From a virus: a stretch of DNA of 64,000 nt. Every line of letters starts with the position of its first letter. Position 1 is the first letter of the stretch. The stretch is taken from positions 123,645-187,644 of the IMG/VR virus record IMGVR_UViG_3300027741_000022, one strand, 5' to 3'. This document shows positions 1 through 64,000 of this stretch, piece after piece. Under the pieces are notes generated by a model. The model was not told the DNA's origin, searched no databases, and saw only the letters and a program-made list of their open reading frames with translations. Made by a program: the position numbers and the translations under genes.

Positions 1-1
1 A

Positions 2-445
2 CTACTACTTGATGAAGTTAAAGAAGAAATAAATTCGCTTAAGAATGCAAGTTTTTATAATCAAGAAGAAACTATTGAGGTTAATGTAACCTACACAATA
101 AAGAATTTTAAAATTCTTTACAGGGATTTGTTTGATTCAGATATATCATCTGTTGGTCAGTGTAAAGTAGAAATTAAACAAAAGCTAGGTTTGGGTTTGG
201 GCATACAAGAAGAAGTTAAAAACACAATTGAAAATAATTTTGACGACCACAGGGTGTTTGAGTGGATTGGAATAAATTCAAAAGAACAAATTGGATGTAT
301 TTCTTCCAATACAAAGAAATTTATTGAAATGCATGAAAATTGTAGGCAAGATTTAATCAAAAAAGCATCTTCTATTGGGAAGAAGTTAGGATTAACTACA
401 GATGTAGTAAACAGGCTTCTAAAAAGTTATCTGGGGAGTGGATAA
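2..445 (+). CDS. hypothetical protein, 5'-truncated by window edge
   Basis: Frame is open from position 2 to the stop at 445; no family recognised. Confidence 0.7.
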   Translation, partial: LLLDEVKEEINSLKNASFYNQEETIEVNVTYTIKNFKILYRDLFDSDISSVGQCKVEIKQKLGLGLGIQEEVKNTIENNFDDHRVFEWIGINSKEQIGCISSNTKKFIEMHENCRQDLIKKASSIGKKLGLTTDVVNRLLKSYLGSG

Positions 446-524
446 ATGCAACTATAAACCGTAACTGATGATGCGGTTAGAGAATTTTAGAGAATGTTTC
501 AATCAAAACCAGTAGGAGAATAAA

Positions 525-926
525 ATGACTGATAAAATTTTTGAAGAATTAGATCACATTTGTCATATTGCAGCAAATAAATTAAAGAGTAGACTTGGAG
601 GAGGCAGAGATTTTACTGCTGCTGTTACATTTCGTAATTCTTTTCAAGATTTGAGTGGACAGACCCCTCTTTGGTCAATAACAATGCCAGACATTGATGG
701 TAGAGAAATACTATTTAAAAAGCCAAATTATGATGAATTGATTGAAGAGTATAACGGAGAAAAAATAGAAGGTGGATACTACAATCATATTACATTAGAC
801 TTAACCGTATTTGGCGACAGTTATTCTGAGTGTTTTGAAGAATTCAAGCAAAAGATCAACAATCTCCCAGAAGATGATAGCAGTTACCCAGATTTCAATA
901 GTGGCGACATTATTCAATCTTTTTAA
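525..926 (+). CDS. hypothetical protein
   Basis: AGGAG upstream of ATG; co-directional gene run; ends in IIQSF. Confidence 0.8.
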   Translation: MTDKIFEELDHICHIAANKLKSRLGGGRDFTAAVTFRNSFQDLSGQTPLWSITMPDIDGREILFKKPNYDELIEEYNGEKIEGGYYNHITLDLTVFGDSYSECFEEFKQKINNLPEDDSSYPDFNSGDIIQSF

Positions 927-937
927 GGAATTTATTA

Positions 938-1189
938 GTGGATATCATTGAAATTGAAAACTTTGTTAAAGATAAAAGAAAAGTTGTAAAAGAATTTTTT
1001 GAAAATAATCCCGAAGAAAATGTTTTTACTGTTCTGTTTGAGCTTGTGGACAAGAACCTAGATATTATCAACAAGTTCAAAAATGATTGTGAAAAATCTG
1101 GCGATGAGAAAGAAAAGGATCAGTTGAAGGATATGATCAAAAAAATGATGGACAGTGTTGTAAACAGTCTATCTGTTACCGTAGAATAG
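938..1189 (+). CDS. hypothetical protein
   Basis: Tightly packed + strand ORF with AAGGA upstream. Confidence 0.7.
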   Translation: MDIIEIENFVKDKRKVVKEFFENNPEENVFTVLFELVDKNLDIINKFKNDCEKSGDEKEKDQLKDMIKKMMDSVVNSLSVTVE

Positions 1190-1199
1190 AAAGTTAAAA

Positions 1200-1739
1200 A
1201 TGACCACAAAAGAAACCATCAGAAATAAGATTCCTTTGCCTAACCATTCTTTGAGTGATTTGGCTGATTCTTTGGCGACAGCATCAAATATTGCCAAAGG
1301 ACTAGGAATAGACATTTCGCAAATGGGTGCTTGGAGAAGGGTCATTATCTCCAATACTTTGGGACATAGCCCAGTTACTGGTTCTGGTGAATCGCTGCTT
1401 GATGCTACCAAAGATGGAGTAAATTACTCTTATTTGTCGTCTCATTATGGAAAAAGAGCACAGATTTATATGGGAGCATCAACATTATCAGCACCAAGAA
1501 AAGATGTAACATTTATTTTGGCTTTTTTCTCAGATCACGATTCTTCCAAAATTCTTTCAATGTGGAGTTGTGATTCTGATACTATTTGGAAAGAAGTAGA
1601 AGAACAAGCAGCTAGAAAAGCTAGAAAAGCTAAATCTAAAACCAAGCCAAAATCACAGTTGGCTTATTTTTCTGAGGCATGGCTTCGATCTAAGAAGGGC
1701 AAAGGCGCAGAATTAATTTTCAAAAACGAGAATCTTTAA
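1200..1739 (+). CDS. hypothetical protein, possibly a degenerate restriction-endonuclease-like fold
   Basis: RRVIISNTLGH...LDATKDGVNYSYLSS loosely resembles phage PD-(D/E)xK proteins but lacks the E-x-K motif; ORF is solid, function weak. Confidence 0.45.
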   Translation: MTTKETIRNKIPLPNHSLSDLADSLATASNIAKGLGIDISQMGAWRRVIISNTLGHSPVTGSGESLLDATKDGVNYSYLSSHYGKRAQIYMGASTLSAPRKDVTFILAFFSDHDSSKILSMWSCDSDTIWKEVEEQAARKARKAKSKTKPKSQLAYFSEAWLRSKKGKGAELIFKNENL

Positions 1740-1740
1740 A

Positions 1741-2028
1741 ATGAAACTATACACCGTAACAGATAACAATATTGTGATTGAGTTTCTGAGTATTCAGCTA
1801 ACTGATAAGCTTGAAGAAAAGGCAGAAATTATTGCTGCAAAAGGGTGGAAATTTTTCTTCAAAGAACAAGATAGTCTCACCGTTGTGGCATCTATGAAAG
1901 ATGGTGTTGAGATTGGCGATAAATATCTTGGTTCCACAAGGATTGTAAAAAAAGATGGCAATGTTCGCAAAGAAATCATACTGCTGGTGAATGAGACATT
2001 TCACGCAGTTGAAAATTCAGAGGATTAA
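1741..2028 (+). CDS. hypothetical protein
   Basis: Starts 1 nt after the previous stop. Confidence 0.75.
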   Translation: MKLYTVTDNNIVIEFLSIQLTDKLEEKAEIIAAKGWKFFFKEQDSLTVVASMKDGVEIGDKYLGSTRIVKKDGNVRKEIILLVNETFHAVENSED

Positions 2029-2035
2029 AAGACAT

Positions 2036-2788
2036 ATGCCCACAACCAAAACTAAAACCAAAACCAAACTTATAACCTTTGCAAATTTAGTAAATAATAA
2101 GCGTTACGCCACCATTCTTGCCAATTTAATTGAAGGTAAGATTTCCAAAGAAGAGTTTTTGAGCAAAGAAATTTATACAAGTATTAAAAAATCAATTCTT
2201 CTTGGAAGTTTTGAAGAAGAAAATGATGATCTCAAGCAAATTTCATCAAAGTTTCTTGAAGTCCTTAAAATAAAAGACAAAGATTCTCTCAAAAAGTTTA
2301 CTGACAGTGTTAATGATGAATATTTTAGAGAGAACGCAACTGTTGAGAATGCTTTGATAACTTTTCTGAAAAGCGTTATTGGTACCGACTTTGCCACTCA
2401 CAAAGACTCAAGACTCTTTAAGCCTCAAAAGTTTTTAACAAAGTTATTAGGTGATAAAGAATTTATTGAACAAGTGGAAAAAGATAAAAAGCATATAGTT
2501 TCATTTCAAAAATTTCTCCAAGAAATTCCATCTAACTTTAAAAGGTTTGTGAACATTGGTTGGTGGGATGACACGTATCTAAACGGAGATTATAATGCGT
2601 TAAAAAAACTTCTTGATAATGCTTTGAAAGACTGCGACAAATGGATTGAAGAGGAAAAAAATGGACTAAACCTAGCCTCTGTAGACTCAGAGTGTATTAG
2701 TATTTCTGGCTCTACTGGACAAAGCGATAGCTGGGAAGAATGGAAGTATATTTTCCCAAATACTTACAAGTATCTTTATGACGTTTAA
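2036..2788 (+). CDS. hypothetical protein carrying LLxSF motif
   Basis: Start moved to ATG 2036 after the upstream stop; contains SILLGSFEE. Confidence 0.8.
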   Translation: MPTTKTKTKTKLITFANLVNNKRYATILANLIEGKISKEEFLSKEIYTSIKKSILLGSFEEENDDLKQISSKFLEVLKIKDKDSLKKFTDSVNDEYFRENATVENALITFLKSVIGTDFATHKDSRLFKPQKFLTKLLGDKEFIEQVEKDKKHIVSFQKFLQEIPSNFKRFVNIGWWDDTYLNGDYNALKKLLDNALKDCDKWIEEEKNGLNLASVDSECISISGSTGQSDSWEEWKYIFPNTYKYLYDV

Positions 2789-2810
2789 AACCTAGGATAA
2801 GCAATAAGCA

Positions 2811-3419
2811 ATGACTACTACAACAATTAATCTCCCAAGTTGGTTCAAATATACTCTCGATGACTTTACTAATAAAAATAGTGAAGTTTGGTTTCATATA
2901 AAAAACGAACTTGAATTCGATGAAATAGTCGATCTGTATGCCAGCTGTAAATCAGACAAAGAAATAACTGATAGCTTGATTGAAGTTCTTTATGAAGAAT
3001 TTCCCAAGTATGAAGACGATATAAATAATTTTGTCGGCACAGATAAGCACCTTCTTCTTTCTTTCGACAAAGAAACAAGTGAATTTATTAATCATTGTAT
3101 CACAAGAAACAACCTGGGACAGGTTGTAAAAGAAGACTTTAGGACTTTTAATGAAGTCGAGGAATCATTAAAAAATTGCATAGAAGTTTGCAAAAAAGTC
3201 AAAATTAACCTTGAAGGCATTGTTGATTTTGAATTCTTCACCAAAGCAAAAGAGTGTGGCGAGCTTTGGATCAAAGAGAAAAAGATATTTGATTCCGGTG
3301 ATATTTCCGGTGATTATGAAGTGAATAAATTAATGAATCTTTTTCCAAAAACATTCGAATATGTTATGAAACATAAATTGGGTTGGGATTTGGGCGGTTG
3401 GTCTGGTGGATACGAATGA
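2811..3419 (+). CDS. hypothetical protein
   Basis: 202-aa ORF; stop overlaps next start. Confidence 0.8.
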   Translation: MTTTTINLPSWFKYTLDDFTNKNSEVWFHIKNELEFDEIVDLYASCKSDKEITDSLIEVLYEEFPKYEDDINNFVGTDKHLLLSFDKETSEFINHCITRNNLGQVVKEDFRTFNEVEESLKNCIEVCKKVKINLEGIVDFEFFTKAKECGELWIKEKKIFDSGDISGDYEVNKLMNLFPKTFEYVMKHKLGWDLGGWSGGYE

Positions 3420-3748
3420 AAATCAAACTCTTAGTTTGGTGTGAAGGCATTTTGCCAGAGCAATTTGAAGAAACTGATGACTTCACGGTAAGTGAGAATT
3501 TCGATGATTTTGTTGTCAGAGAAGTAAACAACAACAATCTTCTTCAAAGTTTTGAAAAAGATAGTCCATTAAACAAAATGAAATCTATCGAGTTTGAAGT
3601 TCCAGACGATCTTGATAGGCAGTTAATCTTTAATATTTGCTGGGGAAAGGCATGTGATATGTGGTTTGATCACCAAATAGATGTTTATCAAGATTACTTG
3701 CTGAATTGGACTTTTGTGGAAAAAGATGGAAAGTGGGAGAAATTTTAA
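3416..3748 (+). CDS. hypothetical protein carrying LLxSF motif
   Basis: ATGA overlap with upstream stop; contains NNLLQSFEK. Confidence 0.8.
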   Translation: MKIKLLVWCEGILPEQFEETDDFTVSENFDDFVVREVNNNNLLQSFEKDSPLNKMKSIEFEVPDDLDRQLIFNICWGKACDMWFDHQIDVYQDYLLNWTFVEKDGKWEKF

Positions 3749-4155
3749 TGTACATGATTTTTAAAGAAACTTATGACGGCTGTGAAGATCGTGTGCATTT
3801 GCATCATTATGAGTATCTATCGAACCATCAAGATAGGAATGCTTTTAGCAATGCTGGTCTTTGGGCTTCCGTAGAAGAAGCTGCCGTTAATATGTTTCTG
3901 AGTGGAAGTTTGGAGCGAAGAAGGTTTGATATGTTTGCTGATTTGCAAGAGGCAACAAACATTTTGAATGTTTTCCAAAATCAATTGATTGAAGAATATA
4001 GAGAAACCCTTCCAGAAGCAAGAGAAGAAATAAACTTCTACGTTGTCAGGATCAATACCAGAGATGTTGTTAAGGTTGTTCCTAATGAGTTTGTTGAAAT
4101 TTCTGCACGGACAGAAAACGCAAATTGGGAAGATATTCCTTATGATGGAGTTTAA
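3748..4155 (+). CDS. hypothetical protein
   Basis: TAATG coupling to the upstream gene. Confidence 0.75.
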   Translation: MYMIFKETYDGCEDRVHLHHYEYLSNHQDRNAFSNAGLWASVEEAAVNMFLSGSLERRRFDMFADLQEATNILNVFQNQLIEEYRETLPEAREEINFYVVRINTRDVVKVVPNEFVEISARTENANWEDIPYDGV

Positions 4156-4560
4156 ATGACACCCGAACTAACTGACAAGCTAATATCAAAATACCCAGAT
4201 CAGTTTAAAAACCTCAAGGGTATTGAGTGTGATGATGGTTGGTATAAAATACTAGACAAGCTGTTTTATATTGTAACTAATCGTCTTGACTATAAAAACA
4301 GACTAAATGAACCTTTGGATTTTGGTTGGACTCAGCTTAAAGAAAAATTTGGTTCTTTAAGAGCTTATTGCCATGGCTCTGATGATTATATCAAAGGAGC
4401 AATTGAAATGGCAGAAAGCGTGAGTTGCATGACTTGCGAAGTTACTGGAGAAAAGGGTAAACTTCGCAAGAAAAAGATTGACGAGGCTGGTGAAATTGTC
4501 CCAGCTTGGTTAAAAACTCTTTGCGATAGTGAAGCACAAAAGCAAGGTTATGTTTTATGA
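4156..4560 (+). CDS. conserved phage hypothetical protein
   Basis: ECDDGW...QLKEKFGSLR.Y...CEVTG pattern typical of a common phage family. Confidence 0.7.
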   Translation: MTPELTDKLISKYPDQFKNLKGIECDDGWYKILDKLFYIVTNRLDYKNRLNEPLDFGWTQLKEKFGSLRAYCHGSDDYIKGAIEMAESVSCMTCEVTGEKGKLRKKKIDEAGEIVPAWLKTLCDSEAQKQGYVL

Positions 4561-4829
4561 AAGATCTCCACAAACATCTTTTGACGATCATTCAAAAACT
4601 CCCCACAGATTATAAGCCTTGGGGAAGTGTCGAAAGATGGGAATATGACGATCAAAGTTACCCAGATTGTTCAAGTGGCTGCAAACACTACTTGATTTTA
4701 GAGGGCGACTTAGGCTATGATTGGGGTGTTTGCAGCAATAAAAATTCGCCCCGAGCTGGTCTTTTAACTTTTGAGCATCAAGCAGGATATGGATGCTTTG
4801 AACAAGAAAAAGACGAAGAAACAGCTTAA
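4557..4829 (+). CDS. Cys/His-containing hypothetical protein
   Basis: DCSSGCKHY...WGVC...FEHQAGYGC; overlapping start/stop. Confidence 0.75.
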   Translation: MKDLHKHLLTIIQKLPTDYKPWGSVERWEYDDQSYPDCSSGCKHYLILEGDLGYDWGVCSNKNSPRAGLLTFEHQAGYGCFEQEKDEETA

Positions 4830-4882
4830 AAATTTATCTTTTGCACACTAAATAAGATGCAACGTTTTAGAAAGGTGTGGCA

Positions 4883-5506
4883 ATGGTAAATTTTTACGAA
4901 ATGTCTCTTTTACTTGAAGGTAAATTTCTTTATACAAATGATGCTGAGAAAATACAAAAAATATTATCCTCGGTCTTTCGTGATTTATCATCTTTATATC
5001 ATGCTCATTACCATTTTGATGTGCTAGATTCAGACACAAGGAAAACACTAGCGGATTATGAGGATGTTAAAAATCATGGAGATCGCTTAAGGAGTTATAC
5101 CCCAGATGCGCATGACATGATAGAAAAAGATTTACTAGACAAATTCGGTGCAGAAAAATTATCTCGGGTGAGAAATTTTAAACCTCAAGCCTTAAAGTAT
5201 AAAAATGTTCCTTTTGCCAACCCACCAGATTTTAAAAATAATTCACACAAGGTGATTGAATATACAAATAGTGAACTTAAACAAATGAATTCTGGATTCG
5301 CATTAGAAATACTAAAGTCGGAAGGTTTTGCTAGTCAAGCAATAGATTTCATAATCAATCCATCAAATGTATCAAGTTTGCTCCAAAAAGAAGATTTCGA
5401 CACACTGTTGAATACTATCAAGCAAGCAGAACAAGATTTGATCAAATATGTAAACCAAAATGGTGGACATTTATATTCACAAATAAAAGATCAAAGATCC
5501 CACTGA
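4883..5506 (+). CDS. putative head-packaged protein with capsid-targeting-like N-terminus
   Basis: MVNFYEMSLLLE resembles MNFYEFYQLLNE of the late paralogs; CTAAATA at 4848-4854 upstream. Confidence 0.5.
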   Translation: MVNFYEMSLLLEGKFLYTNDAEKIQKILSSVFRDLSSLYHAHYHFDVLDSDTRKTLADYEDVKNHGDRLRSYTPDAHDMIEKDLLDKFGAEKLSRVRNFKPQALKYKNVPFANPPDFKNNSHKVIEYTNSELKQMNSGFALEILKSEGFASQAIDFIINPSNVSSLLQKEDFDTLLNTIKQAEQDLIKYVNQNGGHLYSQIKDQRSH

Positions 5507-5512
5507 TTTTGC

Positions 5513-5812
5513 ATGAATATTTCTAATAAGAAACTTCTCGATAGTTTTGTAAACTATCGAATAGTTCGTAAAGAAGGAAGACTTATTAAAGCTGGTGATC
5601 TTCTTTTTAAAGATGGCTGGTGGTTGAGTCAACACAAAATGAAAATTAATCGATTGCCACTCGACTTAGACAAGGATTGGCAAACGGTTCGTAGAACTGT
5701 TCACTCATATTACGCCGATGGTTCTACAGATGTTGATTTATTTTTTGATTTTGGAACTGTTCAAATTAATGGTCAAAATTGGTATGATGTGAAAGAGCTT
5801 TGTGAAAACTAA
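5513..5812 (+). CDS. hypothetical protein carrying N-terminal KKLLxSF motif
   Basis: MNISNKKLLDSFV. Confidence 0.75.
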   Translation: MNISNKKLLDSFVNYRIVRKEGRLIKAGDLLFKDGWWLSQHKMKINRLPLDLDKDWQTVRRTVHSYYADGSTDVDLFFDFGTVQINGQNWYDVKELCEN

Positions 5813-6119
5813 AAACAAAAAACTTCTTGGTGCATTTGTAGATATCTCAGATAATTTTCGCAAATGGGTTTTGGAAAACATTTGCTATCACTATAGTCAT
5901 TCCGATGAAGAAGCTCTTTTTAGAACGCTTGCTAAAAACACTGAAGATGAGGATTATTTTTTGTATGTATCTGGGCGACTTTATTTTGGCAACAAAAATA
6001 AGATTGAGAAAGCCCTTAATAAAAAAATTAACGAGTTTTCTCAATACAACTTTTTTATTTATGATCTTAAAAAAGACAAACAAGTCTGCACCAAATTAGC
6101 AATTGTGGAGTCAACTTAG
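5802..6119 (+). CDS. hypothetical protein carrying N-terminal KKLLxAF motif
   Basis: MKTKNKKLLGAFV. Confidence 0.75.
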   Translation: MKTKNKKLLGAFVDISDNFRKWVLENICYHYSHSDEEALFRTLAKNTEDEDYFLYVSGRLYFGNKNKIEKALNKKINEFSQYNFFIYDLKKDKQVCTKLAIVEST

Positions 6120-6121
6120 AA

Positions 6122-6355
6122 ATGAGTTTACTCGACAGCTTTGATAATAATAAAAAGCGTTGCAGAGATTGCGGAGAATATTTTGATGCTACCATAAGCA
6201 AGATAAACACGATGATTGGTCTTTGTGGCAGGTGCTTTAAGAAGGTTTTCTCAGAATTTAAAAAGCCAATTGATAAAAAATACGAATTAAACAAAAAGGC
6301 TAATTTGTTAAACAAGTATTCTTACTATAATTACAAGTGGTTTAAAAATGAGTGA
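6122..6355 (+). CDS. small Zn-finger-like protein with LLxSF N-terminus
   Basis: MSLLDSFD; CRDC...CGRC. Confidence 0.7.
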   Translation: MSLLDSFDNNKKRCRDCGEYFDATISKINTMIGLCGRCFKKVFSEFKKPIDKKYELNKKANLLNKYSYYNYKWFKNE

Positions 6356-6539
6356 ATACACCAAAGCCAGTATTGTTAAAATTCTGCAGGATGATCGTCA
6401 AAGAATATACGACGAATATATTGAACTAAAGTCTAAATTGGATGAGATAGACTCTCTAATTGTGTCTTTTTTACCTATTTGCGAAGAAGAAGATTAATAT
6501 ACTATATTAAGTTGGTAATTTGCAACAAAAGGAGTTGTA

Positions 6540-6911
6540 ATGCTAACTTATGGTCATTTGTTCAAATATATTGCTGAAAATCTCGATAGCAAAAGCGGAC
6601 TATACATAGGCAACTTTTATTTTACAGAAACTTTTTGTAAAGAAAATGGTCTTGACAGCCAGAGAATAGTTCTTATCCTCTATGACTTTGGCGGTCACAA
6701 CGATGTTGAAATTATACACAATGTGGTGGGAAAAATCCGTCCCGAAATAGAATTAGACGCCGAAGTTGAAACACCTGTTGAATATGCACTTAGAAACAGT
6801 CTTTATTGCAGATGGCATGAAGGAATGTGGGTGCGTTGCAAAAAAGGCGATAAGGGCGCAAAAGCAGATTTAAACTTGGCTCACATAAGAATGTTCGGAA
6901 AAAATGGATAA
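6540..6911 (+). CDS. hypothetical protein
   Basis: AAGGAG upstream of ATG. Confidence 0.8.
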   Translation: MLTYGHLFKYIAENLDSKSGLYIGNFYFTETFCKENGLDSQRIVLILYDFGGHNDVEIIHNVVGKIRPEIELDAEVETPVEYALRNSLYCRWHEGMWVRCKKGDKGAKADLNLAHIRMFGKNG

Positions 6912-7293
6912 AAAGCTTCTTGATTCTTTTGTAGAACCAGAAACTCTTATCAAAGATGCCGCAGAAAAAGACTGCATAAAAATTCAGAAATTTCTTAAAC
7001 AAAGAATTCGTGTGTTAGACGGCTGTAGGCTTGACAGAAAAGAAATCAAATGTTTAAGAAACACACTCAAATCTCTTGAAGTTATGATTGAAAATCCCTC
7101 AGCTGTGACCAAAAACAAATGGTATATGTTTGCTGCAGGCTGTGACTTGGATGTTCAGACTTTTAGAGGATTTTTAAGAGAGTTTGCATTTGAAACTACT
7201 GAAGCTCTTGTGAACCAAAAAATTACGGTTGAATGTCGAACTGGGTCTGATGAGGATGCCGACAACTCATTAATAGTTGAATGTGCAAGGTAG
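6904..7293 (+). CDS. hypothetical protein with N-terminal KKLLxSF motif
   Basis: MDKKLLDSFV. Confidence 0.75.
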   Translation: MDKKLLDSFVEPETLIKDAAEKDCIKIQKFLKQRIRVLDGCRLDRKEIKCLRNTLKSLEVMIENPSAVTKNKWYMFAAGCDLDVQTFRGFLREFAFETTEALVNQKITVECRTGSDEDADNSLIVECAR

Positions 7294-7310
7294 TTTCTTC
7301 CTGGTACGCT
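7286..7310 (+). promoter_or_regulatory. GGTACGCT early promoter-like element
   Basis: caaggtagtttcttcctGGTACGCT; one of 12 copies at gene boundaries. Confidence 0.65.
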
Positions 7311-7356
7311 GTTGTGGTGTAGGGATTCTGTATTCACCAAGGAAAAGGAGACAAAA

Positions 7357-7515
7357 ATGTCTATTGATAATCAGATGGGTGTTATTGTTGCCGGCGGCGG
7401 CATCAATGTTGATGCTTGGGTTGCTATGATGAAGAATGAGCCGAAGGCTAAGGTTGGCAGTCCTATTACCGTTGAGAACGGTGTTCAGATTGTTCCTATT
7501 GTTAAGGCTAACTGA
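7357..7515 (+). CDS. small hypothetical protein downstream of GGTACGCT element
   Basis: AAGGAG then ATG 7357. Confidence 0.75.
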   Translation: MSIDNQMGVIVAGGGINVDAWVAMMKNEPKAKVGSPITVENGVQIVPIVKAN

Positions 7516-7526
7516 TTAAGGTTTAT

Positions 7527-7871
7527 ATGACAAGCGAGAATGTTGTTGTAATTTCTTGGTATGGCGGTGTTGTTGAACAGGTTTTCTTTGAATCAAGGGA
7601 AGATGCTATCAAGCGTTGTTTGTCTCACAATATGAGTGAGCTTCATTATTCTGACCAACTTGATGATGAAACCAAGGAAGTCATAAATAAAATCTTGGAA
7701 TTGATGAAGTCTGATAAGTGGGACGAAGCTAATAGTTTGTGGCATGATGAGAATATGTGGGAATTGGATTATCAGTATTCTCATCAAATGGAATGGCGTC
7801 CTATTGACAAGCCGGAGAGTCTCGAAACAGCTTTGGCTTGGCTAAAGACTGATCAGGTTAAAAGCACATGA
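7527..7871 (+). CDS. hypothetical protein
   Basis: Co-directional packed ORF. Confidence 0.75.
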   Translation: MTSENVVVISWYGGVVEQVFFESREDAIKRCLSHNMSELHYSDQLDDETKEVINKILELMKSDKWDEANSLWHDENMWELDYQYSHQMEWRPIDKPESLETALAWLKTDQVKST

Positions 7872-8077
7872 CTTCCATCGTAGTTAAAAACGGCATGAGG
7901 TTGTGTCAAGACAATCTGCTTCGTAAGTTTGCAAACTTTGGGACATTTCCTGAGTGTGTTAAGATTTACAAAAGCTATGGTTGGGCTGAAAAAGCTGCCA
8001 ATAAGATTGGTGGCGAGATTGTGATTCTTGACGCAGAAAGCTATATGGACGCCAGTGGCGATGTAATTAAGGTTTGA
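7868..8077 (+). CDS. hypothetical protein
   Basis: ATGA overlap. Confidence 0.7.
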   Translation: MTSIVVKNGMRLCQDNLLRKFANFGTFPECVKIYKSYGWAEKAANKIGGEIVILDAESYMDASGDVIKV

Positions 8078-8095
8078 AAAGAAAGTTTTTAAAAA

Positions 8096-8302
8096 ATGAA
8101 TTGGCTTGGTACACAACTTGATCTTAAGACTGACGATGGTGAATTGAATGAGACTCGATACGGCGAGTTGATGAACAACCTAAATCCCAGTAGTTTGTGT
8201 GAGTTTTTTCGTGAAATTGGACTCACCGCTAATGAAACTAAGAGTCTTTTGATTAAAACTCTTTATGAAGTTGAGACTAATTCTGGTGATTTCGGTACTT
8301 GA
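8096..8302 (+). CDS. hypothetical protein
   Basis: Co-directional packed ORF. Confidence 0.7.
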   Translation: MNWLGTQLDLKTDDGELNETRYGELMNNLNPSSLCEFFREIGLTANETKSLLIKTLYEVETNSGDFGT

Positions 8303-8625
8303 AGGCACTTAAAATGGAATGGCTAAGTTATTTTGGTTATCGCCGTCCTATTAATGGACAAAAGATTTTCTATTATGGCGAACATATTGGGGTTTGGCGT
8401 GGAACATATAGCTATGATCCAAATGATCCAGTTAGCCCTCATCGCATGATTTGCAGTGAAAGAGATAAGGAAACTGATGAAGTCCTTTCTCAATACGGTT
8501 TATCTAATCTGACTATGATTGTGGATCGTAGCGATTGTCCTTGGTGGATGGCTGATGATGGTCAAGAAAAACCATTAAAGCCTAGTGAGCCTTATCCAAA
8601 GGATTATCCTTCACAAAAGAATTAA
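8299..8625 (+). CDS. hypothetical protein
   Basis: Co-directional packed ORF; start uncertain. Confidence 0.7.
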   Translation: MKALKMEWLSYFGYRRPINGQKIFYYGEHIGVWRGTYSYDPNDPVSPHRMICSERDKETDEVLSQYGLSNLTMIVDRSDCPWWMADDGQEKPLKPSEPYPKDYPSQKN

Positions 8626-8640
8626 ACAGAAAGGTTAAAA

Positions 8641-9054
8641 ATGACTATTAAATCTAAAGAGTTGGGTATTATTTCGGTAGATGCTGGTGATGTGGTTTGT
8701 TTTAGTATGGACCGTTGTCTGGATATTGCCAAACGTCTTAACATGAGCGTTGATAATTTTATTGGAAACTTTAGTGGCGTAAAGTGCGAGTTTAGTTCAG
8801 ACGGTGTTTATGGTGTGAATAAAGTAACTGCCGTAGATCTCGTCGGTTCGACTTGCGACATGGTGTTAATTGGTGGTGCTGTAACCAAAAATCTTCGTAG
8901 GTTCCTGAAAGAAGGTGAGCAGGATTTCAATGAGTTCATGGATTCTCATCCTCGAAACGGAGAGATTGGTTTCGGCAAGGAATTCAATAGGGAACTGTTT
9001 GCTGAAATTGCATATGAACATCGTCGGCAACTGCTTGATAATCCGTCCTGTTAA
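8641..9054 (+). CDS. hypothetical protein
   Basis: LGIISVDAG...F..DGVY.V pattern seen in small phage proteins. Confidence 0.75.
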   Translation: MTIKSKELGIISVDAGDVVCFSMDRCLDIAKRLNMSVDNFIGNFSGVKCEFSSDGVYGVNKVTAVDLVGSTCDMVLIGGAVTKNLRRFLKEGEQDFNEFMDSHPRNGEIGFGKEFNRELFAEIAYEHRRQLLDNPSC

Positions 9055-9102
9055 ATCTTGATACCAATTTTGATCAAATGATAAAGATCGAGAAGTTACA
9101 TC

Positions 9103-9474
9103 ATGAAAATCGTTGAACAACAAATGATGGATGCTGTTGTTAATAAACACAGCGTTCGTCTTGGAACCACCCATGTAAATTATGAAGGTGGTGTTTCCAA
9201 GGTTTATTTTTACGGCACTCAAATTGCCGAAGTCACAGATAAAACTGTGAGGATTAGGAATTGTGGACACACAACTTCTACAACAAAAAGTAGACTCAAC
9301 GCTATTCTTTTGAGTCTTGTTGATGATAAGTGGATTTATCAAAAAAATAATGTTTGGTATATCTCTGGCAATCCCGGCTATCGTTTTGATAGTGCTTTTC
9401 TCAAAGGAGTTGAAGGCGAGTGGATTGAATTTTCAAATGATTTTCTTTTAAAATCATTTGTTCAACAGGATTGA
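9103..9474 (+). CDS. conserved phage hypothetical protein
   Basis: VYFYGTQIAEV...TTSTTKSRLNAIL; C-terminal FLLKSFV. Confidence 0.75.
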   Translation: MKIVEQQMMDAVVNKHSVRLGTTHVNYEGGVSKVYFYGTQIAEVTDKTVRIRNCGHTTSTTKSRLNAILLSLVDDKWIYQKNNVWYISGNPGYRFDSAFLKGVEGEWIEFSNDFLLKSFVQQD

Positions 9475-9498
9475 TTTAATTTTGCCTTCAGCTATAAT
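9471..9498 (+). promoter_or_regulatory. sigma70-type promoter, probably leaderless
   Basis: TTGATT-N16-TATAAT with ATG 6 nt after the -10 box. Confidence 0.55.
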
Positions 9499-9504
9499 AT
9501 TGGC

Positions 9505-9813
9505 ATGAAAGCAATTTTAATTGATCCTCACGAAAATACCGTTGATATCGTTGAATACAACGGAGATCATCGCCACCTAAACAATTTGGTAGACAGTGAC
9601 AGATTCACAAAGGTGAAGCTGGAGAATAAAGATGTTCTCTATGTCAATTGTCGCCCTGTAATCAACAAATACACAAGATACTTTTCGATAGAAGGAAAAG
9701 AGTTTGCAGGACTAGGACTGATACTTGGCGATAAAGAATCTGATGTTGTTCATACTGTTGACTATTATAAAAAAGCAGTAAGTATGCACAGCAAAATATT
9801 CCAAATGAAGTAA
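9505..9813 (+). CDS. DUF3846-like hypothetical protein
   Basis: MKAILIDP...LYVN...FAG.GLILG pattern. Confidence 0.55.
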   Translation: MKAILIDPHENTVDIVEYNGDHRHLNNLVDSDRFTKVKLENKDVLYVNCRPVINKYTRYFSIEGKEFAGLGLILGDKESDVVHTVDYYKKAVSMHSKIFQMK

Positions 9814-9827
9814 ACAAGGAGGTTTAT

Positions 9828-10010
9828 ATGTATGTTCTTGTGACAACTGATGATCTCGATAAGGTTAATTATTACGGACCTTTTAACGATCCAGAAGAAG
9901 CGTTTGAGTGGGGAGTTAATAAATTTGATACTTCTCACACGCTTTCTACTCATTTCATTAATCCTCCATCAAAGAAGGATTATTTCGTTTATAACCCGGA
10001 GCTTAACTAA
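9828..10010 (+). CDS. hypothetical protein
   Basis: AAGGAGG upstream. Confidence 0.75.
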   Translation: MYVLVTTDDLDKVNYYGPFNDPEEAFEWGVNKFDTSHTLSTHFINPPSKKDYFVYNPELN

Positions 10011-10011
10011 C

Positions 10012-10203
10012 ATGAAATTTCAAGATCTTCAAAGGTTTTGTCTTGAGCGTGGATATACTGTTAAGCGTATTGAAAAGCATTATGAGTGGAAGCGAAATAT
10101 GGATTCCACAATTGGTATTGCTGATACATTGATTGAAACTCAGAAAGAAATTCTTAAAGATATAGAGCACATTAAAAATCATGACGTTTGCCAAGCTAAT
10201 TAA
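10012..10203 (+). CDS. small protein, tandem paralog 1
   Basis: MKFQDLQRFCLERGY aligns with MTFAKLIKFCDKNGY of the next two genes. Confidence 0.7.
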   Translation: MKFQDLQRFCLERGYTVKRIEKHYEWKRNMDSTIGIADTLIETQKEILKDIEHIKNHDVCQAN

Positions 10204-10405
10204 GTTTTGTGACAAGAATGGATACGAAGTAGAGAGATCAAATAGAGAATGGTGGTGCGGTAGTCATTCAAAGTATTTTTATAAATGGACTAGTAAAAAA
10301 ACAGGCTATAGCGAATCTCATGATTCAATAGCAGAAGCGTTTGATGCCATACTAGGCGATATAGAGGACGAGGACGAAAATCATGACATTTGCCAAGCTA
10401 ATTAA
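10181..10405 (+). CDS. small protein, tandem paralog 2
   Basis: MTFAKLIKFCDKNGYE; 5' nucleotides nearly identical to the next gene. Confidence 0.75.
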   Translation: MTFAKLIKFCDKNGYEVERSNREWWCGSHSKYFYKWTSKKTGYSESHDSIAEAFDAILGDIEDEDENHDICQAN

Positions 10406-10598
10406 GTTTTGTGACAAGAATGGATACGAAATAGACCGAACGCCAGGAGGCGAATACTTCCATTCAAAATACGATTATAATTGGCGTAAAAAAGATGATG
10501 AAGATCTTAATTTCAATTGCTCAGACACCATACCAGAAGCATTTAGCGATATACTAAAAGATATTGAAGAACGAAAGAGAGAACAAATTGAAACCTGA
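10383..10598 (+). CDS. small protein, tandem paralog 3
   Basis: MTFAKLIKFCDKNGYE. Confidence 0.75.
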   Translation: MTFAKLIKFCDKNGYEIDRTPGGEYFHSKYDYNWRKKDDEDLNFNCSDTIPEAFSDILKDIEERKREQIET

Positions 10599-10833
10599 AG
10601 TTGGTAAAAGAGTTCGTCTTTTGTCCAAGATGACAAACCCAGATTCAAAGTATATGCCAGAAGAAGATTTGGCAGTTGGATCGGTTGGTACAATTACCAG
10701 AATTCACACTGAAAGTCGCCCTGAATTTCATGTTATTGAAGTTAAATGGGATTGCGGCAGAGGATTAAGCCTTCTTCCTTATATTGATAAGTTCGAAGTT
10801 TTTGATAAAGAAGAAAAGAAAAATGAAAACTAA
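10588..10833 (+). CDS. DUF4314-like protein
   Basis: G.RVRL..M.....P.....G..GTI.......IEVKWD.G..LSLL...D.F; TTG start assumed. Confidence 0.65.
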   Translation: MKPEVGKRVRLLSKMTNPDSKYMPEEDLAVGSVGTITRIHTESRPEFHVIEVKWDCGRGLSLLPYIDKFEVFDKEEKKNEN

Positions 10834-11197
10834 AATCACACTAAAAAATTATTTGAGCAGCGTCAACTATTCAATTAGTTCTGCATGTGAGTTTCTTTGG
10901 GATTGTTATGGTGACAATGCCTTTAAACTTGACTACGACAAGAAAAGAGGCAGCAAATTTGTTTATTCTACCGGCATAGTTTTTGACTCCGATAAGCAAA
11001 CTGTTTATGAAATGACTGTTTGGGATTACAAAAAAGAAAAAGAATATCGTTGGATACATCCAAGGTATACGAAGAAGTATGAAGCAGAATCAATTAAAAG
11101 AGGCATCAGACCAGAACAGTCAATTGATGACCGAAACTTCTATGCAGTCTCAGCACAAACACTGCTATCTAAAATAAGAGAATTATCACGCAAATAA
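10823..11197 (+). CDS. hypothetical protein
   Basis: Start moved to ATG 10823. Confidence 0.75.
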   Translation: MKTKITLKNYLSSVNYSISSACEFLWDCYGDNAFKLDYDKKRGSKFVYSTGIVFDSDKQTVYEMTVWDYKKEKEYRWIHPRYTKKYEAESIKRGIRPEQSIDDRNFYAVSAQTLLSKIRELSRK

Positions 11198-11264
11198 ATG
11201 AGACTAGTGAATATTATATTCCAAAAGAATACATTGAAACTGTTTTGCTAAACAGAAAGATGAC

Positions 11265-11471
11265 TTGAAAAAAATCCAAAGAACTTGTAGACTCTGCGGC
11301 AAGCTAGTTGAAATGCTTGTTAATTCAAAAGATTTGTCTGACTGGAAAAGCGAAAAAAAATATATCCAAGATGCTATGCCATATCTTAGCGATAGCGAAA
11401 GAGAAATCTTAATCAGCAAAACATGCGGTGAATGTTTTGACAAAATGTTCCCACCAAATCCAGAAGAATAA
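11265..11471 (+). CDS. conserved phage Zn-finger-like protein
   Basis: CRLC...IQDAMPYLS..EREILIS..CGEC. Confidence 0.7.
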   Translation: MKKIQRTCRLCGKLVEMLVNSKDLSDWKSEKKYIQDAMPYLSDSEREILISKTCGECFDKMFPPNPEE

Positions 11472-11485
11472 ACAAGGAGGTTTTT

Positions 11486-11701
11486 GTGCGGCAGAAAATC
11501 AAGGATGTTATTGCAAAAGAACTTGGTTTGGTTGATATAGATGATAATGCAAGCATAAAGTTGCTTGGTGAAGATAGTATTGGAAGAATTGAATTGCTTT
11601 TTGCTGTAGAAACTGCTCTTGGTAAAAAGCTAACAGAGAGTGATATTCTTCAAATTGATACTGTTAACGATCTTGTGAGAGTTTTTGAAAAGAAAGATTA
11701 A
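11486..11701 (+). CDS. acyl carrier protein homolog
   Basis: 71 aa; LG.DS...IEL...VE...G..L.......I.TV..LV matches the ACP/PP-binding pattern, with the phosphopantetheinylated Ser retained (GEDSIG); AAGGAGG upstream. Confidence 0.75.
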   Translation: MRQKIKDVIAKELGLVDIDDNASIKLLGEDSIGRIELLFAVETALGKKLTESDILQIDTVNDLVRVFEKKD

Positions 11702-11780
11702 ATGGAATTTATCTTGCTTGTTGCTATTTCTTTTTTGTGTTTTGCCTTCAGTTTGATTCTATTCAACTTACTACCATATC

Positions 11781-12131
11781 ATGTCTAAGAAAAAAGCCAA
11801 AAAGAAAACAATTCAAAAGAAAATATCCTACAAAAACTTTAGTGACTGGTGGGATAAAGTTGGTTCAAAAGAAGTTGATAAGATTGAAAAAGCTTGGCTT
11901 AAAAACAATGAACCAAATGATGATGAAGATGAAGGCGGTGGCGATCATTGGCATGTGAATCAAATGATGCACAATGGCGATGCTCACGAAATGACCTATG
12001 AAAATGCAAATAATGCATATGAAAAAGGTTTGGGTGGTGAACAAATGGATCAAGGAGATAGTTTGTATTGTGAATTAGATGATGTAATTTACAAAGCATA
12101 TGAAATAGGGAAAAAGTTGAAGAAGAAATAG
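11781..12131 (+). CDS. hypothetical protein
   Basis: Basic N-terminus, acidic/His-rich middle. Confidence 0.7.
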   Translation: MSKKKAKKKTIQKKISYKNFSDWWDKVGSKEVDKIEKAWLKNNEPNDDEDEGGGDHWHVNQMMHNGDAHEMTYENANNAYEKGLGGEQMDQGDSLYCELDDVIYKAYEIGKKLKKK

Positions 12132-12132
12132 C

Positions 12133-12160
12133 TTGACAAATAGTTTCTTCCCGGTACGCT
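12133..12160 (+). promoter_or_regulatory. GGTACGCT element with TTGACA -35 box
   Basis: TTGACA-N16-TACGCT upstream of the TilS-like gene. Confidence 0.7.
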
Positions 12161-12212
12161 ACACAGACGAGCAGAGAGTGTAGACGCATATTTTATTTCC
12201 GAGATAAGCGGA

Positions 12213-12860
12213 ATGATTAAGATTATCAAAGAAATAGCTCCGCTGGATAAGCCTTGCTACTTTGCCGTTAGTATGGGCGTTGATAGCGTCTCAGCGTATC
12301 TGTGGATGGTGAACAAGGGCTATAAAGTAACCCCAATTCATTTCAATCACGGTCTAAGGGTTCAAAACGATTTGATGGAAGCAAAGTTTGTTGAGCTTTG
12401 TGAAGCTACCAACAAAAAGCCCATCATTGGCAATGGCAATAATCTTGTAACAGAAGCAGAGTGCCGACAAGCTCGCTTAAATTTCTATAAAGAAGCTGTT
12501 GAGTATGATGGTGTGATTCTAACTGCACACCATCTTAATGATTGTGTTGAAAGCTATCTTCTCAATTGTTTTAGAGGAAAGCCGACTCATAACTTCTTTG
12601 AACTTGTGAGTGAATTTCCTGATTATAAGATTGCCCATCCCTTTTTGATCTCACGCAAAAAGGACTTTGCTCAATACGTTGAGCGAAACAACTATTCCAG
12701 GTTTATTGTAGAAGATGAAACAAACAATGTTGTGAAGGGCAGCCGTCGCAACTGGATTAGAACTACCATTGTTCCGGAAATGAATAGTCAGAAGTTGAGT
12801 CTGGAAAAGTATTGTCTTGAAAGAATCGAAAACATGATCGAAAACTTTATTGGAGTATAA
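12213..12860 (+). CDS. tilS: tRNA(Ile)-lysidine synthetase-like, PP-loop catalytic domain only
   Basis: AVSMGVDS PP-loop, HFNHGLR, E..CRQAR, TAHHLND..ES.L....RG, EDETN, RNWIR..IVP are TilS N-domain motifs; C-terminal domains absent. Confidence 0.85.
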   Translation: MIKIIKEIAPLDKPCYFAVSMGVDSVSAYLWMVNKGYKVTPIHFNHGLRVQNDLMEAKFVELCEATNKKPIIGNGNNLVTEAECRQARLNFYKEAVEYDGVILTAHHLNDCVESYLLNCFRGKPTHNFFELVSEFPDYKIAHPFLISRKKDFAQYVERNNYSRFIVEDETNNVVKGSRRNWIRTTIVPEMNSQKLSLEKYCLERIENMIENFIGV

Positions 12861-12863
12861 AGA

Positions 12864-13052
12864 ATGGTTATTACTAAAGTTGCTGCATTAAAAACTGGTG
12901 ATAGGGTGGTTGTTGGTAATGAAGTTTTTGTTGTAACAGGATCGCATCAAACAGGACTTCATGATTTGCAAGTTTACATGAAAAGTGATTTGCATGAGTA
13001 TGAAATTAAACTTCCTTTGTTTGCTGGCGATAAAGTCCAGTTGGGGTGTTGA
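12864..13052 (+). CDS. hypothetical protein
   Basis: Packed ORF. Confidence 0.65.
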   Translation: MVITKVAALKTGDRVVVGNEVFVVTGSHQTGLHDLQVYMKSDLHEYEIKLPLFAGDKVQLGC

Positions 13053-13054
13053 AA

Positions 13055-13360
13055 ATGAAAAATAAAAGTAAAGATTTGCTTGAAAGTTTCGATGATGAAA
13101 TTGAAAAAGGCTATACGCAATATCATTTCACAGTAACTGGTGGTTTTCATGTAAAAAATACTTGGAAACCTGCATTTGATTGTAATAACGAAATTTGTGG
13201 TTTTGAAAAATCAGACGGCACTATCATTGATCTTGCTGTTTGTCTCCTTATGCAGAACGACAAAGGCGAGAGGGTGATTTTTAGCGATAAGCAATTGGAA
13301 AAAATTGGGTTTGAAAGTTTAGAATACGATACGGCAAATTTTGTAGAAATACACGAATGA
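13055..13360 (+). CDS. hypothetical protein with LLxSF motif
   Basis: MKNKSKDLLESFDD. Confidence 0.75.
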   Translation: MKNKSKDLLESFDDEIEKGYTQYHFTVTGGFHVKNTWKPAFDCNNEICGFEKSDGTIIDLAVCLLMQNDKGERVIFSDKQLEKIGFESLEYDTANFVEIHE

Positions 13361-13563
13361 ACATCGAAGAATACAAAGCAAAAGTTATTTGGTATTTGAC
13401 TGAAGAATATATGATCGCTGATCTTGAAGATATGAGCAGAGGAAGCGATGAATTGAGCGATGAGGTTGACAATCTTATTGAGAGTGCTTACAAAAAAAAG
13501 AAAAGCATTATGGTAGCAGCAAGAAGGCTGAAAGCTATTATTGATATGTTTACTGAGAAGTAA
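13357..13563 (+). CDS. hypothetical protein
   Basis: ATGA overlap. Confidence 0.7.
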   Translation: MNIEEYKAKVIWYLTEEYMIADLEDMSRGSDELSDEVDNLIESAYKKKKSIMVAARRLKAIIDMFTEK

Positions 13564-13733
13564 CTAACCAGGAGACTGAGCGATGGAAAAAAAGTTATGC
13601 GAACTCAGTGAAAAAATTGCTAAACTCATGGAAGAATACAAAATGAGAGTTTATGACTTAGAATTCATCAACGAACTGATTGAAAAAACTATTGAACGTG
13701 ATGAAAAAGAGTGTTCGTATTAAATCATTCTAG

Positions 13734-13754
13734 CAAGTTTCCTCCTGGTACGCT
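13734..13754 (+). promoter_or_regulatory. GGTACGCT early promoter-like element
   Basis: caagtttcctcctGGTACGCT in intergenic gap. Confidence 0.65.
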
Positions 13755-13804
13755 CTGCTGTTGTCGGATAGAGACACTATACACACTAGAAAAGGAACTA
13801 TAAA

Positions 13805-14254
13805 ATGGCTTGGCATATCGTTGCGAATGAGTCTGGTGAGTCCATCGAAAGCAAGAAGGTTTATTATCCCGTTAAGGACGAAGCTGGCGAGGTTAAGTAT
13901 CGTCGTAATGGCAAGCTGAATCTTGAGTGTCATTTCAAGCACGATGCTGTTGGCATGGATCAGGCTTGGAAGATTACTTATGCTTTGCGTAAGCGTAAGA
14001 ATAACGAAGGCGAATATAAGTATACTCATAACTTCAATATCCACGCACCGGATCGTAAGGTTCCCCGTAGGGCTCATAAGCTGGACGATGTTATGATTGT
14101 TGTGAAGAACGCTATTTTCAATGGTAGAAACACAACCGGCAGTCTTAACCTCAATAGTTTCAAGCGGAAGATGACTGAAATTGTCAACAAGGATTTTGCT
14201 GACTCTGTGGCAAATGAGTTTGTTGCTAAGATTAAGGAAGCGGTCGCAGGATGA
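13805..14254 (+). CDS. hypothetical early protein
   Basis: AAGGA upstream; distinct AAG/CGT/GCT-rich codon usage. Confidence 0.85.
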   Translation: MAWHIVANESGESIESKKVYYPVKDEAGEVKYRRNGKLNLECHFKHDAVGMDQAWKITYALRKRKNNEGEYKYTHNFNIHAPDRKVPRRAHKLDDVMIVVKNAIFNGRNTTGSLNLNSFKRKMTEIVNKDFADSVANEFVAKIKEAVAG

Positions 14255-14496
14255 AACTAAACACTAAAATTTCTGCAAAACTTGTTGATGTTAGGGGCGA
14301 TGTTTGTGAATACGCCGATATGATTGGTTGTTCTGGCACTTTGTATTTGAGTGAGGACAACGAAAATAATTGGTTTAATCCTGGTGGTGGTGAAACACTT
14401 GGGTTTTATCGTAAGCGAACAACCCAAAAGGATAATTTGATTCGAGTATCAACCCGTGCTGGTAATACCTTTGTGTTTGATGTAAATGAAAACTGA
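14251..14496 (+). CDS. hypothetical protein
   Basis: ATGA overlap. Confidence 0.7.
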   Translation: MKLNTKISAKLVDVRGDVCEYADMIGCSGTLYLSEDNENNWFNPGGGETLGFYRKRTTQKDNLIRVSTRAGNTFVFDVNEN

Positions 14497-15088
14497 ACTC
14501 TGTGAGCTTTTTGAAAAATATTACTCTGATAAGTGTCCACAATTAGGACTACATTCCTATTCACCCGTTTATTATGAATATCTGAGTGAATATAAAGAAA
14601 CCTTTTCAGATATTATTGAAATAGGTGTTGGCAATAAAGAGTTGATGGGTAAGTATTTTGGAGAAAATTATCAGATAGGAGCAAGTTTAAAAGCCTGGCG
14701 GGACTTTTTTGTAAATGCAAACATATATGGTTTGGATATTCGCAAAGATGTTCTTTTCAAAGAAGATAGACTAGCTTGCTTTTACACAGATCAGGGTTCA
14801 GAAATTGAATTAGAAAATGCTATTAGAGAAATCAAAAAATACAAAGGTGATGAAAATCTTTTGTTTGATTTGATAGTTGATGATGGAAGTCATAGATTTG
14901 ATCATATAATCACATCATTCAACTGTTTTTCTAAGTACGTTAAATCAGGTGGGTTTTATATTATCGAAGATGTTTTAACAAAAAACGTTGATTTGTTAAG
15001 AGAAAGACTAAACCAAAAAGATTTTGAGTTAGTGAAAATTTACGCAGGATCTAATTTTGATGGTTTTGTTTTGTGTAGAAAGAAATAA
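14486..15088 (+). CDS. class I SAM-dependent methyltransferase, sugar O-methyltransferase-like
   Basis: IIEIGVG, GASL.AW.DFF.NA.IYGLDI, FDLIVDDGSH, G.YIIEDV. Confidence 0.85.
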   Translation: MKTELCELFEKYYSDKCPQLGLHSYSPVYYEYLSEYKETFSDIIEIGVGNKELMGKYFGENYQIGASLKAWRDFFVNANIYGLDIRKDVLFKEDRLACFYTDQGSEIELENAIREIKKYKGDENLLFDLIVDDGSHRFDHIITSFNCFSKYVKSGGFYIIEDVLTKNVDLLRERLNQKDFELVKIYAGSNFDGFVLCRKK

Positions 15089-15141
15089 AGGAGCTATAAA
15101 ATGACTAAGATTAAGATGTTGGAAACTCAGGGTTGAATCAT

Positions 15142-15411
15142 ATGGCTAATAAAGAAGATAAAATCTACGTTGAATGTTCTTGTGGAAGTCCCGAGCATTT
15201 GCTCCAATTTGATCGAGACGAGGATTTTGTTTACGTTTACGTTCTTTTGAATAATGAAAATTTCTTCAAAAGAATTTGGCTCGGACTAAAGTATATTTTT
15301 GGTTACAAGTGTCGTTACGGAAACTTTGATGAGATTCTTCTCAGCAGAGAATCTGTAAAGAGTCTTGCTGAGTATTTGAATGAATCTGTAAAGAGTCTTA
15401 CTGAATATTGA
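15142..15411 (+). CDS. hypothetical protein
   Basis: ECSCGSPEH...F.KRIW.GLKYIFG. Confidence 0.7.
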   Translation: MANKEDKIYVECSCGSPEHLLQFDRDEDFVYVYVLLNNENFFKRIWLGLKYIFGYKCRYGNFDEILLSRESVKSLAEYLNESVKSLTEY

Positions 15412-15435
15412 GTGTCTGATTTTTCAAAGGAGAAA

Positions 15436-15714
15436 ATGATGAAGAAGATTGTTGTTGCTCTTGTTTTGATTGTTGCTTGTGGCTCGGCTGCCAATTGTGT
15501 TTATGCTGATGGTGCTACCAAGATTGATGATAATGAAATCAATAAGATTTTGAAGGCAAAGGAAATTGTGAGGGGAATGGTTAATTTCCCCGACACCCTT
15601 GTGTTTCATGAGTTTGCCACAAAGGTTAATGGTAATACTGTGACGCTTAAGTTTACTGCAAAGAACGCTTTCGGAGTACCTGAAACCCACGTTAAGGATA
15701 TTAAGGTTAATTGA
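15436..15714 (+). CDS. putative exported or membrane-anchored protein
   Basis: AAGGAG; MMKKIVVALVLIVACGSAA signal-like N-terminus; FTAKNAFG motif. Confidence 0.7.
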   Translation: MMKKIVVALVLIVACGSAANCVYADGATKIDDNEINKILKAKEIVRGMVNFPDTLVFHEFATKVNGNTVTLKFTAKNAFGVPETHVKDIKVN

Positions 15715-15720
15715 TCTATC

Positions 15721-15758
15721 GCCACCGCCTAGAGTAAAATCTAGCCGGTGGTTGTTTT
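15721..15758 (+). terminator. intrinsic terminator-like hairpin
   Basis: ccaccg-cctag..ctag-ccggtgg followed by TTGTTTT. Confidence 0.55.
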
Positions 15759-15979
15759 ACTAATTACTAAAACTAAAAGGAAAGAAAATGAAGCTTAAAA
15801 ATTTGGACAAGAATGATTTTACTCAGGTTGAGCAATACGCTGATGCGCAGGTTGCTGAAATGATTGCGGCTTGCACCAAGGGCGGCGAATTAGATACCGT
15901 TATGTTGATGGATCTTTTAAAGGATCATATCATACACAATATTAATCCTGACTTTTTCCCTGCTTGAAAAGAATTACTA

Positions 15980-16168
15980 ATGAAATTTTTAGTCGAAATT
16001 ACAACAGATATTGATCTGGACGAGGAACAAATTATTGATTTTATGATCGGCTTGAATAGCGGCATGGAGGAAAAGATTTATCCTGGGTCAAATTGGGTAA
16101 GTCAAACTTTTAGTTGTGATCACGAAACTAGCGCTAAATTTGTTGGCATCATAAAAGGAGATAACTGA
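15980..16168 (+). CDS. hypothetical protein
   Basis: Packed ORF. Confidence 0.65.
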   Translation: MKFLVEITTDIDLDEEQIIDFMIGLNSGMEEKIYPGSNWVSQTFSCDHETSAKFVGIIKGDN

Positions 16169-16440
16169 TGGAAAAATTTACAAATCAACAACCAAAAAAG
16201 GGACAAATAATTTGCACCTGTGGTCATGAAGCTAAAAATTACCATTGGTACAAAAGCGAAGGAATTAAAATTCAAGTTCCTAAAGAAAATGACCTGACCT
16301 TGGTAAGTGTCGCCTACTGGATCGAACTATGTCCAAATTGCCACAAAAAGTACCGCTCAAATCCACATAAAGCAATAAAAACTCACTACTTTTGGCAAAA
16401 AGAAAAACCACATGTCACGACAGATGAACAAACCCAATAG
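16168..16440 (+). CDS. Zn-finger-like hypothetical protein
   Basis: CTCGH...CPNC. Confidence 0.65.
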   Translation: MEKFTNQQPKKGQIICTCGHEAKNYHWYKSEGIKIQVPKENDLTLVSVAYWIELCPNCHKKYRSNPHKAIKTHYFWQKEKPHVTTDEQTQ

Positions 16441-16460
16441 ATTGCCTTAAGAAAGAAAAA

Positions 16461-16760
16461 ATGTACGGATTTTATTCTGCCGATGCAGAAGAAAGATATG
16501 GTTACGCAATTTATTCAAGCCAAGACGGTAGAGAATTAAAAGTTACATTTGCAACATCAGATCCTTCAATTGTAGATGAACATTATCATTTTGAAGATAA
16601 ATTATTTGTTGGACAGCTTGGTGATTTTATAAATTCATATCCCAAAAATCAAGGCAGAAAATGGGATGCTGTTTGGATGAAAAAAGGAAGAGAGCAGGAA
16701 GGAATCGTTGTTAATTTTATTCTTTGCAAAAAAAGCAGACTTAGAAGAGAAAGATTTTAA
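16461..16760 (+). CDS. hypothetical protein
   Basis: Packed ORF. Confidence 0.7.
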   Translation: MYGFYSADAEERYGYAIYSSQDGRELKVTFATSDPSIVDEHYHFEDKLFVGQLGDFINSYPKNQGRKWDAVWMKKGREQEGIVVNFILCKKSRLRRERF

Positions 16761-17105
16761 ATGGAAAAGTGCTACAGTGTCACGATTGAACAGACTCTAA
16801 AGAGAACCTTGACTTTGCCAATTCCAAAGTCTGGACTGTCTCAAAAAGAAATCGAAGAAGTTTTGAGCAGAATGACATTCGGTAGTTATTTTGAACCTGA
16901 ATCTGGATATGAAACTTGTTACGGCGACATTCTCAAAACCGAATCTGAAAAATACGAAGTTAAGATTGAAGAAGATGAAAATGAGACTTATCAAATTGAA
17001 GATGGCTATGAAAATGATGAAGATGTAGATTTTTGTAACGAGTTTGAAGAAATAGTGTGCGAAGAAATTCTTCCAAAGCAACCAAATCAGTCCAGTGGAT
17101 TGTAA
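16761..17105 (+). CDS. acidic hypothetical protein
   Basis: Packed ORF. Confidence 0.7.
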   Translation: MEKCYSVTIEQTLKRTLTLPIPKSGLSQKEIEEVLSRMTFGSYFEPESGYETCYGDILKTESEKYEVKIEEDENETYQIEDGYENDEDVDFCNEFEEIVCEEILPKQPNQSSGL

Positions 17106-17106
17106 A

Positions 17107-17406
17107 ATGAATAATAAACCTAAAAAGCTACTTAAAACATTCACCAACAAATCATTTTTTAAAGTTGCTATTACTCGCACTCAAATCCAAACCCAGTTTT
17201 TTCATGTAGAGGCTTCAAGTCGAACTGATTTGGAAAATACTCTTGAAGAACTTGATTTTAATCATATTGATGAACGATTTGATGAAGCTGAAGTTCAATC
17301 TATTGATTATGAGGTCGGAAATATCAATAAAATTGACAAGCCTGTCAGCAAGAGTTTTGCAGATGAAGATTTGCAGCTAATGCTGAATGACTGTGACAAT
17401 GTCTAA
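17107..17406 (+). CDS. hypothetical protein with KKLLxTF motif
   Basis: MNNKPKKLLKTFT; F.V.I.R......VEASS pattern. Confidence 0.7.
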   Translation: MNNKPKKLLKTFTNKSFFKVAITRTQIQTQFFHVEASSRTDLENTLEELDFNHIDERFDEAEVQSIDYEVGNINKIDKPVSKSFADEDLQLMLNDCDNV

Positions 17407-17435
17407 TGAAATCAGAAAAATGTGGAATATATTAA

Positions 17436-17777
17436 ATGACTACTAAAATTGATATTAGCTCGCTTGATGAAGCAACAAAGAACAAGATTGTTGATCTTAA
17501 AAAAAGATGCTCTGAGTTAGGTGTCGGAGAAGAGGTTGTTGTTAACCTGCCTATTACAATCACATATGGCTGGTATGAAGGACACAGTGGCGTTGTTCAC
17601 GAATGGGGTAATTATCCTAAGTCTGAAATTAATTGGGAAATAGTCAAACAACACGAAAAAGAAATTCAGCAGAAACTTGATGCTGAAGTCAAGAGTATTC
17701 TAGACTTTGCAAACAGTGTAGCCGATCAACTTGGCGTTGATCGAGATGAGTTTTGGAATCAGTATTTTTTGCCTTAA
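17436..17777 (+). CDS. hypothetical protein
   Basis: Packed ORF. Confidence 0.75.
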   Translation: MTTKIDISSLDEATKNKIVDLKKRCSELGVGEEVVVNLPITITYGWYEGHSGVVHEWGNYPKSEINWEIVKQHEKEIQQKLDAEVKSILDFANSVADQLGVDRDEFWNQYFLP

Positions 17778-17793
17778 AAGAAAGGGGTATTAT

Positions 17794-18042
17794 ATGGGAT
17801 GGGTTAAAAAATTAAAGAGCGGATTGTCTTTGAGAAAGTCTGTAGATAACGATGACATCGAATCTACCATTAAGTCTCTTGTTTTGGTTTGGAAAGAAAT
17901 CGACACCAGCCTAGCAAAAGCAGAAGTTAAAAGACTTGAAAAGAAAATCGAGTCTGGATCATTTACTGAAAGCTATGTCAACAAGAAGTTAGCTCAGCTT
18001 TACAATTATTGTGATTCTATGGGCTACTGGATAGAAGTTTAA
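17794..18042 (+). CDS. hypothetical protein
   Basis: Start moved to ATG 17794. Confidence 0.7.
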   Translation: MGWVKKLKSGLSLRKSVDNDDIESTIKSLVLVWKEIDTSLAKAEVKRLEKKIESGSFTESYVNKKLAQLYNYCDSMGYWIEV

Positions 18043-18051
18043 GGAGCAAAA

Positions 18052-18270
18052 ATGAAGACAATTTCGATGATCCCCAGAGGCATTGCTTTTAAAAACGAAA
18101 AGTGTGTTGCGGTAGGATGCTGCACTGATTTGTATAGGGGAAAACCAAACGTCAAAACGATGGTTATTGATTTTCCAACTGACCATTATGATTTTTTTGG
18201 ACCAATTAATCCTCATGGTTTGACGTTAGCTGAAATCAATCAGAAAATTGCCGAATATATTGAAAAGTAA
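18052..18270 (+). CDS. hypothetical protein
   Basis: AAGGAG upstream. Confidence 0.75.
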   Translation: MKTISMIPRGIAFKNEKCVAVGCCTDLYRGKPNVKTMVIDFPTDHYDFFGPINPHGLTLAEINQKIAEYIEK

Positions 18271-18273
18271 CAA

Positions 18274-18495
18274 ATGGCTACCAAAAACAAAAAGTTGCTT
18301 GAAACATTCGCCACTAAAACCAAATATGTTGTTAGCGTGTGTCGGATTGCTTATGGACACAATGAAATTGAGGTAGAAGCTGATAGCCCTGAACAGGCAG
18401 AAGAAAAAGCATTAGACAAGGCAGGAGACTATCTCTACAATGAACATACAAGCGAGTATGAAGTGACTGGCGTTACGCGGAATGATGAAGATTAA
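18274..18495 (+). CDS. DpnD/PcfM-like small protein with KKLLETF tag
   Basis: Y.VSV.R......IEVEA.S.EQAEEKA. Confidence 0.55.
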   Translation: MATKNKKLLETFATKTKYVVSVCRIAYGHNEIEVEADSPEQAEEKALDKAGDYLYNEHTSEYEVTGVTRNDED

Positions 18496-18521
18496 CCGCC
18501 CTGTAATTTGAAGGGAAGTAA

Positions 18522-18851
18522 ATGAATACTAAAAACAAAAAGTTGCTTGAAACATTCGATAGCAATTGTCGTATCATCAATGATGCAGAAGATTTTAACA
18601 ATGTGTTTGTTAATTTTGACTGGATGGTTAATGCCACGCTTAGAACAATTATTTGTGGTATTATTGAAAAAGGTGGATATGCTTTAGTGAAATCTTCTAT
18701 CAATCCCGAAGAATCACTGTGGGATGGATTACTCACAATTCATTTTGCAACTCCTGCTTCTGCCCAAAAAATAGTCAACTTGATTAAAGCTGCAGGGGCG
18801 GATGATTTTGGAATGGAAGATGATAAAACTTTATGTCTTTGGTGGGACTGA
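18522..18851 (+). CDS. hypothetical protein, tandem duplicate A
   Basis: MNTKNKKLLETFD; near-identical to the next gene. Confidence 0.8.
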   Translation: MNTKNKKLLETFDSNCRIINDAEDFNNVFVNFDWMVNATLRTIICGIIEKGGYALVKSSINPEESLWDGLLTIHFATPASAQKIVNLIKAAGADDFGMEDDKTLCLWWD

Positions 18852-18861
18852 AAGGAAGTAA

Positions 18862-19203
18862 ATGAATACTAAAACTAAAAAGTTGCTTGAAACATTCGAT
18901 AGCAATTATCGTATCATTAACGACACAGAAGATTTTAACAATGTGTTTGTTTGTTTTGACTGGATAGTTAATGCCACGCTTAGAACAATTATTTGTGATA
19001 TTATTGAAAAAGGTGGATATACTTTAGTGAACTCTTCTACCGATCCCGAAGAATCACTATGGGATAAATCACTCACAATTCATTATGCAACCCCTCCTTC
19101 TGCCCAAGAAACAGTCAAGTTGATTAAAGCCGCAGGTGGCGGGATGCTAGCCGTCGATTTTGGAATGGAAGATGATAAAACTTTGTATCTTTGGTGGGAC
19201 TGA
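18862..19203 (+). CDS. hypothetical protein, tandem duplicate B
   Basis: MNTKTKKLLETFD; recent duplicate of the previous gene. Confidence 0.8.
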   Translation: MNTKTKKLLETFDSNYRIINDTEDFNNVFVCFDWIVNATLRTIICDIIEKGGYTLVNSSTDPEESLWDKSLTIHYATPPSAQETVKLIKAAGGGMLAVDFGMEDDKTLYLWWD

Positions 19204-19217
19204 AAGAGAGTAAAATT

Positions 19218-27677: not shown

Positions 27678-29135
27678 ATGCAAATTAAGGATGATAGCGG
27701 GAAAGTTATTGCCAACATTGATCTTCAAGATGGCATCTCAATTCAAGAGCTTGTAAAAAGTCTTTCAAGCAAGAAGGGCTACAAGTCTGTTAATACATTG
27801 GTTTCTATCGAGGAAAGCTCTGATAAGAAGCAGATTGTTTTCAAGTTTAAGGATGGATCGATTTTTTATGATCTGCCCAGCAAGACTTTTGTTCGTGAGA
27901 ATGGAGTCAAGATTGGCGAACATTCTTTCAGGAACATCAAGCTTGAAATTAAGAACAAAGTAGCAAATGTAAACTTCAGGGATAACGACAATTTTTGGCT
28001 TTGTTTAGTTGAAAAGACTGATGTTGTTTGGATCAAGGTTTTCTTCAAGATGCTTGATATTTGGGCAAACAACAAGGCTACTGAAAATTGGATGAGTGCC
28101 AGAGACAGGAGCTTTAGAAACAAAGTTCAACGAATGATGGATGATAAAAAGTTTTTTGATTCTGTCGAAAGTTTTGCCAAGATTCCGCAGATTCAACAGC
28201 TTGATGATGCTGGCTTGAAAGGTTTCTATTTGGGCGTGCATAAAATCAGCGATAAAATCAACAAAGAAACTAAGGAAAAGGGTTTGATCAACAGAATTTG
28301 CATTAATGTTGGCAAGTCCAAAATGGATAATTGGTTTATGTTGAACATTGGCAAAGAAGTTTCTGATGTTTATGTAAATGATCGTTATCTTTCAAATTAT
28401 ATTGGAGACTACATCAAGTGTGGTGATAATAATATCAAAGATCTTTTTCAATATGTTTTTGAAACTTATCGTGGCGTAATTACTTTTTATCAGATTGAAA
28501 AGATTAAGGATTTGATTAAATTTGGTTATGAGCCAAAGAGGCTTATGGACTATCTTTACCGTGATATTTACAACCAGGGTGAAGAACTTGAGCTTGAATC
28601 AACTTGGGGCAACTGTGGTGCTTTGGGTGATTTTTACGATTATGTAAAAATGAACCGAGAAATGAAGCGCGATTTTGAAAAATATCCTCGTTATCTTGCC
28701 ACAATGCACAATATCACGCTCAAGAATTACGAGCTTGCGGAAGATAAGATTGTTGAAGAAAAGTTTGCTGAACGGGTTAAAAATCTCAAATCTATGAAGC
28801 TCGAATATATTGGCGATGATCATTGTGTTATTTTGCCAAAAAATTCAAAGGATTTGATTAACGAAGGTCAAAGTCTTAGTCATTGTGTTGCCAGCTATTA
28901 TAAGCGTATGGCTAGTGGCGAAACCAACATTGTTTTTCTGAGAAAGAAAAATAATATCAAAGAAAGCCTTGTGACCATCGAAGTTAATATTGACGAAAAT
29001 TCAAATCATAGTATAGTTCAAGCCAAGGGCAAGAACAACTCTGCTCCTCAGAAGGCTGAATATGATTTTATCAAAAAGTATTTGGATCATTTGAATAAGG
29101 AAGTTCAAAATGTCGATTTGTCCAACAACTGCTAA
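27678..29135 (+). CDS. PcfJ-domain protein
   Basis: C-terminal LP.N..DL..EG..L.HCVASY......G...IVFLR......LVTIEV......Q.KG.NN is the PcfJ-like signature. Confidence 0.8.
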   Translation: MQIKDDSGKVIANIDLQDGISIQELVKSLSSKKGYKSVNTLVSIEESSDKKQIVFKFKDGSIFYDLPSKTFVRENGVKIGEHSFRNIKLEIKNKVANVNFRDNDNFWLCLVEKTDVVWIKVFFKMLDIWANNKATENWMSARDRSFRNKVQRMMDDKKFFDSVESFAKIPQIQQLDDAGLKGFYLGVHKISDKINKETKEKGLINRICINVGKSKMDNWFMLNIGKEVSDVYVNDRYLSNYIGDYIKCGDNNIKDLFQYVFETYRGVITFYQIEKIKDLIKFGYEPKRLMDYLYRDIYNQGEELELESTWGNCGALGDFYDYVKMNREMKRDFEKYPRYLATMHNITLKNYELAEDKIVEEKFAERVKNLKSMKLEYIGDDHCVILPKNSKDLINEGQSLSHCVASYYKRMASGETNIVFLRKKNNIKESLVTIEVNIDENSNHSIVQAKGKNNSAPQKAEYDFIKKYLDHLNKEVQNVDLSNNC

Positions 29136-29304
29136 GACTCAATACGCAACAGAAAAAGATGCCTTAGCAGGGCTTGATCGTATGCTCAAGATTCGTCCTG
29201 AGTATGATGGAGAGCCATATTACTGCATGTATTGTAATAGTTATCACTTTGGCAAAAAGCAAGACAAACCTGCTAAAAAAGCTCGGAAAAGAACAGGTGC
29301 TTGA
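29110..29304 (+). CDS. small Zn-finger protein
   Basis: C...K..Y.TE..A.....PY.C.YC..YH. Confidence 0.7.
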   Translation: MSICPTTAKTQYATEKDALAGLDRMLKIRPEYDGEPYYCMYCNSYHFGKKQDKPAKKARKRTGA

Positions 29305-29427
29305 GTTTTAGAAAAAAATTAAAAATCGAGCTTATTAATGTAAACAATAGAGCAAATAGTAGCTGGACAAGAATTTTATTTTCTGTTATACTTCGCCTCG
29401 CCAATTACGGCTTACAGGGGAGGGAAA

Positions 29428-29625
29428 ATGGAAAAGATATTTATTGTTCTGGGTACAGAGAATGGAATTGCGACTGTAAAACATAAGTGTTGGTTTTGTA
29501 AAAGAAAACACACGCTTCGTTATCCCTTAGATGATGTTGGAATGGAAACCAAAGTTAAACAACTTTGCAAAAAATGTGACAGTGAGTTAGAAAAATTTAA
29601 GAAGAATAATCCAGAACTTTGTTGA
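29428..29625 (+). CDS. small Zn-finger-like protein
   Basis: CWFC...CKKC. Confidence 0.6.
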   Translation: MEKIFIVLGTENGIATVKHKCWFCKRKHTLRYPLDDVGMETKVKQLCKKCDSELEKFKKNNPELC

Positions 29626-29638
29626 AAGGATTCATGTC

Positions 29639-29830
29639 ATGGAAGACAGAGTTGAATATAAAATAAGTTTGCCCAAGGAAGGTGAGCAAAAAAGTTTCAA
29701 GATAATAACTTCTGACGATGACTTCAAAGGTTCTGTTTATGTAACTGGCGATTCTATTTACATAAATTTTGTTGGACTAACTTTGGTTCCAACTGCTGAA
29801 AAACGTAGATTCAAGGAAGTAAACTACTGA
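29639..29830 (+). CDS. hypothetical protein
   Basis: Packed ORF. Confidence 0.65.
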   Translation: MEDRVEYKISLPKEGEQKSFKIITSDDDFKGSVYVTGDSIYINFVGLTLVPTAEKRRFKEVNY

Positions 29831-30090
29831 TGTTGCTAAAAATCAATGGAAAGATTGCTGCTAAGACTTTAAAGGGAATGAACAACAAGTATATTGTTTG
29901 TGTAAATAGCAGCTTCTTTGAAAACGCTCCTAAGTTTTTCAAATTCGATTACGATTGCTACGGGCAGCTTACAGATGTTGTTGAAACTGGGCTTATCGAA
30001 GGGCTTAAAGTGGAAAGAATAGTCCTAGACTGGCTAAAAGAAGAACAAAAAAGAATTGTGAGCGGCAAACTTGTTCTTCAAGGGACTTAA
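29830..30090 (+). CDS. hypothetical protein
   Basis: TGATG overlap. Confidence 0.65.
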   Translation: MLLKINGKIAAKTLKGMNNKYIVCVNSSFFENAPKFFKFDYDCYGQLTDVVETGLIEGLKVERIVLDWLKEEQKRIVSGKLVLQGT

Positions 30091-30265
30091 TGATGTGGGT
30101 GGTTATTATCGTTTGCGTTCTTTATTCATACTTTTTGATGACTTGCGACCAAATTAGGGACAATCTTTTGCAAAAAGTGGCGGAAAATCCCGACGTTTTA
30201 AGTGAAAAGAACCAAAAATCCCACGGATTTTCACCAATATTTTTTTAATATTCTCTTTTACAGAT

Positions 30266-30287
30266 ACAGGTTTCTTTCTGGTACGCT
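30266..30287 (+). promoter_or_regulatory. GGTACGCT early promoter-like element
   Basis: caggtttctttctGGTACGCT, followed by a GGGC-AGGAAAA-GCCC hairpin. Confidence 0.65.
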
Positions 30288-30352
30288 AATGTTGTGGGCA
30301 GGAAAAGCCCGTTTGATGGATAGATAAGCATACCCATTTTGGAGGATGATAT

Positions 30353-30514
30353 ATGGTCGGATACAACAAGTTGGTAGCTATTATCATGCAGAACTATCGT
30401 GACAATGGCAAGACTATCAGTATGTCTGAGGCTCGTAAGCTCGCTGATAAGGTAGGCAAGAAGGTTGATCTTAACAATGACGATCAGATTCTTATTGCCG
30501 CTAAGAAGGCTTAA
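30353..30514 (+). CDS. 53-aa basic early protein, not in ORF track
   Basis: GGAGG SD; MVGYNKLVAIIMQNYRDNGKTISMSEARKLADKVGKK... Confidence 0.75.
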   Translation: MVGYNKLVAIIMQNYRDNGKTISMSEARKLADKVGKKVDLNNDDQILIAAKKA

Positions 30515-30520
30515 TCCTCC

Positions 30521-30781
30521 ATGTCAACAGAACTACTATCATCTTTTGATGATGCTCTCAATCAGTATAAAACTGCTTTGAGCAATCACGATTGGTACTA
30601 TAGCTGGTCTGATGATAACATTGTTTATGTTGCCGGGAGAAACAACCTTAGTCGTCTGCATAAACTTGCAGAAGAAAATGGAATTGCTTTTAAAATTGCG
30701 TATAACGAAGAACACGCAAAGCATTTTAATAACGAAACCTTTAATGGTGATCGTGATTATGTTTCTCCTTTTGAAGTTTAA
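30521..30781 (+). CDS. hypothetical protein with LLxSF N-terminus
   Basis: MSTELLSSFDD; L.NHDWYY.WSDD. Confidence 0.75.
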   Translation: MSTELLSSFDDALNQYKTALSNHDWYYSWSDDNIVYVAGRNNLSRLHKLAEENGIAFKIAYNEEHAKHFNNETFNGDRDYVSPFEV

Positions 30782-30786
30782 TTGAT

Positions 30787-30915
30787 CCACCCGCAAGGGG
30801 CGACAAAACTCAATACAAATCGCCCGTCAGCAAAACAACCCTCACGCTGAAAACCGGATAATCCCCCTTATTCGGGCGGCACATATCTTATATTCTTAGG
30901 ATATGTGCCGTTTTT
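30787..30915 (+). ncRNA. candidate structured small RNA ending in an intrinsic terminator
   Basis: Four GC hairpins with A/C-rich loops in a non-coding gap, then CGGCACATATC/GATATGTGCCG + TTTTT. Confidence 0.45.
30877..30915 (+). terminator. intrinsic terminator
   Basis: 11-bp perfect stem followed by a T-tract. Confidence 0.8.
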
Positions 30916-30930
30916 ATTTAACATATAAAA

Positions 30931-31167
30931 ATGAAATACGGAAATTGTTTGATTGGTGCCTTGGTTTTACTTTATATTGAACGGCACAATAATCCAAAAT
31001 TTATTGTTCGTTCAAGACCACAAACATTTGTTCCTCATTTTATGGTGTGGTCAAATACTGGTTTGCATCACTACAAAACAAAAAAAGACTTATTGCCCTT
31101 TCCTTTTTGTTACTTTATTTTTAACGGCGAGTTTAAAACAACCAATAGAAAATTGAATAAAGTATGA
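30931..31167 (+). CDS. hypothetical protein
   Basis: MKYGNCLIGAL...PHF.V. Confidence 0.6.
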   Translation: MKYGNCLIGALVLLYIERHNNPKFIVRSRPQTFVPHFMVWSNTGLHHYKTKKDLLPFPFCYFIFNGEFKTTNRKLNKV

Positions 31168-31170
31168 CAG

Positions 31171-31187
31171 ACTGTTCGTGGTACGCT
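31171..31187 (+). promoter_or_regulatory. GGTACGCT element, actgttcgtGGTACGCT subtype
   Basis: Upstream of HTH gene 1. Confidence 0.65.
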
Positions 31188-31231
31188 CTCAGGGTGTTGG
31201 GACACAATTCTTTCACAGAGAGGTTTTAGAT

Positions 31232-31654
31232 ATGTTTTTCGATATTTACCGCGATCATTTGGACTACGATAAGCCGGTTGATTCTACTCGCAGCTACAAC
31301 GAGCGTAATTTCTACGCCCCCAAAAAGCGTGTGAGCAAGCTGCATATCCGCCACAAGAAGTTCGTTGATACCATTAAGGACGTTTTTGCTCGTGGCGGCA
31401 ATTATGCCGACGTTGCAAACGAGTTGATGATTACGCCAAGTGCGGTGTATAGTAGGGTTAAGAAACTCAAGGCGGCTGGTGATACAAGCCTTCCTGCAAT
31501 TAGCGTTAGGAGTCGTGATACTGCTGATGAGGCGGTTTCGATTCTTGGTGAGCTGGGGCTTGAGGTTGATTATGCTCCGGTTGATATGCCTGAAATGAAC
31601 GCAAGTGTTGTTGGTGAAGCTAACGACATTCTTAAAGAACTTGGTTTGGGTTAA
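31232..31654 (+). CDS. HTH DNA-binding protein, paralog 1
   Basis: GGNYADVANELMITPSAVYSRVKKLK.AG; C-terminal ADEA..IL.EL. Confidence 0.75.
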   Translation: MFFDIYRDHLDYDKPVDSTRSYNERNFYAPKKRVSKLHIRHKKFVDTIKDVFARGGNYADVANELMITPSAVYSRVKKLKAAGDTSLPAISVRSRDTADEAVSILGELGLEVDYAPVDMPEMNASVVGEANDILKELGLG

Positions 31655-31657
31655 GTT

Positions 31658-31698
31658 TTTACTCCCCGCCCATTTAATCGTAATGGGCGGGGAGTAAA
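31658..31698. terminator. long GC hairpin terminator
   Basis: TTTACTCCCCGCCCATT/AATGGGCGGGGAGTAAA, 17-bp inverted repeat. Confidence 0.8.
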
Positions 31699-31709
31699 TC
31701 TTCTTCTTT

Positions 31710-32087
31710 ATGTATACAGTTATTGTTATCAAAGACGATAAAAACGAACTCGAATTTGGTAAACAATTTTGTGTTGAAGTTGAAGTTGAAGTAGACTATT
31801 CGTTCCCAAGTTATGACGAATGGGAGTCTAATTCTGATTTAATAATCAATGAAACCCTGGTGAACTATCTTTTTTTGACTCCATTAAATCCAAACAAAAA
31901 ACTTCTTCAAAGTTTTGAAAACAATGAAGAAGATATTTGGGAAAATCTTGAAAAGGAAAAACAAGAAAAGATTTATTCTTGGGTCGCAGAGAAGATTAAG
32001 ACCAAAGAAATTAAAGATGAACTTATCGAAGATGCCGTTGACGAATATGTAAATTATCAAGAAAGAAAAGCAGAGGGAGAATACTAA
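31710..32087 (+). CDS. acidic hypothetical protein, paralog a
   Basis: F.VEVEVEVDY; NKKLLQSFE; L..EKQEKI..WV. Confidence 0.75.
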   Translation: MYTVIVIKDDKNELEFGKQFCVEVEVEVDYSFPSYDEWESNSDLIINETLVNYLFLTPLNPNKKLLQSFENNEEDIWENLEKEKQEKIYSWVAEKIKTKEIKDELIEDAVDEYVNYQERKAEGEY

Positions 32088-32512
32088 TGGCTCAGATTAG
32101 TCTTATTGATGAGAATGGCGATTTGGGGTTTGGCGAAGAATTTAATGTTGAATTTGAAGTAGAGGTTGAGTATACGGTTGAACCCTATATTCCCGAAAGT
32201 TATTATGGCCCAGCAGAAGGTGGTAATTTAGAAATCAATGGATATGATTTTAAAATGAAAATCACCCCTGCTGATAATTCGGACAAGAATAAAATGCTTG
32301 AATCTTTTTTCAATTATGATACTCTGAACGAGGAAAAGAAAAAAGAAATTAATGACTGGATTTCAAATAAACTGGCTGGCGATTGGGTGAGAGACAAGTT
32401 GATTGACCATGCTGAAAGTATGGCTCAGGATTATGATGACTCAGAACGGGATGATTATGATGAAGGTGGTAGTTGCCATATTTATGAAAATGATGGAGAT
32501 GATTACCTATGA
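32087..32512 (+). CDS. acidic hypothetical protein, paralog b
   Basis: FNVEFEVEVEY; EGG; NKMLESFF; EEKKKEINDWI. Confidence 0.8.
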   Translation: MAQISLIDENGDLGFGEEFNVEFEVEVEYTVEPYIPESYYGPAEGGNLEINGYDFKMKITPADNSDKNKMLESFFNYDTLNEEKKKEINDWISNKLAGDWVRDKLIDHAESMAQDYDDSERDDYDEGGSCHIYENDGDDYL

Positions 32513-32877
32513 GCGAAGTTATTATTGAAAGCGATGAAGGTGCATTGTTTGGTGATCTTACTGCAAGTTTTATTTGCGATGTAGATTACACCTATGTTCC
32601 TTATGAGCCGGAAACTGAATACTCCCCAGAAGAAGGTGGTTATACTCAAGTTGATGGTTTTACTTTTAAAATGACTGTTGAAAGTGAAAATGAAAAAAAT
32701 AATTTGCTTGGAAGTTTTATTCGATTTGAAGATTTGAGTGAAGAAAAGCAAAAAGAAATCACTCAATGGGTTTCTAAATATCTTGAGTCTTATTTTGAAA
32801 GTGAAGATAAAAGAGACTATTGCCAAGACTATGACGATAGTGAAAGATATTCAGAAAGATATTATGATGACTATTGA
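32509..32877 (+). CDS. acidic hypothetical protein, paralog c
   Basis: YSPEEGG; NNLLGSF; EEKQKEITQWV. Confidence 0.8.
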   Translation: MSEVIIESDEGALFGDLTASFICDVDYTYVPYEPETEYSPEEGGYTQVDGFTFKMTVESENEKNNLLGSFIRFEDLSEEKQKEITQWVSKYLESYFESEDKRDYCQDYDDSERYSERYYDDY

Positions 32878-33043
32878 TTTCAAGGAATTTGCAAGACAGG
32901 TTAAACTTTACTATATGTTGGAGTATGATATTGCTCCAATGTGGAGTAATAAAACGGTTAAAGATTTTGTCTTGAATTCTTTTAAAATGGACGAAACTGT
33001 TCAGGCTTGTTGCGGTACTTTGTATAATACTATTATTCACTAA
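32867..33043 (+). CDS. hypothetical protein
   Basis: Start moved to MTIDFKEF. Confidence 0.6.
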   Translation: MTIDFKEFARQVKLYYMLEYDIAPMWSNKTVKDFVLNSFKMDETVQACCGTLYNTIIH

Positions 33044-33052
33044 GGAGAAGAT

Positions 33053-33367
33053 ATGACCACTGTTAAGGAACTTCGTCAGAGCGGATATAAGGTTAGGGTT
33101 TTGCACCATAGGAATTACAAGACTTACAGGGTTGCAAACAATCCAAATCAATTTGTTCAAAGGGGTATTCATAACCTTGGTGGACGAACTGAAGTCATTA
33201 TTGACAGCCCAACCGGGGAGCATTACGAAGGTGTTGCAATTTGTTCTAAGACTGACAATTATAACAAAAAACTTGGAGTAAAAATTGCACTTGGACGGGC
33301 ATTGTTTGGAAAAAATAACGAACTTTGTTGCGAGTATATTGAAAAAGGTTTCCTTGCGGTACGCTAG
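33053..33367 (+). CDS. phage dsRBD-fold-like protein
   Basis: GGRT.V......G.A.CS..DNYNKKLG.KIALGRA. Confidence 0.55.
   Translation: MTTVKELRQSGYKVRVLHHRNYKTYRVANNPNQFVQRGIHNLGGRTEVIIDSPTGEHYEGVAICSKTDNYNKKLGVKIALGRALFGKNNELCCEYIEKGFLAVR
33345..33365 (+). promoter_or_regulatory. GGTACGCT element overlapping an upstream stop
   Basis: aaggtttccttgcGGTACGCT then hairpin GGGCAAAAC/TTTTGCCC. Confidence 0.65.
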
Positions 33368-33441
33368 TATTTTGTGCGACGGGCAAAACAGTTTTGCCCG
33401 GCACAATAATTTGGTTGGTTTTTATAAATGAGGTTGTAATT

Positions 33442-33690
33442 ATGGCTGGTCGTTATCAGGGTCAGGTCGCGGTTCCGCTCAAGACGTTTATTACGGTTTG
33501 TGTCAATACGATTAAGGCTGGCGGCACTGTTAGTGCTGCTGCTACCGAGCTTAATCTGACTCCCGCCGCTGTTTCGGCTCGTATCAAGAGCCTGCGTGAG
33601 AAGGGTGTCAATTTTCCTTCTTTTGCTTCTGCCCGCAGCGGTAATGTCGCTGATGAAGCCAATGCGATTCTTGATGAGCTGATGGGTTGA
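33442..33690 (+). CDS. HTH DNA-binding protein, paralog 2
   Basis: GGTVSAAATELNLTPAAVSARIKSLREKG; ADEANAILDEL. Confidence 0.8.
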   Translation: MAGRYQGQVAVPLKTFITVCVNTIKAGGTVSAAATELNLTPAAVSARIKSLREKGVNFPSFASARSGNVADEANAILDELMG

Positions 33691-33698
33691 TTTTAAGG

Positions 33699-33740
33699 GC
33701 AGGGGGAGCGTAAAAAACTCCCCCTGCTCACTATTTTTTT
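33699..33740 (+). terminator. intrinsic terminator
   Basis: GCAGGGGGAG/CTCCCCCTGC stem then T-tract. Confidence 0.75.
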
Positions 33741-33772
33741 GTTATGAACTAATTTTCATTAAGGAGTTTGTT

Positions 33773-34042
33773 ATGTCCACCGTACAAAAAACTGTCAAGT
33801 CTATACTTGAGTATTTTGCCAGCAAGCCTCATCACACTCAAAATGATTTTGAGCGCATGGCTATTTTTAATGATAATTTCATGCACGAAAAGATTAAAGA
33901 ATTGCGTGAGGCTTCTGAAAGGTTTAACGCTACTGGCGAGTATTCTGAATATCTTGCTATTGCTCGTAATTTTGAAGATGCAACCAAGTATATGAACGCC
34001 AGGGATTCTTATATTACTCACAATCCTGACAGGAATTATTGA
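33773..34042 (+). CDS. hypothetical protein
   Basis: AAGGAG upstream. Confidence 0.8.
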   Translation: MSTVQKTVKSILEYFASKPHHTQNDFERMAIFNDNFMHEKIKELREASERFNATGEYSEYLAIARNFEDATKYMNARDSYITHNPDRNY

Positions 34043-34338
34043 TTGTGGACTCAATCAAACTTCTTCGTGAATTGGAAGATAGCATCAAGGCTAAGGACAA
34101 GCGAATCAGCGATTTGTGTGAGCGTGTTCATTCTTTGATTAAGGTTGTTGCAACGGTTCGTCAAGGTCTTGAAAGGGGAGTTAAAACCCCAGCCTTGCTT
34201 AACAAGGCTGTATATGATAGCGTTGATTTGTGCCGAGCTAGTTATGCTTACATGGATTATTCATCGGGTCTTAACAAAATTGATCCGCCTTTGACTGAGG
34301 CTGAAAAGACTTTGCCTGAATTTAAAAAGGAAGTTTAA
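34039..34338 (+). CDS. coiled-coil hypothetical protein
   Basis: Overlapping start/stop. Confidence 0.7.
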   Translation: MIVDSIKLLRELEDSIKAKDKRISDLCERVHSLIKVVATVRQGLERGVKTPALLNKAVYDSVDLCRASYAYMDYSSGLNKIDPPLTEAEKTLPEFKKEV

Positions 34339-34581
34339 ATGAAAATTTGCAAAGATTGTGGCATGGTTATCAAGAGTAATTTTGAGCTTTGTGCTATTTG
34401 TCACCAAGATAGACACGACAAAAGAATTGCAAGTATTAAAGTCAATAGCGTTGATTTTAACGTTATTCAAGATGCACTTGACTTTGCAATGAACCACCAT
34501 CCTAATCAGGATGTTAAAGAGTTTGAGCGTGTTTGGAAAATTTGGCTTAACAACTATAATTGTTTCGAGGAAGTTGCATGA
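34339..34581 (+). CDS. Zn-finger-like hypothetical protein
   Basis: CKDC...CAIC. Confidence 0.7.
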   Translation: MKICKDCGMVIKSNFELCAICHQDRHDKRIASIKVNSVDFNVIQDALDFAMNHHPNQDVKEFERVWKIWLNNYNCFEEVA

Positions 34582-34706
34582 AAAATATAACAAAAATTAA
34601 AGAGCTTATTGAAATTAGAGAACGGCTAAAAGAAATTGCAAGAACAGTTGAATACTTAGCCGGATCTATTGAAGTGGTTGCTAAAGAAATTTATGACGAT
34701 CAACAA

Positions 34707-34723
34707 CCTGTTCGTGGTACGCT
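34707..34723 (+). promoter_or_regulatory. GGTACGCT element, cctgttcgtGGTACGCT subtype
   Basis: Upstream of HTH gene 3. Confidence 0.65.
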
Positions 34724-34744
34724 AGTTGGTAGAGAGGGAAACCA

Positions 34745-35092
34745 ATGACTACAGACACAATGATTGACAATTCAAACGATTTAATGGACGCTTCAATTGA
34801 AAACAAGGACGATGAAATGTTTGATTTTCTCGGTGCAATTTTTGGTCTTGGCGATGAGCCAAAGAGTAAGGGTGTTCGCATCCCGCTTCAAGTTTTCTTG
34901 AAGTCGTATGTTGATGTTGCTCGTAAGGGCGGCAATAGCGTTGATGTTGCGAATGATTTGGGCATTAGCCCCCAAGCTGTTCGTCAGCGTGCTGGTAAGC
35001 TGATTCGTCAGGGTGTTAAGCTGCCTAAATTAGGTAATATCTGCCGTAGTGATTTGGTGGCAGAAGCAAATAAAATCGTTGAAACTCTTTGA
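34745..35092 (+). CDS. HTH DNA-binding protein, paralog 3
   Basis: GGNSVDVANDLGISPQAVRQRAGKLIRQGV.LP; AEANKIVE. Confidence 0.75.
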   Translation: MTTDTMIDNSNDLMDASIENKDDEMFDFLGAIFGLGDEPKSKGVRIPLQVFLKSYVDVARKGGNSVDVANDLGISPQAVRQRAGKLIRQGVKLPKLGNICRSDLVAEANKIVETL

Positions 35093-35103
35093 GTTTTATT
35101 TAT

Positions 35104-35140
35104 AATCCCCAAGTGGTTAATTCCACTCTGGGGATTTTCT
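35104..35140 (+). terminator. intrinsic terminator-like hairpin
   Basis: ATCCCCA(A)GTGG/CCACT(C)TGGGGAT + TTT. Confidence 0.6.
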
Positions 35141-35157
35141 ATTTTAAGAAAAAAATA

Positions 35158-35415
35158 ATGAAAATTTTTAAGGAAGAACTTTTAAAAGTTGTCGGAGACA
35201 TTCTTTGTGATGTTTGCAACAAGTCTTGCAAGCATGAAATGAACTTTGAATCTGCAAGGCTGGCTGTAAATTGGGGCTATGAATCAAAAAACGACGGCGA
35301 TGCCTATTATGTTGATTTGTGCGAAGATTGTTTTGAACGCACACTTCAATACTTAAAAAGCATCGCCGTCGATCCAGAAAGGCTAAAGCCTAGAAACGAT
35401 TTCAGGTCAGAATAG
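35158..35415 (+). CDS. Zn-finger-like hypothetical protein
   Basis: CDVC...WGY.SK.DG....DLCEDCF. Confidence 0.7.
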   Translation: MKIFKEELLKVVGDILCDVCNKSCKHEMNFESARLAVNWGYESKNDGDAYYVDLCEDCFERTLQYLKSIAVDPERLKPRNDFRSE

Positions 35416-35692
35416 CTTTGATAGACTGTGGCTCCATAAGAACCTTGTCTCTTTCACTTGAATCGTAATTTGGTACAGGAACACCGTTACCAGATAGTAA
35501 AACCCTATCGCCTACTTTTAGTCCATAATTTTCGCTAACCAAGGAACCTAAAGCTAAGATAACTGCTTGAAATTCCTTCATTGTCTTTGATTCGTTGCTG
35601 AGGATAAGTTTAGTTCCAAGCATTTCTTGAGCGGTTAAAAGTTCAAGTAGTATTTGGTTTCCAATTGGGGTACACTTAGTCACTGGTTTCAT
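35402..35692 (-). CDS. groES: co-chaperonin GroES (Cpn10) homolog
   Basis: P.GNQILLE.....G.KLIL...K......ILALG.....LKVGDRVL.....LM....I.AIL; 96 aa. Confidence 0.75.
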   Translation of the reverse strand: MKPVTKCTPIGNQILLELLTAQEMLGTKLILSNESKTMKEFQAVILALGSLVSENYGLKVGDRVLLSGNGVPVPNYDSSERDKVLMEPQSIKAILT

Positions 35693-35744
35693 GTTTTTCT
35701 TTCTGTTTTAAAGGTCATTCTAACATAGTTAAAAGGATTTAAAA

Positions 35745-35951
35745 ATGTCAAAGTTCTTTTTCAATATTTTGCTTTGGATTGTTGGTGTTATTGGCGGCGA
35801 AGAAACAACAAGCAAAGAGTTTTCTGACATTCAAGCTAGGGGCAAGTGTCGGCAGATTATTGTGGAAAATAACACTGTTAAGATTAAGTTTCTTAGCAAG
35901 GAAGATGCTGATATTTTTGCCAAAGATCTTAAAAGTTTAATTAATAATTAA
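35745..35951 (+). CDS. hypothetical protein
   Basis: AAGGA upstream; hydrophobic N-terminus. Confidence 0.6.
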   Translation: MSKFFFNILLWIVGVIGGEETTSKEFSDIQARGKCRQIIVENNTVKIKFLSKEDADIFAKDLKSLINN

Positions 35952-35980
35952 CACATAATCTAAAATCAAAACAAACTTTG

Positions 35981-36016
35981 AACCCCACTTAGGCTTGTCT
36001 TAAGTGGGGTTTTTTG
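35981..36016 (+). terminator. intrinsic terminator
   Basis: AACCCCACTTAG/TTAAGTGGGGTT + T-tract. Confidence 0.75.
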
Positions 36017-36045
36017 TTGAATTTTTGCTTAAAATTGTTTATAAT
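36017..36045 (+). promoter_or_regulatory. sigma70-type promoter, probably leaderless
   Basis: TTGAAT-N17-TATAAT; ATG 6 nt later at 36052. Confidence 0.6.
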
Positions 36046-36051
36046 ATGAGA

Positions 36052-36603
36052 ATGACACTTATATTAAACTTTTTTGGCGGTCCTGGTTCTGGTAAAAGCA
36101 CACTTGCTGCTGGTGTGTTTTATAAATTGAAAACAAACATGTATAATGTTGAACTTGTTACTGAGTTTGCCAAAGATTTAGTATGGGAAAAAAGAAGCAG
36201 TGCGTTAAAATGTCAGCCGTTTGTATTTGGGCAACAACTTCACAAAATTGAAAAAATAGTAGGACAAGCAGATATTATAGTCACAGATTCGCCCATACTA
36301 TTGAGCACAATATATAGTCAGAATTATCCAATATCATTTCTTCACTCTGTTGTTGATATATTTCAGACATTCAACAACCTAAACTACTTTATTGAACGTG
36401 GAGAAAACAATTACGATCCAATTGGTAGAAATGAAAGCTTAGAACAAGCAGCAAGTATTGATGAAAAAATCAAAGTGTTTCTTAATGCAAACAATATACG
36501 GTATTCCACCGTGAACAAAAGAGACAAAGACAACGTGGAACAAGTGTATGGCAGGGCTATAGAACTCTTGCCAAGCGTAGGAGGCGAGACTATAATGGTA
36601 TAA
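36052..36603 (+). CDS. AAA_28/NadR-like P-loop nucleotide kinase/ATPase
   Basis: LNFFGGPGSGKST, ELV.EFAKDLVWE, IVTDSPILL, GRN. Confidence 0.85.
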   Translation: MTLILNFFGGPGSGKSTLAAGVFYKLKTNMYNVELVTEFAKDLVWEKRSSALKCQPFVFGQQLHKIEKIVGQADIIVTDSPILLSTIYSQNYPISFLHSVVDIFQTFNNLNYFIERGENNYDPIGRNESLEQAASIDEKIKVFLNANNIRYSTVNKRDKDNVEQVYGRAIELLPSVGGETIMV

Positions 36604-36666
36604 GGCAGCCCAGTCCACAGGGCAAAGGTTGTGGAATTGCTTGTATGTCTACTTAGAAATCAAATA

Positions 36667-37104
36667 ATGTCTCCGAAATCACTGTCTCTTAACTTTGAAC
36701 AACTTGAAAATAAGATAGCTTTGTCAACACTCTCTGGAATTGCGTATCATGGAAGAAAAGCTTCAATCCCAAAGACAGTTCATCAAAATGCTCAAACACC
36801 AATTACCAAACCAGTTATTGTGCAGAATCAGGTAAATCCAACAATCCCAATAAAATTTGTACAAAACATAGCACCAGATGGCAGTATACGTTGTGTAATC
36901 AATCAATCTGAGAGCCTTCCTATAAATACTCTAAAGGCTGTCCAAACAGTTGAAAATCTTTCAACTGTTTTGCCTTTGATCAATAAACATCCCGGAGCCG
37001 TTATTGTTATTAACTACTCTAATGAATTCACAGTAAACGGCTGTGTTCGGGGATCATCTGGCGAATCTTACTGTTATCGTATTGCTGGTCCCGATGCCAA
37101 TTAA
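36667..37104 (+). CDS. hypothetical protein
   Basis: Start moved to ATG 36667. Confidence 0.65.
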   Translation: MSPKSLSLNFEQLENKIALSTLSGIAYHGRKASIPKTVHQNAQTPITKPVIVQNQVNPTIPIKFVQNIAPDGSIRCVINQSESLPINTLKAVQTVENLSTVLPLINKHPGAVIVINYSNEFTVNGCVRGSSGESYCYRIAGPDAN

Positions 37105-37137
37105 GTTTTAACTTAATTGGCATCGGTCTTGTATTAA

Positions 37138-39630
37138 CTATTCAGCAGACTCAGGAATATTCAAAATAATTGGCTGCCTATCGGAGTGCTTTCGATTTTC
37201 ACACTTACATAGTAATTCAGGATTTATTATCTGCGATCTTGCTGAACTTGTGGCTGAGCTAATAAAAATTGGGTTGCCTTCACTTGCTCCTGTGGTTCTT
37301 TCTTCCCAGCCAAAATCAACTAACTGCTTAATTGAAAGCAGAGATATAACACGCCTAGCACTAGGCGTAACATTCATTGGATAAGTGCTAACCATCAACT
37401 CATCAGTTAATCCTGGATAAGTGATTATTGAAGGGGCGGAATCACTTCTAAAATTATTCTCCCAATGGGATGAAATTGATCCTGAGCTACCTTCGTTTTC
37501 AACCGGGTATTTAGTTCTTGAAACAGGTACTCCTGATGGCCCAAGAACAGTAATTGAATTATATGCAGCTTGTGCGTTTGTATACACAGCTCCATTTAAG
37601 AAGCTATTGACTGGTGGAGTTCCGCCATAGTATGAATCCCAATATTGACCTATTCCTAATGTATGCCCTAATTCATGTGTAAGTGCAGTTACCCATTGAT
37701 CGGCAGGAGCGTTCTCATACCTAAGGTTGAGTCTTAATTGCATACTTATAGTCGTTTGTCTATTTTTGCCCCCTGATGTATAACCTGCCCATCCAATAGG
37801 ACGAGAATCTGCAATTGTGGTCGAAGTGTTGTCTCTAAACGTCTTAAAGAATGGTATTGTTTGTCCATAAAATCTATCTGTTGGATCGTTTACTAAATAT
37901 GTGCCTGGTTCCAATCTGACGCCCACCCATGGCTCTTGATAATTTGATGCGACTAAACTTGCTATTTGAGATTTGACCAAAGCGTTATATTTAATATACT
38001 TATACCATCTATCTGCTGCGGCATCGAGGCAGTGCCTATAGCTTACTCCATTTGGTGAAACCCCCTCTAAATTAACAGCATCTCTCCAAGAAGATTTATC
38101 GAACAGTTTATTTGATGTTGTTACAGTTACATCTCCCGTTTGAATTGAATTTGATGGTCCAGCACCTGCCTCATTAACAGCTCGTATTGAAAGTGATGTT
38201 GAAACATCACCTAATCCTATCACAACAAGTGTGTTTGGGCTTGTTAGTTTAACTTCACTGAGAGTGAACGGAACTCTTGCTGGAAAGGGGCCAAAATTTT
38301 CAATTGCTTCGACAATATAACTGCTTATTGTTCCTCCTCCGTTATCTGTGGGCGGAGTAAAAGTCAGAGTTACTTCAATATCGTTGATAACAGTCGCAAC
38401 TAAATTAGTAGGAGCGTTCGGTAGAACTACTCCAGGCATTACAGGTTGTGATGCTGGAGAAAATTGATTGCTTCGACCTCTAGAATTTACAGCAGCTATT
38501 CTAAAGACATAGGAAACTCCGTTTGTTAATCCTGTGTTTTCATACGTTGTGCCAGAGCCAGTGTTTATGCTTACATATGCTGTGTCAGCTTGTGAGCTTA
38601 TTTTCCTTTGAATAACATAACCGGTTATTGCAGATCCACCATTGTATGGTGCTGTCCAACTTAATGTTACTTTGCCAAATCCTTTTGTAGCCGTAGGTGC
38701 TGAGGCAGTGGAGGGAGCTACAGAAGGAGTTAATGAACTTGAATTAGCCGAATAATTACCTCTGCCCTTAGAGTTTACAGCCGCCACTCTGAAAACATAT
38801 GAATCACCCAATACCAAAGCTGGATATGAAATTGGGTTTATAGCTGCTGTTGTTACATTGCCCAAGGAAACTAAATCAGTAAAACTTGTGTCTAAACCTG
38901 ATGCTAGTTTTCCTTGGATAACATAATTGGTTATGACAGAACCATTATTTGTTGGTATAGTCCAACTTAAATTTATGAGGCAAGTGTTGGTAAGAGAGTT
39001 AAAAGTAGTGTTTGCCACCGAAATATTTGGTGCACTTGGAGAAGTTGATGGAACTACAACCGCAGAATCAGCGGACCAAACACTTGCTCCTTTTACATTT
39101 ATTGCGGCTACACTATAAACATAGGGAGTTCCATTTGTCAATCCTGTGTTTGTATATGAAGTTGCAGTAGAAACTCCGTCTACTAAACTTGTATAAGTTG
39201 CTTGTCCATTTACCTTTCTTCTAATAGCATAGTCGGTTATTGCAGCACCATTATTTGCTGGTATATTCCAACTTATTGTTACTTGACCATTACCTGAACT
39301 GCAAGTTGGAGCAGCTGGTGCCACTGGAGTAGTAGATGGGGTTACTGCTGCAGAATTAGCTGTATATGCGCCTACGCCAGATGCATTTTTAGCTGCTACT
39401 TTAAAAACATAACTATTACCATTTGTACAAGCTACAGTCGCACCTACAGTTGCTTTGACTGGGTGTGAAACTGCCGTAAAACTAGTGTCTGGCTGACTGG
39501 CTAATTTTATTTGTATAACGTAATCAGTAATAGGAGAGCCACCGTTATTGGTTGGTGCCGCCCAATTTAAAAATACCGATCCGTTTTGTGACAAAACTGT
39601 TAAACCTGTTGGTGCTGCTGGTGCTGGCAT
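37138..39630 (-). CDS. 5x fibronectin type III + leishmanolysin (M8)-like zinc metalloprotease
   Basis: Five P.AP...W..P.NNGG..IT.Y...Y.F.VAA.N..G repeats; LTHELGHTLGIG; SHWE; DELM Met-turn. Confidence 0.85.
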   Translation of the reverse strand: MPAPAAPTGLTVLSQNGSVFLNWAAPTNNGGSPITDYVIQIKLASQPDTSFTAVSHPVKATVGATVACTNGNSYVFKVAAKNASGVGAYTANSAAVTPSTTPVAPAAPTCSSGNGQVTISWNIPANNGAAITDYAIRRKVNGQATYTSLVDGVSTATSYTNTGLTNGTPYVYSVAAINVKGASVWSADSAVVVPSTSPSAPNISVANTTFNSLTNTCLINLSWTIPTNNGSVITNYVIQGKLASGLDTSFTDLVSLGNVTTAAINPISYPALVLGDSYVFRVAAVNSKGRGNYSANSSSLTPSVAPSTASAPTATKGFGKVTLSWTAPYNGGSAITGYVIQRKISSQADTAYVSINTGSGTTYENTGLTNGVSYVFRIAAVNSRGRSNQFSPASQPVMPGVVLPNAPTNLVATVINDIEVTLTFTPPTDNGGGTISSYIVEAIENFGPFPARVPFTLSEVKLTSPNTLVVIGLGDVSTSLSIRAVNEAGAGPSNSIQTGDVTVTTSNKLFDKSSWRDAVNLEGVSPNGVSYRHCLDAAADRWYKYIKYNALVKSQIASLVASNYQEPWVGVRLEPGTYLVNDPTDRFYGQTIPFFKTFRDNTSTTIADSRPIGWAGYTSGGKNRQTTISMQLRLNLRYENAPADQWVTALTHELGHTLGIGQYWDSYYGGTPPVNSFLNGAVYTNAQAAYNSITVLGPSGVPVSRTKYPVENEGSSGSISSHWENNFRSDSAPSIITYPGLTDELMVSTYPMNVTPSARRVISLLSIKQLVDFGWEERTTGASEGNPIFISSATSSARSQIINPELLCKCENRKHSDRQPIILNIPESAE

Positions 39631-39642
39631 AATTTATCTTTC

Positions 39643-39650
39643 TATTTATA
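39643..39650 (-). promoter_or_regulatory. T4-like late promoter TATAAATA
   Basis: Exact TATAAATA 12 nt upstream of the FN3-protease start. Confidence 0.6.
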
Positions 39651-39663
39651 AAGTGTTAAGTGT

Positions 39664-42051
39664 CTATTCTGCTGTGCCGCCTGAAGTTGTATTGTCTGAA
39701 GTTGATTCAACATCTACGGTTAAACCAACTGTTCCTATTTGCTGTGGGATAATTTTATTTTTAATCTTATCAAATCCACACTTGTGAACATCGCCTATTT
39801 CTGGAGCTAGCGCAGATGAGTTTAATTTCAAAGTTGGATTACCCTCACTTGCCCCTGGATTTATTTCCTGCCAACCAAAATCTACTAATGTTTTAATTGT
39901 TAATTGTGATATAACAAAAGTAACATTTGGACGAAAATATCCAACCATTATTTCATTTCTAAAACCTGGATATGTTAACCCCAGTGATCCAGGAGCAGTA
40001 GCTGGTCTAAAGCTATCATCCCAATGACCTGAAGCAGTGCCGGCTCCACCTGTATTTTCAAGAGGAATTCTTGATCTGTTTAGACGGGTTATTGAATTAT
40101 AAGCAGCTTGGGCGCCTGCATAAGTATTGCCACTTAAGAAAAATTGAAAAGGAGGAGTGGCGCCTGGAAAATAAACTTCCCAGTCCTGAAAACCTCCCCA
40201 ATAAATACCTATTCCAAGTGCATGACCTAGCTCGTGGGTTAATATATTTATCCAATCTTTTTCTGTATATGTGCCCCAAGCACGCCAAAAATCATTTACC
40301 TCAAGATAAAAAGTTATTGAATTGTATTCCTTGCCACCAAGAGCTTTATATCCAAGCATTTGAGAAGCAGCAAGTTCATTTGATTTTGAATCACTAAACA
40401 AAACAAATTCTGTTAACGCCAAACCATTCCAACCAGAATTTTCAGAAGCTATTGTTGCTCTTGCTGAGGCGCTGTATTTAATATATCTATCCCATCTATC
40501 TGCTGCTTTATTTAACCATGTTCTATATGGCTCTTCAAGAATATTATACCAAGAAGACTTATTGAACAATTTATTTGAAGGAGTGACGCTATTTGATTCG
40601 TTTGAATAAAGTCCGATGCCTGCCACATTTTTAGCAGCTAACATAAATGTATGAGGCTCGTCAGTTAATCCATAAACCAATGTTCCCAATTGATAGTTAC
40701 TATCTATTATGTCCCATTCACCATCAGTGCTTGTCATAACAACATATCCAGTTATTGGAGCACTGCTATATGGTGGTGTGAAAGCCAAACGAACGCTTGA
40801 ATTTCCAACTAAAGATACGCTTAAATTTGTTGGTGCTGCTGGCACATCTATTCTTGGTATTATATAATCTGTCCAAGCACTAAAAGGACCAGCTCCTGCT
40901 GCATTATTTGCACGTATTTTAAATCTATACGAAGCTCCGTTTATCAGATGATCTAATACACGACTTGTGTTGGCTCCTTTTCTCCTTCTTATTGGCTGAG
41001 GAAATGATGTTTGTCCTTTCCAAATCCATTGAACTTCAATATCATAAAAGGTTATTGGGGCTCCACCGTTTGATGGTGCTTGCCAATTTAAAGTTATTTG
41101 TCCATTACCCGGTATTCCAGCTGGGGGATTGATTGCGCCTGGAACTGAACGTGGTGTTACTGGTTTTGATTTAGGACCATATGCACCTGTCCCCATAACA
41201 GTTTTTGCTGCAACTCTAAACACATAAGCCGTTCCATTTGTTAATCCTGTAATGTTTGCTACTTTACGGCTACCATCTGGTACTCCCTTGCCTTCATAAA
41301 CAACAGCAAAACTTGTGTCTGGATCTGTTGCTAATTTACTTTGAACCAAATAGACAGTATTTACAGGATTAGTTCCTCCGCTATATTGTGGCATCCAACT
41401 TAAATGAACATAACCGTTATGTGGTATTGTTAATAAAAATGCCGGGGCTCCTGGCAATGATGCTGGAATACAACCCAAAGAACTATTTGACCAAGGACTT
41501 TGCCCAGATGCATTTACTGCAGCTATTCTAAAATAATAAGTAAATCCGTTTCTAAGATTTAATGCTGTGTATGTTGTGGCAGCAGAAACGCTATCCGGTT
41601 TAGTTGACCAACTATTGGGATTCATTGCAGTAGATTGAATTATGTAATCAGTAATTGCAGATCCACCATCTGCTGGTGCTGTCCAATTTACAATTATTTG
41701 ATTATCACCCGCTATACATGTTGGAGTTGGTGGCTTACTTGGAATTGCTGATGGGGTTATTACCGAAGATATCGAAGAATATTCCCCGGTGCCAAATTCA
41801 TTCCTAGCGGCTACTCTAAAAACATAACCAACACCATTCACGCCATCAATTGTTGCTCCCGGAGCAGATGGTGAATCACTTTTACTTATGGGTTCAACAA
41901 CAGTAAAATTTTCATCTGGTTCATCTGCTAATTTTCTTTGAATAACATAATCAACAATATCAGAATCACTTGAAGGAACGGTCCAATTTAAATATACTGA
42001 TCTATCCTTGGACACTAGTCCTAAAATTGTTGGGGCTGCTGGCGTTGGCAT
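39664..42051 (-). CDS. 5x fibronectin type III + leishmanolysin (M8)-like zinc metalloprotease, paralog
   Basis: Five FN3 repeats; LTHELGHALGIG; PLENTGGAGTASGHWD; NEIM. Confidence 0.85.
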   Translation of the reverse strand: MPTPAAPTILGLVSKDRSVYLNWTVPSSDSDIVDYVIQRKLADEPDENFTVVEPISKSDSPSAPGATIDGVNGVGYVFRVAARNEFGTGEYSSISSVITPSAIPSKPPTPTCIAGDNQIIVNWTAPADGGSAITDYIIQSTAMNPNSWSTKPDSVSAATTYTALNLRNGFTYYFRIAAVNASGQSPWSNSSLGCIPASLPGAPAFLLTIPHNGYVHLSWMPQYSGGTNPVNTVYLVQSKLATDPDTSFAVVYEGKGVPDGSRKVANITGLTNGTAYVFRVAAKTVMGTGAYGPKSKPVTPRSVPGAINPPAGIPGNGQITLNWQAPSNGGAPITFYDIEVQWIWKGQTSFPQPIRRRKGANTSRVLDHLINGASYRFKIRANNAAGAGPFSAWTDYIIPRIDVPAAPTNLSVSLVGNSSVRLAFTPPYSSAPITGYVVMTSTDGEWDIIDSNYQLGTLVYGLTDEPHTFMLAAKNVAGIGLYSNESNSVTPSNKLFNKSSWYNILEEPYRTWLNKAADRWDRYIKYSASARATIASENSGWNGLALTEFVLFSDSKSNELAASQMLGYKALGGKEYNSITFYLEVNDFWRAWGTYTEKDWINILTHELGHALGIGIYWGGFQDWEVYFPGATPPFQFFLSGNTYAGAQAAYNSITRLNRSRIPLENTGGAGTASGHWDDSFRPATAPGSLGLTYPGFRNEIMVGYFRPNVTFVISQLTIKTLVDFGWQEINPGASEGNPTLKLNSSALAPEIGDVHKCGFDKIKNKIIPQQIGTVGLTVDVESTSDNTTSGGTAE

Positions 42052-42099
42052 AATTCCTTTCCCTAAGTTGTACCAATATATATTCTTTAAATATAAAAA

Positions 42100-42960
42100 A
42101 TGTTAAGCATAATCATACCTTTTAAAAACGATGACATAACTAGGCTGGAGAACTTATTGAGCCTAATTTCCTATGTAGAAAGATTTTGGACTTATGAGAA
42201 AATTATAGTTGTGGAGATGGATGAAAAACCCACAATATCTAACTTACTATCTGATAATATTGTTTATTTATTTGCAAAAGAAAAGAAAAACGAAATATGG
42301 AGCAGAAGCAAACGAATAAATTTTGCTTTGCCAATAATAAAAAGCCAGATTTTAATGATGTTGGACGCAGACGTGATAGTAGACTTCAACACAATAAAGC
42401 ATATTTGTGAAAAAATAAAGAATAAAGAATTAGATGCAGCAACACCATTCAATAAAGTGTTTCATATGGAAAGAAACATTTTATTGGATGCAATGCAGCA
42501 AAAAGAAATTAATCCAAACGAATTTGCAGAAAAAAACAAGCAACACACACTCAGAGAATTTGTTTCAAATGGAGGTTGTTTTATTTCAGACACTGCAACC
42601 TTTAAACATTTGAGAGGAATGAGCGAATTATTTTATGGATGGGGACTTGAAGACGATGAACTGATATACAGATATATGAAGTTGGGAAAAAAATACGGAA
42701 GGGTTGAAAATATTTGTGCTTTACACATAGAACACAAAAGAACAAATAACGCTATTCCAAACAAAGAGTGTTTCGCAGGAAATATAATCGAAAGACACAG
42801 AATAAAAACTTGGAGTAAAGAAAAGATACAAGAATACTACGGAATAACAGAAGACATTGGCTCTTATTCCATGCTCAATAAGCCGGCAGATCCTGACGAA
42901 GAAGAAAAAATAATAATACAAAATGAAAAGAAATTATATGGAAGGTTTTTTGAAGAATAA
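42100..42960 (+). CDS. glycosyltransferase, GT-A fold (GT2 N-terminus, GT7 C-like)
   Basis: LSIIIPFK, LDADVI DxD motif, GG.F, F.GWGLEDDEL..R, LHIEH. Confidence 0.85.
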   Translation: MLSIIIPFKNDDITRLENLLSLISYVERFWTYEKIIVVEMDEKPTISNLLSDNIVYLFAKEKKNEIWSRSKRINFALPIIKSQILMMLDADVIVDFNTIKHICEKIKNKELDAATPFNKVFHMERNILLDAMQQKEINPNEFAEKNKQHTLREFVSNGGCFISDTATFKHLRGMSELFYGWGLEDDELIYRYMKLGKKYGRVENICALHIEHKRTNNAIPNKECFAGNIIERHRIKTWSKEKIQEYYGITEDIGSYSMLNKPADPDEEEKIIIQNEKKLYGRFFEE

Positions 42961-43064
42961 TATATAACAATATGATATACAGACTAATGAAAATAATAAT
43001 ATTGTTAACAATAGCCGCAGTATTATTTGGTTCTATTTTTAGATAATTTTCGATATATAAAGTT

Positions 43065-44756
43065 ATGATATTTAAAGAGTGGCTGCTGCTAAACGAAAAC
43101 ATAGAAGCCAATATTGATGATTGGCTGGAGGCTATTGTGAAGTATGCAAAGCCTAATGAAAGAGATATGTTATACCATCTTGGTATTTCTCCTGACACTC
43201 CAGAACAATCTCAATCCACGCCGGGTCGTTGGGCTCTTGGCGACATTGTTTATGAGTTCAACAATAGATTAAGTGGATGGAAACATATCATAATAAAAGT
43301 TTTGGGTGAAAAACAACTTGAAAATCTCAATTGGCTGAGTTTTAGCATAGGATACTTAGTAGCTAAAACTTTTCACGAAGAAGATTTAGAGCTAGCAATA
43401 GATGTTACAAAAAGAAGAATAGACAACAGAGAATTACCAAAAAATGAAATTGGACAAAAAGGTTGGATGACAATTGGTAGAGAAGCACAAAGATATGTTA
43501 CTGAATATTTAAGGGCTCAACAAGAACTAAGCAACAGACAAAAACTAAAACTAAAAAAGTCTGGTGATACTCTTGAAGAAGATGAAAATCTAATAAGGTT
43601 AATGGCGGACGAAAACAATCTTAAGCTTTATTATTTGCCTAAGGTAATTAATTTATCAAACGATACTGAGCAAAATTATAATCAGTTAGAAACAAATAAA
43701 ACACAAATAGAAGGTAGAAAAAGAATTCTTTGCAAGTATGGAAAAGGCACAGATTGGTGTACGGCAAATCCAAGCGGAGAATACGATCGATATTACGCAA
43801 GCAATGATATTTATGTTGTTCACGAAAATGATGTTCCAAAATATCAATTTACATCATGTTTAACAGGTGGTAGTCCTCAGTTCATGGATGTTAAAGATAA
43901 CTACGTAAAAGACATAGAGCTTAAAGTAAAAGAATTACTTGAAAAGTATTCTCTAAAAGAAACGCAGTGTTATGACTTTAAAATAATATTTCCAGACATA
44001 GAAAGTTACAAGAAAAATAAAGATCGTAGAGTCAGTGCAAAAAATATAAAAGATTTAATAGCAACTGATGAGTTCAAAAAGCTGCCACCACAAGAAGCTA
44101 AAGAGTTTATTCAAGAAATAGACATAGAGAATATGACAGCTAAAGATACAATGGATTTGATTAAAAGTTTACCAGATAGGGGAGCGGATTATTTTGATGA
44201 TAAAACAATAAATGATTTGATTCTAAGATTTCAATATGGTTATTATGATGAGCTAAATGAAAAACTCAGTGGCGATAGGCTTCAAAAATTCTTGAATAAC
44301 TATAAAAATAATAATTATGATTACCCCAAAGATAGTGAAGATTATATCCAAGGATCACAAGACTCAAGAAAGAAAACAATAAGACAAATCTTGTCTAATG
44401 CTCACAACACTTCTAACTCACTTAGAATATTAAAATTCTTGACTAAAAAGATAAATTTTGGAAGCCAAGAATCATATACAGTTTTTGATACCATAATAGG
44501 GATGATTACTAAGTCTTATAGAGAAGGCATGATTGATAAAAAAGACGTAGTAATTTATTTGTTTAGCGATTTGGCAAGAGATTTGGGCAAAAAAAATATT
44601 AATCAAATAGATTTAAACAGACTTCAGCAAAGAATGAATATAGAGCTAATACCTGAAGATGGTAAATACAGAATAACTATGCCCGAAGAAGATTATAATT
44701 CAGCAAGATATCTAATGGCTCTTTTCCTTAAAAACCACAGCGATAAAATAATATGA
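43065..44756 (+). CDS. putative head-packaged protein, group A paralog
   Basis: MIFKEWLLLNE; LYYLP...LCKYGKGTDWCTA...YQF.SC....QFMDV.DN. Confidence 0.75.
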   Translation: MIFKEWLLLNENIEANIDDWLEAIVKYAKPNERDMLYHLGISPDTPEQSQSTPGRWALGDIVYEFNNRLSGWKHIIIKVLGEKQLENLNWLSFSIGYLVAKTFHEEDLELAIDVTKRRIDNRELPKNEIGQKGWMTIGREAQRYVTEYLRAQQELSNRQKLKLKKSGDTLEEDENLIRLMADENNLKLYYLPKVINLSNDTEQNYNQLETNKTQIEGRKRILCKYGKGTDWCTANPSGEYDRYYASNDIYVVHENDVPKYQFTSCLTGGSPQFMDVKDNYVKDIELKVKELLEKYSLKETQCYDFKIIFPDIESYKKNKDRRVSAKNIKDLIATDEFKKLPPQEAKEFIQEIDIENMTAKDTMDLIKSLPDRGADYFDDKTINDLILRFQYGYYDELNEKLSGDRLQKFLNNYKNNNYDYPKDSEDYIQGSQDSRKKTIRQILSNAHNTSNSLRILKFLTKKINFGSQESYTVFDTIIGMITKSYREGMIDKKDVVIYLFSDLARDLGKKNINQIDLNRLQQRMNIELIPEDGKYRITMPEEDYNSARYLMALFLKNHSDKII

Positions 44757-44920
44757 ATGAACCAAGAAAAAACATGAAAAGCAGATGGAGCATAAAATAC
44801 AAAAAAAGTATAAACTGCAACCATCCCAAGGGTTTCAGCCAAAAGAATTATTGCAAACGCCAATCTAGAGGCGGGAAGTATATGGAAGGCTTTAAAGAGT
44901 GGCTGAATAAACTATATTAA
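44753..44920 (+). CDS. 55-aa basic protein with WS.KYKKSINC..PKGFSQK..C motif, not in ORF track
   Basis: MNEPRKNMKSRWSIKYKKSINCNHPKGFSQKNYCKRQSRGGKYMEGFKEWLNKLY; motif recalled from T4-like marine phage proteins. Confidence 0.65.
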   Translation: MNEPRKNMKSRWSIKYKKSINCNHPKGFSQKNYCKRQSRGGKYMEGFKEWLNKLY

Positions 44921-44924
44921 AAGT

Positions 44925-45101
44925 ATGCTAGCACCAATAATAGTCATACTTTCCATATCACAGCCTTTAACTGCTACTACAAAACCAAAAGAACCATATA
45001 CAGTCAGATATAATACTTTATCCCAAGAACAGCTCATCAAAGAACAAAATGAAAAAATATTAAAAATGATGTTTAAACAGATGATAAAAGAAAATCAGTG
45101 A
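44925..45101 (+). CDS. 58-aa hypothetical protein with signal-like N-terminus
   Basis: MLAPIIVILSISQPLTA...; not in ORF track. Confidence 0.45.
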   Translation: MLAPIIVILSISQPLTATTKPKEPYTVRYNTLSQEQLIKEQNEKILKMMFKQMIKENQ

Positions 45102-45478
45102 ATGGCAGCCAACTTTTTGTTTAATCTATAGACAGGCGTGCCGTCCAAACTAAACACAAATGATTCTTCGCCATTCATTGTTGAAAAGTCATGATGAACA
45201 TTATTTATCTCTTCACCAGTAGCATCATTGATTATGTTTATCAATTTTTTTTGGTGACAATCTATCAGGCTTTGTCGAATGTCTTTCACCATCCTGCAAC
45301 CAACATTGGTTGAAATAAGAAGTTTCTCAGCACCAGTTAATAGATTTTGAGATATAATCACTACTATGCTGTTGACTGAGTTGACGCGTATACTTTTTGG
45401 ACCCTTGCCAAAAATTTCTGAATAAAATCTGGAAAATTTTGAACTGATCTGACTTTCTGCTTCACCTTGAGTTTTCAT
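45095..45478 (-). CDS. DUF2294/MpsC-like protein
   Basis: MKTQGEAE..IS...F..E..GKGP..I...LT.AEK.L......VK..RQ.L......G.....HHD.ST..GEE..VF.L. Confidence 0.8.
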   Translation of the reverse strand: MKTQGEAESQISSKFSRFYSEIFGKGPKSIRVNSVNSIVVIISQNLLTGAEKLLISTNVGCRMVKDIRQSLIDCHQKKLINIINDATGEEINNVHHDFSTMNGEESFVFSLDGTPVYRLNKKLAAIH

Positions 45479-45541
45479 TGCAATACACCTGTTTTCTCCT
45501 CACTTCCTGTGAAACCTCTCCGCCAAACTTACGCAAAAGTA

Positions 45542-45571
45542 ATCTTACGCAACTGTCCACCCCCCTGTCAA
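45542..45571 (-). promoter_or_regulatory. sigma70-type promoter for the DUF2294 gene
   Basis: TTGACA-N18-TAAGAT on - strand; abuts a + strand GGTACGCT at 45572-45579. Confidence 0.6.
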
Positions 45572-45611
45572 GGTACGCTATCCGAGGGTTGAAAATTTTT
45601 TGAGATTTTGT

Positions 45612-46013
45612 TCACTTTGGTGCTGGCGGGGTGAACTTCTTGGTGTGATAATTATATTCCCAAGGTCTCCATCTAATCTTTGTACTGACCACAGTTTTAA
45701 TTGGTTCGCCAGTTTTTACGTCTGTATATTTTGCTATAGCCCAGTAATACTCTTCTCCTTTAACAACATCCTCAAGAATCTGGAAGTCTTTTGGATAGCC
45801 TAATTCAGAATGTATTCTGTTTTTGCCCATCCATTTCACATAATTCTCTATTTGTTCATTATATTCAATCGGAAAAAAAATGTGATTTATTGATCTTCTT
45901 ATAACAACAGCCTTTTCTCCAACATATTCTGAATTGCATATGAATCCTATGGCAATACCGACGAATAAAAACAGCCAATGATAGAAAATAGATCGTATAA
46001 TAATCTTGTGCAT
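45612..46013 (-). CDS. membrane-anchored hypothetical protein
   Basis: AGGAGG SD; N-terminal TM segment WLFLFVGIAIGFI. Confidence 0.75.
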   Translation of the reverse strand: MHKIIIRSIFYHWLFLFVGIAIGFICNSEYVGEKAVVIRRSINHIFFPIEYNEQIENYVKWMGKNRIHSELGYPKDFQILEDVVKGEEYYWAIAKYTDVKTGEPIKTVVSTKIRWRPWEYNYHTKKFTPPAPK

Positions 46014-46154
46014 AATAACCTCCTAATATAAGATAATTTTATGTAGGCTATTCACAGCAAGAATTTGGCTATTTTCTTAAATGGATATAGCCATATTTTT
46101 TCATGTGATCGTATCGACGAAACATATTGATAATGCTTAAAAATAAAAATGTTA

Positions 46155-46562
46155 TCATTTTGGCTTAAACTTTAAGATAACTGGGTTGTCGGGATCTATT
46201 TTTGTATAAACTGATTTGACTTCTTCGATATCGAAATAAATAGCGTCTTTGATTATCCAAGCAGGAATAGGAAACACAGGAAGGCTAGTTTTATTGTTTT
46301 TAATGCTAGGAAGATATAATTCATTTTCATTTACAAAAACTACTTTGCTGGGTAGATTATCGTTGCCAATATCCAACTCCCAATATACACCAGAATAGCT
46401 AAATCCACTAGAGAATGCAAAGCAACGTTCTATATCTTTTATTTCAAAACCATAAGATAAAAGCAAAAGCGCTGTATCAAAGTGAGTGTCTGGAATCAAA
46501 CAATCAAACTCCATACTTTCGCCTGATGAGCCCTCTTTAAAATATAAACTTTTAGTTTTCAT
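46155..46562 (-). CDS. hypothetical protein
   Basis: 135-aa ORF in a - strand run. Confidence 0.7.
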   Translation of the reverse strand: MKTKSLYFKEGSSGESMEFDCLIPDTHFDTALLLLSYGFEIKDIERCFAFSSGFSYSGVYWELDIGNDNLPSKVVFVNENELYLPSIKNNKTSLPVFPIPAWIIKDAIYFDIEEVKSVYTKIDPDNPVILKFKPK

Positions 46563-46621
46563 ATAAACTAATTATAACTGCAAAAATGCGTTCGATCAAC
46601 TGTAAATATTAGCTCAACTTC

Positions 46622-46894
46622 TCATGGGCATGAAAAACAAATTGTCCATGTGCCTGGAAATGTTGATCCGCCACATCTAGGTCTTGGTGGGCAAGTTCCG
46701 TCCTCAATTGGACTTGCACAAGTACAATTATTGTAACTATCGCCTTCGCTAAAATTATCAAACCAAAAGTATCCTGTTCCTGGGTTATAAACGCATGTTG
46801 AAACTGCTTTTGCACAAGAGTTATCGCAAGCTCTCGCACTAGCACAATCTTTTGTTGCCAAATTACTATAGATTATATTGTCATCTTCATCCAT
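46622..46894 (-). CDS. IIYSN-leader Cys-rich protein 1 (10 Cys)
   Basis: MDEDDNIIYSNLATK + Cys-rich cargo. Confidence 0.8.
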   Translation of the reverse strand: MDEDDNIIYSNLATKDCASARACDNSCAKAVSTCVYNPGTGYFWFDNFSEGDSYNNCTCASPIEDGTCPPRPRCGGSTFPGTWTICFSCP

Positions 46895-46915
46895 AGACTT
46901 ATATAGCTATATGAA

Positions 46916-46953
46916 CAAAAAAACCCCCCATAGAATTAACTATGGGGGGTTTC
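46916..46953 (-). terminator. intrinsic terminator, - strand
   Basis: AACCCCCCATA/TATGGGGGGTT stem with T-tract on - strand, after the 46973 gene. Confidence 0.7.
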
Positions 46954-46972
46954 GTAACTAACCTTTATATTT

Positions 46973-47266
46973 TCAACGAACAGGCGTAAGGGTGGTACGC
47001 TTAACCTCTCGCTTGATCACCTTACCAAAAAGTGTCTTGCGGCAAGTCTTACGATCCTCAACCTTCTCATTATACACCTGAACCTTGCAGCAGCTATCAC
47101 AACCATCAGCAACACACTTGCTGCAATTGTCACAGCCATCACTGCTCTTGTTGCAGCAATTGCTAACGGCTGGAGCCTCAGTCTTGTTGACTAAAACACT
47201 TTGATACTCACCAGCGTTTGCTACACAACAAACACCCAAAACCATCCATGCACATAAAGTCTTCAT
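46973..47266 (-). CDS. secreted small Cys-rich protein
   Basis: Signal peptide MKTLCAWMVLGVCCVANA; CC..C..C..C...C..CC; basic C-terminus; AGGAG SD. Confidence 0.75.
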   Translation of the reverse strand: MKTLCAWMVLGVCCVANAGEYQSVLVNKTEAPAVSNCCNKSSDGCDNCSKCVADGCDSCCKVQVYNEKVEDRKTCRKTLFGKVIKREVKRTTLTPVR

Positions 47267-47385
47267 ATCTTCTCCTAATTAGATGATGCAACAATTTGCA
47301 TCACGGGAATCAGTATATCAGGATTTTTCTTTGAGTCAAGTCTGTTTTTGTTATAGAAAAGAAAATGGTAGGATACATAATCTAC

Positions 47386-47592
47386 ATGGAAGAAGTAGTT
47401 TACAGTAACGTTCAAGCAAAGAGTTGTAGCGGGACTTGCAATTATAACTGTAATGGCAGCACTTTTATATTTTCATCAAGTAATTGTAGTTCAGGCTGCT
47501 CTTGCGACATGGGTGATCCTTGGAGAGATGGTTGCAATGGCGGCGAATGTGTGGCACCACCAGAAAATAGTTGCTCAGTACCTTGTATTTAA
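47386..47592 (+). CDS. IIYSN-leader Cys-rich protein 2 (10 Cys)
   Basis: MEEVVYSNVQAK + SCSGTCNYNC... Confidence 0.85.
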   Translation: MEEVVYSNVQAKSCSGTCNYNCNGSTFIFSSSNCSSGCSCDMGDPWRDGCNGGECVAPPENSCSVPCI

Positions 47593-47603
47593 AACATAAA
47601 ACT

Positions 47604-47642
47604 ATGGAAGAAGAAATAGTTTACAGTAACGTTCAAGCAAAA
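47604..47642 (+). pseudogene. leader-only relic of the IIYSN family
   Basis: MEEEIVYSNVQAK followed by Cys-free, intergenic-like sequence. Confidence 0.6.
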
Positions 47643-47694
47643 ATTTTTAGTGTACAGCGCACTTATTTTTCAATAATTTTATCTACATACATCT

Positions 47695-48306
47695 ATGGAA
47701 GAAGAAATAATTTACAGCAATATTCAAGCAAAAGGTGGCTGGGAGTGTATGTGCTGCACAGGTCCAAGTGGCATCTCACCTTGCTTTGGTCTGCCCGGCG
47801 TTCCGGATATTAATTACGTGCCGTGTGTGTCGATAGTAGACAGGGGAGATATATATTACCAAGAATGTATGCAGGGATATGGTGATACTTATCCTACTAA
47901 AGCAGATTGTGTAGCCAGCTGTTATCCTGCTCCAACAGCTACACCTGGACCTACACCTACCACTACCCCTCCTTCAACTTCTTTTGTTGATCCGGGACTA
48001 AGACCTACACCTACCAAAACACCTACAGCTACACCTACAGCTACACCTACAGCTACACCCACACCTACACCCACACCTACTAAAACATCTGGACCTACGC
48101 CTACACCCACTAAAACACCTACGCCTACACCTACTAAAATACCATGCATTAATGACCCGACGCTAGTCCCACAAACTCAACCTTGCCTTACTTATTGTGC
48201 TTCGAATTATCATCCCGGTTGGGGTTTCACGTATGATCCTTTATGTGCAAATTGTTTTAATGATTTCTTGATAGACGGAAGTTGTTGCTGTCGATACAAC
48301 ATATAG
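47695..48306 (+). CDS. IIYSN-leader protein 3: two Cys-rich domains joined by a Pro/Thr linker
   Basis: MEEEIIYSNIQAK; (PT/TA)n low-complexity linker. Confidence 0.85.
   Translation: MEEEIIYSNIQAKGGWECMCCTGPSGISPCFGLPGVPDINYVPCVSIVDRGDIYYQECMQGYGDTYPTKADCVASCYPAPTATPGPTPTTTPPSTSFVDPGLRPTPTKTPTATPTATPTATPTPTPTPTKTSGPTPTPTKTPTPTPTKIPCINDPTLVPQTQPCLTYCASNYHPGWGFTYDPLCANCFNDFLIDGSCCCRYNI
47930..48140 (+). repeat. coding tandem repeat acacctaca/acacctac (PT, TA dipeptides)
   Basis: Repeated acacct/gctacacct units within protein 3. Confidence 0.8.
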
Positions 48307-48360
48307 GTTGAGTCATATCTTCTCAGTATAAAAATTCAACAGGATCGTCTACATAAAACT

Positions 48361-48552
48361 ATGGAAGAAGAAATAATTTACAGCAATATTCAAGCAAAAG
48401 GTTGCGGAACTAATTGTGGATGGGATTGCGTAGGTGGAATATTTACAACTTATGGAAACTGTGATACTTGCACTTGTACTTGCAGTTCTTATGAGCCTGG
48501 CGGACAGTGCTCTCCTGGTTATGATGACTCCTGTAGCGGCAGTTGCGCCTAA
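48361..48552 (+). CDS. IIYSN-leader Cys-rich protein 4 (10 Cys)
   Basis: MEEEIIYSNIQAK + GCGTNCGWDC... Confidence 0.85.
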   Translation: MEEEIIYSNIQAKGCGTNCGWDCVGGIFTTYGNCDTCTCTCSSYEPGGQCSPGYDDSCSGSCA

Positions 48553-48789
48553 ATGGCATATTCATGTGCTCGGGGACTGGATACTGAGCTACAACTAGGG
48601 ACGAAAATATATTTGAACGATAAAGTATTTATTATGAAAATCAGCGGGTTGACGCAAACCTTTGTGAATAAATGACTTAGAGCAAGAGAGAAAAAGACGT
48701 TTGACGTAAGTACTTTATTCACAATGGTTTAAGAATACTGGATATTGCAATGTGGTTATAAACAAAAAATGTATTGTTTATATAAAAAA

Positions 48790-49086
48790 CTAGTATGTGC
48801 AAAAACTCACTAGCCACTTGGCATAGTTTGAAGCGTCGCATGTCTCTGAGCTTGTTGGACAATCAAAAGAGGTGCAACTACAGCCTCCAGCATCACCAAA
48901 ATCTTGAGTCCATCTCCACAAATAATCATTTGATGTAATTGTTGTCGTAAGACACCTGCTTACCGTTCCACAATGCGATCCTGGCGGTAGAGTTAAATCG
49001 TGTGGCGTATCACTCCAATTAACAGGTTTTATACCGCACGTAAGAGTTTTGGTTTGAATATTGCTGTATATGATTTCATCACTCAT
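48790..49086 (-). CDS. IIYSN-leader Cys-rich protein 5
   Basis: MSDEIIYSNIQTK; start moved to ATG 49086. Confidence 0.8.
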   Translation of the reverse strand: MSDEIIYSNIQTKTLTCGIKPVNWSDTPHDLTLPPGSHCGTVSRCLTTTITSNDYLWRWTQDFGDAGGCSCTSFDCPTSSETCDASNYAKWLVSFCTY

Positions 49087-49133
49087 AATCTTATATATGC
49101 ACAAATATTATTTATTGATGTGTAGCTACTTAT

Positions 49134-49345
49134 ATGGATGAAATAGTCTACAGTAATCTAGCAGTAAAGAACACATGCACTAGTTCTAATTGTTGCACTT
49201 ACATGTGTGTTAGTGGATCATCAAGTAATTTAATTATTGGAATCTTACTGATTCTACTTGTGAGGCTCCATACACTTGTGTTGATCCTCTGAATGAACCC
49301 TGCAGCTCAAGTGACACCAAAATAATAAACTGTGTGCCGTCATAG
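49134..49345 (+). pseudogene. IIYSN-leader Cys-rich protein 6, frameshifted
   Basis: MDEIVYSNLAVKNTCTSSNCCTYMC... stops at 49292 in frame, while Cys-rich NYWNLTDSTCEAPYTC...NCVPS continues in another frame to TAG 49345 (1 nt missing near 49230). Confidence 0.7.
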
Positions 49346-49393
49346 ATTGTGTCTAAGTATAATTTTTTATTTATCACTCTGATAAATAAGATT

Positions 49394-49762
49394 ATGCTAC
49401 GCCAACTAAACTATCCTGAACTTGAATTATTTTGTTTAAAAATACGAAGGATAGCTTTTGAATCTACATTAAAAGTTAATGCTAAAAAGAAAAAGAAAAA
49501 GTTCACACCGCCAGCAGAAGAAGTTATTGAAAGCGTAATAACCTTAAAAGAAGTCAAAACACTTCTTATTGACGAGTTTAGTCTTGACACAACAGATGAA
49601 TATGTTGTGTTGGATAACGACGAAGCTGTTTGCGAATTGATGCTTGAGAGTGTGATCAGCAGATTAATTAACAACGAACTCAACATAATGGTTAATGAAG
49701 GCGTTCTGGAATGTTACTTCGACGATGATTCCAATGAATTTCTTTTTAAAATAAAGGAATAA
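49394..49762 (+). CDS. hypothetical protein
   Basis: ATAAATA upstream of ATG 49394; V.EG.LEC.FDD..N.F.F C-terminus. Confidence 0.7.
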   Translation: MLRQLNYPELELFCLKIRRIAFESTLKVNAKKKKKKFTPPAEEVIESVITLKEVKTLLIDEFSLDTTDEYVVLDNDEAVCELMLESVISRLINNELNIMVNEGVLECYFDDDSNEFLFKIKE

Positions 49763-49778
49763 CTTCTATACTAATTGT

Positions 49779-50057
49779 ATGGAAGAACTTATTTCTGAAT
49801 ATACCCGACTAATTTACATTCGCAAAGGCGGAGACTTAAAAGTATACGCCCAAGAACTTAAAAGATATTACAAGATACTAACAGTATTTAACGGAAACAG
49901 TGCTGTTCATTGCTTTGTTGATAAACACACCGGAGACGTTTATAAACCGGCTACATTTGTCAGCCCTTGTAAAAGCTCCAAGTATAATATTTTTGCGACA
50001 GAAAGTCGGGAATGTTTATTCAAAGAGTGCGAATATTCAGGGAAATATCTGCGATAA
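49779..50057 (+). CDS. conserved phage hypothetical protein
   Basis: Y.KI......AVHCFVD..TGDVYKPA....P.K..KYN. Confidence 0.7.
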   Translation: MEELISEYTRLIYIRKGGDLKVYAQELKRYYKILTVFNGNSAVHCFVDKHTGDVYKPATFVSPCKSSKYNIFATESRECLFKECEYSGKYLR

Positions 50058-50061
50058 TTTT

Positions 50062-50484
50062 TTATGGGCAACTTGGCGGGAATGTATAAGCTACATTCAA
50101 TCTATCGCAGTAATCACCTTCGGCAACCGGAGAATATAAGAACATCAAATGACGACAATCACCGTAGCCTGTTCCGTTATAACTCGACAAACTATTTTCA
50201 TTTAAGAATGTTTGTGAAAAACCGAATATATTTCCAATAGTATCACAACAAACAATCACATAAGTATAATCAAAGTCTGAACCAACCTCGGCTGCACTCA
50301 CTTCTGGGCAAGCTAGACCTGTGTTTCCAGCATCTACTTGTCCTGCATTATACTTCCAACAAGTGTTTGTAGGAGTTAATGTGCATAGATTTTGAGGAAC
50401 ACTATCGCAAGTGCCACCACCTCCACAAACTAATAAAGTATCACCCTTAGTCTGAATATTGCTGTATATAATTTCGTCGTCCAT
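50062..50484 (-). CDS. IIYSN-leader Cys-rich protein 7
   Basis: MDDEIIYSNIQTK. Confidence 0.8.
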   Translation of the reverse strand: MDDEIIYSNIQTKGDTLLVCGGGGTCDSVPQNLCTLTPTNTCWKYNAGQVDAGNTGLACPEVSAAEVGSDFDYTYVIVCCDTIGNIFGFSQTFLNENSLSSYNGTGYGDCRHLMFLYSPVAEGDYCDRLNVAYTFPPSCP

Positions 50485-50668
50485 GAAGATATATATACAG
50501 CAAGGATAATATCATGGAGGGTGTTATGAAAGAAAATGAAAAGCTGGGCGTGTGGCAAATGCTGTTGTGGTTGGAAAAAAACAAAATTTTTGTAAAAGAC
50601 GATGTTGCTAAAAAAAACATGTTTATCATTCACGAATATCAAACTAAATTAAAATTAAAAGAAAAACC

Positions 50669-52015
50669 ATGAACTTCTACCAACTCTACAATCTGATCAA
50701 TGAAAATGTCGAAGAGAACTTCGACAATTGGCTGAGCGTGTTGATTAAATATGCTAAAAATCCAAAAGAAAAAGATGTCGTTATTCGCTTTAAAACTTTT
50801 ACAGCCAAATCGGTTGCTGGCGTTGCTAATAACTCAGAAAGAAGAAGAATAATAATAGATGTTCTGAAAGAAAAGAATCTACAAAATCTCAATTGGTTTA
50901 GTTTTTGCGTAGGATATTGGAATAATAAAAATAACTTCAGAAAAGAAGATCTTGAGCTTGCTATCGATGTTACTAAAGGAATGATAGATAGCGGAGAAAT
51001 AACCAAATTAGAAATAGGCAGCAAGGGTTGGCTTGAAATAGGAATTGAATCCAAAGACAATATAGCAAAACATCTGGAGAAACAAAATCAACTTAGTAAT
51101 AGAGAAATTGAAAGAAGGAAAAAAAGAGGAGAAGCAGACTTAGACGAAGAATTTGTAAAGCTAGTGGTTCGGGAAGATAATGTCAAAATATACTATTTGC
51201 CAAGATTAAAAGCAGGAGGCTCAAATCTTTATGTGGATGAAGATGAAGAAGATGATTATGAAGATGAAAAAGTATCTCCGCACTGGATAAAAAAAAATAA
51301 ACAAAAAATAAACAAACGGCACCAAATATTGTGTAATCTTGGAAAAAACACCAAATGGTGTACTGCTCAACCAAGCTGGGACGCTCATGAAGGTTATATT
51401 ACTGATGATATCTATATTATACACGAAAATGATCAAGCAATATATCAGTTTGTAAGCTGTGCAAATAGCAATCCAGACGATAGACAATTTATGGACGTTA
51501 ACGATAATGATATTAAAAGTCTCGAACAACCGATGTTTGGGATATTGAATAAATATCTCAAAAGAGAAACAGGTTGTTATGACTTGAAAGAATTTTTAAC
51601 ATCTGTGGAAGGTATGGAGAATTTATCAGATATACATAATGTTGACTTTATATCAATAAACAGATTGTTTACCAGAAATAGTGGACAGTGGATCAAAAAA
51701 ATTAGTTCATATAAACCATTCCCAGAAAAGTGGGATAGTGAGATTAACACTGTTAAAAGTTATGATCTTATGGCAAAAACTTATGGTTTAGAACAAGAGA
51801 AAAAAAATGAAGAAAACATCCTTGTTCGAATATTTGAAAAGCTATTGAGTTTTATAGATGAAGGATTAAAACAAAACAGAAGTGTTAATCATATAATACA
51901 TACTTTTGAAAACAATTTCTATTCTTCTTTGGCATCTTTAAGCGAAGAAACCTTTGTCCGGCTAGAAGCAGAAATAGAAAAAAGAAAAAAAATAGAATAT
52001 GAGAACATGATATGA
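50669..52015 (+). CDS. putative head-packaged protein, group A paralog
   Basis: MNFYQLYNLINE; LCNLGKNTKWCTA...YQFVSC...QFMDV.DN. Confidence 0.8.
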   Translation: MNFYQLYNLINENVEENFDNWLSVLIKYAKNPKEKDVVIRFKTFTAKSVAGVANNSERRRIIIDVLKEKNLQNLNWFSFCVGYWNNKNNFRKEDLELAIDVTKGMIDSGEITKLEIGSKGWLEIGIESKDNIAKHLEKQNQLSNREIERRKKRGEADLDEEFVKLVVREDNVKIYYLPRLKAGGSNLYVDEDEEDDYEDEKVSPHWIKKNKQKINKRHQILCNLGKNTKWCTAQPSWDAHEGYITDDIYIIHENDQAIYQFVSCANSNPDDRQFMDVNDNDIKSLEQPMFGILNKYLKRETGCYDLKEFLTSVEGMENLSDIHNVDFISINRLFTRNSGQWIKKISSYKPFPEKWDSEINTVKSYDLMAKTYGLEQEKKNEENILVRIFEKLLSFIDEGLKQNRSVNHIIHTFENNFYSSLASLSEETFVRLEAEIEKRKKIEYENMI

Positions 52016-53496
52016 ACTTTTATGAATTTTACCAACTACTTAATGAAAACACAGTAAGCCAAGAGTTGAAGAAGAGACTGTCTCCAGAAAACTTAAAGTT
52101 GTTAATGGACTTGTTTTATAAACATAGTGAACATCTTAATTTAAGCAAAGCCAGCAAAGACTCACTGATAAAATGGTATATTCATATAAGTCCCTGGCAT
52201 AAAAACAGTATGCAAGTTAGCGCTTATCATGGAAATGATTTTTATGATTGGTGGGCACCATATAATGATTTTCTTGTTGGAATATCACAAAATAACAATG
52301 GAAATTTTCCCGCTTATATCACAAGCAAATTAAACAACCCCAATTTTACTGAGGGTGATTTTATGGCACTGGATCATGAGTACCATGAAAACTTAAAGAA
52401 AAAACAAAGAAATATTTCAGGAGCACCCGGCAAAAATATATTAAGTTTCCCAGATGGTTATAGTTGGGTAGATTTAGGGAAGGGTTATTGTGATATTGAA
52501 AGTAAGGCTATGGGACATTGTGGTAATGCAGGAGCAAAAAATGGTGATACTATTCTTAGTCTCAGAGATAATAAAAATATACCACATCTTACGTTCATAC
52601 TAAACAATGGTGTCTTGGGTGAAATGAAGGGTAGAAGCAATGACAAGCCAAGTAAGAAATATCATTCCCATATAATAGAACTGTTAAAGCTACCAATAAT
52701 AAAAAAAATAGCAGAAGATAGCGGATATTTACCGGAAAATAACTTTAAATTAAGTGACTTAACTCAAGAGCAAGCCAAAGAAGTAGTAAAGGTTAATAAA
52801 AACCTTGAAAAAGATTATCTCATGCTTATTGTTTCTGAGAACACTTGGAAAATTGATGATGATGAATACGGTGAGGCTTTGTATGAAATAATTAAAAAGC
52901 ATCCAGAAATTTTAGAACGATATGATTTAGTGTATAAAATTACAGAAAACGATAAAACACCCCCAGAAGTATTAAAAATTTTATTAGATAAAAAATATCC
53001 TGGGGCATCACAAAATATACAGGACAAACTTACCTTTACTATAAAACTTAACCTTATTGCTAATAAAAACACACCGAAAGAAGTTTTGGACGAATTGGCT
53101 ACTGAAGATGGAACAAATCCACAGCATTATTTAAGTATGATGAATCATTATAATCGATTTATTGGTAGTGGTAAAAATAAAATACCTAGCACTTATTTAA
53201 ACAAAGTAGCTCTTTATATTTTGAATATGCTAAGATATCCAAAATCTGATAATGATGAGTATGGTTTTCCACTACATATTCTCCAACATGTAGCAGAAAA
53301 TCCAAACACTAGTGTTGAAACTTTAAACAAAATTATTGAAAAAATCGAACTAGTGATAAAAGCGGATCTTATCAATGATAGAAAAGATCTTCTTGTGGGA
53401 GACCGCTTAATAGACCGCTTAATAGATAACAACAAAGTGCCAGAAGAAGTTAAAGCTGAATTGATGAAAAAAAGAAAAGAGTTTTACCCAAAGTAA
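52012..53496 (+). CDS. putative head-packaged protein with PcfJ-like domain
   Basis: MNFYEFYQLLNE; E.KAMGHCG...ILSLRD....PHLT.......EMKGR.N.KP. Confidence 0.75.
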   Translation: MNFYEFYQLLNENTVSQELKKRLSPENLKLLMDLFYKHSEHLNLSKASKDSLIKWYIHISPWHKNSMQVSAYHGNDFYDWWAPYNDFLVGISQNNNGNFPAYITSKLNNPNFTEGDFMALDHEYHENLKKKQRNISGAPGKNILSFPDGYSWVDLGKGYCDIESKAMGHCGNAGAKNGDTILSLRDNKNIPHLTFILNNGVLGEMKGRSNDKPSKKYHSHIIELLKLPIIKKIAEDSGYLPENNFKLSDLTQEQAKEVVKVNKNLEKDYLMLIVSENTWKIDDDEYGEALYEIIKKHPEILERYDLVYKITENDKTPPEVLKILLDKKYPGASQNIQDKLTFTIKLNLIANKNTPKEVLDELATEDGTNPQHYLSMMNHYNRFIGSGKNKIPSTYLNKVALYILNMLRYPKSDNDEYGFPLHILQHVAENPNTSVETLNKIIEKIELVIKADLINDRKDLLVGDRLIDRLIDNNKVPEEVKAELMKKRKEFYPK

Positions 53497-53551
53497 AATT
53501 AACATTAGACTGACTTCTGTGTATTTCTAGCTGAGCTTGCTTATATACTTT

Positions 53552-56023
53552 ATGAACTTTTACCAATGGCTTTTATTAAACGAAAACGTAGAAACAAACT
53601 TTGATAAGTGGTTAGAGACATTGTTTCAATATACCAAGAAAAATACTGAAGCCGAAAAAGTTTTAATGAAAATCCCAGGAGTTCCCGCAAGATCTGATCT
53701 TATAGGAGTTGACCCTAAAAATTGGGAAGCCGGAGGAAGAGAACAATTAGGTTATATTATTGACATACGGTCTGCCGTGATCATAAAAACAGTATTAAAA
53801 GAAAAAAATATTGAAAACTTTAATTGGTTTAGTTTTAGTATAGGTTACTACTCAGCTAAACCAGGTTTTTTCAAAGAAGATCTTGAATTAGCTATAGATG
53901 TAACAAAACAAAGAATAGACAGCAGAGAACTTCCTAAAACAGAAATTGGAGCCAAAGGGTGGCTAATAATAGGTTATGAGTCAAAGGACAAAGTTCAAGA
54001 ATATTTACAAAGCCACCAACAAGTTAGCAACCGCCAGATGGAGAAAATGAAAAAAAGTGGAATGTCTTTGGGAGAAAACGAAAATCTTATTAAATTGGCA
54101 GTCAATGAAGGTAACATAAAAATATATCACCTGCCCGCATTAATATCAGGAGGCTTCAAATTCCTGCCAGCTAATCAAGTCAAAGAAATCAAAGAAAGAC
54201 ATTTATTATTGTGCAAATATGGAAAAGGAACTGATTGGTGTACTGCACAACCTAGTTGGGATGCTCACACCGGCTATATTGGCGATACTATTTATATTGT
54301 TCATATAGGTGACAAGCCAGCTTATCAATTTGTAAGTTGTACAGATGGTCGTCACCAACAATTTATGGATACTCAGGATCAAAGCGTGAGAAAATTAAAC
54401 GGTGAAGTTTACGATGCGTTGGTAGCCAATTTAAACGATCAATTTAAATGCTATCAAATAAGAAGAAAAACAGGCTTAAAAGACTTATTGGAGCTAGATA
54501 GCAAAAAGAGAGAAGCAATTTATAACAATCTGAGTGAAGACGATTTTTTTGAATTAATTAGATTAGCAAACACGGAGCAAAAAAACAAAATATTAAAAGA
54601 TGATAAATTGAATTATTTGAAATTTACAAACTTCTCTAATAAGTTGAATGAAATTTTAACCATCACAAGAATAACAAATCTAAGTGAATTTGTGAGAAAT
54701 TTGTCAATACAATCTTTTACACCAAACCGTAATGTAGGAAACATGCCTACAATAAATCTTTCTGAGGATGAGGCTGAAAACTTTATAAACAATAATGTAA
54801 GTTTAATTGTTTGGAAATATTATCGTGAACTACGTTCGTGGTACGCTGATGGAAAAACGGGAGTAGGGAACAATTTGCTTCAAATTTTTGGAAAAGAAAA
54901 TGTTGAAAAAGAATATCCGGCATTAAAAATTATCAGACCAGAAGATTATTTTAAAGATACCTGGCACGCAGATGAAACTGGTAAAAAACCCAGAGTTAAT
55001 GATAGTACAGAAGGAAATGCGCCATCGATTGAAAGAATTTTAAGCTCTCGTGCTTTGTATGATGGTGATAAGACAATATCAAGAATAGAAGCAATGGAAA
55101 AAGTAGGTGTCGAGAATTTAAACTTCCAAAACACTCAAACATCTTTTATGCGTCGTATTTTGTTTGAGGGCAAAGACTTTGATAAAATTTTAAACTATTT
55201 CAAAGAAAAAAATCTCATCAAAAAAGTAGAAGAGTTTGTTGCAAATATGAATGAAATTGATATAAATCACATAACAGAGCGTTATTTTGAAGATGGATTG
55301 ACTGCTACAAACTTAAATGAATTTAGAAAACAAGATTTTTACAAAGTTTTAAAGTATTTACATGAAACAGGTAATGGTTTGGGTAATCTCATGAATAGAA
55401 GGGGAATCGATGGCATAATTAATGATTACGATAACTATAGCCGCTATCCAGAGACATCTGATGGTGTTCTTGAACAAGGTATTTTTGAAATTGTAGGAGA
55501 GGAAAACTTCAAAATTAGTTGGATCAATGACTTTAAAATTGCCAAAAAACTAATTTTCAACAATAAAACAGACTCAAAACTATTTAATTTTATAAAAAAC
55601 AAAGAAACTGTGGCAAAAGATCCAAGAAACAATAGTTATCATAAAGATAATTGGGAATGGCTTTTTGATGATGTCCCAGAAGGAGACACACACACCTTAG
55701 AGCTGCTAGACTTTGTGATTGAAAAAATGCCGGACAATGATAATTTGACAAAGGCTTTCTTAATTCATGGAAATTTAGACAAACGACTCATTGATAAGCA
55801 TGAAGACTTTACAAAAAGAATACTAGAAAAGTATGGAAAAGGTGTTGGAGAAGTAGATGCGAATGGAGTTTTTATATACAAACCCGAAACTAAATATGCC
55901 ACCTTTGTGATCGATCAAGAAAATATAAAGTATGCTTGGAAAAAATATCTGGGTATAACAATAAAAGATTTTAAAGATAAACAAGACAAATCAACTGAAG
56001 ATTTTGACCCAAATATATTATAA
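53552..56023 (+). CDS. putative head-packaged protein, group A paralog (long)
   Basis: Start moved to MNFYQWLLLNE; LCKYGKGTDWCTAQPSW...YQFVSC...QFMD. Confidence 0.8.
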   Translation: MNFYQWLLLNENVETNFDKWLETLFQYTKKNTEAEKVLMKIPGVPARSDLIGVDPKNWEAGGREQLGYIIDIRSAVIIKTVLKEKNIENFNWFSFSIGYYSAKPGFFKEDLELAIDVTKQRIDSRELPKTEIGAKGWLIIGYESKDKVQEYLQSHQQVSNRQMEKMKKSGMSLGENENLIKLAVNEGNIKIYHLPALISGGFKFLPANQVKEIKERHLLLCKYGKGTDWCTAQPSWDAHTGYIGDTIYIVHIGDKPAYQFVSCTDGRHQQFMDTQDQSVRKLNGEVYDALVANLNDQFKCYQIRRKTGLKDLLELDSKKREAIYNNLSEDDFFELIRLANTEQKNKILKDDKLNYLKFTNFSNKLNEILTITRITNLSEFVRNLSIQSFTPNRNVGNMPTINLSEDEAENFINNNVSLIVWKYYRELRSWYADGKTGVGNNLLQIFGKENVEKEYPALKIIRPEDYFKDTWHADETGKKPRVNDSTEGNAPSIERILSSRALYDGDKTISRIEAMEKVGVENLNFQNTQTSFMRRILFEGKDFDKILNYFKEKNLIKKVEEFVANMNEIDINHITERYFEDGLTATNLNEFRKQDFYKVLKYLHETGNGLGNLMNRRGIDGIINDYDNYSRYPETSDGVLEQGIFEIVGEENFKISWINDFKIAKKLIFNNKTDSKLFNFIKNKETVAKDPRNNSYHKDNWEWLFDDVPEGDTHTLELLDFVIEKMPDNDNLTKAFLIHGNLDKRLIDKHEDFTKRILEKYGKGVGEVDANGVFIYKPETKYATFVIDQENIKYAWKKYLGITIKDFKDKQDKSTEDFDPNIL

Positions 56024-56026
56024 ATA
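56019..56026 (+). promoter_or_regulatory. T4-like late promoter TATAAATA
   Basis: 5 nt before ATG 56032. Confidence 0.65.
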
Positions 56027-56031
56027 ATGCC

Positions 56032-57420
56032 ATGAACTTCTACCAACTCTACAATTTAATCAATGAATACGGACAGAGTTTAATACAAACTCTAATAGAA
56101 AAGTTCCAAAAAGAAGAACCAGCTTTAACTCCAATCATAATAAAAGATTATATTGATAGATTCGAAAGAATAAAGAACAACTTACCAGAAAAAGACATTA
56201 CCAAGTATAGTTGGAAAGATCTTGAAATCGCAGTAGACAGTTATCAACCAAAACAAAGAATAAAAGCAGGCATCATAGATCCAACTGTTACCGATGCTAA
56301 TTTATTGTATAACAGAGATGGAGTGAGAATATATCTTGGGCTGGACAAAAAAAGCTGCATAAAATACGGAAATGGATACTCTTTCTGCATAAGCTCCAGA
56401 GGTCATAACAACATGTATTCTCACTATCGGGTGAAAAAAAGAGGAACTCCATATTTTATATTTAATGATAATCTGCCAAAAACAAAAGAAAACCCAAATC
56501 ATGTTTTAGTATTATTTGTTTATGATATTCCACCTGATAGTTCATATATGACAAGAAACGAAAGCTCAAGATACACAATCACCAATGCGCTAAACAAAGG
56601 TGAAAAGTATTATAACGCTATAAATTATGTGGTTCGTGATTATCCTTGGCTAAAACCTATAACAAACTTTGTAGATGATGAAAACAAGGGAACTGTGGAC
56701 ATTGATCCTTTGGAAATGATAGAAAATCTTCTTTCTCACGAATTATCTGAAATGAAAGATTATGGTTTTTATCTTAGTGTCAATGCTGGTGGTCATATTG
56801 AAAATATTTTAAAGGAATTGTTTACAAACAGTAGTCCTCAAGAATATAAAGATTTTTTAGATAACAAAAGCGATGTTGCTTTCGTTAGTGTATTTAGCTC
56901 AGGTTATGGTTGGTATGACGATGCAGAAGATGATTTCATGTTATTTTACAAGAGCGCAGATGATATTTTAAAAGAACTCAAAGAAAGATCAACAAAATAT
57001 GTAGGAGAAGATTTTGAAATTGAAGGTTCTTACGAAAAAGTGAAGGAAGACATAATAAATTCATTAAAATTTAAGTTTAGCAATCCCGCCGATGCTTTAA
57101 AAAGACTAGACAATTTTGTTGTTGGAGAAGATGGTGTTTTTGGGGTTTTTGGGAAAAGCAGTTATCGGGACAGTTATTTTGTTAAAATATCTTCTCCAAG
57201 AGAATTTGTAGCCAATATTGTTGATAAAAACAAAGATGAATTAAACAAATTTAATGAATATAAACTCAAATACAATAAAGTTATCAGCTGGATTAAGAGC
57301 CAAAGTAAAGAAAAATTAAAAGAGATAGTGGATACTTATAATTCTGAGAGAACTCGCGAGCCTGGGTTTGCAAAAATAACAGCCGTTATTGATCTAATTA
57401 TTAGTTTTATGAATAAATAA
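56032..57420 (+). CDS. putative head-packaged protein, group B paralog 1
   Basis: MNFYQLYNLINEYGQSLI; KDITKYSWKDLE; YGNGYSFCIS. Confidence 0.8.
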   Translation: MNFYQLYNLINEYGQSLIQTLIEKFQKEEPALTPIIIKDYIDRFERIKNNLPEKDITKYSWKDLEIAVDSYQPKQRIKAGIIDPTVTDANLLYNRDGVRIYLGLDKKSCIKYGNGYSFCISSRGHNNMYSHYRVKKRGTPYFIFNDNLPKTKENPNHVLVLFVYDIPPDSSYMTRNESSRYTITNALNKGEKYYNAINYVVRDYPWLKPITNFVDDENKGTVDIDPLEMIENLLSHELSEMKDYGFYLSVNAGGHIENILKELFTNSSPQEYKDFLDNKSDVAFVSVFSSGYGWYDDAEDDFMLFYKSADDILKELKERSTKYVGEDFEIEGSYEKVKEDIINSLKFKFSNPADALKRLDNFVVGEDGVFGVFGKSSYRDSYFVKISSPREFVANIVDKNKDELNKFNEYKLKYNKVISWIKSQSKEKLKEIVDTYNSERTREPGFAKITAVIDLIISFMNK

Positions 57421-57423
57421 ACT

Positions 57424-58848
57424 ATGAACTTCTACCAATTATACAATTTAATCAACGAATATGGACAAAGTTTAATAGAAACTTTAATAGAGAAATTTCA
57501 GCAGGAAGTTCCAACACTAACTCCCACCATAATAAGAAACTACATTGATCGTTTTGATAGAATAAAGAACAATCTAACAGAAAAAGATATTACCAAATAC
57601 AGTTGGAAAGAGCTAGAAAATACAGTAGACGGTTATCAAACAAAAGACAGAATAAAAGCCGGTAAACTGGATCCAACCGTCAGTGATGCTAATTTATTGT
57701 ATAATCAAGACGGAACAAGAATTTACCTTGGTAAAGACAAAAAAAGCTGCATAAAATACGGAAACGGTTACACTTTTTGCATAAGTGCAAGAGGTGAAAA
57801 TAATATGTATGCACAGTATCGTATAAGAGACAAAGGAACTCCTTATTTTATATTTAACGATAAATTGCCAACAGAGGATAATCGGCATTTAATGGTGTTA
57901 TTTGTGTATCAGCATGGAACTGTACAATACGCAAAAAGATATTCTGTAACATTAGCTACTAATCAACCAGAAGATGAAAAAGAATACGGAACTTTAGCCG
58001 AAATAACAAATCTTTATCCTTGGACAAAACCACTAGAAAACTTTATAGATGATAAAACTAAAGGAACTGTGGATGTTGAACCAATTGAAATACTGGAAGA
58101 TTGGCTAACAGAAAGCTTTAATCACAAAAATTTTAAGTTAAGATTTAGTTTAAAAACCAAAGAAGATTTTGTTCTTCTTGATATTTTAAGCAAAGATGGT
58201 TTTCTAAAAAAATACGAGAAATTGAAAGATATTCTGAGTGATGAGAAAAAGAATTTAATTTATATGAGCATTACCAGAGGGTTTACAGATAAGCATAGGT
58301 ATCGATCTAGTGTGAATACTAATAAATTCGATGAGTATGAAACTTTAGAAAAATTAAAAGATGATATAATAAAAACAACAGAATTGATGAACAAAACAGT
58401 TGTTGAAGAAGGTGGCTATGAATATAAAGATAAAAAGGGCTTAGAAGAATATATTAGAACAAGTGCGGAAATTGAAGGCGTTTTCAATTCTTCTGTTAAT
58501 GATTTTAGTTTATTAAGATATCCAGAAGAAGCTTATGTTATGGGTAGCTCTCCCAGCAAGCGCAAAGATACTTTTGTCATAAGACTGTATGGCAAATATT
58601 ACATTCAACAAATTTTGAAAGAATCACTAGTGATAGAACCACTAGCCGCTTTAAATAAAGAATATTATTCAAATTTGAATTGGTTGAAACAAAGAACACC
58701 AGAAGAAACTAAGACTATGTTGGACGAAATCAACGAACTAAACGCAAAGGCTGATGCTGCTCACAATATTCATCTTTCAAATACAACAGAATTTAGAGGT
58801 TGGAAAATATTTGATGATGCTTTTAATAGCTTTAAGAAACTGTTTTAA
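57424..58848 (+). CDS. putative head-packaged protein, group B paralog 2
   Basis: Same N-terminal ~200 aa as paralog 1; divergent C-terminus; AATAAATA upstream. Confidence 0.8.
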   Translation: MNFYQLYNLINEYGQSLIETLIEKFQQEVPTLTPTIIRNYIDRFDRIKNNLTEKDITKYSWKELENTVDGYQTKDRIKAGKLDPTVSDANLLYNQDGTRIYLGKDKKSCIKYGNGYTFCISARGENNMYAQYRIRDKGTPYFIFNDKLPTEDNRHLMVLFVYQHGTVQYAKRYSVTLATNQPEDEKEYGTLAEITNLYPWTKPLENFIDDKTKGTVDVEPIEILEDWLTESFNHKNFKLRFSLKTKEDFVLLDILSKDGFLKKYEKLKDILSDEKKNLIYMSITRGFTDKHRYRSSVNTNKFDEYETLEKLKDDIIKTTELMNKTVVEEGGYEYKDKKGLEEYIRTSAEIEGVFNSSVNDFSLLRYPEEAYVMGSSPSKRKDTFVIRLYGKYYIQQILKESLVIEPLAALNKEYYSNLNWLKQRTPEETKTMLDEINELNAKADAAHNIHLSNTTEFRGWKIFDDAFNSFKKLF

Positions 58849-59015
58849 CTCTTGATAAGCTTGATAATATTTCGTGCTAAGCTGGCACCGCCTATAATTC
58901 GACCGTCTGTGTAGTCATCATAACCAAAGCCGCCTTTTTTGTTTTTCAGTGTCTGTTTATTTATTGCAGCTTCACATAGCTTGATTATCTCAGATAGTTT
59001 ATCTGGTTTGTTCAT
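58845..59015 (-). CDS. small hypothetical protein
   Basis: Fills the gap between paralogs; MNKPDK...YDDYTDGRIIGGASLAR; start uncertain. Confidence 0.5.
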   Translation of the reverse strand: MNKPDKLSEIIKLCEAAINKQTLKNKKGGFGYDDYTDGRIIGGASLARNIIKLIKS

Positions 59016-59068
59016 AAAATATAAACCGAACAAATATATTGTTGTTAACAGAATTATCCAAGCGTTTG

Positions 59069-59076
59069 TATAAATA
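59069..59076 (+). promoter_or_regulatory. T4-like late promoter TATAAATA
   Basis: 5 nt before ATG 59082. Confidence 0.65.
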
Positions 59077-59081
59077 AAACT

Positions 59082-60506
59082 ATGAACTTCTACCAACTCT
59101 ACAATTTACTTAACGAATACGGACAAAGTTTAATACAAACTTTAACCCAAAAGTTCCAAAAAGAAGTTCCAACACTAACTCCAACTATAATAAGAAACTA
59201 CATAGACCGTTTTGAAAGAATAAAGAATAACTTATCGGAAAAAGACATTACTAAATATAGTTGGAAAGATCTTGAAAATGCAGTAGACAGTTATCAACCA
59301 AAACAAAAGATAAAAGCAGGAATATTAGATCCCACAGTAACTGATGCTAATTTATTATACAACCAGAATAATGTGCGAATATATCTGGGTAAAGACAAAA
59401 AAAGCTGCATAAGATACGGAAATGGATACAGTTTCTGCATAAGCGCCAGAGGTGAAGATAATATGTATGGGCATTATAGAATAGCAAACAAAGGAACTCC
59501 ATACTTCGTATTTAATGATAACTTATCAAAAGATGACCCAGATCACGTTTTAGTGTTGTTTGTATACAATAAATACACTCTAAAATATATTATGCCGCGA
59601 TACACAATTACAAACGCACTAAACAAAGGTGAAAAGCCTTATGAAAATATATATCATATAATTAGTGAATATCCTTGGCTAAAGCCTATAACAAACTTTG
59701 TAGACGATGTAAACAAAGGAGACGTAAAGGCGGAACCATTAGAAGAAATAGAACATCGGCTTAAAAAAGAATGGTCAGCACTCAACTCGTTTGTTTTGAA
59801 TATGGGAGATGAATTTAACAATTTGGCAAAGAAAGGATTGTTACGGAGTTGGGGTGTGATAGATTTATTTGAAGAAAGTTCTGTTCAAGAAACGAAAGAC
59901 TTTTTAAACAATGATTCTGAAATCGCCAGTGTTTTTATGCGGTATGATGGTTATTCTCAGCTTCTTCCAAATAAGCATTTTTATACATTTTACAAAAACA
60001 ACACTGATGATATTTTGAAACAAATAAAAATCCACGCAAGTGAAGCTTTAGAAGAAGATTTTAAATATGAAAAATCTGATTCTGAACTTCAAGAAAAAAT
60101 AGCAAAAGCTTTAAAGTTTAAATTTAAAACAGCAGAGGGCTATTTTAATAATTATACAGGCGAAGGTGATGCGAACAAATATGATGATGGAGAAGCTGCC
60201 AATGTTAAATTTGAAATAGAAAGTAAATATCGCGAGTACTTTTTCGCTAAAGTTGTTAATATATCAAACTTTGTTCGCACAGATGAAAACTTAAAGAAAA
60301 TAGAAAACTTATCTAAATTTAAAATCAAACAAAACAAAATCTTGAATTGGCTAAAGATTCAAAGCAAAGAAACACTAGAGCGGATATTGCTTTATCGTTA
60401 TGAGCAAGAACGGTCTGGTGATGATGGATTTAGTGTGCCAATGGAATTAAAAATGACAACTAATCTGACTGACTTTATAGTGAAGTTTATGGAGATGTAT
60501 CCTTGA
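59082..60506 (+). CDS. putative head-packaged protein, group B paralog 3
   Basis: Same conserved N-terminal half; divergent C-terminus. Confidence 0.8.
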   Translation: MNFYQLYNLLNEYGQSLIQTLTQKFQKEVPTLTPTIIRNYIDRFERIKNNLSEKDITKYSWKDLENAVDSYQPKQKIKAGILDPTVTDANLLYNQNNVRIYLGKDKKSCIRYGNGYSFCISARGEDNMYGHYRIANKGTPYFVFNDNLSKDDPDHVLVLFVYNKYTLKYIMPRYTITNALNKGEKPYENIYHIISEYPWLKPITNFVDDVNKGDVKAEPLEEIEHRLKKEWSALNSFVLNMGDEFNNLAKKGLLRSWGVIDLFEESSVQETKDFLNNDSEIASVFMRYDGYSQLLPNKHFYTFYKNNTDDILKQIKIHASEALEEDFKYEKSDSELQEKIAKALKFKFKTAEGYFNNYTGEGDANKYDDGEAANVKFEIESKYREYFFAKVVNISNFVRTDENLKKIENLSKFKIKQNKILNWLKIQSKETLERILLYRYEQERSGDDGFSVPMELKMTTNLTDFIVKFMEMYP

Positions 60507-61016
60507 TGTTGGTTTGTGGGTTACTTGCCCAATAGAATATTAAAAGATGATTCTAGGTGGGTTCTAGACCCAATTTGAGGCAAAACACCATGTTCGTTAA
60601 AAGTGCCTGGATTTGTAGGGATTCGAAAGAAAAGTAAAATAAACAGAAAGTTAACAGAAAAGTTGGCTCTCGCCCGTCCTTTTAACCGCCTTTAAATCTA
60701 CATGGGTAGTTTCTCAGGGCTTTTTACATTTAATTAATACCAAACCTCACATTTTATTTAACTGCCCTTAAAACGCTCATTAGAGCCTTATACGGCATTT
60801 TACGATTAGCTAATTATTAATTCCGCTGATTATTAACAAAACCCCTCATAATCAGCTTACAAGCCCCTTAGAAATAAATTACAAACGTCTTGTGACCCCG
60901 GAGCGATGAACACAAGTATAGCTGTTTTTTGCAATTATTATTTTTCTATGAACATACGGTTTCACTGCAGATTGTCCCGGGTAATGTGTGCTTGGCACGG
61001 TACAATCATATTTCAC

Positions 61017-61328
61017 TCATATTGTTGATCCGCTTGCTACACACTCAATTGATCCGCCAATATATCCTGGTGGTCGGCTTGCATCTATCCAAGCTTGAGC
61101 TTCGCCTGATGTTGCATATCCACCAGATACAATACTTACAGCCCAATATTTAGCAGGACTACCATCTGTTCTAATTACAATTGGTAATGTGGGTACAGTG
61201 GTAAAATAAACAACCTCATAATTGGATCCCGCTACTACCCTATTATTAATTGATGTTCGTGCACTACAAACAACATAATAATCCAATCCGCTCTTACTCT
61301 GAACATTACTGTAAATTATTTCTTCCAT
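61017..61328 (-). CDS. IIYSN-leader protein 8 (Cys-poor cargo)
   Basis: MEEIIYSNVQSK; start moved to ATG 61328. Confidence 0.75.
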   Translation of the reverse strand: MEEIIYSNVQSKSGLDYYVVCSARTSINNRVVAGSNYEVVYFTTVPTLPIVIRTDGSPAKYWAVSIVSGGYATSGEAQAWIDASRPPGYIGGSIECVASGSTI

Positions 61329-61510
61329 GCTTTTATCTATACTTCTTCTCGCAAAAACCTGAGAGCCCCTACCCAAATCTGGTAGGGCAATGCAAAAATT
61401 GTATCTTAAAAATAAAGATACATCATCTGATTTCTGGGCTCTTGACCAACTGTGTCAAAGGCATCATTCAAAATTGTATTTTAAAGATAAAGAAACAAGT
61501 TTGTCGTTAT

Positions 61511-61632
61511 TGGGCGGAGCTGACGTGCCCTAACCGGCTTATCGTTTAGGGCGGAGTTTTATGATGTCTGACGTGCCCTAACCGGCTTATCGTTAGGGCG
61601 GAGTTATGTCTGACGTGCCCTAACCGGCTTAT
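61511..61632 (+). repeat. three tandem GC-rich hairpin repeats
   Basis: ctgacgtgccctaaccggcttat at 61520, 61568 and 61610; GCCCTAAC/GTTAGGGC stem. Confidence 0.85.
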
Positions 61633-61650
61633 AAAAAGAACAACCTGCAC

Positions 61651-62765
61651 AAAACTGTATTTGTATGGTAAAAAGAAAACTATAAGCTGTTTCTGTATAA
61701 TATCCCCTGGGGGTAATATTATAAAATTGCCCCAGAAACTAGATCTGTACAGTAAAGAAAAAAGAAAAAATGCCATTCTTTATAATATCCCGGGGGTAAT
61801 ATATAAAAGTTTTGATGCGAAATTGAGATTTGTACAGTAAAGAAAAAAGAATAAGTGTGTCTGATCCATAATATAATATAAAGTTTTGATGCGAAATTGA
61901 GATTTGTACAGTAAAGAAAAAACTAGAAGTGTGTTTTTATCTCTAATAGTCAACCAACTTGCCTGTTGTTCAAAACTTTGTGATCAAAACTGTTTCTGTA
62001 ACATAAAGAAAAAGATGAATGTTTGTCCTGATCCATAATATAATATAAAGTTCTGATGCGAAATTGAGATTTGTACAGTAAAGAAAAAAGAAAAAATGCC
62101 ATTCTTTATATATTACCCCCGGGGATATAATAAAAATTCAGAAGAAAAACTGTATCTATACGGTAAAGAGAAAAGAATAGTTTGAAAAGTTTTAAAAGCT
62201 CCGGATCTTATTTTAAAGATTTCCAAAGAAAACTAGATTTGTACGATAAAGAGAAAACAAGAAACTTGTTCCGGCTTTGTAGGTTAAAAGTTTTAAACGT
62301 TTTAAAACCGGAAACTAGATCTGTACCATAAAGAAAAAACAAGAAACACTTTTTCCAGATTATCTCCGGATAAAAATAATTTTATATGAAGGCGAAAACT
62401 GTATTTGTACAATAAAGATAAAAAAACATCCCAATATTTCTTGGGTTGTTCCCTGATTTATTTGGGGCTGCAGGTATAGGCGATCTGTGAAAACTGTATC
62501 TGTACGATAAAAAATAAAAATACGATTCGTTCTTCTATTCCCCTGGGGTTATATTATAAAACTGCTCGCGAAACTAGATCTGTACCATAAAGAAAAAAAC
62601 AGAAAATAAAATATATTCTCCGCCCGTAAAAATTTTATTTTATTCTAGCGGGAAACTAGATCTGTACGGTAAAGAAAAAGAAAAAAACGAATTATTTATT
62701 TTTACCCCCAGGGGGTAAAAATAAATATACGATCACGAAACTAGATCTGTACCATAAAGAAAAAG
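61651..62765 (+). repeat. array of 14 direct repeats (~27 bp) at ~83-bp periodicity; candidate origin/iteron locus
   Basis: AAACTAGATCTGTACnRTAAAGAAAA variants starting near 61651, 61735, 61819, 61893, 61985, 62060, 62146, 62228, 62311, 62394, 62489, 62570, 62652, 62737. Confidence 0.85.
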
Positions 62766-62773
62766 AAATTACG

Positions 62774-62791
62774 AACTGTTCGTGGTACGCT
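62774..62791 (+). promoter_or_regulatory. GGTACGCT element at the end of the repeat array
   Basis: aactgttcgtGGTACGCT upstream of the resumed early-gene run. Confidence 0.65.
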
Positions 62792-62833
62792 ATGCTGCTG
62801 TGGGAGAAACAAATAAGAGTAAGGAGCACCCAG

Positions 62834-63052
62834 ATGGCTACTGTGATTGTTGGCGATAACATTCAAAGGGCTCGTTTGCTGGTTATCAAATCGGGTCTTA
62901 AACTGGAAGCAGTTGGCATGAAGTGCAGGATTAGTGCTGCTCCAATTGCCAGAACGATTCTTGCTAAGGCTGGTGTGTTAAAGCCTGCTCGTAATAAGCA
63001 GCGACTTCTTGAACAGTTTACCGATTATCTTAACAATGGGGGATTGGACTAA
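62834..63052 (+). CDS. basic hypothetical early protein
   Basis: AAGGAG SD; RARL..IKSGLKLE..GMK; RLLEQF near the C-terminus. Confidence 0.8.
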   Translation: MATVIVGDNIQRARLLVIKSGLKLEAVGMKCRISAAPIARTILAKAGVLKPARNKQRLLEQFTDYLNNGGLD

Positions 63053-63357
63053 TGAAACTTTCATTTAGTGCTTATTGTGGAATGAGTTACGATATTAGTG
63101 GTGATGATAGGGCGGCTGCTGCAAGGTTTATTAAGGCTCGTCGTAAAAATGGGCAACGTGTTGTCAAGCTGCGGGCGAATCGTTGGGAATGTCAAGAACC
63201 TGAAAACTGCTCTATGATTCCTGACACTGCTGGTATATTGTGTCTTGACGATGAAGATGATTTCGAGGATGATGACGATGATGATTATTTGGATGAAGCT
63301 GAATACTGGCAAAATGAAAATGAGGATATGAGAGATGACGGCGATGAAGAAGAATAA
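63052..63357 (+). CDS. hypothetical protein with acidic tail
   Basis: TAATG coupling; D/E-rich C-terminus. Confidence 0.75.
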   Translation: MKLSFSAYCGMSYDISGDDRAAAARFIKARRKNGQRVVKLRANRWECQEPENCSMIPDTAGILCLDDEDDFEDDDDDDYLDEAEYWQNENEDMRDDGDEEE

Positions 63358-63479
63358 ATTGCTACGATCATTAAAAAAGAAACTTGACAAAATATGCAAA
63401 ATTGAAGAAATTACGCCGGAACGCTTCAGTCAATTTGTGGAAGTTCTAGCCGAATTTAAAAACTTATTAAGGAACTCAC

Positions 63480-63791
63480 ATGACAACTGAATTACTCGCT
63501 ACATTTGAAGATGTTCAAAACATTATTGTTGTTGGACGGCGTTGGTTTGAAAAGACTAATGGCAACACTTACCATAGTGCTGAAATCTATGTGAACGGGC
63601 GTATGGTTCATAAGATTGGATTTACTTATGGCTATGGAGCGCAGTATGAATGGAACGCTTTTGAATGGCTTATGAAGAACGGTTATATCAAGACTCTTCC
63701 TTATAGATGTTGCCCTAGCACTTACTGTAGGCATCACGGTATTGTTTGGAACACAACCGTAACTGATGTTAAGAGAAAGAAGGATCTATGA
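63480..63791 (+). CDS. conserved phage hypothetical protein with LLxTF N-terminus
   Basis: MTTELLATFED; GRRWF.K.NGNTYHS...FTYGYG.QY. Confidence 0.8.
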   Translation: MTTELLATFEDVQNIIVVGRRWFEKTNGNTYHSAEIYVNGRMVHKIGFTYGYGAQYEWNAFEWLMKNGYIKTLPYRCCPSTYCRHHGIVWNTTVTDVKRKKDL

Positions 63792-64000
63792 ATTATTACA
63801 TCGAGAAGCATGATATGGGTAATATTCTGGATGCACTCGAAACATATATTGAGATGTGTGAGAAACAAATTGAGACAAATGCAGGAGGGCGATGCTTACT
63901 TCAGGATATTCTGGGGAATAGCAAAAATCTTAGAGGGCGATTGCTAAAGGAACTCAAAAATGAATGACTTTGATTACAATGCTGATTACTTCTACTACTA

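What the first reader, a model, noticed from the sequence alone, without database searches (positions are those of the whole stretch)
2036..63791. Short linear motif (K)KLLx[S/T/A]F[D/E/V] shared by about 20 unrelated small early proteins
Seen: SILLGSFE (2036), NLLQSFE (3416), NKKLLDSFV (5513), NKKLLGAFV (5802), MSLLDSFD (6122), DKKLLDSFV (6904), FLLKSFV (9103), KDLLESFD (13055), KKLLKTF (17107), NKKLLETF (18274, 18522), TKKLLETF (18862), VLSSFE (20981), NKLLSSFE (23359), MSLLNAFD (27279), ELLSSFD (30521), NKKLLQSFE (31710), KMLESFF (32087), NLLGSF (32509), ELLATFE (63480). The motif is usually at the extreme N-terminus or in a loop. Synonymous codons vary (Ser as AGT/AGC/TCT/TCG; Leu as CTT/CTC/TTG/CTA/TTA), so conservation is at protein level. 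By eye it is absent from the large late proteins at 37-60 kb. Inference: a common docking or targeting tag recognised by one hub. Its L-x-x-F core resembles PIP-box and T4 gp45 clamp-binding motifs, but a localisation or degradation tag is equally possible.
Basis: partly seen in the sequence, partly recalled or inferred. Interest (0 to 1): 0.82.

Follow-up and report, generated by a model that had tools for sequence, protein, structure and literature searches.

The report
Portable LLxSF docking tag, jumbo phage
About 26 mostly unrelated small non-structural proteins of an uncultured freshwater jumbo phage carry the same short peptide, (K/N)(K/N)-L-L-x-S/T/A-F-(D/E/V), at either end or in a linker; it is far commoner than chance, is kept in related phages, and is most likely a plug for one shared, still unidentified partner protein.

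Summary
The window is the last 64 kb of a 187.6-kb phage contig.

- **Carriers:** 26 strong ones. Sixteen have the motif at residues 3-13, eight in linkers, two at the C-terminus.
- **Location:** 25 of 26 lie in the non-structural block, genome 86-158 kb.
- **Selection:** mixed codons (Ser AGY and TCN, Thr, Ala) show it acts on the protein.
- **Specificity:** the reversed motif occurs once; Y, L or I seldom replace F.
- **Conservation:** orthologues at 40-90% identity keep it.
- **Modularity:** two wider families (phrog_6246, Kyano_Gp96) carry it only as an add-on in this lineage. AlphaFold draws a short, low-confidence helix.

**Best reading (about 0.5):** a portable docking peptide for one receptor.

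**Capsid targeting is less likely.** The lineage has a separate T4-like leader, MK[ST]F.EWL..[LI]xE, on other proteins.

**Clamp link is loose.** T4-family clamp tails share only L-x-x-x-F and a basic flank. No clamp or polymerase gene lies on the held contigs, so that idea stays untested.

This scan has reported other shared N-terminal leaders in other huge phages, and read this motif once more in an overlapping window.

The parts
2036..2788 (+). 250-aa carrier; internal motif KKSI-LLGSFE at residue 55 (nt 2198-2215)
   Evidence: no Pfam hit
2811..3419 (+). 202-aa carrier; internal TDKH-LLLSFD at residue 81 (nt 3051-3068); 52% identical to a paralogue upstream of the window (genome 122040-122609) that has no strong site
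3416..3748 (+). 110-aa carrier; internal NNNN-LLQSFE at residue 42 (nt 3539-3556)
5513..5812 (+). 99-aa carrier; N-terminal tag MNISNKK-LLDSFV
   Evidence: no Pfam or PHROG hit
5802..6119 (+). 105-aa carrier; N-terminal tag MKTKNKK-LLGAFV (GTG start)
6122..6355 (+). 77-aa carrier with CxxC..CxxC (zinc-ribbon-like, by eye); N-terminal MS-LLDSFD
6904..7293 (+). 129-aa carrier; N-terminal MDKK-LLDSFV; orthologues in G1 and G2 start MNKKLLDNFV and MNKKLLDIFV
9103..9474 (+). 123-aa member of phrog_554 (Kyano_Gp96-like); the motif FLLKSFVQQD* sits in a C-terminal extension beyond the family profile
   Evidence: profile ends at residue 103. G1 and G2 orthologues end LLKSFE*; the L056 homologue lacks it.
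13055..13360 (+). 101-aa carrier; N-terminal MKNKSKD-LLESFD
17107..17406 (+). 99-aa carrier; N-terminal MNNKPKK-LLKTFT
18274..18495 (+). 73-aa carrier; N-terminal MATKNKK-LLETFA
18522..18851 (+). 109-aa carrier; N-terminal MNTKNKK-LLETFD; 80% identical to its paralogue at 18862
18862..19203 (+). 113-aa carrier; N-terminal MNTKTKK-LLETFD; orthologue in relative L060 starts MTTKNKKLLETFD
23359..23763 (+). 134-aa carrier; internal EKNK-LLSSFE at residue 57
27279..27599 (+). 106-aa carrier; N-terminal MS-LLNAFD; the first 18 residues are unchanged in L060
30521..30781 (+). 86-aa carrier; N-terminal MSTE-LLSSFD; G1 and G2 orthologues have MLASFD; L060 is identical
31710..32877 (+). Three tandem paralogues (125, 141, 122 aa), each a beta domain, a linker with the motif (LLQSFE, MLESFF, LLGSFI) and a long acidic helix. 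L67, S69 and F70 are three of the nine invariant columns of the family; L66 is conserved in 90% or more.
   Evidence: Alignment A2. AlphaFold: motif in helix 62-69; mean pLDDT 58 for residues 61-70.
63480..63791 (+). 103-aa member of phrog_6246 (GRRWFEKTNGNTYH domain) with the added N-terminal tag MTTE-LLATFE
   Evidence: AlphaFold: tag forms helix 4-10 with mean pLDDT 63 over residues 1-10, against 74-97 in later blocks.
20987..21589 (+). 200-aa helical-repeat protein with MLV-LSSFEE near the C-terminus. The site is a conserved feature of its own repeat family.
   Evidence: below the matrix cut-off

Best explanation
The motif is a portable docking peptide. It forms about two turns of amphipathic helix, with a basic or Asn-rich flank, then Phi-L-x-(small)-F, then an acidic flank. 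Recombination has grafted it onto many unrelated non-structural accessory proteins of this phage lineage. One common receptor protein, of the phage or the host, reads it through pockets specific for Leu and Phe, and so gathers these proteins at one place or machine in the infected cell.

**Shown:** enrichment, selection at protein level, residue specificity, modular gain, independence of position, and conservation in relatives.

**Inferred:** The leading named candidate is the phage sliding clamp, at roughly 0.2 absolute. The receptor is otherwise open.
For: 1. Enrichment is 12- to 80-fold over shuffles, and permuted motifs stay at background.
2. Codons at the small-residue position mix AGY, TCN, ACN and GCN. 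The first Leu uses four different codons. The constraint is therefore on the peptide.
3. Residues are specific. The second Leu and the Phe are invariant across orthologues and across leader variants such as KLDSF, TLETF, ILYKF and LLDRF. Y, L or I in place of F, and I, V or M in place of the second L, are at background.
4. The tag is modular. Most of the roughly 150 wider phrog_6246-type homologues start directly at the domain; only the close lineage has the tag. A Kyano_Gp96-type protein has it as a C-terminal extension that is absent from a related homologue. Of five HTH paralogues in this genome, only one has it.
5. Position does not matter: 16 N-terminal, 8 in linkers, 2 C-terminal, all with the same flanks (net charge +1.0 upstream, -0.9 downstream).
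6. AlphaFold draws a short helix of lower confidence than the neighbouring domain in both an N-terminal and an internal case.
7. It is kept in relatives: 8 against 0.4 and 11 against 2.2 hits in G1 and G2. At least six carriers are retained in contig L060, about 80% identical, together with a further site in a low-complexity linker of a protein unrelated to the G0 gene at that locus.
Against: No receptor was identified and no complex could be modelled. All carriers are of unknown function, so there is no common pathway to point to.

Codons at the second Leu (CTT 20 of 29, p = 5e-6) and at Ser (AGT 9 of 17) are skewed. Part of the similarity is therefore common descent of the tag DNA rather than independent selection.

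In the three-paralogue family and in the helical-repeat family, the motif could be a structural element of the fold.

Twenty-six partners for one hub would be unusually many for a phage.
Confidence: 0.5

Rival explanations
1. It is a second capsid-loading tag. The motif would work like the T4 capsid targeting sequence and load these small proteins into the head for injection.
For: T4 is the precedent: unrelated internal proteins share only a 10-19-residue N-terminal leader (PMC9026906, PMC3012670). Relatives G1 and G2 encode a T4 gp21-type prohead protease, PF03420, at 96 bits. Sixteen carriers have the motif at the extreme N-terminus. Small fast-evolving genes of unknown function fit an injected counter-defence arsenal.
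Against: The lineage already has an obvious counterpart of the T4 leader. That leader, MK[ST]F[NQK]EWL, often ends in [LI]xE. It heads 10 G0, 23 G1 and 21 G2 proteins, many of them in the head module and the late block. Compare T4 IPII and IPIII, MKTYQEFIAE, and IPI, MKTFKEF.

The G1 capsid protein aligns to T4 gp23 with a LINE|V cut site, which is [LI]xE. LLxSF carries no consistent [LI]xE.

The motif also sits at C-termini and in linkers. Among the 75 phrog_6246-type homologues with short N-termini (of 150 listed) no T4-like leader was seen, so there is no sign of leader swapping. Carriers are mostly acidic, median pI 4.9.
Confidence: 0.12
2. It is a degradation tag. A host or phage AAA+ protease or adaptor would read it and clear these proteins at a set time in infection.
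For: Terminal short peptides with basic and hydrophobic residues are typical ClpX, ClpA or Lon signals (textbook knowledge, not tested here). The N-terminal bias and the restriction to non-structural genes would suit timed removal.
Against: Internal sites are conserved in linkers. The requirement for Leu and Phe is very specific. No protease or adaptor gene was linked to the motif. The reading is not testable with these tools.
Confidence: 0.12
3. It is a membrane-targeting amphipathic helix, like the short MinD, MreB or SepF membrane anchors. It would hold these proteins at the inner membrane.
For: It has a basic flank followed by hydrophobic residues at i, i+1 and i+4, works at either terminus, and is predicted as a helix. 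The resemblance to known anchors is from memory only.
Against: Membrane anchors tolerate any bulky hydrophobic residue. Here F is not replaced by Y, L or I, and the second Leu is not replaced by I, V or M. A small residue is required at i+3. An acidic residue follows the Phe. With only three hydrophobic residues, binding would be weak.
Confidence: 0.08
4. It is an inherited gene-start cassette with no dedicated reader. Recombination would have reused the first dozen or so codons, and they would be kept for good translation initiation or as a harmless helix.
For: Eight of 16 N-terminal carriers have the identical offset, M-x-x-K-N-K-K-L-L. Codons are skewed at the second Leu and at Ser. A-rich Lys and Asn codons after the start are known to aid initiation (general knowledge).
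Against: The internal and C-terminal copies carry the same flanks. Synonymous and conservative changes keep the peptide intact. Orthologues at 40-60% identity keep the second Leu and the Phe in all six families compared.
Confidence: 0.1

Closest known systems
Phage T4 capsid targeting sequence (leader of IPI, IPII, IPIII and Alt)
   Same: One short peptide is shared by otherwise unrelated, fast-evolving small phage proteins. It is modular and transferable. The lineage has the same type of head protease.
   Different: The sequence differs (MKT[YF].EF.. against ..KKLLxSF). LLxSF has no consistent [LI]xE cut site and is not confined to the N-terminus. A separate T4-like leader class coexists in the same genomes on other proteins.
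Clamp-binding tails of T4-family gp43, gp55 and gp33 ([ST]-L-[DE]-x-Phi-F near the C-terminus)
   Same: Both are short helical plugs with Leu and Phe four residues apart, Lys upstream and often an acidic residue after the Phe. Both occur near a terminus and are read by one hub. Cyanophage and vibriophage tails (NLESFF, TLESFF) come closest to carriers such as LLESFD and LLESFF.
   Different: The clamp tails have a hydrophobic residue just before the Phe, where the motif needs S, T or A. The motif has its second hydrophobic residue at position 2 instead. Known tails score -15 to 7.4 on the motif matrix. No clamp gene was found on the held contigs.
Bacterial beta-clamp motif QL[SD]LF and the eukaryotic or archaeal PIP box Qxx[LIM]xx[FY][FY]
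   Same: These are position-independent short motifs that tether many partners to one ring.
   Different: There is no Gln, and the hydrophobic spacing differs.
Other shared N-terminal leaders reported by this scan in huge phages (MNRYDIALGKKP, MNWYK.., MKRYI..)
   Same: Dozens of unrelated proteins per genome carry one short tag of unknown reader.
   Different: Those are strictly N-terminal and were read as capsid-loading tags. This one also works at C-termini and in linkers, and sits beside a distinct T4-like leader class.

Membership tests
T4 capsid targeting sequence | Leader of 10-19 residues at the extreme N-terminus | tested here: not met
   16 of 26 are N-terminal, but 8 are internal and 2 are C-terminal with the same flanks
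T4 capsid targeting sequence | Sequence like MKT[YF][QK]EF | tested here: not met
   T4 IPI, IPII and IPIII were fetched. That pattern is found on a different set of proteins in G0, G1 and G2.
T4 capsid targeting sequence | Ends in a gp21 cut site [LI]-x-E | tested here: not met
   Only the carriers with Glu at the variable position read L-L-E. The residue after Phe is D 9, E 6, V 5, other 6.
T4 capsid targeting sequence | The phage encodes a gp21-type prohead protease | tested here: inconclusive
   PF03420 at 96 bits in G1 and G2. It is absent from the G0 contig, which lacks that part of the genome.
T4 capsid targeting sequence | Tagged proteins are found inside virions | not testable with these tools
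   Needs virion proteomics
T4-family clamp-binding peptide | Consensus [ST]-L-[DE]-x-[LFM]-F | tested here: not met
   Ten polymerase or sigma tails were scored: T4 gp43 and gp55 plus eight gp43 homologues. They score -15 to 7.4 on the motif matrix; carriers score >=17.9. Only L-x-x-x-F and the basic flank are shared. T4 gp33 (..TNTLDFLL*) was read but not scored.
T4-family clamp-binding peptide | The same peptide ends the lineage's own polymerase and late-transcription factors | not testable with these tools
   No polymerase (PF00136, PF00476, PF07733) and no gp55 homologue on G0-G3
T4-family clamp-binding peptide | A sliding-clamp gene is present | tested here: inconclusive
   PF02916, PF02768 and T4 gp45 find nothing. 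The contigs are estimated 31-75% complete.
Bacterial beta-clamp-binding motif | Q-L-[SD]-L-F | tested here: not met
   Read by eye against the matrix columns: Gln is absent from the commonest residues at the four upstream positions, and S, T or A stands where the Leu before Phe should be.
PIP box | Q-x-x-[LIM]-x-x-[FY]-[FY] | tested here: not met
   By eye: a single aromatic residue, no Gln, different spacing
Membrane-targeting amphipathic helix | Hydrophobic positions can be exchanged freely | tested here: not met
   LL.[STA]F 34 against LL.[STA]Y 4, LL.[STA]I 4, LL.[STA]L 8 and L[IVM].[STA]F 4

The most novel reading that the evidence does not exclude
This phage lineage runs a motif-and-hub network of the kind known from eukaryotic cells. 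One receptor protein, perhaps its sliding clamp or another ring or scaffold, would recruit about one in seven of its non-structural proteins through a single transferable eight-residue plug. New accessory genes would join the network simply by acquiring the plug. This would work in parallel with, and separately from, the T4-type capsid-loading leader.
Probability: 0.3. Interest if true: 0.8.

Novelty: new variant of a known kind. Interest (0 to 1): 0.66.

Why it matters
Most genes of huge phages have no known function.

It would also show that phages use transferable short motifs to wire new genes into an existing machine. So far that is known only for T4 capsid loading and for a handful of clamp partners.

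Two different tag systems sit on different protein sets in one lineage: LLxSF and the T4-like MK[ST]F.EWL leader. That suggests separate sorting routes.

Tried and rejected
- **DNA-level element (promoter, RNA operator, recombination box).** Rejected. Codons differ at first and third positions, and Ser uses both codon families.
- **Hidden paralogy.** BLAST all-against-all and one profile comparison find only three small paralogue sets.
- **Function from annotation.** 27 carriers were scanned against Pfam or PHROGs (10 against both). Only phrog_6246, phrog_554 and weak HTH and phrog_16661 hits came back. ESM Atlas gave nothing. A fold search with the phrog_6246 model gave only weak RNase H-like rows.
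- **Relatives in phage and viral collections.** Megablast against GenBank phages found nothing. A carrier query in IMG/VR found nothing. A degenerate DNA pattern for KNKKLLETF gave two matches: one is a chance site inside a resolvase-like gene, the other is not an open frame. Useful relatives came from the portal protein and from metagenome proteins.
- **Hub search.** Ten conserved core proteins gave ligases, a MoxR/CobS-like AAA+ ATPase, a PP-loop ATPase and GP88. A GroES-like protein also turned up. None is linked to the motif.
- **Late-promoter scan.** TATAAATA was uninformative.
- **Literature.** Two searches for such a motif found nothing relevant.


Full report
**Setting**

The window is bases 123,645-187,644 of a 187,644-bp IMG/VR virus contig, estimated 75% complete. 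It has no close match among GenBank phages.

I laid the whole contig in the script box and called 335 genes with a simple codon-usage caller; they cover 91% of the DNA. All counts depend on these home-made calls. Two N-terminal carriers probably start a few codons later than called (genome 100725 and 121136), which would place the motif even closer to the start.

Yes.
- LL.[STA]F occurs 34 times in the proteome, against 2.8±1.7 in 200 within-protein shuffles.
- The form with the Lys/Asn flank gives 16 against 0.2.
- A position matrix built from 26 clear sites finds 26 hits at score ≥14 (shuffles 0) and 32 at ≥10 (shuffles 1.6).

Permuted versions stay at background: reverse motif 1, L.L[STA]F 2, Tyr for Phe 4, Ile for Phe 4, II for LL 4.

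Sixteen of the 26 lie within the first 13 residues (p = 6e-12), eight are internal and two are C-terminal. Twenty-five of the 26 lie in the 72-kb non-structural block at genome 86-158 kb (p = 5e-7). None lies in the large proteins at window 37-60 kb. Seven carriers lie upstream of the window.

**Protein or DNA?**

Protein.
- The first Leu uses TTG, CTT, CTA and TTA.
- The small residue is Ser by AGY or TCN, Thr or Ala.
- There is still a skew: CTT at the second Leu in 20 of 29 (p = 5e-6), and AGT for 9 of 17 Ser.
- Half of the N-terminal tags have the same offset, M-x-x-K-N-K-K-L-L.

So many tags probably descend from one piece of DNA that was spread by recombination. The peptide has since been held by selection.

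**Are the carriers related?**

Mostly not.
- BLAST all-against-all links only 18522/18862 (80% identical), the tandem trio 31710/32087/32509, and 2811 with a gene upstream of the window.
- Two carrier families compared as profiles give probability 0.9%.
- Nearly all carriers have no family hit.

**Is the motif a module?** Three cases say yes.

1. *Window 63480-63791.* This protein belongs to phrog_6246, a very large family (2,247 clusters at E ≤ 0.001). Homologues in other phages start directly at the domain, for example MFTIIGRRWFEK. Only the close lineage carries a leader: MTTELLATFE, MSTNTKLDSFI, MNKTLETFV, MNSLLDRFT. The invariant residues are the second Leu and the Phe.
2. *Window 9103-9474.* This is a Kyano_Gp96/phrog_554 protein whose family profile ends at residue 103. 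The motif sits in a C-terminal extension, FLLKSFVQQD*. G1 and G2 orthologues end LLKSFE*. A related homologue lacks it.
3. *HTH paralogues.* Of five in this genome, only one has the tag.

**Conservation in relatives**

The portal protein led to relatives G1 (251 kb) and G2 (323 kb), at about 72% portal identity. They have fewer sites, but still more than chance: 8 against 0.4, and 11 against 2.2.

Where orthologues exist the motif is kept:

| G0 | G1 / G2 |
|---|---|
| MDKKLLDSFV | MNKKLLDNFV / MNKKLLDIFV |
| ELLSSFD | MLASFD |
| ELLATFE | KLLTSFV |
| NLLGSFI | DLLGSFI |

Closer metagenome contigs (about 80% identical, L060 and L061) keep at least six carriers. They add a further site inside a low-complexity linker..VDNKDLLQSFQAVREPK.., in a protein unrelated to the G0 gene at that locus. 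In the tandem family, L67, S69 and F70 are three of the nine invariant columns at 24-39% identity.

**Shape**

AlphaFold2 places the tag of the phrog_6246 member in a helix at residues 4-10. Mean pLDDT is 63 over the first ten residues, against 74-97 in later blocks.

The internal motif of the tandem family falls in a short helix, 62-69. Mean pLDDT for residues 61-70 is 58. The helix lies between a beta domain and a long helix, but that whole model is weak, with mean pLDDT 67.

Flanks are basic upstream (+1.0) and acidic downstream (-0.9).

**Capsid targeting?**

T4 internal proteins are the classic case of unrelated proteins sharing a short N-terminal leader (PMC9026906, PMC3012670, PMC5694885). 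G1 and G2 encode a gp21-type head protease.

The lineage, however, has an evident counterpart of the T4 leader on other proteins: MKTFNEFIEQKN, MKSFNEWLKEKN, MLFKEWLLLNEN, MNFYQLYNLINEY. It heads 10 G0, 23 G1 and 21 G2 proteins, often with [LI]xE at residues 9-14. Compare T4 MKTYQEFIAE and MKTFKEF.

The G1 capsid protein aligns to T4 gp23, with LINE|V at the cut site. LLxSF carries no consistent [LI]xE and is not restricted to N-termini. I therefore rate capsid loading at about 0.12.

**Sliding clamp?**

I fetched real clamp-binding tails:

| Protein | Tail |
|---|---|
| T4 gp43 | ..KASLDFLFG* |
| T4 gp55 | ..SPSLDFLYEAND* |
| T4 gp33 | ..TNTLDFLL* |
| S-M1 gp43 | SLEFLFG* |
| S-RIM44 gp43 | SLLSFL* |
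| S-PRM1 gp43 | NLESFFL* |
| Vibrio D483 gp43 | TLESFFG* |
| ZPAH1 gp43 | SLEDLFDF* |
| RB49 gp43 | SLTDLFDI* |
| ACP17 gp43 | SLDDLFE* |

They share with the motif a Leu and a Phe four residues apart, upstream Lys and often an acidic residue after the Phe. The S-PRM1 and D483 tails look much like carriers LLESFD and LLESFF.

The differences are real, though. The tails need a hydrophobic residue just before the Phe, where the motif needs a small one. They also score only -15 to 7.4 on the motif matrix.

No polymerase, clamp or gp55 gene is on G0-G3. The obvious test, the tail of the lineage's own polymerase, could therefore not be run. The clamp stays a candidate at roughly 0.2.

**Verdict**

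This is a real, selected, transferable and position-independent short motif. It is best read as a docking plug for one receptor, and that receptor is not identified. The reading is an inference from sequence alone.

The scan has reported other shared leaders in huge phages and noted this same motif in an overlapping window. The points specific to this one are its independence of terminus and its coexistence with a distinct T4-like leader class.

Noticed in passing
window 26141-26653 (+), 26660-27073 (-), 43065-44756, 52012-53496, 53552-56023, 56032-57420, 57424-58848, 59082-60506 (+); also genome 29979, 82362 (-), 106716: There is a second, separate leader class that resembles the T4 capsid targeting sequence: MRSFQQYLEDN, MKSFNEFVSIKES, MIFKEWLLLNEN, MNFYQWLLLNEN, MNFYQLYNLINEY. 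Most have [LI]xE at residues 9-14. By regex it heads 10 proteins in G0, 23 in G1 and 21 in G2, clustered around the head module in G1. The MNFYQLYNLINEY trio at 56032, 57424 and 59082 was added by eye.
   Followed up: partly
window 12149, 20758, 21717 and 27608 (+); 16 copies in genome 37-151 kb: A strand-specific intergenic element, (AAGTT)TCCTCCCGGTACGCT, recurs upstream of co-oriented genes throughout the non-structural block that holds the carriers. It is a candidate promoter of one gene class.
   Followed up: partly
window 46622-61328, both strands: Several small Cys-rich proteins start MEEEIIYSNIQAK or MDDEIIYSNIQTK. This is a third shared leader in the same genome.
   Followed up: no
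window 35402-35692 (-): A 96-aa GroES/Cpn10-like protein (PF00166, 25.3 bits, above the cut-off). It is conserved in relatives L060 and L061, and recalls T4 gp31.
   Followed up: no
window 20826-21589; genome 81555, 87142, 88988, 112646, 117406: A family of helical-repeat proteins with the unit ..P.YAY.YA..VIKGRW.EAE.. has at least seven members in G0 and more in G1 and G2, with no Pfam hit. Its last unit ends in an LSSFE or LETFD-like stretch.
   Followed up: partly
proteins P0035, P0103, P0122, P0133, P0175 (homologues of window 63480-63791): In other lineages the same GRRWFEK domain carries a different N-terminal leader, roughly ..I...LLE.DD..DP... The domain seems to attract lineage-specific leaders.
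   Followed up: no
G1 188667-190155 (-) and G2 139016-140497 (+): In G1 and G2 the orthologue of the internal-motif protein (window 32509) lies next to a MoxR/CobS-like AAA+ ATPase. In G0 that ATPase is elsewhere, at genome 75812.
   Followed up: no

Follow-up and report, generated by a model that had tools for sequence, protein, structure and literature searches.

A tagged gene family in the window

The window, the whole stretch of 64,000 nt that was analysed, contains nine copies of a 13-residue leader with the consensus M-(acidic)2-3-(I/V)(I/V)-Y-S-N-(I/V/L)-x-(A/T/S)-K, ending in an invariant Lys (Table 1). A sequence-only reading of this DNA had placed nine copies at these starts, and all of them were found there. 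A degenerate DNA pattern of the leader matches precisely these nine sites and none in 100 dinucleotide-preserving shuffles, and relaxing the motif brought up no tenth copy anywhere in the 187,644-bp contig. The same reading had a cargo following the leader in all nine genes, which holds for seven intact members but not for an orphan leader (47604) or for an apparently decayed member (49134).

Table 1. Leader-bearing genes of the window and the repeated DNA module, in map order; genes are named in the text by their leader start.
Leader start	Coordinates	Strand	Length	Content
46894	46622..46894	-	90 aa	Tag MDEDDNIIYSNLATK and 10-Cys cargo
47386	47386..47592	+	68 aa	Tag MEEVVYSNVQAK and 10-Cys cargo with C-x3-C-x3-C
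47604	47604..47642	+		Orphan leader MEEEIVYSNVQAK, no cargo; out of frame after Lys
	47669..47739	+		Repeated DNA module, reference copy: late-type TACATA motif, ATG, 13 leader codons
47695	47695..48306	+	203 aa	16 Cys; tag, Cys-rich domain, Pro-Thr linker, second Cys-rich domain
48361	48361..48552	+	63 aa	Tag MEEEIIYSNIQAK and 10-Cys cargo without Lys or Arg
49086	48790..49086	-	98 aa	8 Cys; start ATG 49086
49134	49134..49292	+	52 aa	Candidate decaying member; tag MDEIVYSNLAVK, then hydrophobic junk-like tail
50484	50062..50484	-	140 aa	10 Cys; 8 orthologues, 67-81% identity
61328	61017..61328	-	103 aa	Beta-rich cargo, 2 Cys only; start ATG 61328

Exactly ten Cys are found in four cargos (46894, 47386, 48361, and 50484) rather than in the three first counted, and the C-x3-C-x3-C spacing reported for two of them is present in 47386 and 48361. 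Immediately upstream of the 46894 member lie a terminator-like hairpin and a TATATAAG motif. Orthologues were identified for the 47386 member (P0015, P0016, and P0020), for the 49086 member (in contig L103, with 53% identity and a dN/dS of 0.14), and for the 61328 member (six, with dN/dS of 0.17-0.42), while all ten Cys of the 50484 member are invariant across its orthologues. The Pro-Thr linker of the 47695 member is about 70 aa long (47913-48152). After its Lys, the orphan leader loses its frame and reads on across the next member's promoter; the same leader stump is also kept in two related contigs (L068 and L112). The 49134 member is probably decaying, given its junk-like tail and its match to a stump of just 14 codons at the syntenic site in a relative.

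Leader tag, start signals, and repeated module

In the window and in related contigs alike, the tag occupies residue 1 of every member. Its Tyr, Ser, and Lys are unchanged in 46 of 46 distinct leader DNAs and its Asn in 45, although both synonymous codons are used for each of these four residues, a pattern which indicates that selection on the tag works at the amino-acid level. The tag is probably a short β-strand with both faces conserved. As read from the sequence, its 13 residues are acidic and without a hydrophobic core, and they show neither the basic n-region and hydrophobic h-region of Sec signals nor an RR motif (Tat) or a lipobox (lipoproteins); real Sec-type signals are present on other Cys-rich proteins of the same phage. 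At its 3′ end the tag reads (A/T/S)-K, with no Glu after a hydrophobic-x pair. The tag peptides ((M)EEEIIYSNIQAK and variants) are tryptic peptides in themselves.

Members of the window carry a TA(C/T)ATAA(A/G) motif 3-4 nt ahead of the ATG and no Shine-Dalgarno (SD) sequence, and across the family a TATA-like motif lies 2-5 nt ahead of the ATG, again without SD; three members have an AAGGAG-type SD in place of the TATA motif and still keep the tag. The same layout stands ahead of the portal, subtilase, lectin-like, and alginate-lyase genes, whereas AGGAG is found in front of rIIA and other early-type genes. The tag genes carry the late-type start signal of the phage, as had been proposed from the missing SD, the TA(C/T)ATA-type motif, and the resemblance to late genes.

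Motif, ATG, and leader codons form a DNA module of 50-71 nt that recurs as direct and inverted repeats over 46.8-50.5 kb. Orphan leaders, truncated cargos, and differing cargos at syntenic sites are signs of turnover, and cargos evidently come, go, and are exchanged at constant positions in the genome by way of this repeated promoter-plus-leader module. The genes are not taken for a shufflon or an invertase-type switch, since each member has its own start signal and ATG, and stop-codon recoding, considered because long open reading frames are sparse, was not supported.

Cargo repertoire in related phages

Together with related phage contigs from lake metagenomes, the family comprises about 41 mutually unalignable cargo types, counted as separate when less than 50% alike among related freshwater phage contigs, with lengths from 35 aa to about 310-324 aa. 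The number of Cys is even in 39 of the 41 types (P about 4e-10), and Cys makes up 10.3% of residues versus a background of 1.7%. Lys, conversely, is eight-fold depleted (1.1% versus 8.9%), and 23 of the 41 types have no Lys at all where 0.23 would be expected; the two Cys-rich proteins of this phage that bear Sec signals are rich in Lys (10/79 and 7/42). The tag Lys is consequently often the sole Lys of the whole protein, which is the strongest clue and one that the sequence-only reading had missed. The cargos are acidic, several members carry Pro-Thr linkers, and one cargo among the relatives is an FGE-sulfatase (C-type-lectin-like) domain (E 1.4e-19). Orthologues show dN/dS of 0.14-0.63 and every Cys is invariant among them, which marks the cargos as real coding genes; they are unrelated to each other and, by their Cys content and parity, of predicted disulfide type. 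The modular leader-plus-cargo system suggested earlier is upheld by the number of unalignable types, the invariable position of the tag, and its selection as protein; alignable paralogs of one known family, the outcome named as contrary to it, are not what the cargos are.

The window's cargos have no match in Pfam, PHROGs, or NCBIfam, in line with the earlier statement that no named family is known to carry this leader. PDB sequence searches returned low-complexity or chance matches only, an ESM Atlas feature search yielded nothing usable, and AlphaFold2 with orthologue alignments reached pLDDT values of 41 (140-aa member) and 40 (103-aa member), too low for use. At the DNA level, the window had no match in the phage database searched in near and distant modes. 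A leader-pattern scan of IMG/VR returned chance matches only, records very near this genome perhaps lying outside the scan, and the leader is absent from LR756511.1 (595 kb), the nearest public phage by portal with 50% portal identity, and from four IMG/VR relatives; phages without the tag include relatives with 75% portal identity. The sequencing runs that contain the stretch are of freshwater DNA only, with no RNA run among those listed.

Possible roles of the tag and comparison with known systems

The best explanation, held tentatively and as quite possible rather than probable, is that the leader is a shared address tag whose Lys is the working residue and which joins fast-turnover binding modules rich in disulfides to a single partner that is probably the virion. 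Late in infection, the 13 N-terminal residues would link rapidly renewed, small, disulfide-bonded modules of extracellular type to this common partner, and the most likely outcome would be virions that display a natural mixture of these modules. The tag would be bound by one virion component, with Lys13 as the point of contact or reaction. Such virion anchoring, one of the two readings offered from sequence alone, is compatible with the late-type signals, the disulfide-type Cys parity, and the binding-type cargos. A more specific version, natural phage display, is fairly unlikely: the single tag Lys would dock, possibly covalently, into one virion acceptor, and each particle would bear a mixed, renewable library of Lys-free, disulfide-knotted mini-binders, with recombination at the promoter-plus-leader module bringing in new cargos. 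Because tailed-phage virions are assembled in a cytoplasm that is reducing, the disulfides could form only once the cell has lysed, and the first Cys lies just 1-3 residues past the tag in many members, which leaves scant linker for display. The virion of the freshwater phage Pam3 is known to depend on disulfides (PMC9942802).

The Lys depletion of the cargos fits Lys-specific cleavage equally well, and a cleavable pro-leader, cut after Lys13 by a Lys-directed protease of phage or host, is a fairly unlikely alternative. Lysis would then release protease-resistant, disulfide-knotted peptides to act in solution as inhibitors, toxins, receptor blockers, or signals. The invariant Lys after (I/V/L)-x-(small) makes a plausible P4-P1 site for a subtilase, and the phage encodes two S8 subtilases, one of them of the intracellular LLPY type and adjoining the portal region. 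The residue after the Lys is mostly small, though several members have Pro there, a residue that most serine proteases tolerate badly. Moreover, over 2000 clusters of large-phage contigs carry the 324-aa subtilase, a spread far too wide, next to that of the tag family, for a dedicated leader peptidase; an export route for leader-dependent secretion is missing, and the purpose of a 13-aa pro-piece is hard to see for a cytoplasmic protein freed by lysis. Enzyme-catalyzed conjugation, in which a ligase, a transglutaminase, or an autocatalytic isopeptide reaction would act on the ε-amine of Lys13, would likewise explain a Lys that is often the only one in the protein, since Lys-free cargos would escape off-target reaction. 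It is judged improbable: AMP-binding/ANL ligase domains (PF00501 and PF14535) are absent from the 187-kb contig, about a quarter of the genome being unseen, none of ten contig proteins of 354-485 aa scanned against Pfam is an ANL ligase, and none occurs in the neighbor gene lists of tag genes in relatives.

T4-style capsid targeting, by which the tag would load proteins into the prohead core, to be ejected alongside the DNA and serve in anti-defence or takeover, is also unlikely. It accords with the T4-type portal of the contig (Portal_T4, PF07230) and with the gp21-type prohead protease (PF03420), which is lacking in this contig, a fragment with a CheckV estimate of 75% and no head module, and present in five of six relatives, including every tested relative large enough to judge. 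The internal proteins of T4 are a polymorphic set with only a 10-residue capsid-targeting sequence (CTS) in common (PMC9026906, PMC3012670), the variable region with its repeated regulatory modules resembles T4 hyperplastic regions (PMC2839356), and a tail tube could pass small compact proteins. However, the tag lacks an L/I-x-E site and ends in Lys, and acidic, Lys-poor, disulfide-type cargos, Pro-Thr linkers, and a lectin-like domain are extracellular features. A second leader family of the same region (MNFYQLYNLINE...; MNFY...LINE) fits the CTS and its L/I-x-E site much better and may therefore already fill the head-loading role. The notion that the first 13 codons are an expression module only, a translation start that travels with the late promoter of leaderless or near-leaderless mRNAs and encodes a peptide without a role, draws on the promoter-like motif 3-4 nt before an ATG without SD, on the 50-71-nt module repeating as one unit, and on A-rich leader codons. 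It is very unlikely, because Tyr, Ser, and Lys (and nearly always Asn) are fixed while codons vary, the SD-bearing members are still tagged, and the N-termini of late genes outside the family are unrelated despite the shared motif. Least credible are RiPP-like precursors with cores modified by an enzyme encoded elsewhere, which the sequence-only reading had offered on the strength of a constant leader and hypervariable Cys/Ser/Thr-rich cores reminiscent of prochlorosin-type precursors. RiPP recognition elements are usually roughly 20 aa or more, longer than this 13-aa leader, and neither a GG nor any other known cleavage motif occurs in it. The cargos, of up to 324 aa, include the folded FGE-sulfatase domain, the β-rich 2-Cys protein, and two-domain Pro-Thr-linked proteins; their even Cys counts point to disulfides rather than thioethers, and no radical-SAM gene was found in the contig, itself incomplete, so that this reading is largely refuted. 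Neither an Erv/ALR sulfhydryl oxidase nor DsbA was found in the contig.

As judged from these genomes, an uncultured freshwater phage group bears one 13-residue, Lys-ended tag on dozens of unrelated small proteins of the disulfide type, and the tag looks like a common address label for their mounting or processing. If so, it would be a second, sequence-unrelated case of the T4 CTS principle, in a version borne by disulfide-rich modules of extracellular type that are unusual for tailed phages. It would also provide a compact natural 13-residue handle with about 40 tiny Lys-free disulfide scaffolds, and would show large phages renewing their binding-protein repertoire through cassette exchange.

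Known systems share parts of this arrangement. Prochlorosins and related RiPP precursors combine a constant leader with a hypervariable Cys/Ser/Thr-rich remainder in many paralogues per genome, though the leader here is far shorter and the cargos appear to be folded domains with disulfide-type Cys parity. Lys-based links are known from tag/catcher isopeptide pairs and from the Lys-Asn capsid crosslink of HK97; a probable β-strand tag of about 13 residues with conserved Lys and Asn, on a cargo without competing Lys, is alike in resemblance only. The closest precedent, not named in the sequence-only reading, is the T4 CTS, which is shared by the polymorphic internal proteins IPI, IPII, and IPIII as MKTYQEFIAE (PMC9026906, PMC3012670, PMC8442874) and has at its end an L/I-x-E site that the gp21-type prohead protease cleaves (PMC9026906). 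In both cases an extreme N-terminal tag of about 10-13 residues is the sole common part of unrelated, fast-evolving small proteins encoded in a variable region of a phage with a T4-type portal. The tag described here has no sequence similarity to the CTS and carries an invariant Lys at its end instead of the protease site, and its cargos are acidic, Lys-poor, of disulfide type, and partly lectin-like or Pro-Thr-linked, whereas the CTS-bearing proteins of T-even phages are basic (PMC9026906). PeSLs, mobile regulatory cassettes of T4-type hyperplastic regions that consist of non-coding early promoters with terminators, offer a parallel for the DNA module, as short repeats flanking non-essential variable ORFs and proposed to drive their recombinational insertion, deletion, and replacement (Arbiol et al. 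2010, PMC2839356). The tag family, with its orphan leaders, stumps, and site-specific cargo replacement, behaves alike, but its repeat joins a late-type motif to 13 coding codons, so that recombination, unlike that at PeSLs, preserves a protein tag.

Leader copies and their start signals

The nine leader copies proposed by the sequence-only reading were all recovered at the starts it had given, by ORF listing and six-frame motif search, and a degenerate DNA pattern for I/V-I/V-Y-S-N-x-x-x-K matched exactly these nine sites, with 0 matches in 100 dinucleotide-preserving shuffles. In a linear IMG/VR virus record of 187,644 bp (CheckV completeness estimate 75%), the window takes up the final 64 kb, and the other 124 kb hold no additional copy, relaxed motif included. 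Seven of the copies open ORFs that are intact and 63-203 aa long; that at 47604 is an orphan leader reading out of frame into the start region of the next member, and that at 49134 carries a hydrophobic tail, its counterpart in one relative being a 14-codon stump.

The proposed absence of a Shine-Dalgarno (SD) sequence and presence of a TATA-like motif near the ATG were borne out for most members (TA(Y)ATAA(R), 3-4 nt before ATG), with an AAGGAG-type SD in its place in three members in relatives. This layout is common to portal, subtilase, lectin-like and alginate-lyase genes and to several genes of the MNFY family, a second leader family in the same region, whereas rIIA and other early-type genes carry AGGAG; from this we infer that the tag family is of the late class, with mRNAs that are probably leaderless or have very short 5' ends. 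Across the genome, late or structural genes lack an SD and show a TATA-like motif just 2-12 nt upstream of the ATG, which suggests leaderless or near-leaderless late mRNAs in this phage.

Motif and leader together make up a DNA module of 50-71 nt that recurs as direct and inverted copies, and syntenic sites across phages hold differing cargos, stumps or truncated copies. Such variation is reminiscent of how recombination is described as shuffling T4 hyperplastic regions (PMC2839356). A conserved 135-aa protein that matches no known family adjoins tag genes in three phages, with a different cargo beside it in each.

A conserved peptide on divergent cargos

A profile built from eight members retrieved 22 metagenome proteins, all orthologues of three of the cargos; their contigs come from lake assemblies in ENA and from freshwater metagenomes of JGI. 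The same contigs carry many further tag genes with wholly different cargos, at least 10 in one 20-kb stretch. A leader-focused profile run against 1.84 billion cluster representatives (E <= 1e-3) gave 30 matches, of which one was a chance repeat protein and 29 were tag-starting proteins of 37-144 aa, although in three of these the called start lies a little upstream of the tag. Collapsing similar cargos left ~41 types less than 50% alike, and the earlier modular leader-plus-cargo reading is thus both supported and extended. The tag gave only chance matches in IMG/VR and was not found in any more distant relative tested, and the family is therefore taken as a young, lineage-restricted invention. 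One relative holds a 98-aa copy of a 140-aa cargo without the tag and first ~40 residues, likely a pseudogene documenting decay of family members.

The Y, S and K of the tag are invariant in 46/46 distinct leader DNAs and the N is kept in 45/46; one more member, outside this set, has K for N. Both synonymous codons are used for each invariant residue, and selection therefore acts on the peptide rather than the RNA. The tag is always N-terminal, never internal. It starts acidic, and hydrophobic and polar residues alternate thereafter; with both faces conserved, it may be a beta-strand that sits in a groove.

The cargos are mutually unalignable and match no Pfam, PHROG or NCBIfam family, except a 324-aa member in a relative with an FGE-sulfatase (C-type-lectin-like) domain (E 1.4e-19). 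Several members contain Pro-Thr linkers. Judged by dN/dS of 0.14-0.63 in orthologue pairs and Cys positions invariant among orthologues, the cargos are genuine proteins that evolve fairly fast. Their Cys content is 10.3%, versus 1.7% in the phage's long ORFs, and the Cys count is even in 39/41 types (P ~4e-10), a pattern that fits intramolecular disulfides. Lys stands at 1.1% versus 8.9%, and 23/41 cargos are Lys-free (0.23 expected), so that the tag lysine is often the sole Lys of the protein. The two Sec-signal Cys-rich proteins of the same phage are Lys-rich, so the depletion is peculiar to the tagged family, which points to Lys13, the last tag residue, as the working residue in cleavage, docking or conjugation.

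The phage and possible partners

The source genome is that of a large tailed phage encoding a T4-type portal split by an intein, rIIA and rIIB, two alginate lyases, a ConA-like lectin protein, two S8 subtilases and two FN3x5 proteins. Extracellular-type enzymes are numerous. Judged by its portal, the phage is closest among public records to an uncultured phage of 595 kb (50% portal identity); relatives in IMG/VR whose portals are 75% identical span 251-323 kb at a rated completeness of only 50-64%, and the lineage therefore comprises very large phages.

Coordinates of features discussed (L001, L002, L004 and L135, stretches of this phage's record; L009 and L013, related phage contigs)
Feature	Location	Strand	Remark
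T4-type portal gene	L001:11281-13779	-	intein splicing domain PF14890 within N-terminal third
Alginate lyase	L001:1353-2465	-	
Alginate lyase	L001:9454-10572	-	
S8 subtilase, 324 aa	L001:17301-18275	-	structural region
Second S8 subtilase	L002:4539-6059	+	structural region
1286-aa protein	L002:655-4515	+	Peptidase_M43 domain joined with DUF642; extracellular type, like the alginate lyases
142-aa exported thioredoxin-fold protein	L135:1489-1917 (~genome 29465-29893)	-	
MNFY-family proteins (candidate payload)	window 43065, 50669, 52012, 53552, 56032, 57424, 59082; genome 29979 (L002:11979)	+ (window sites)	
Sec-type/lipoprotein-like Cys-rich small protein	window 46973-47266	-	within tag-gene cluster; conserved at L013:12360-12644
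Sec-type/lipoprotein-like Cys-rich small protein	genome 68591 (L004:14591)	+	
135-aa neighbour of tag genes	window 46155-46562	-	in relatives L009:17157-17564, L013:8708-9115; orientation varies
98-aa tagless cargo copy	L009:18467-18763	+	
TATA-near-ATG late/structural genes (examples)	genome 13779, 18275, 5903, 98798	-	

Searches of the contig for a radical SAM, an Erv-type oxidase, DsbA and an ANL ligase found none of them. The earlier suggestion of RiPP-like precursors is disfavoured. The 324-aa subtilase is of intracellular-subtilisin type with an LLPY N-terminal motif. Homologues at >=58% identity fill >2000 clusters, many of them from very large contigs, and the enzyme is thus far more widespread than the tag. 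The 142-aa thioredoxin-fold protein (signal peptide, WCGYC motif, DsbH/DsbD-gamma-like) has homologues in only seven clusters and was not found in tag-less relatives; the Sec-exported Cys-rich proteins may be its clients instead, so its connection with the tagged cargos is no more than a lead.

Destination of the tag and known systems

The best explanation, which we hold tentatively, is that the tag acts as a Lys-bearing address by which the cargos would be mounted on the virion. Lys-directed cleavage of the tag and enzymatic conjugation through it are live rivals, and the family-specific Lys depletion accords with either as with docking. Head loading by the tag is a live rival as well. The closest precedent for the tag is the capsid targeting sequence of T4 (MKTYQEFIAE; PMC8442874), a stretch of ten N-terminal residues that is the sole common feature of polymorphic internal proteins and is removed by gp21 at L/I-x-E (PMC9026906, PMC3012670); the tag family differs in cleavage motif and cargo character. 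A gp21-type prohead protease (PF03420) occurs in 5/6 relatives tested and was not found in this 187,644-bp contig, and the head module therefore probably lies in the unseen part of the genome.

The MNFY leader matches the T4 pattern (PMC8442874) much better than the Lys-ended tag does. Eight proteins of 448-823 aa begin with MNFYQLYNLINE(N/Y) or M(I/L)FKEWLLLNENIE, with MIFKEWLLLNENIE on another, and the resulting M-x-x-Y-Q-x-(F/Y)...(I/L)-N-E resembles both MKTYQEFIAE and its L/I-x-E protease site, making them candidate head-loaded payload proteins. Since the tag departs from this pattern, it probably addresses a destination other than that of the T4-like MNFY leader. A freshwater precedent for virion architecture that depends on disulfides exists in phage Pam3 (PMC9942802).
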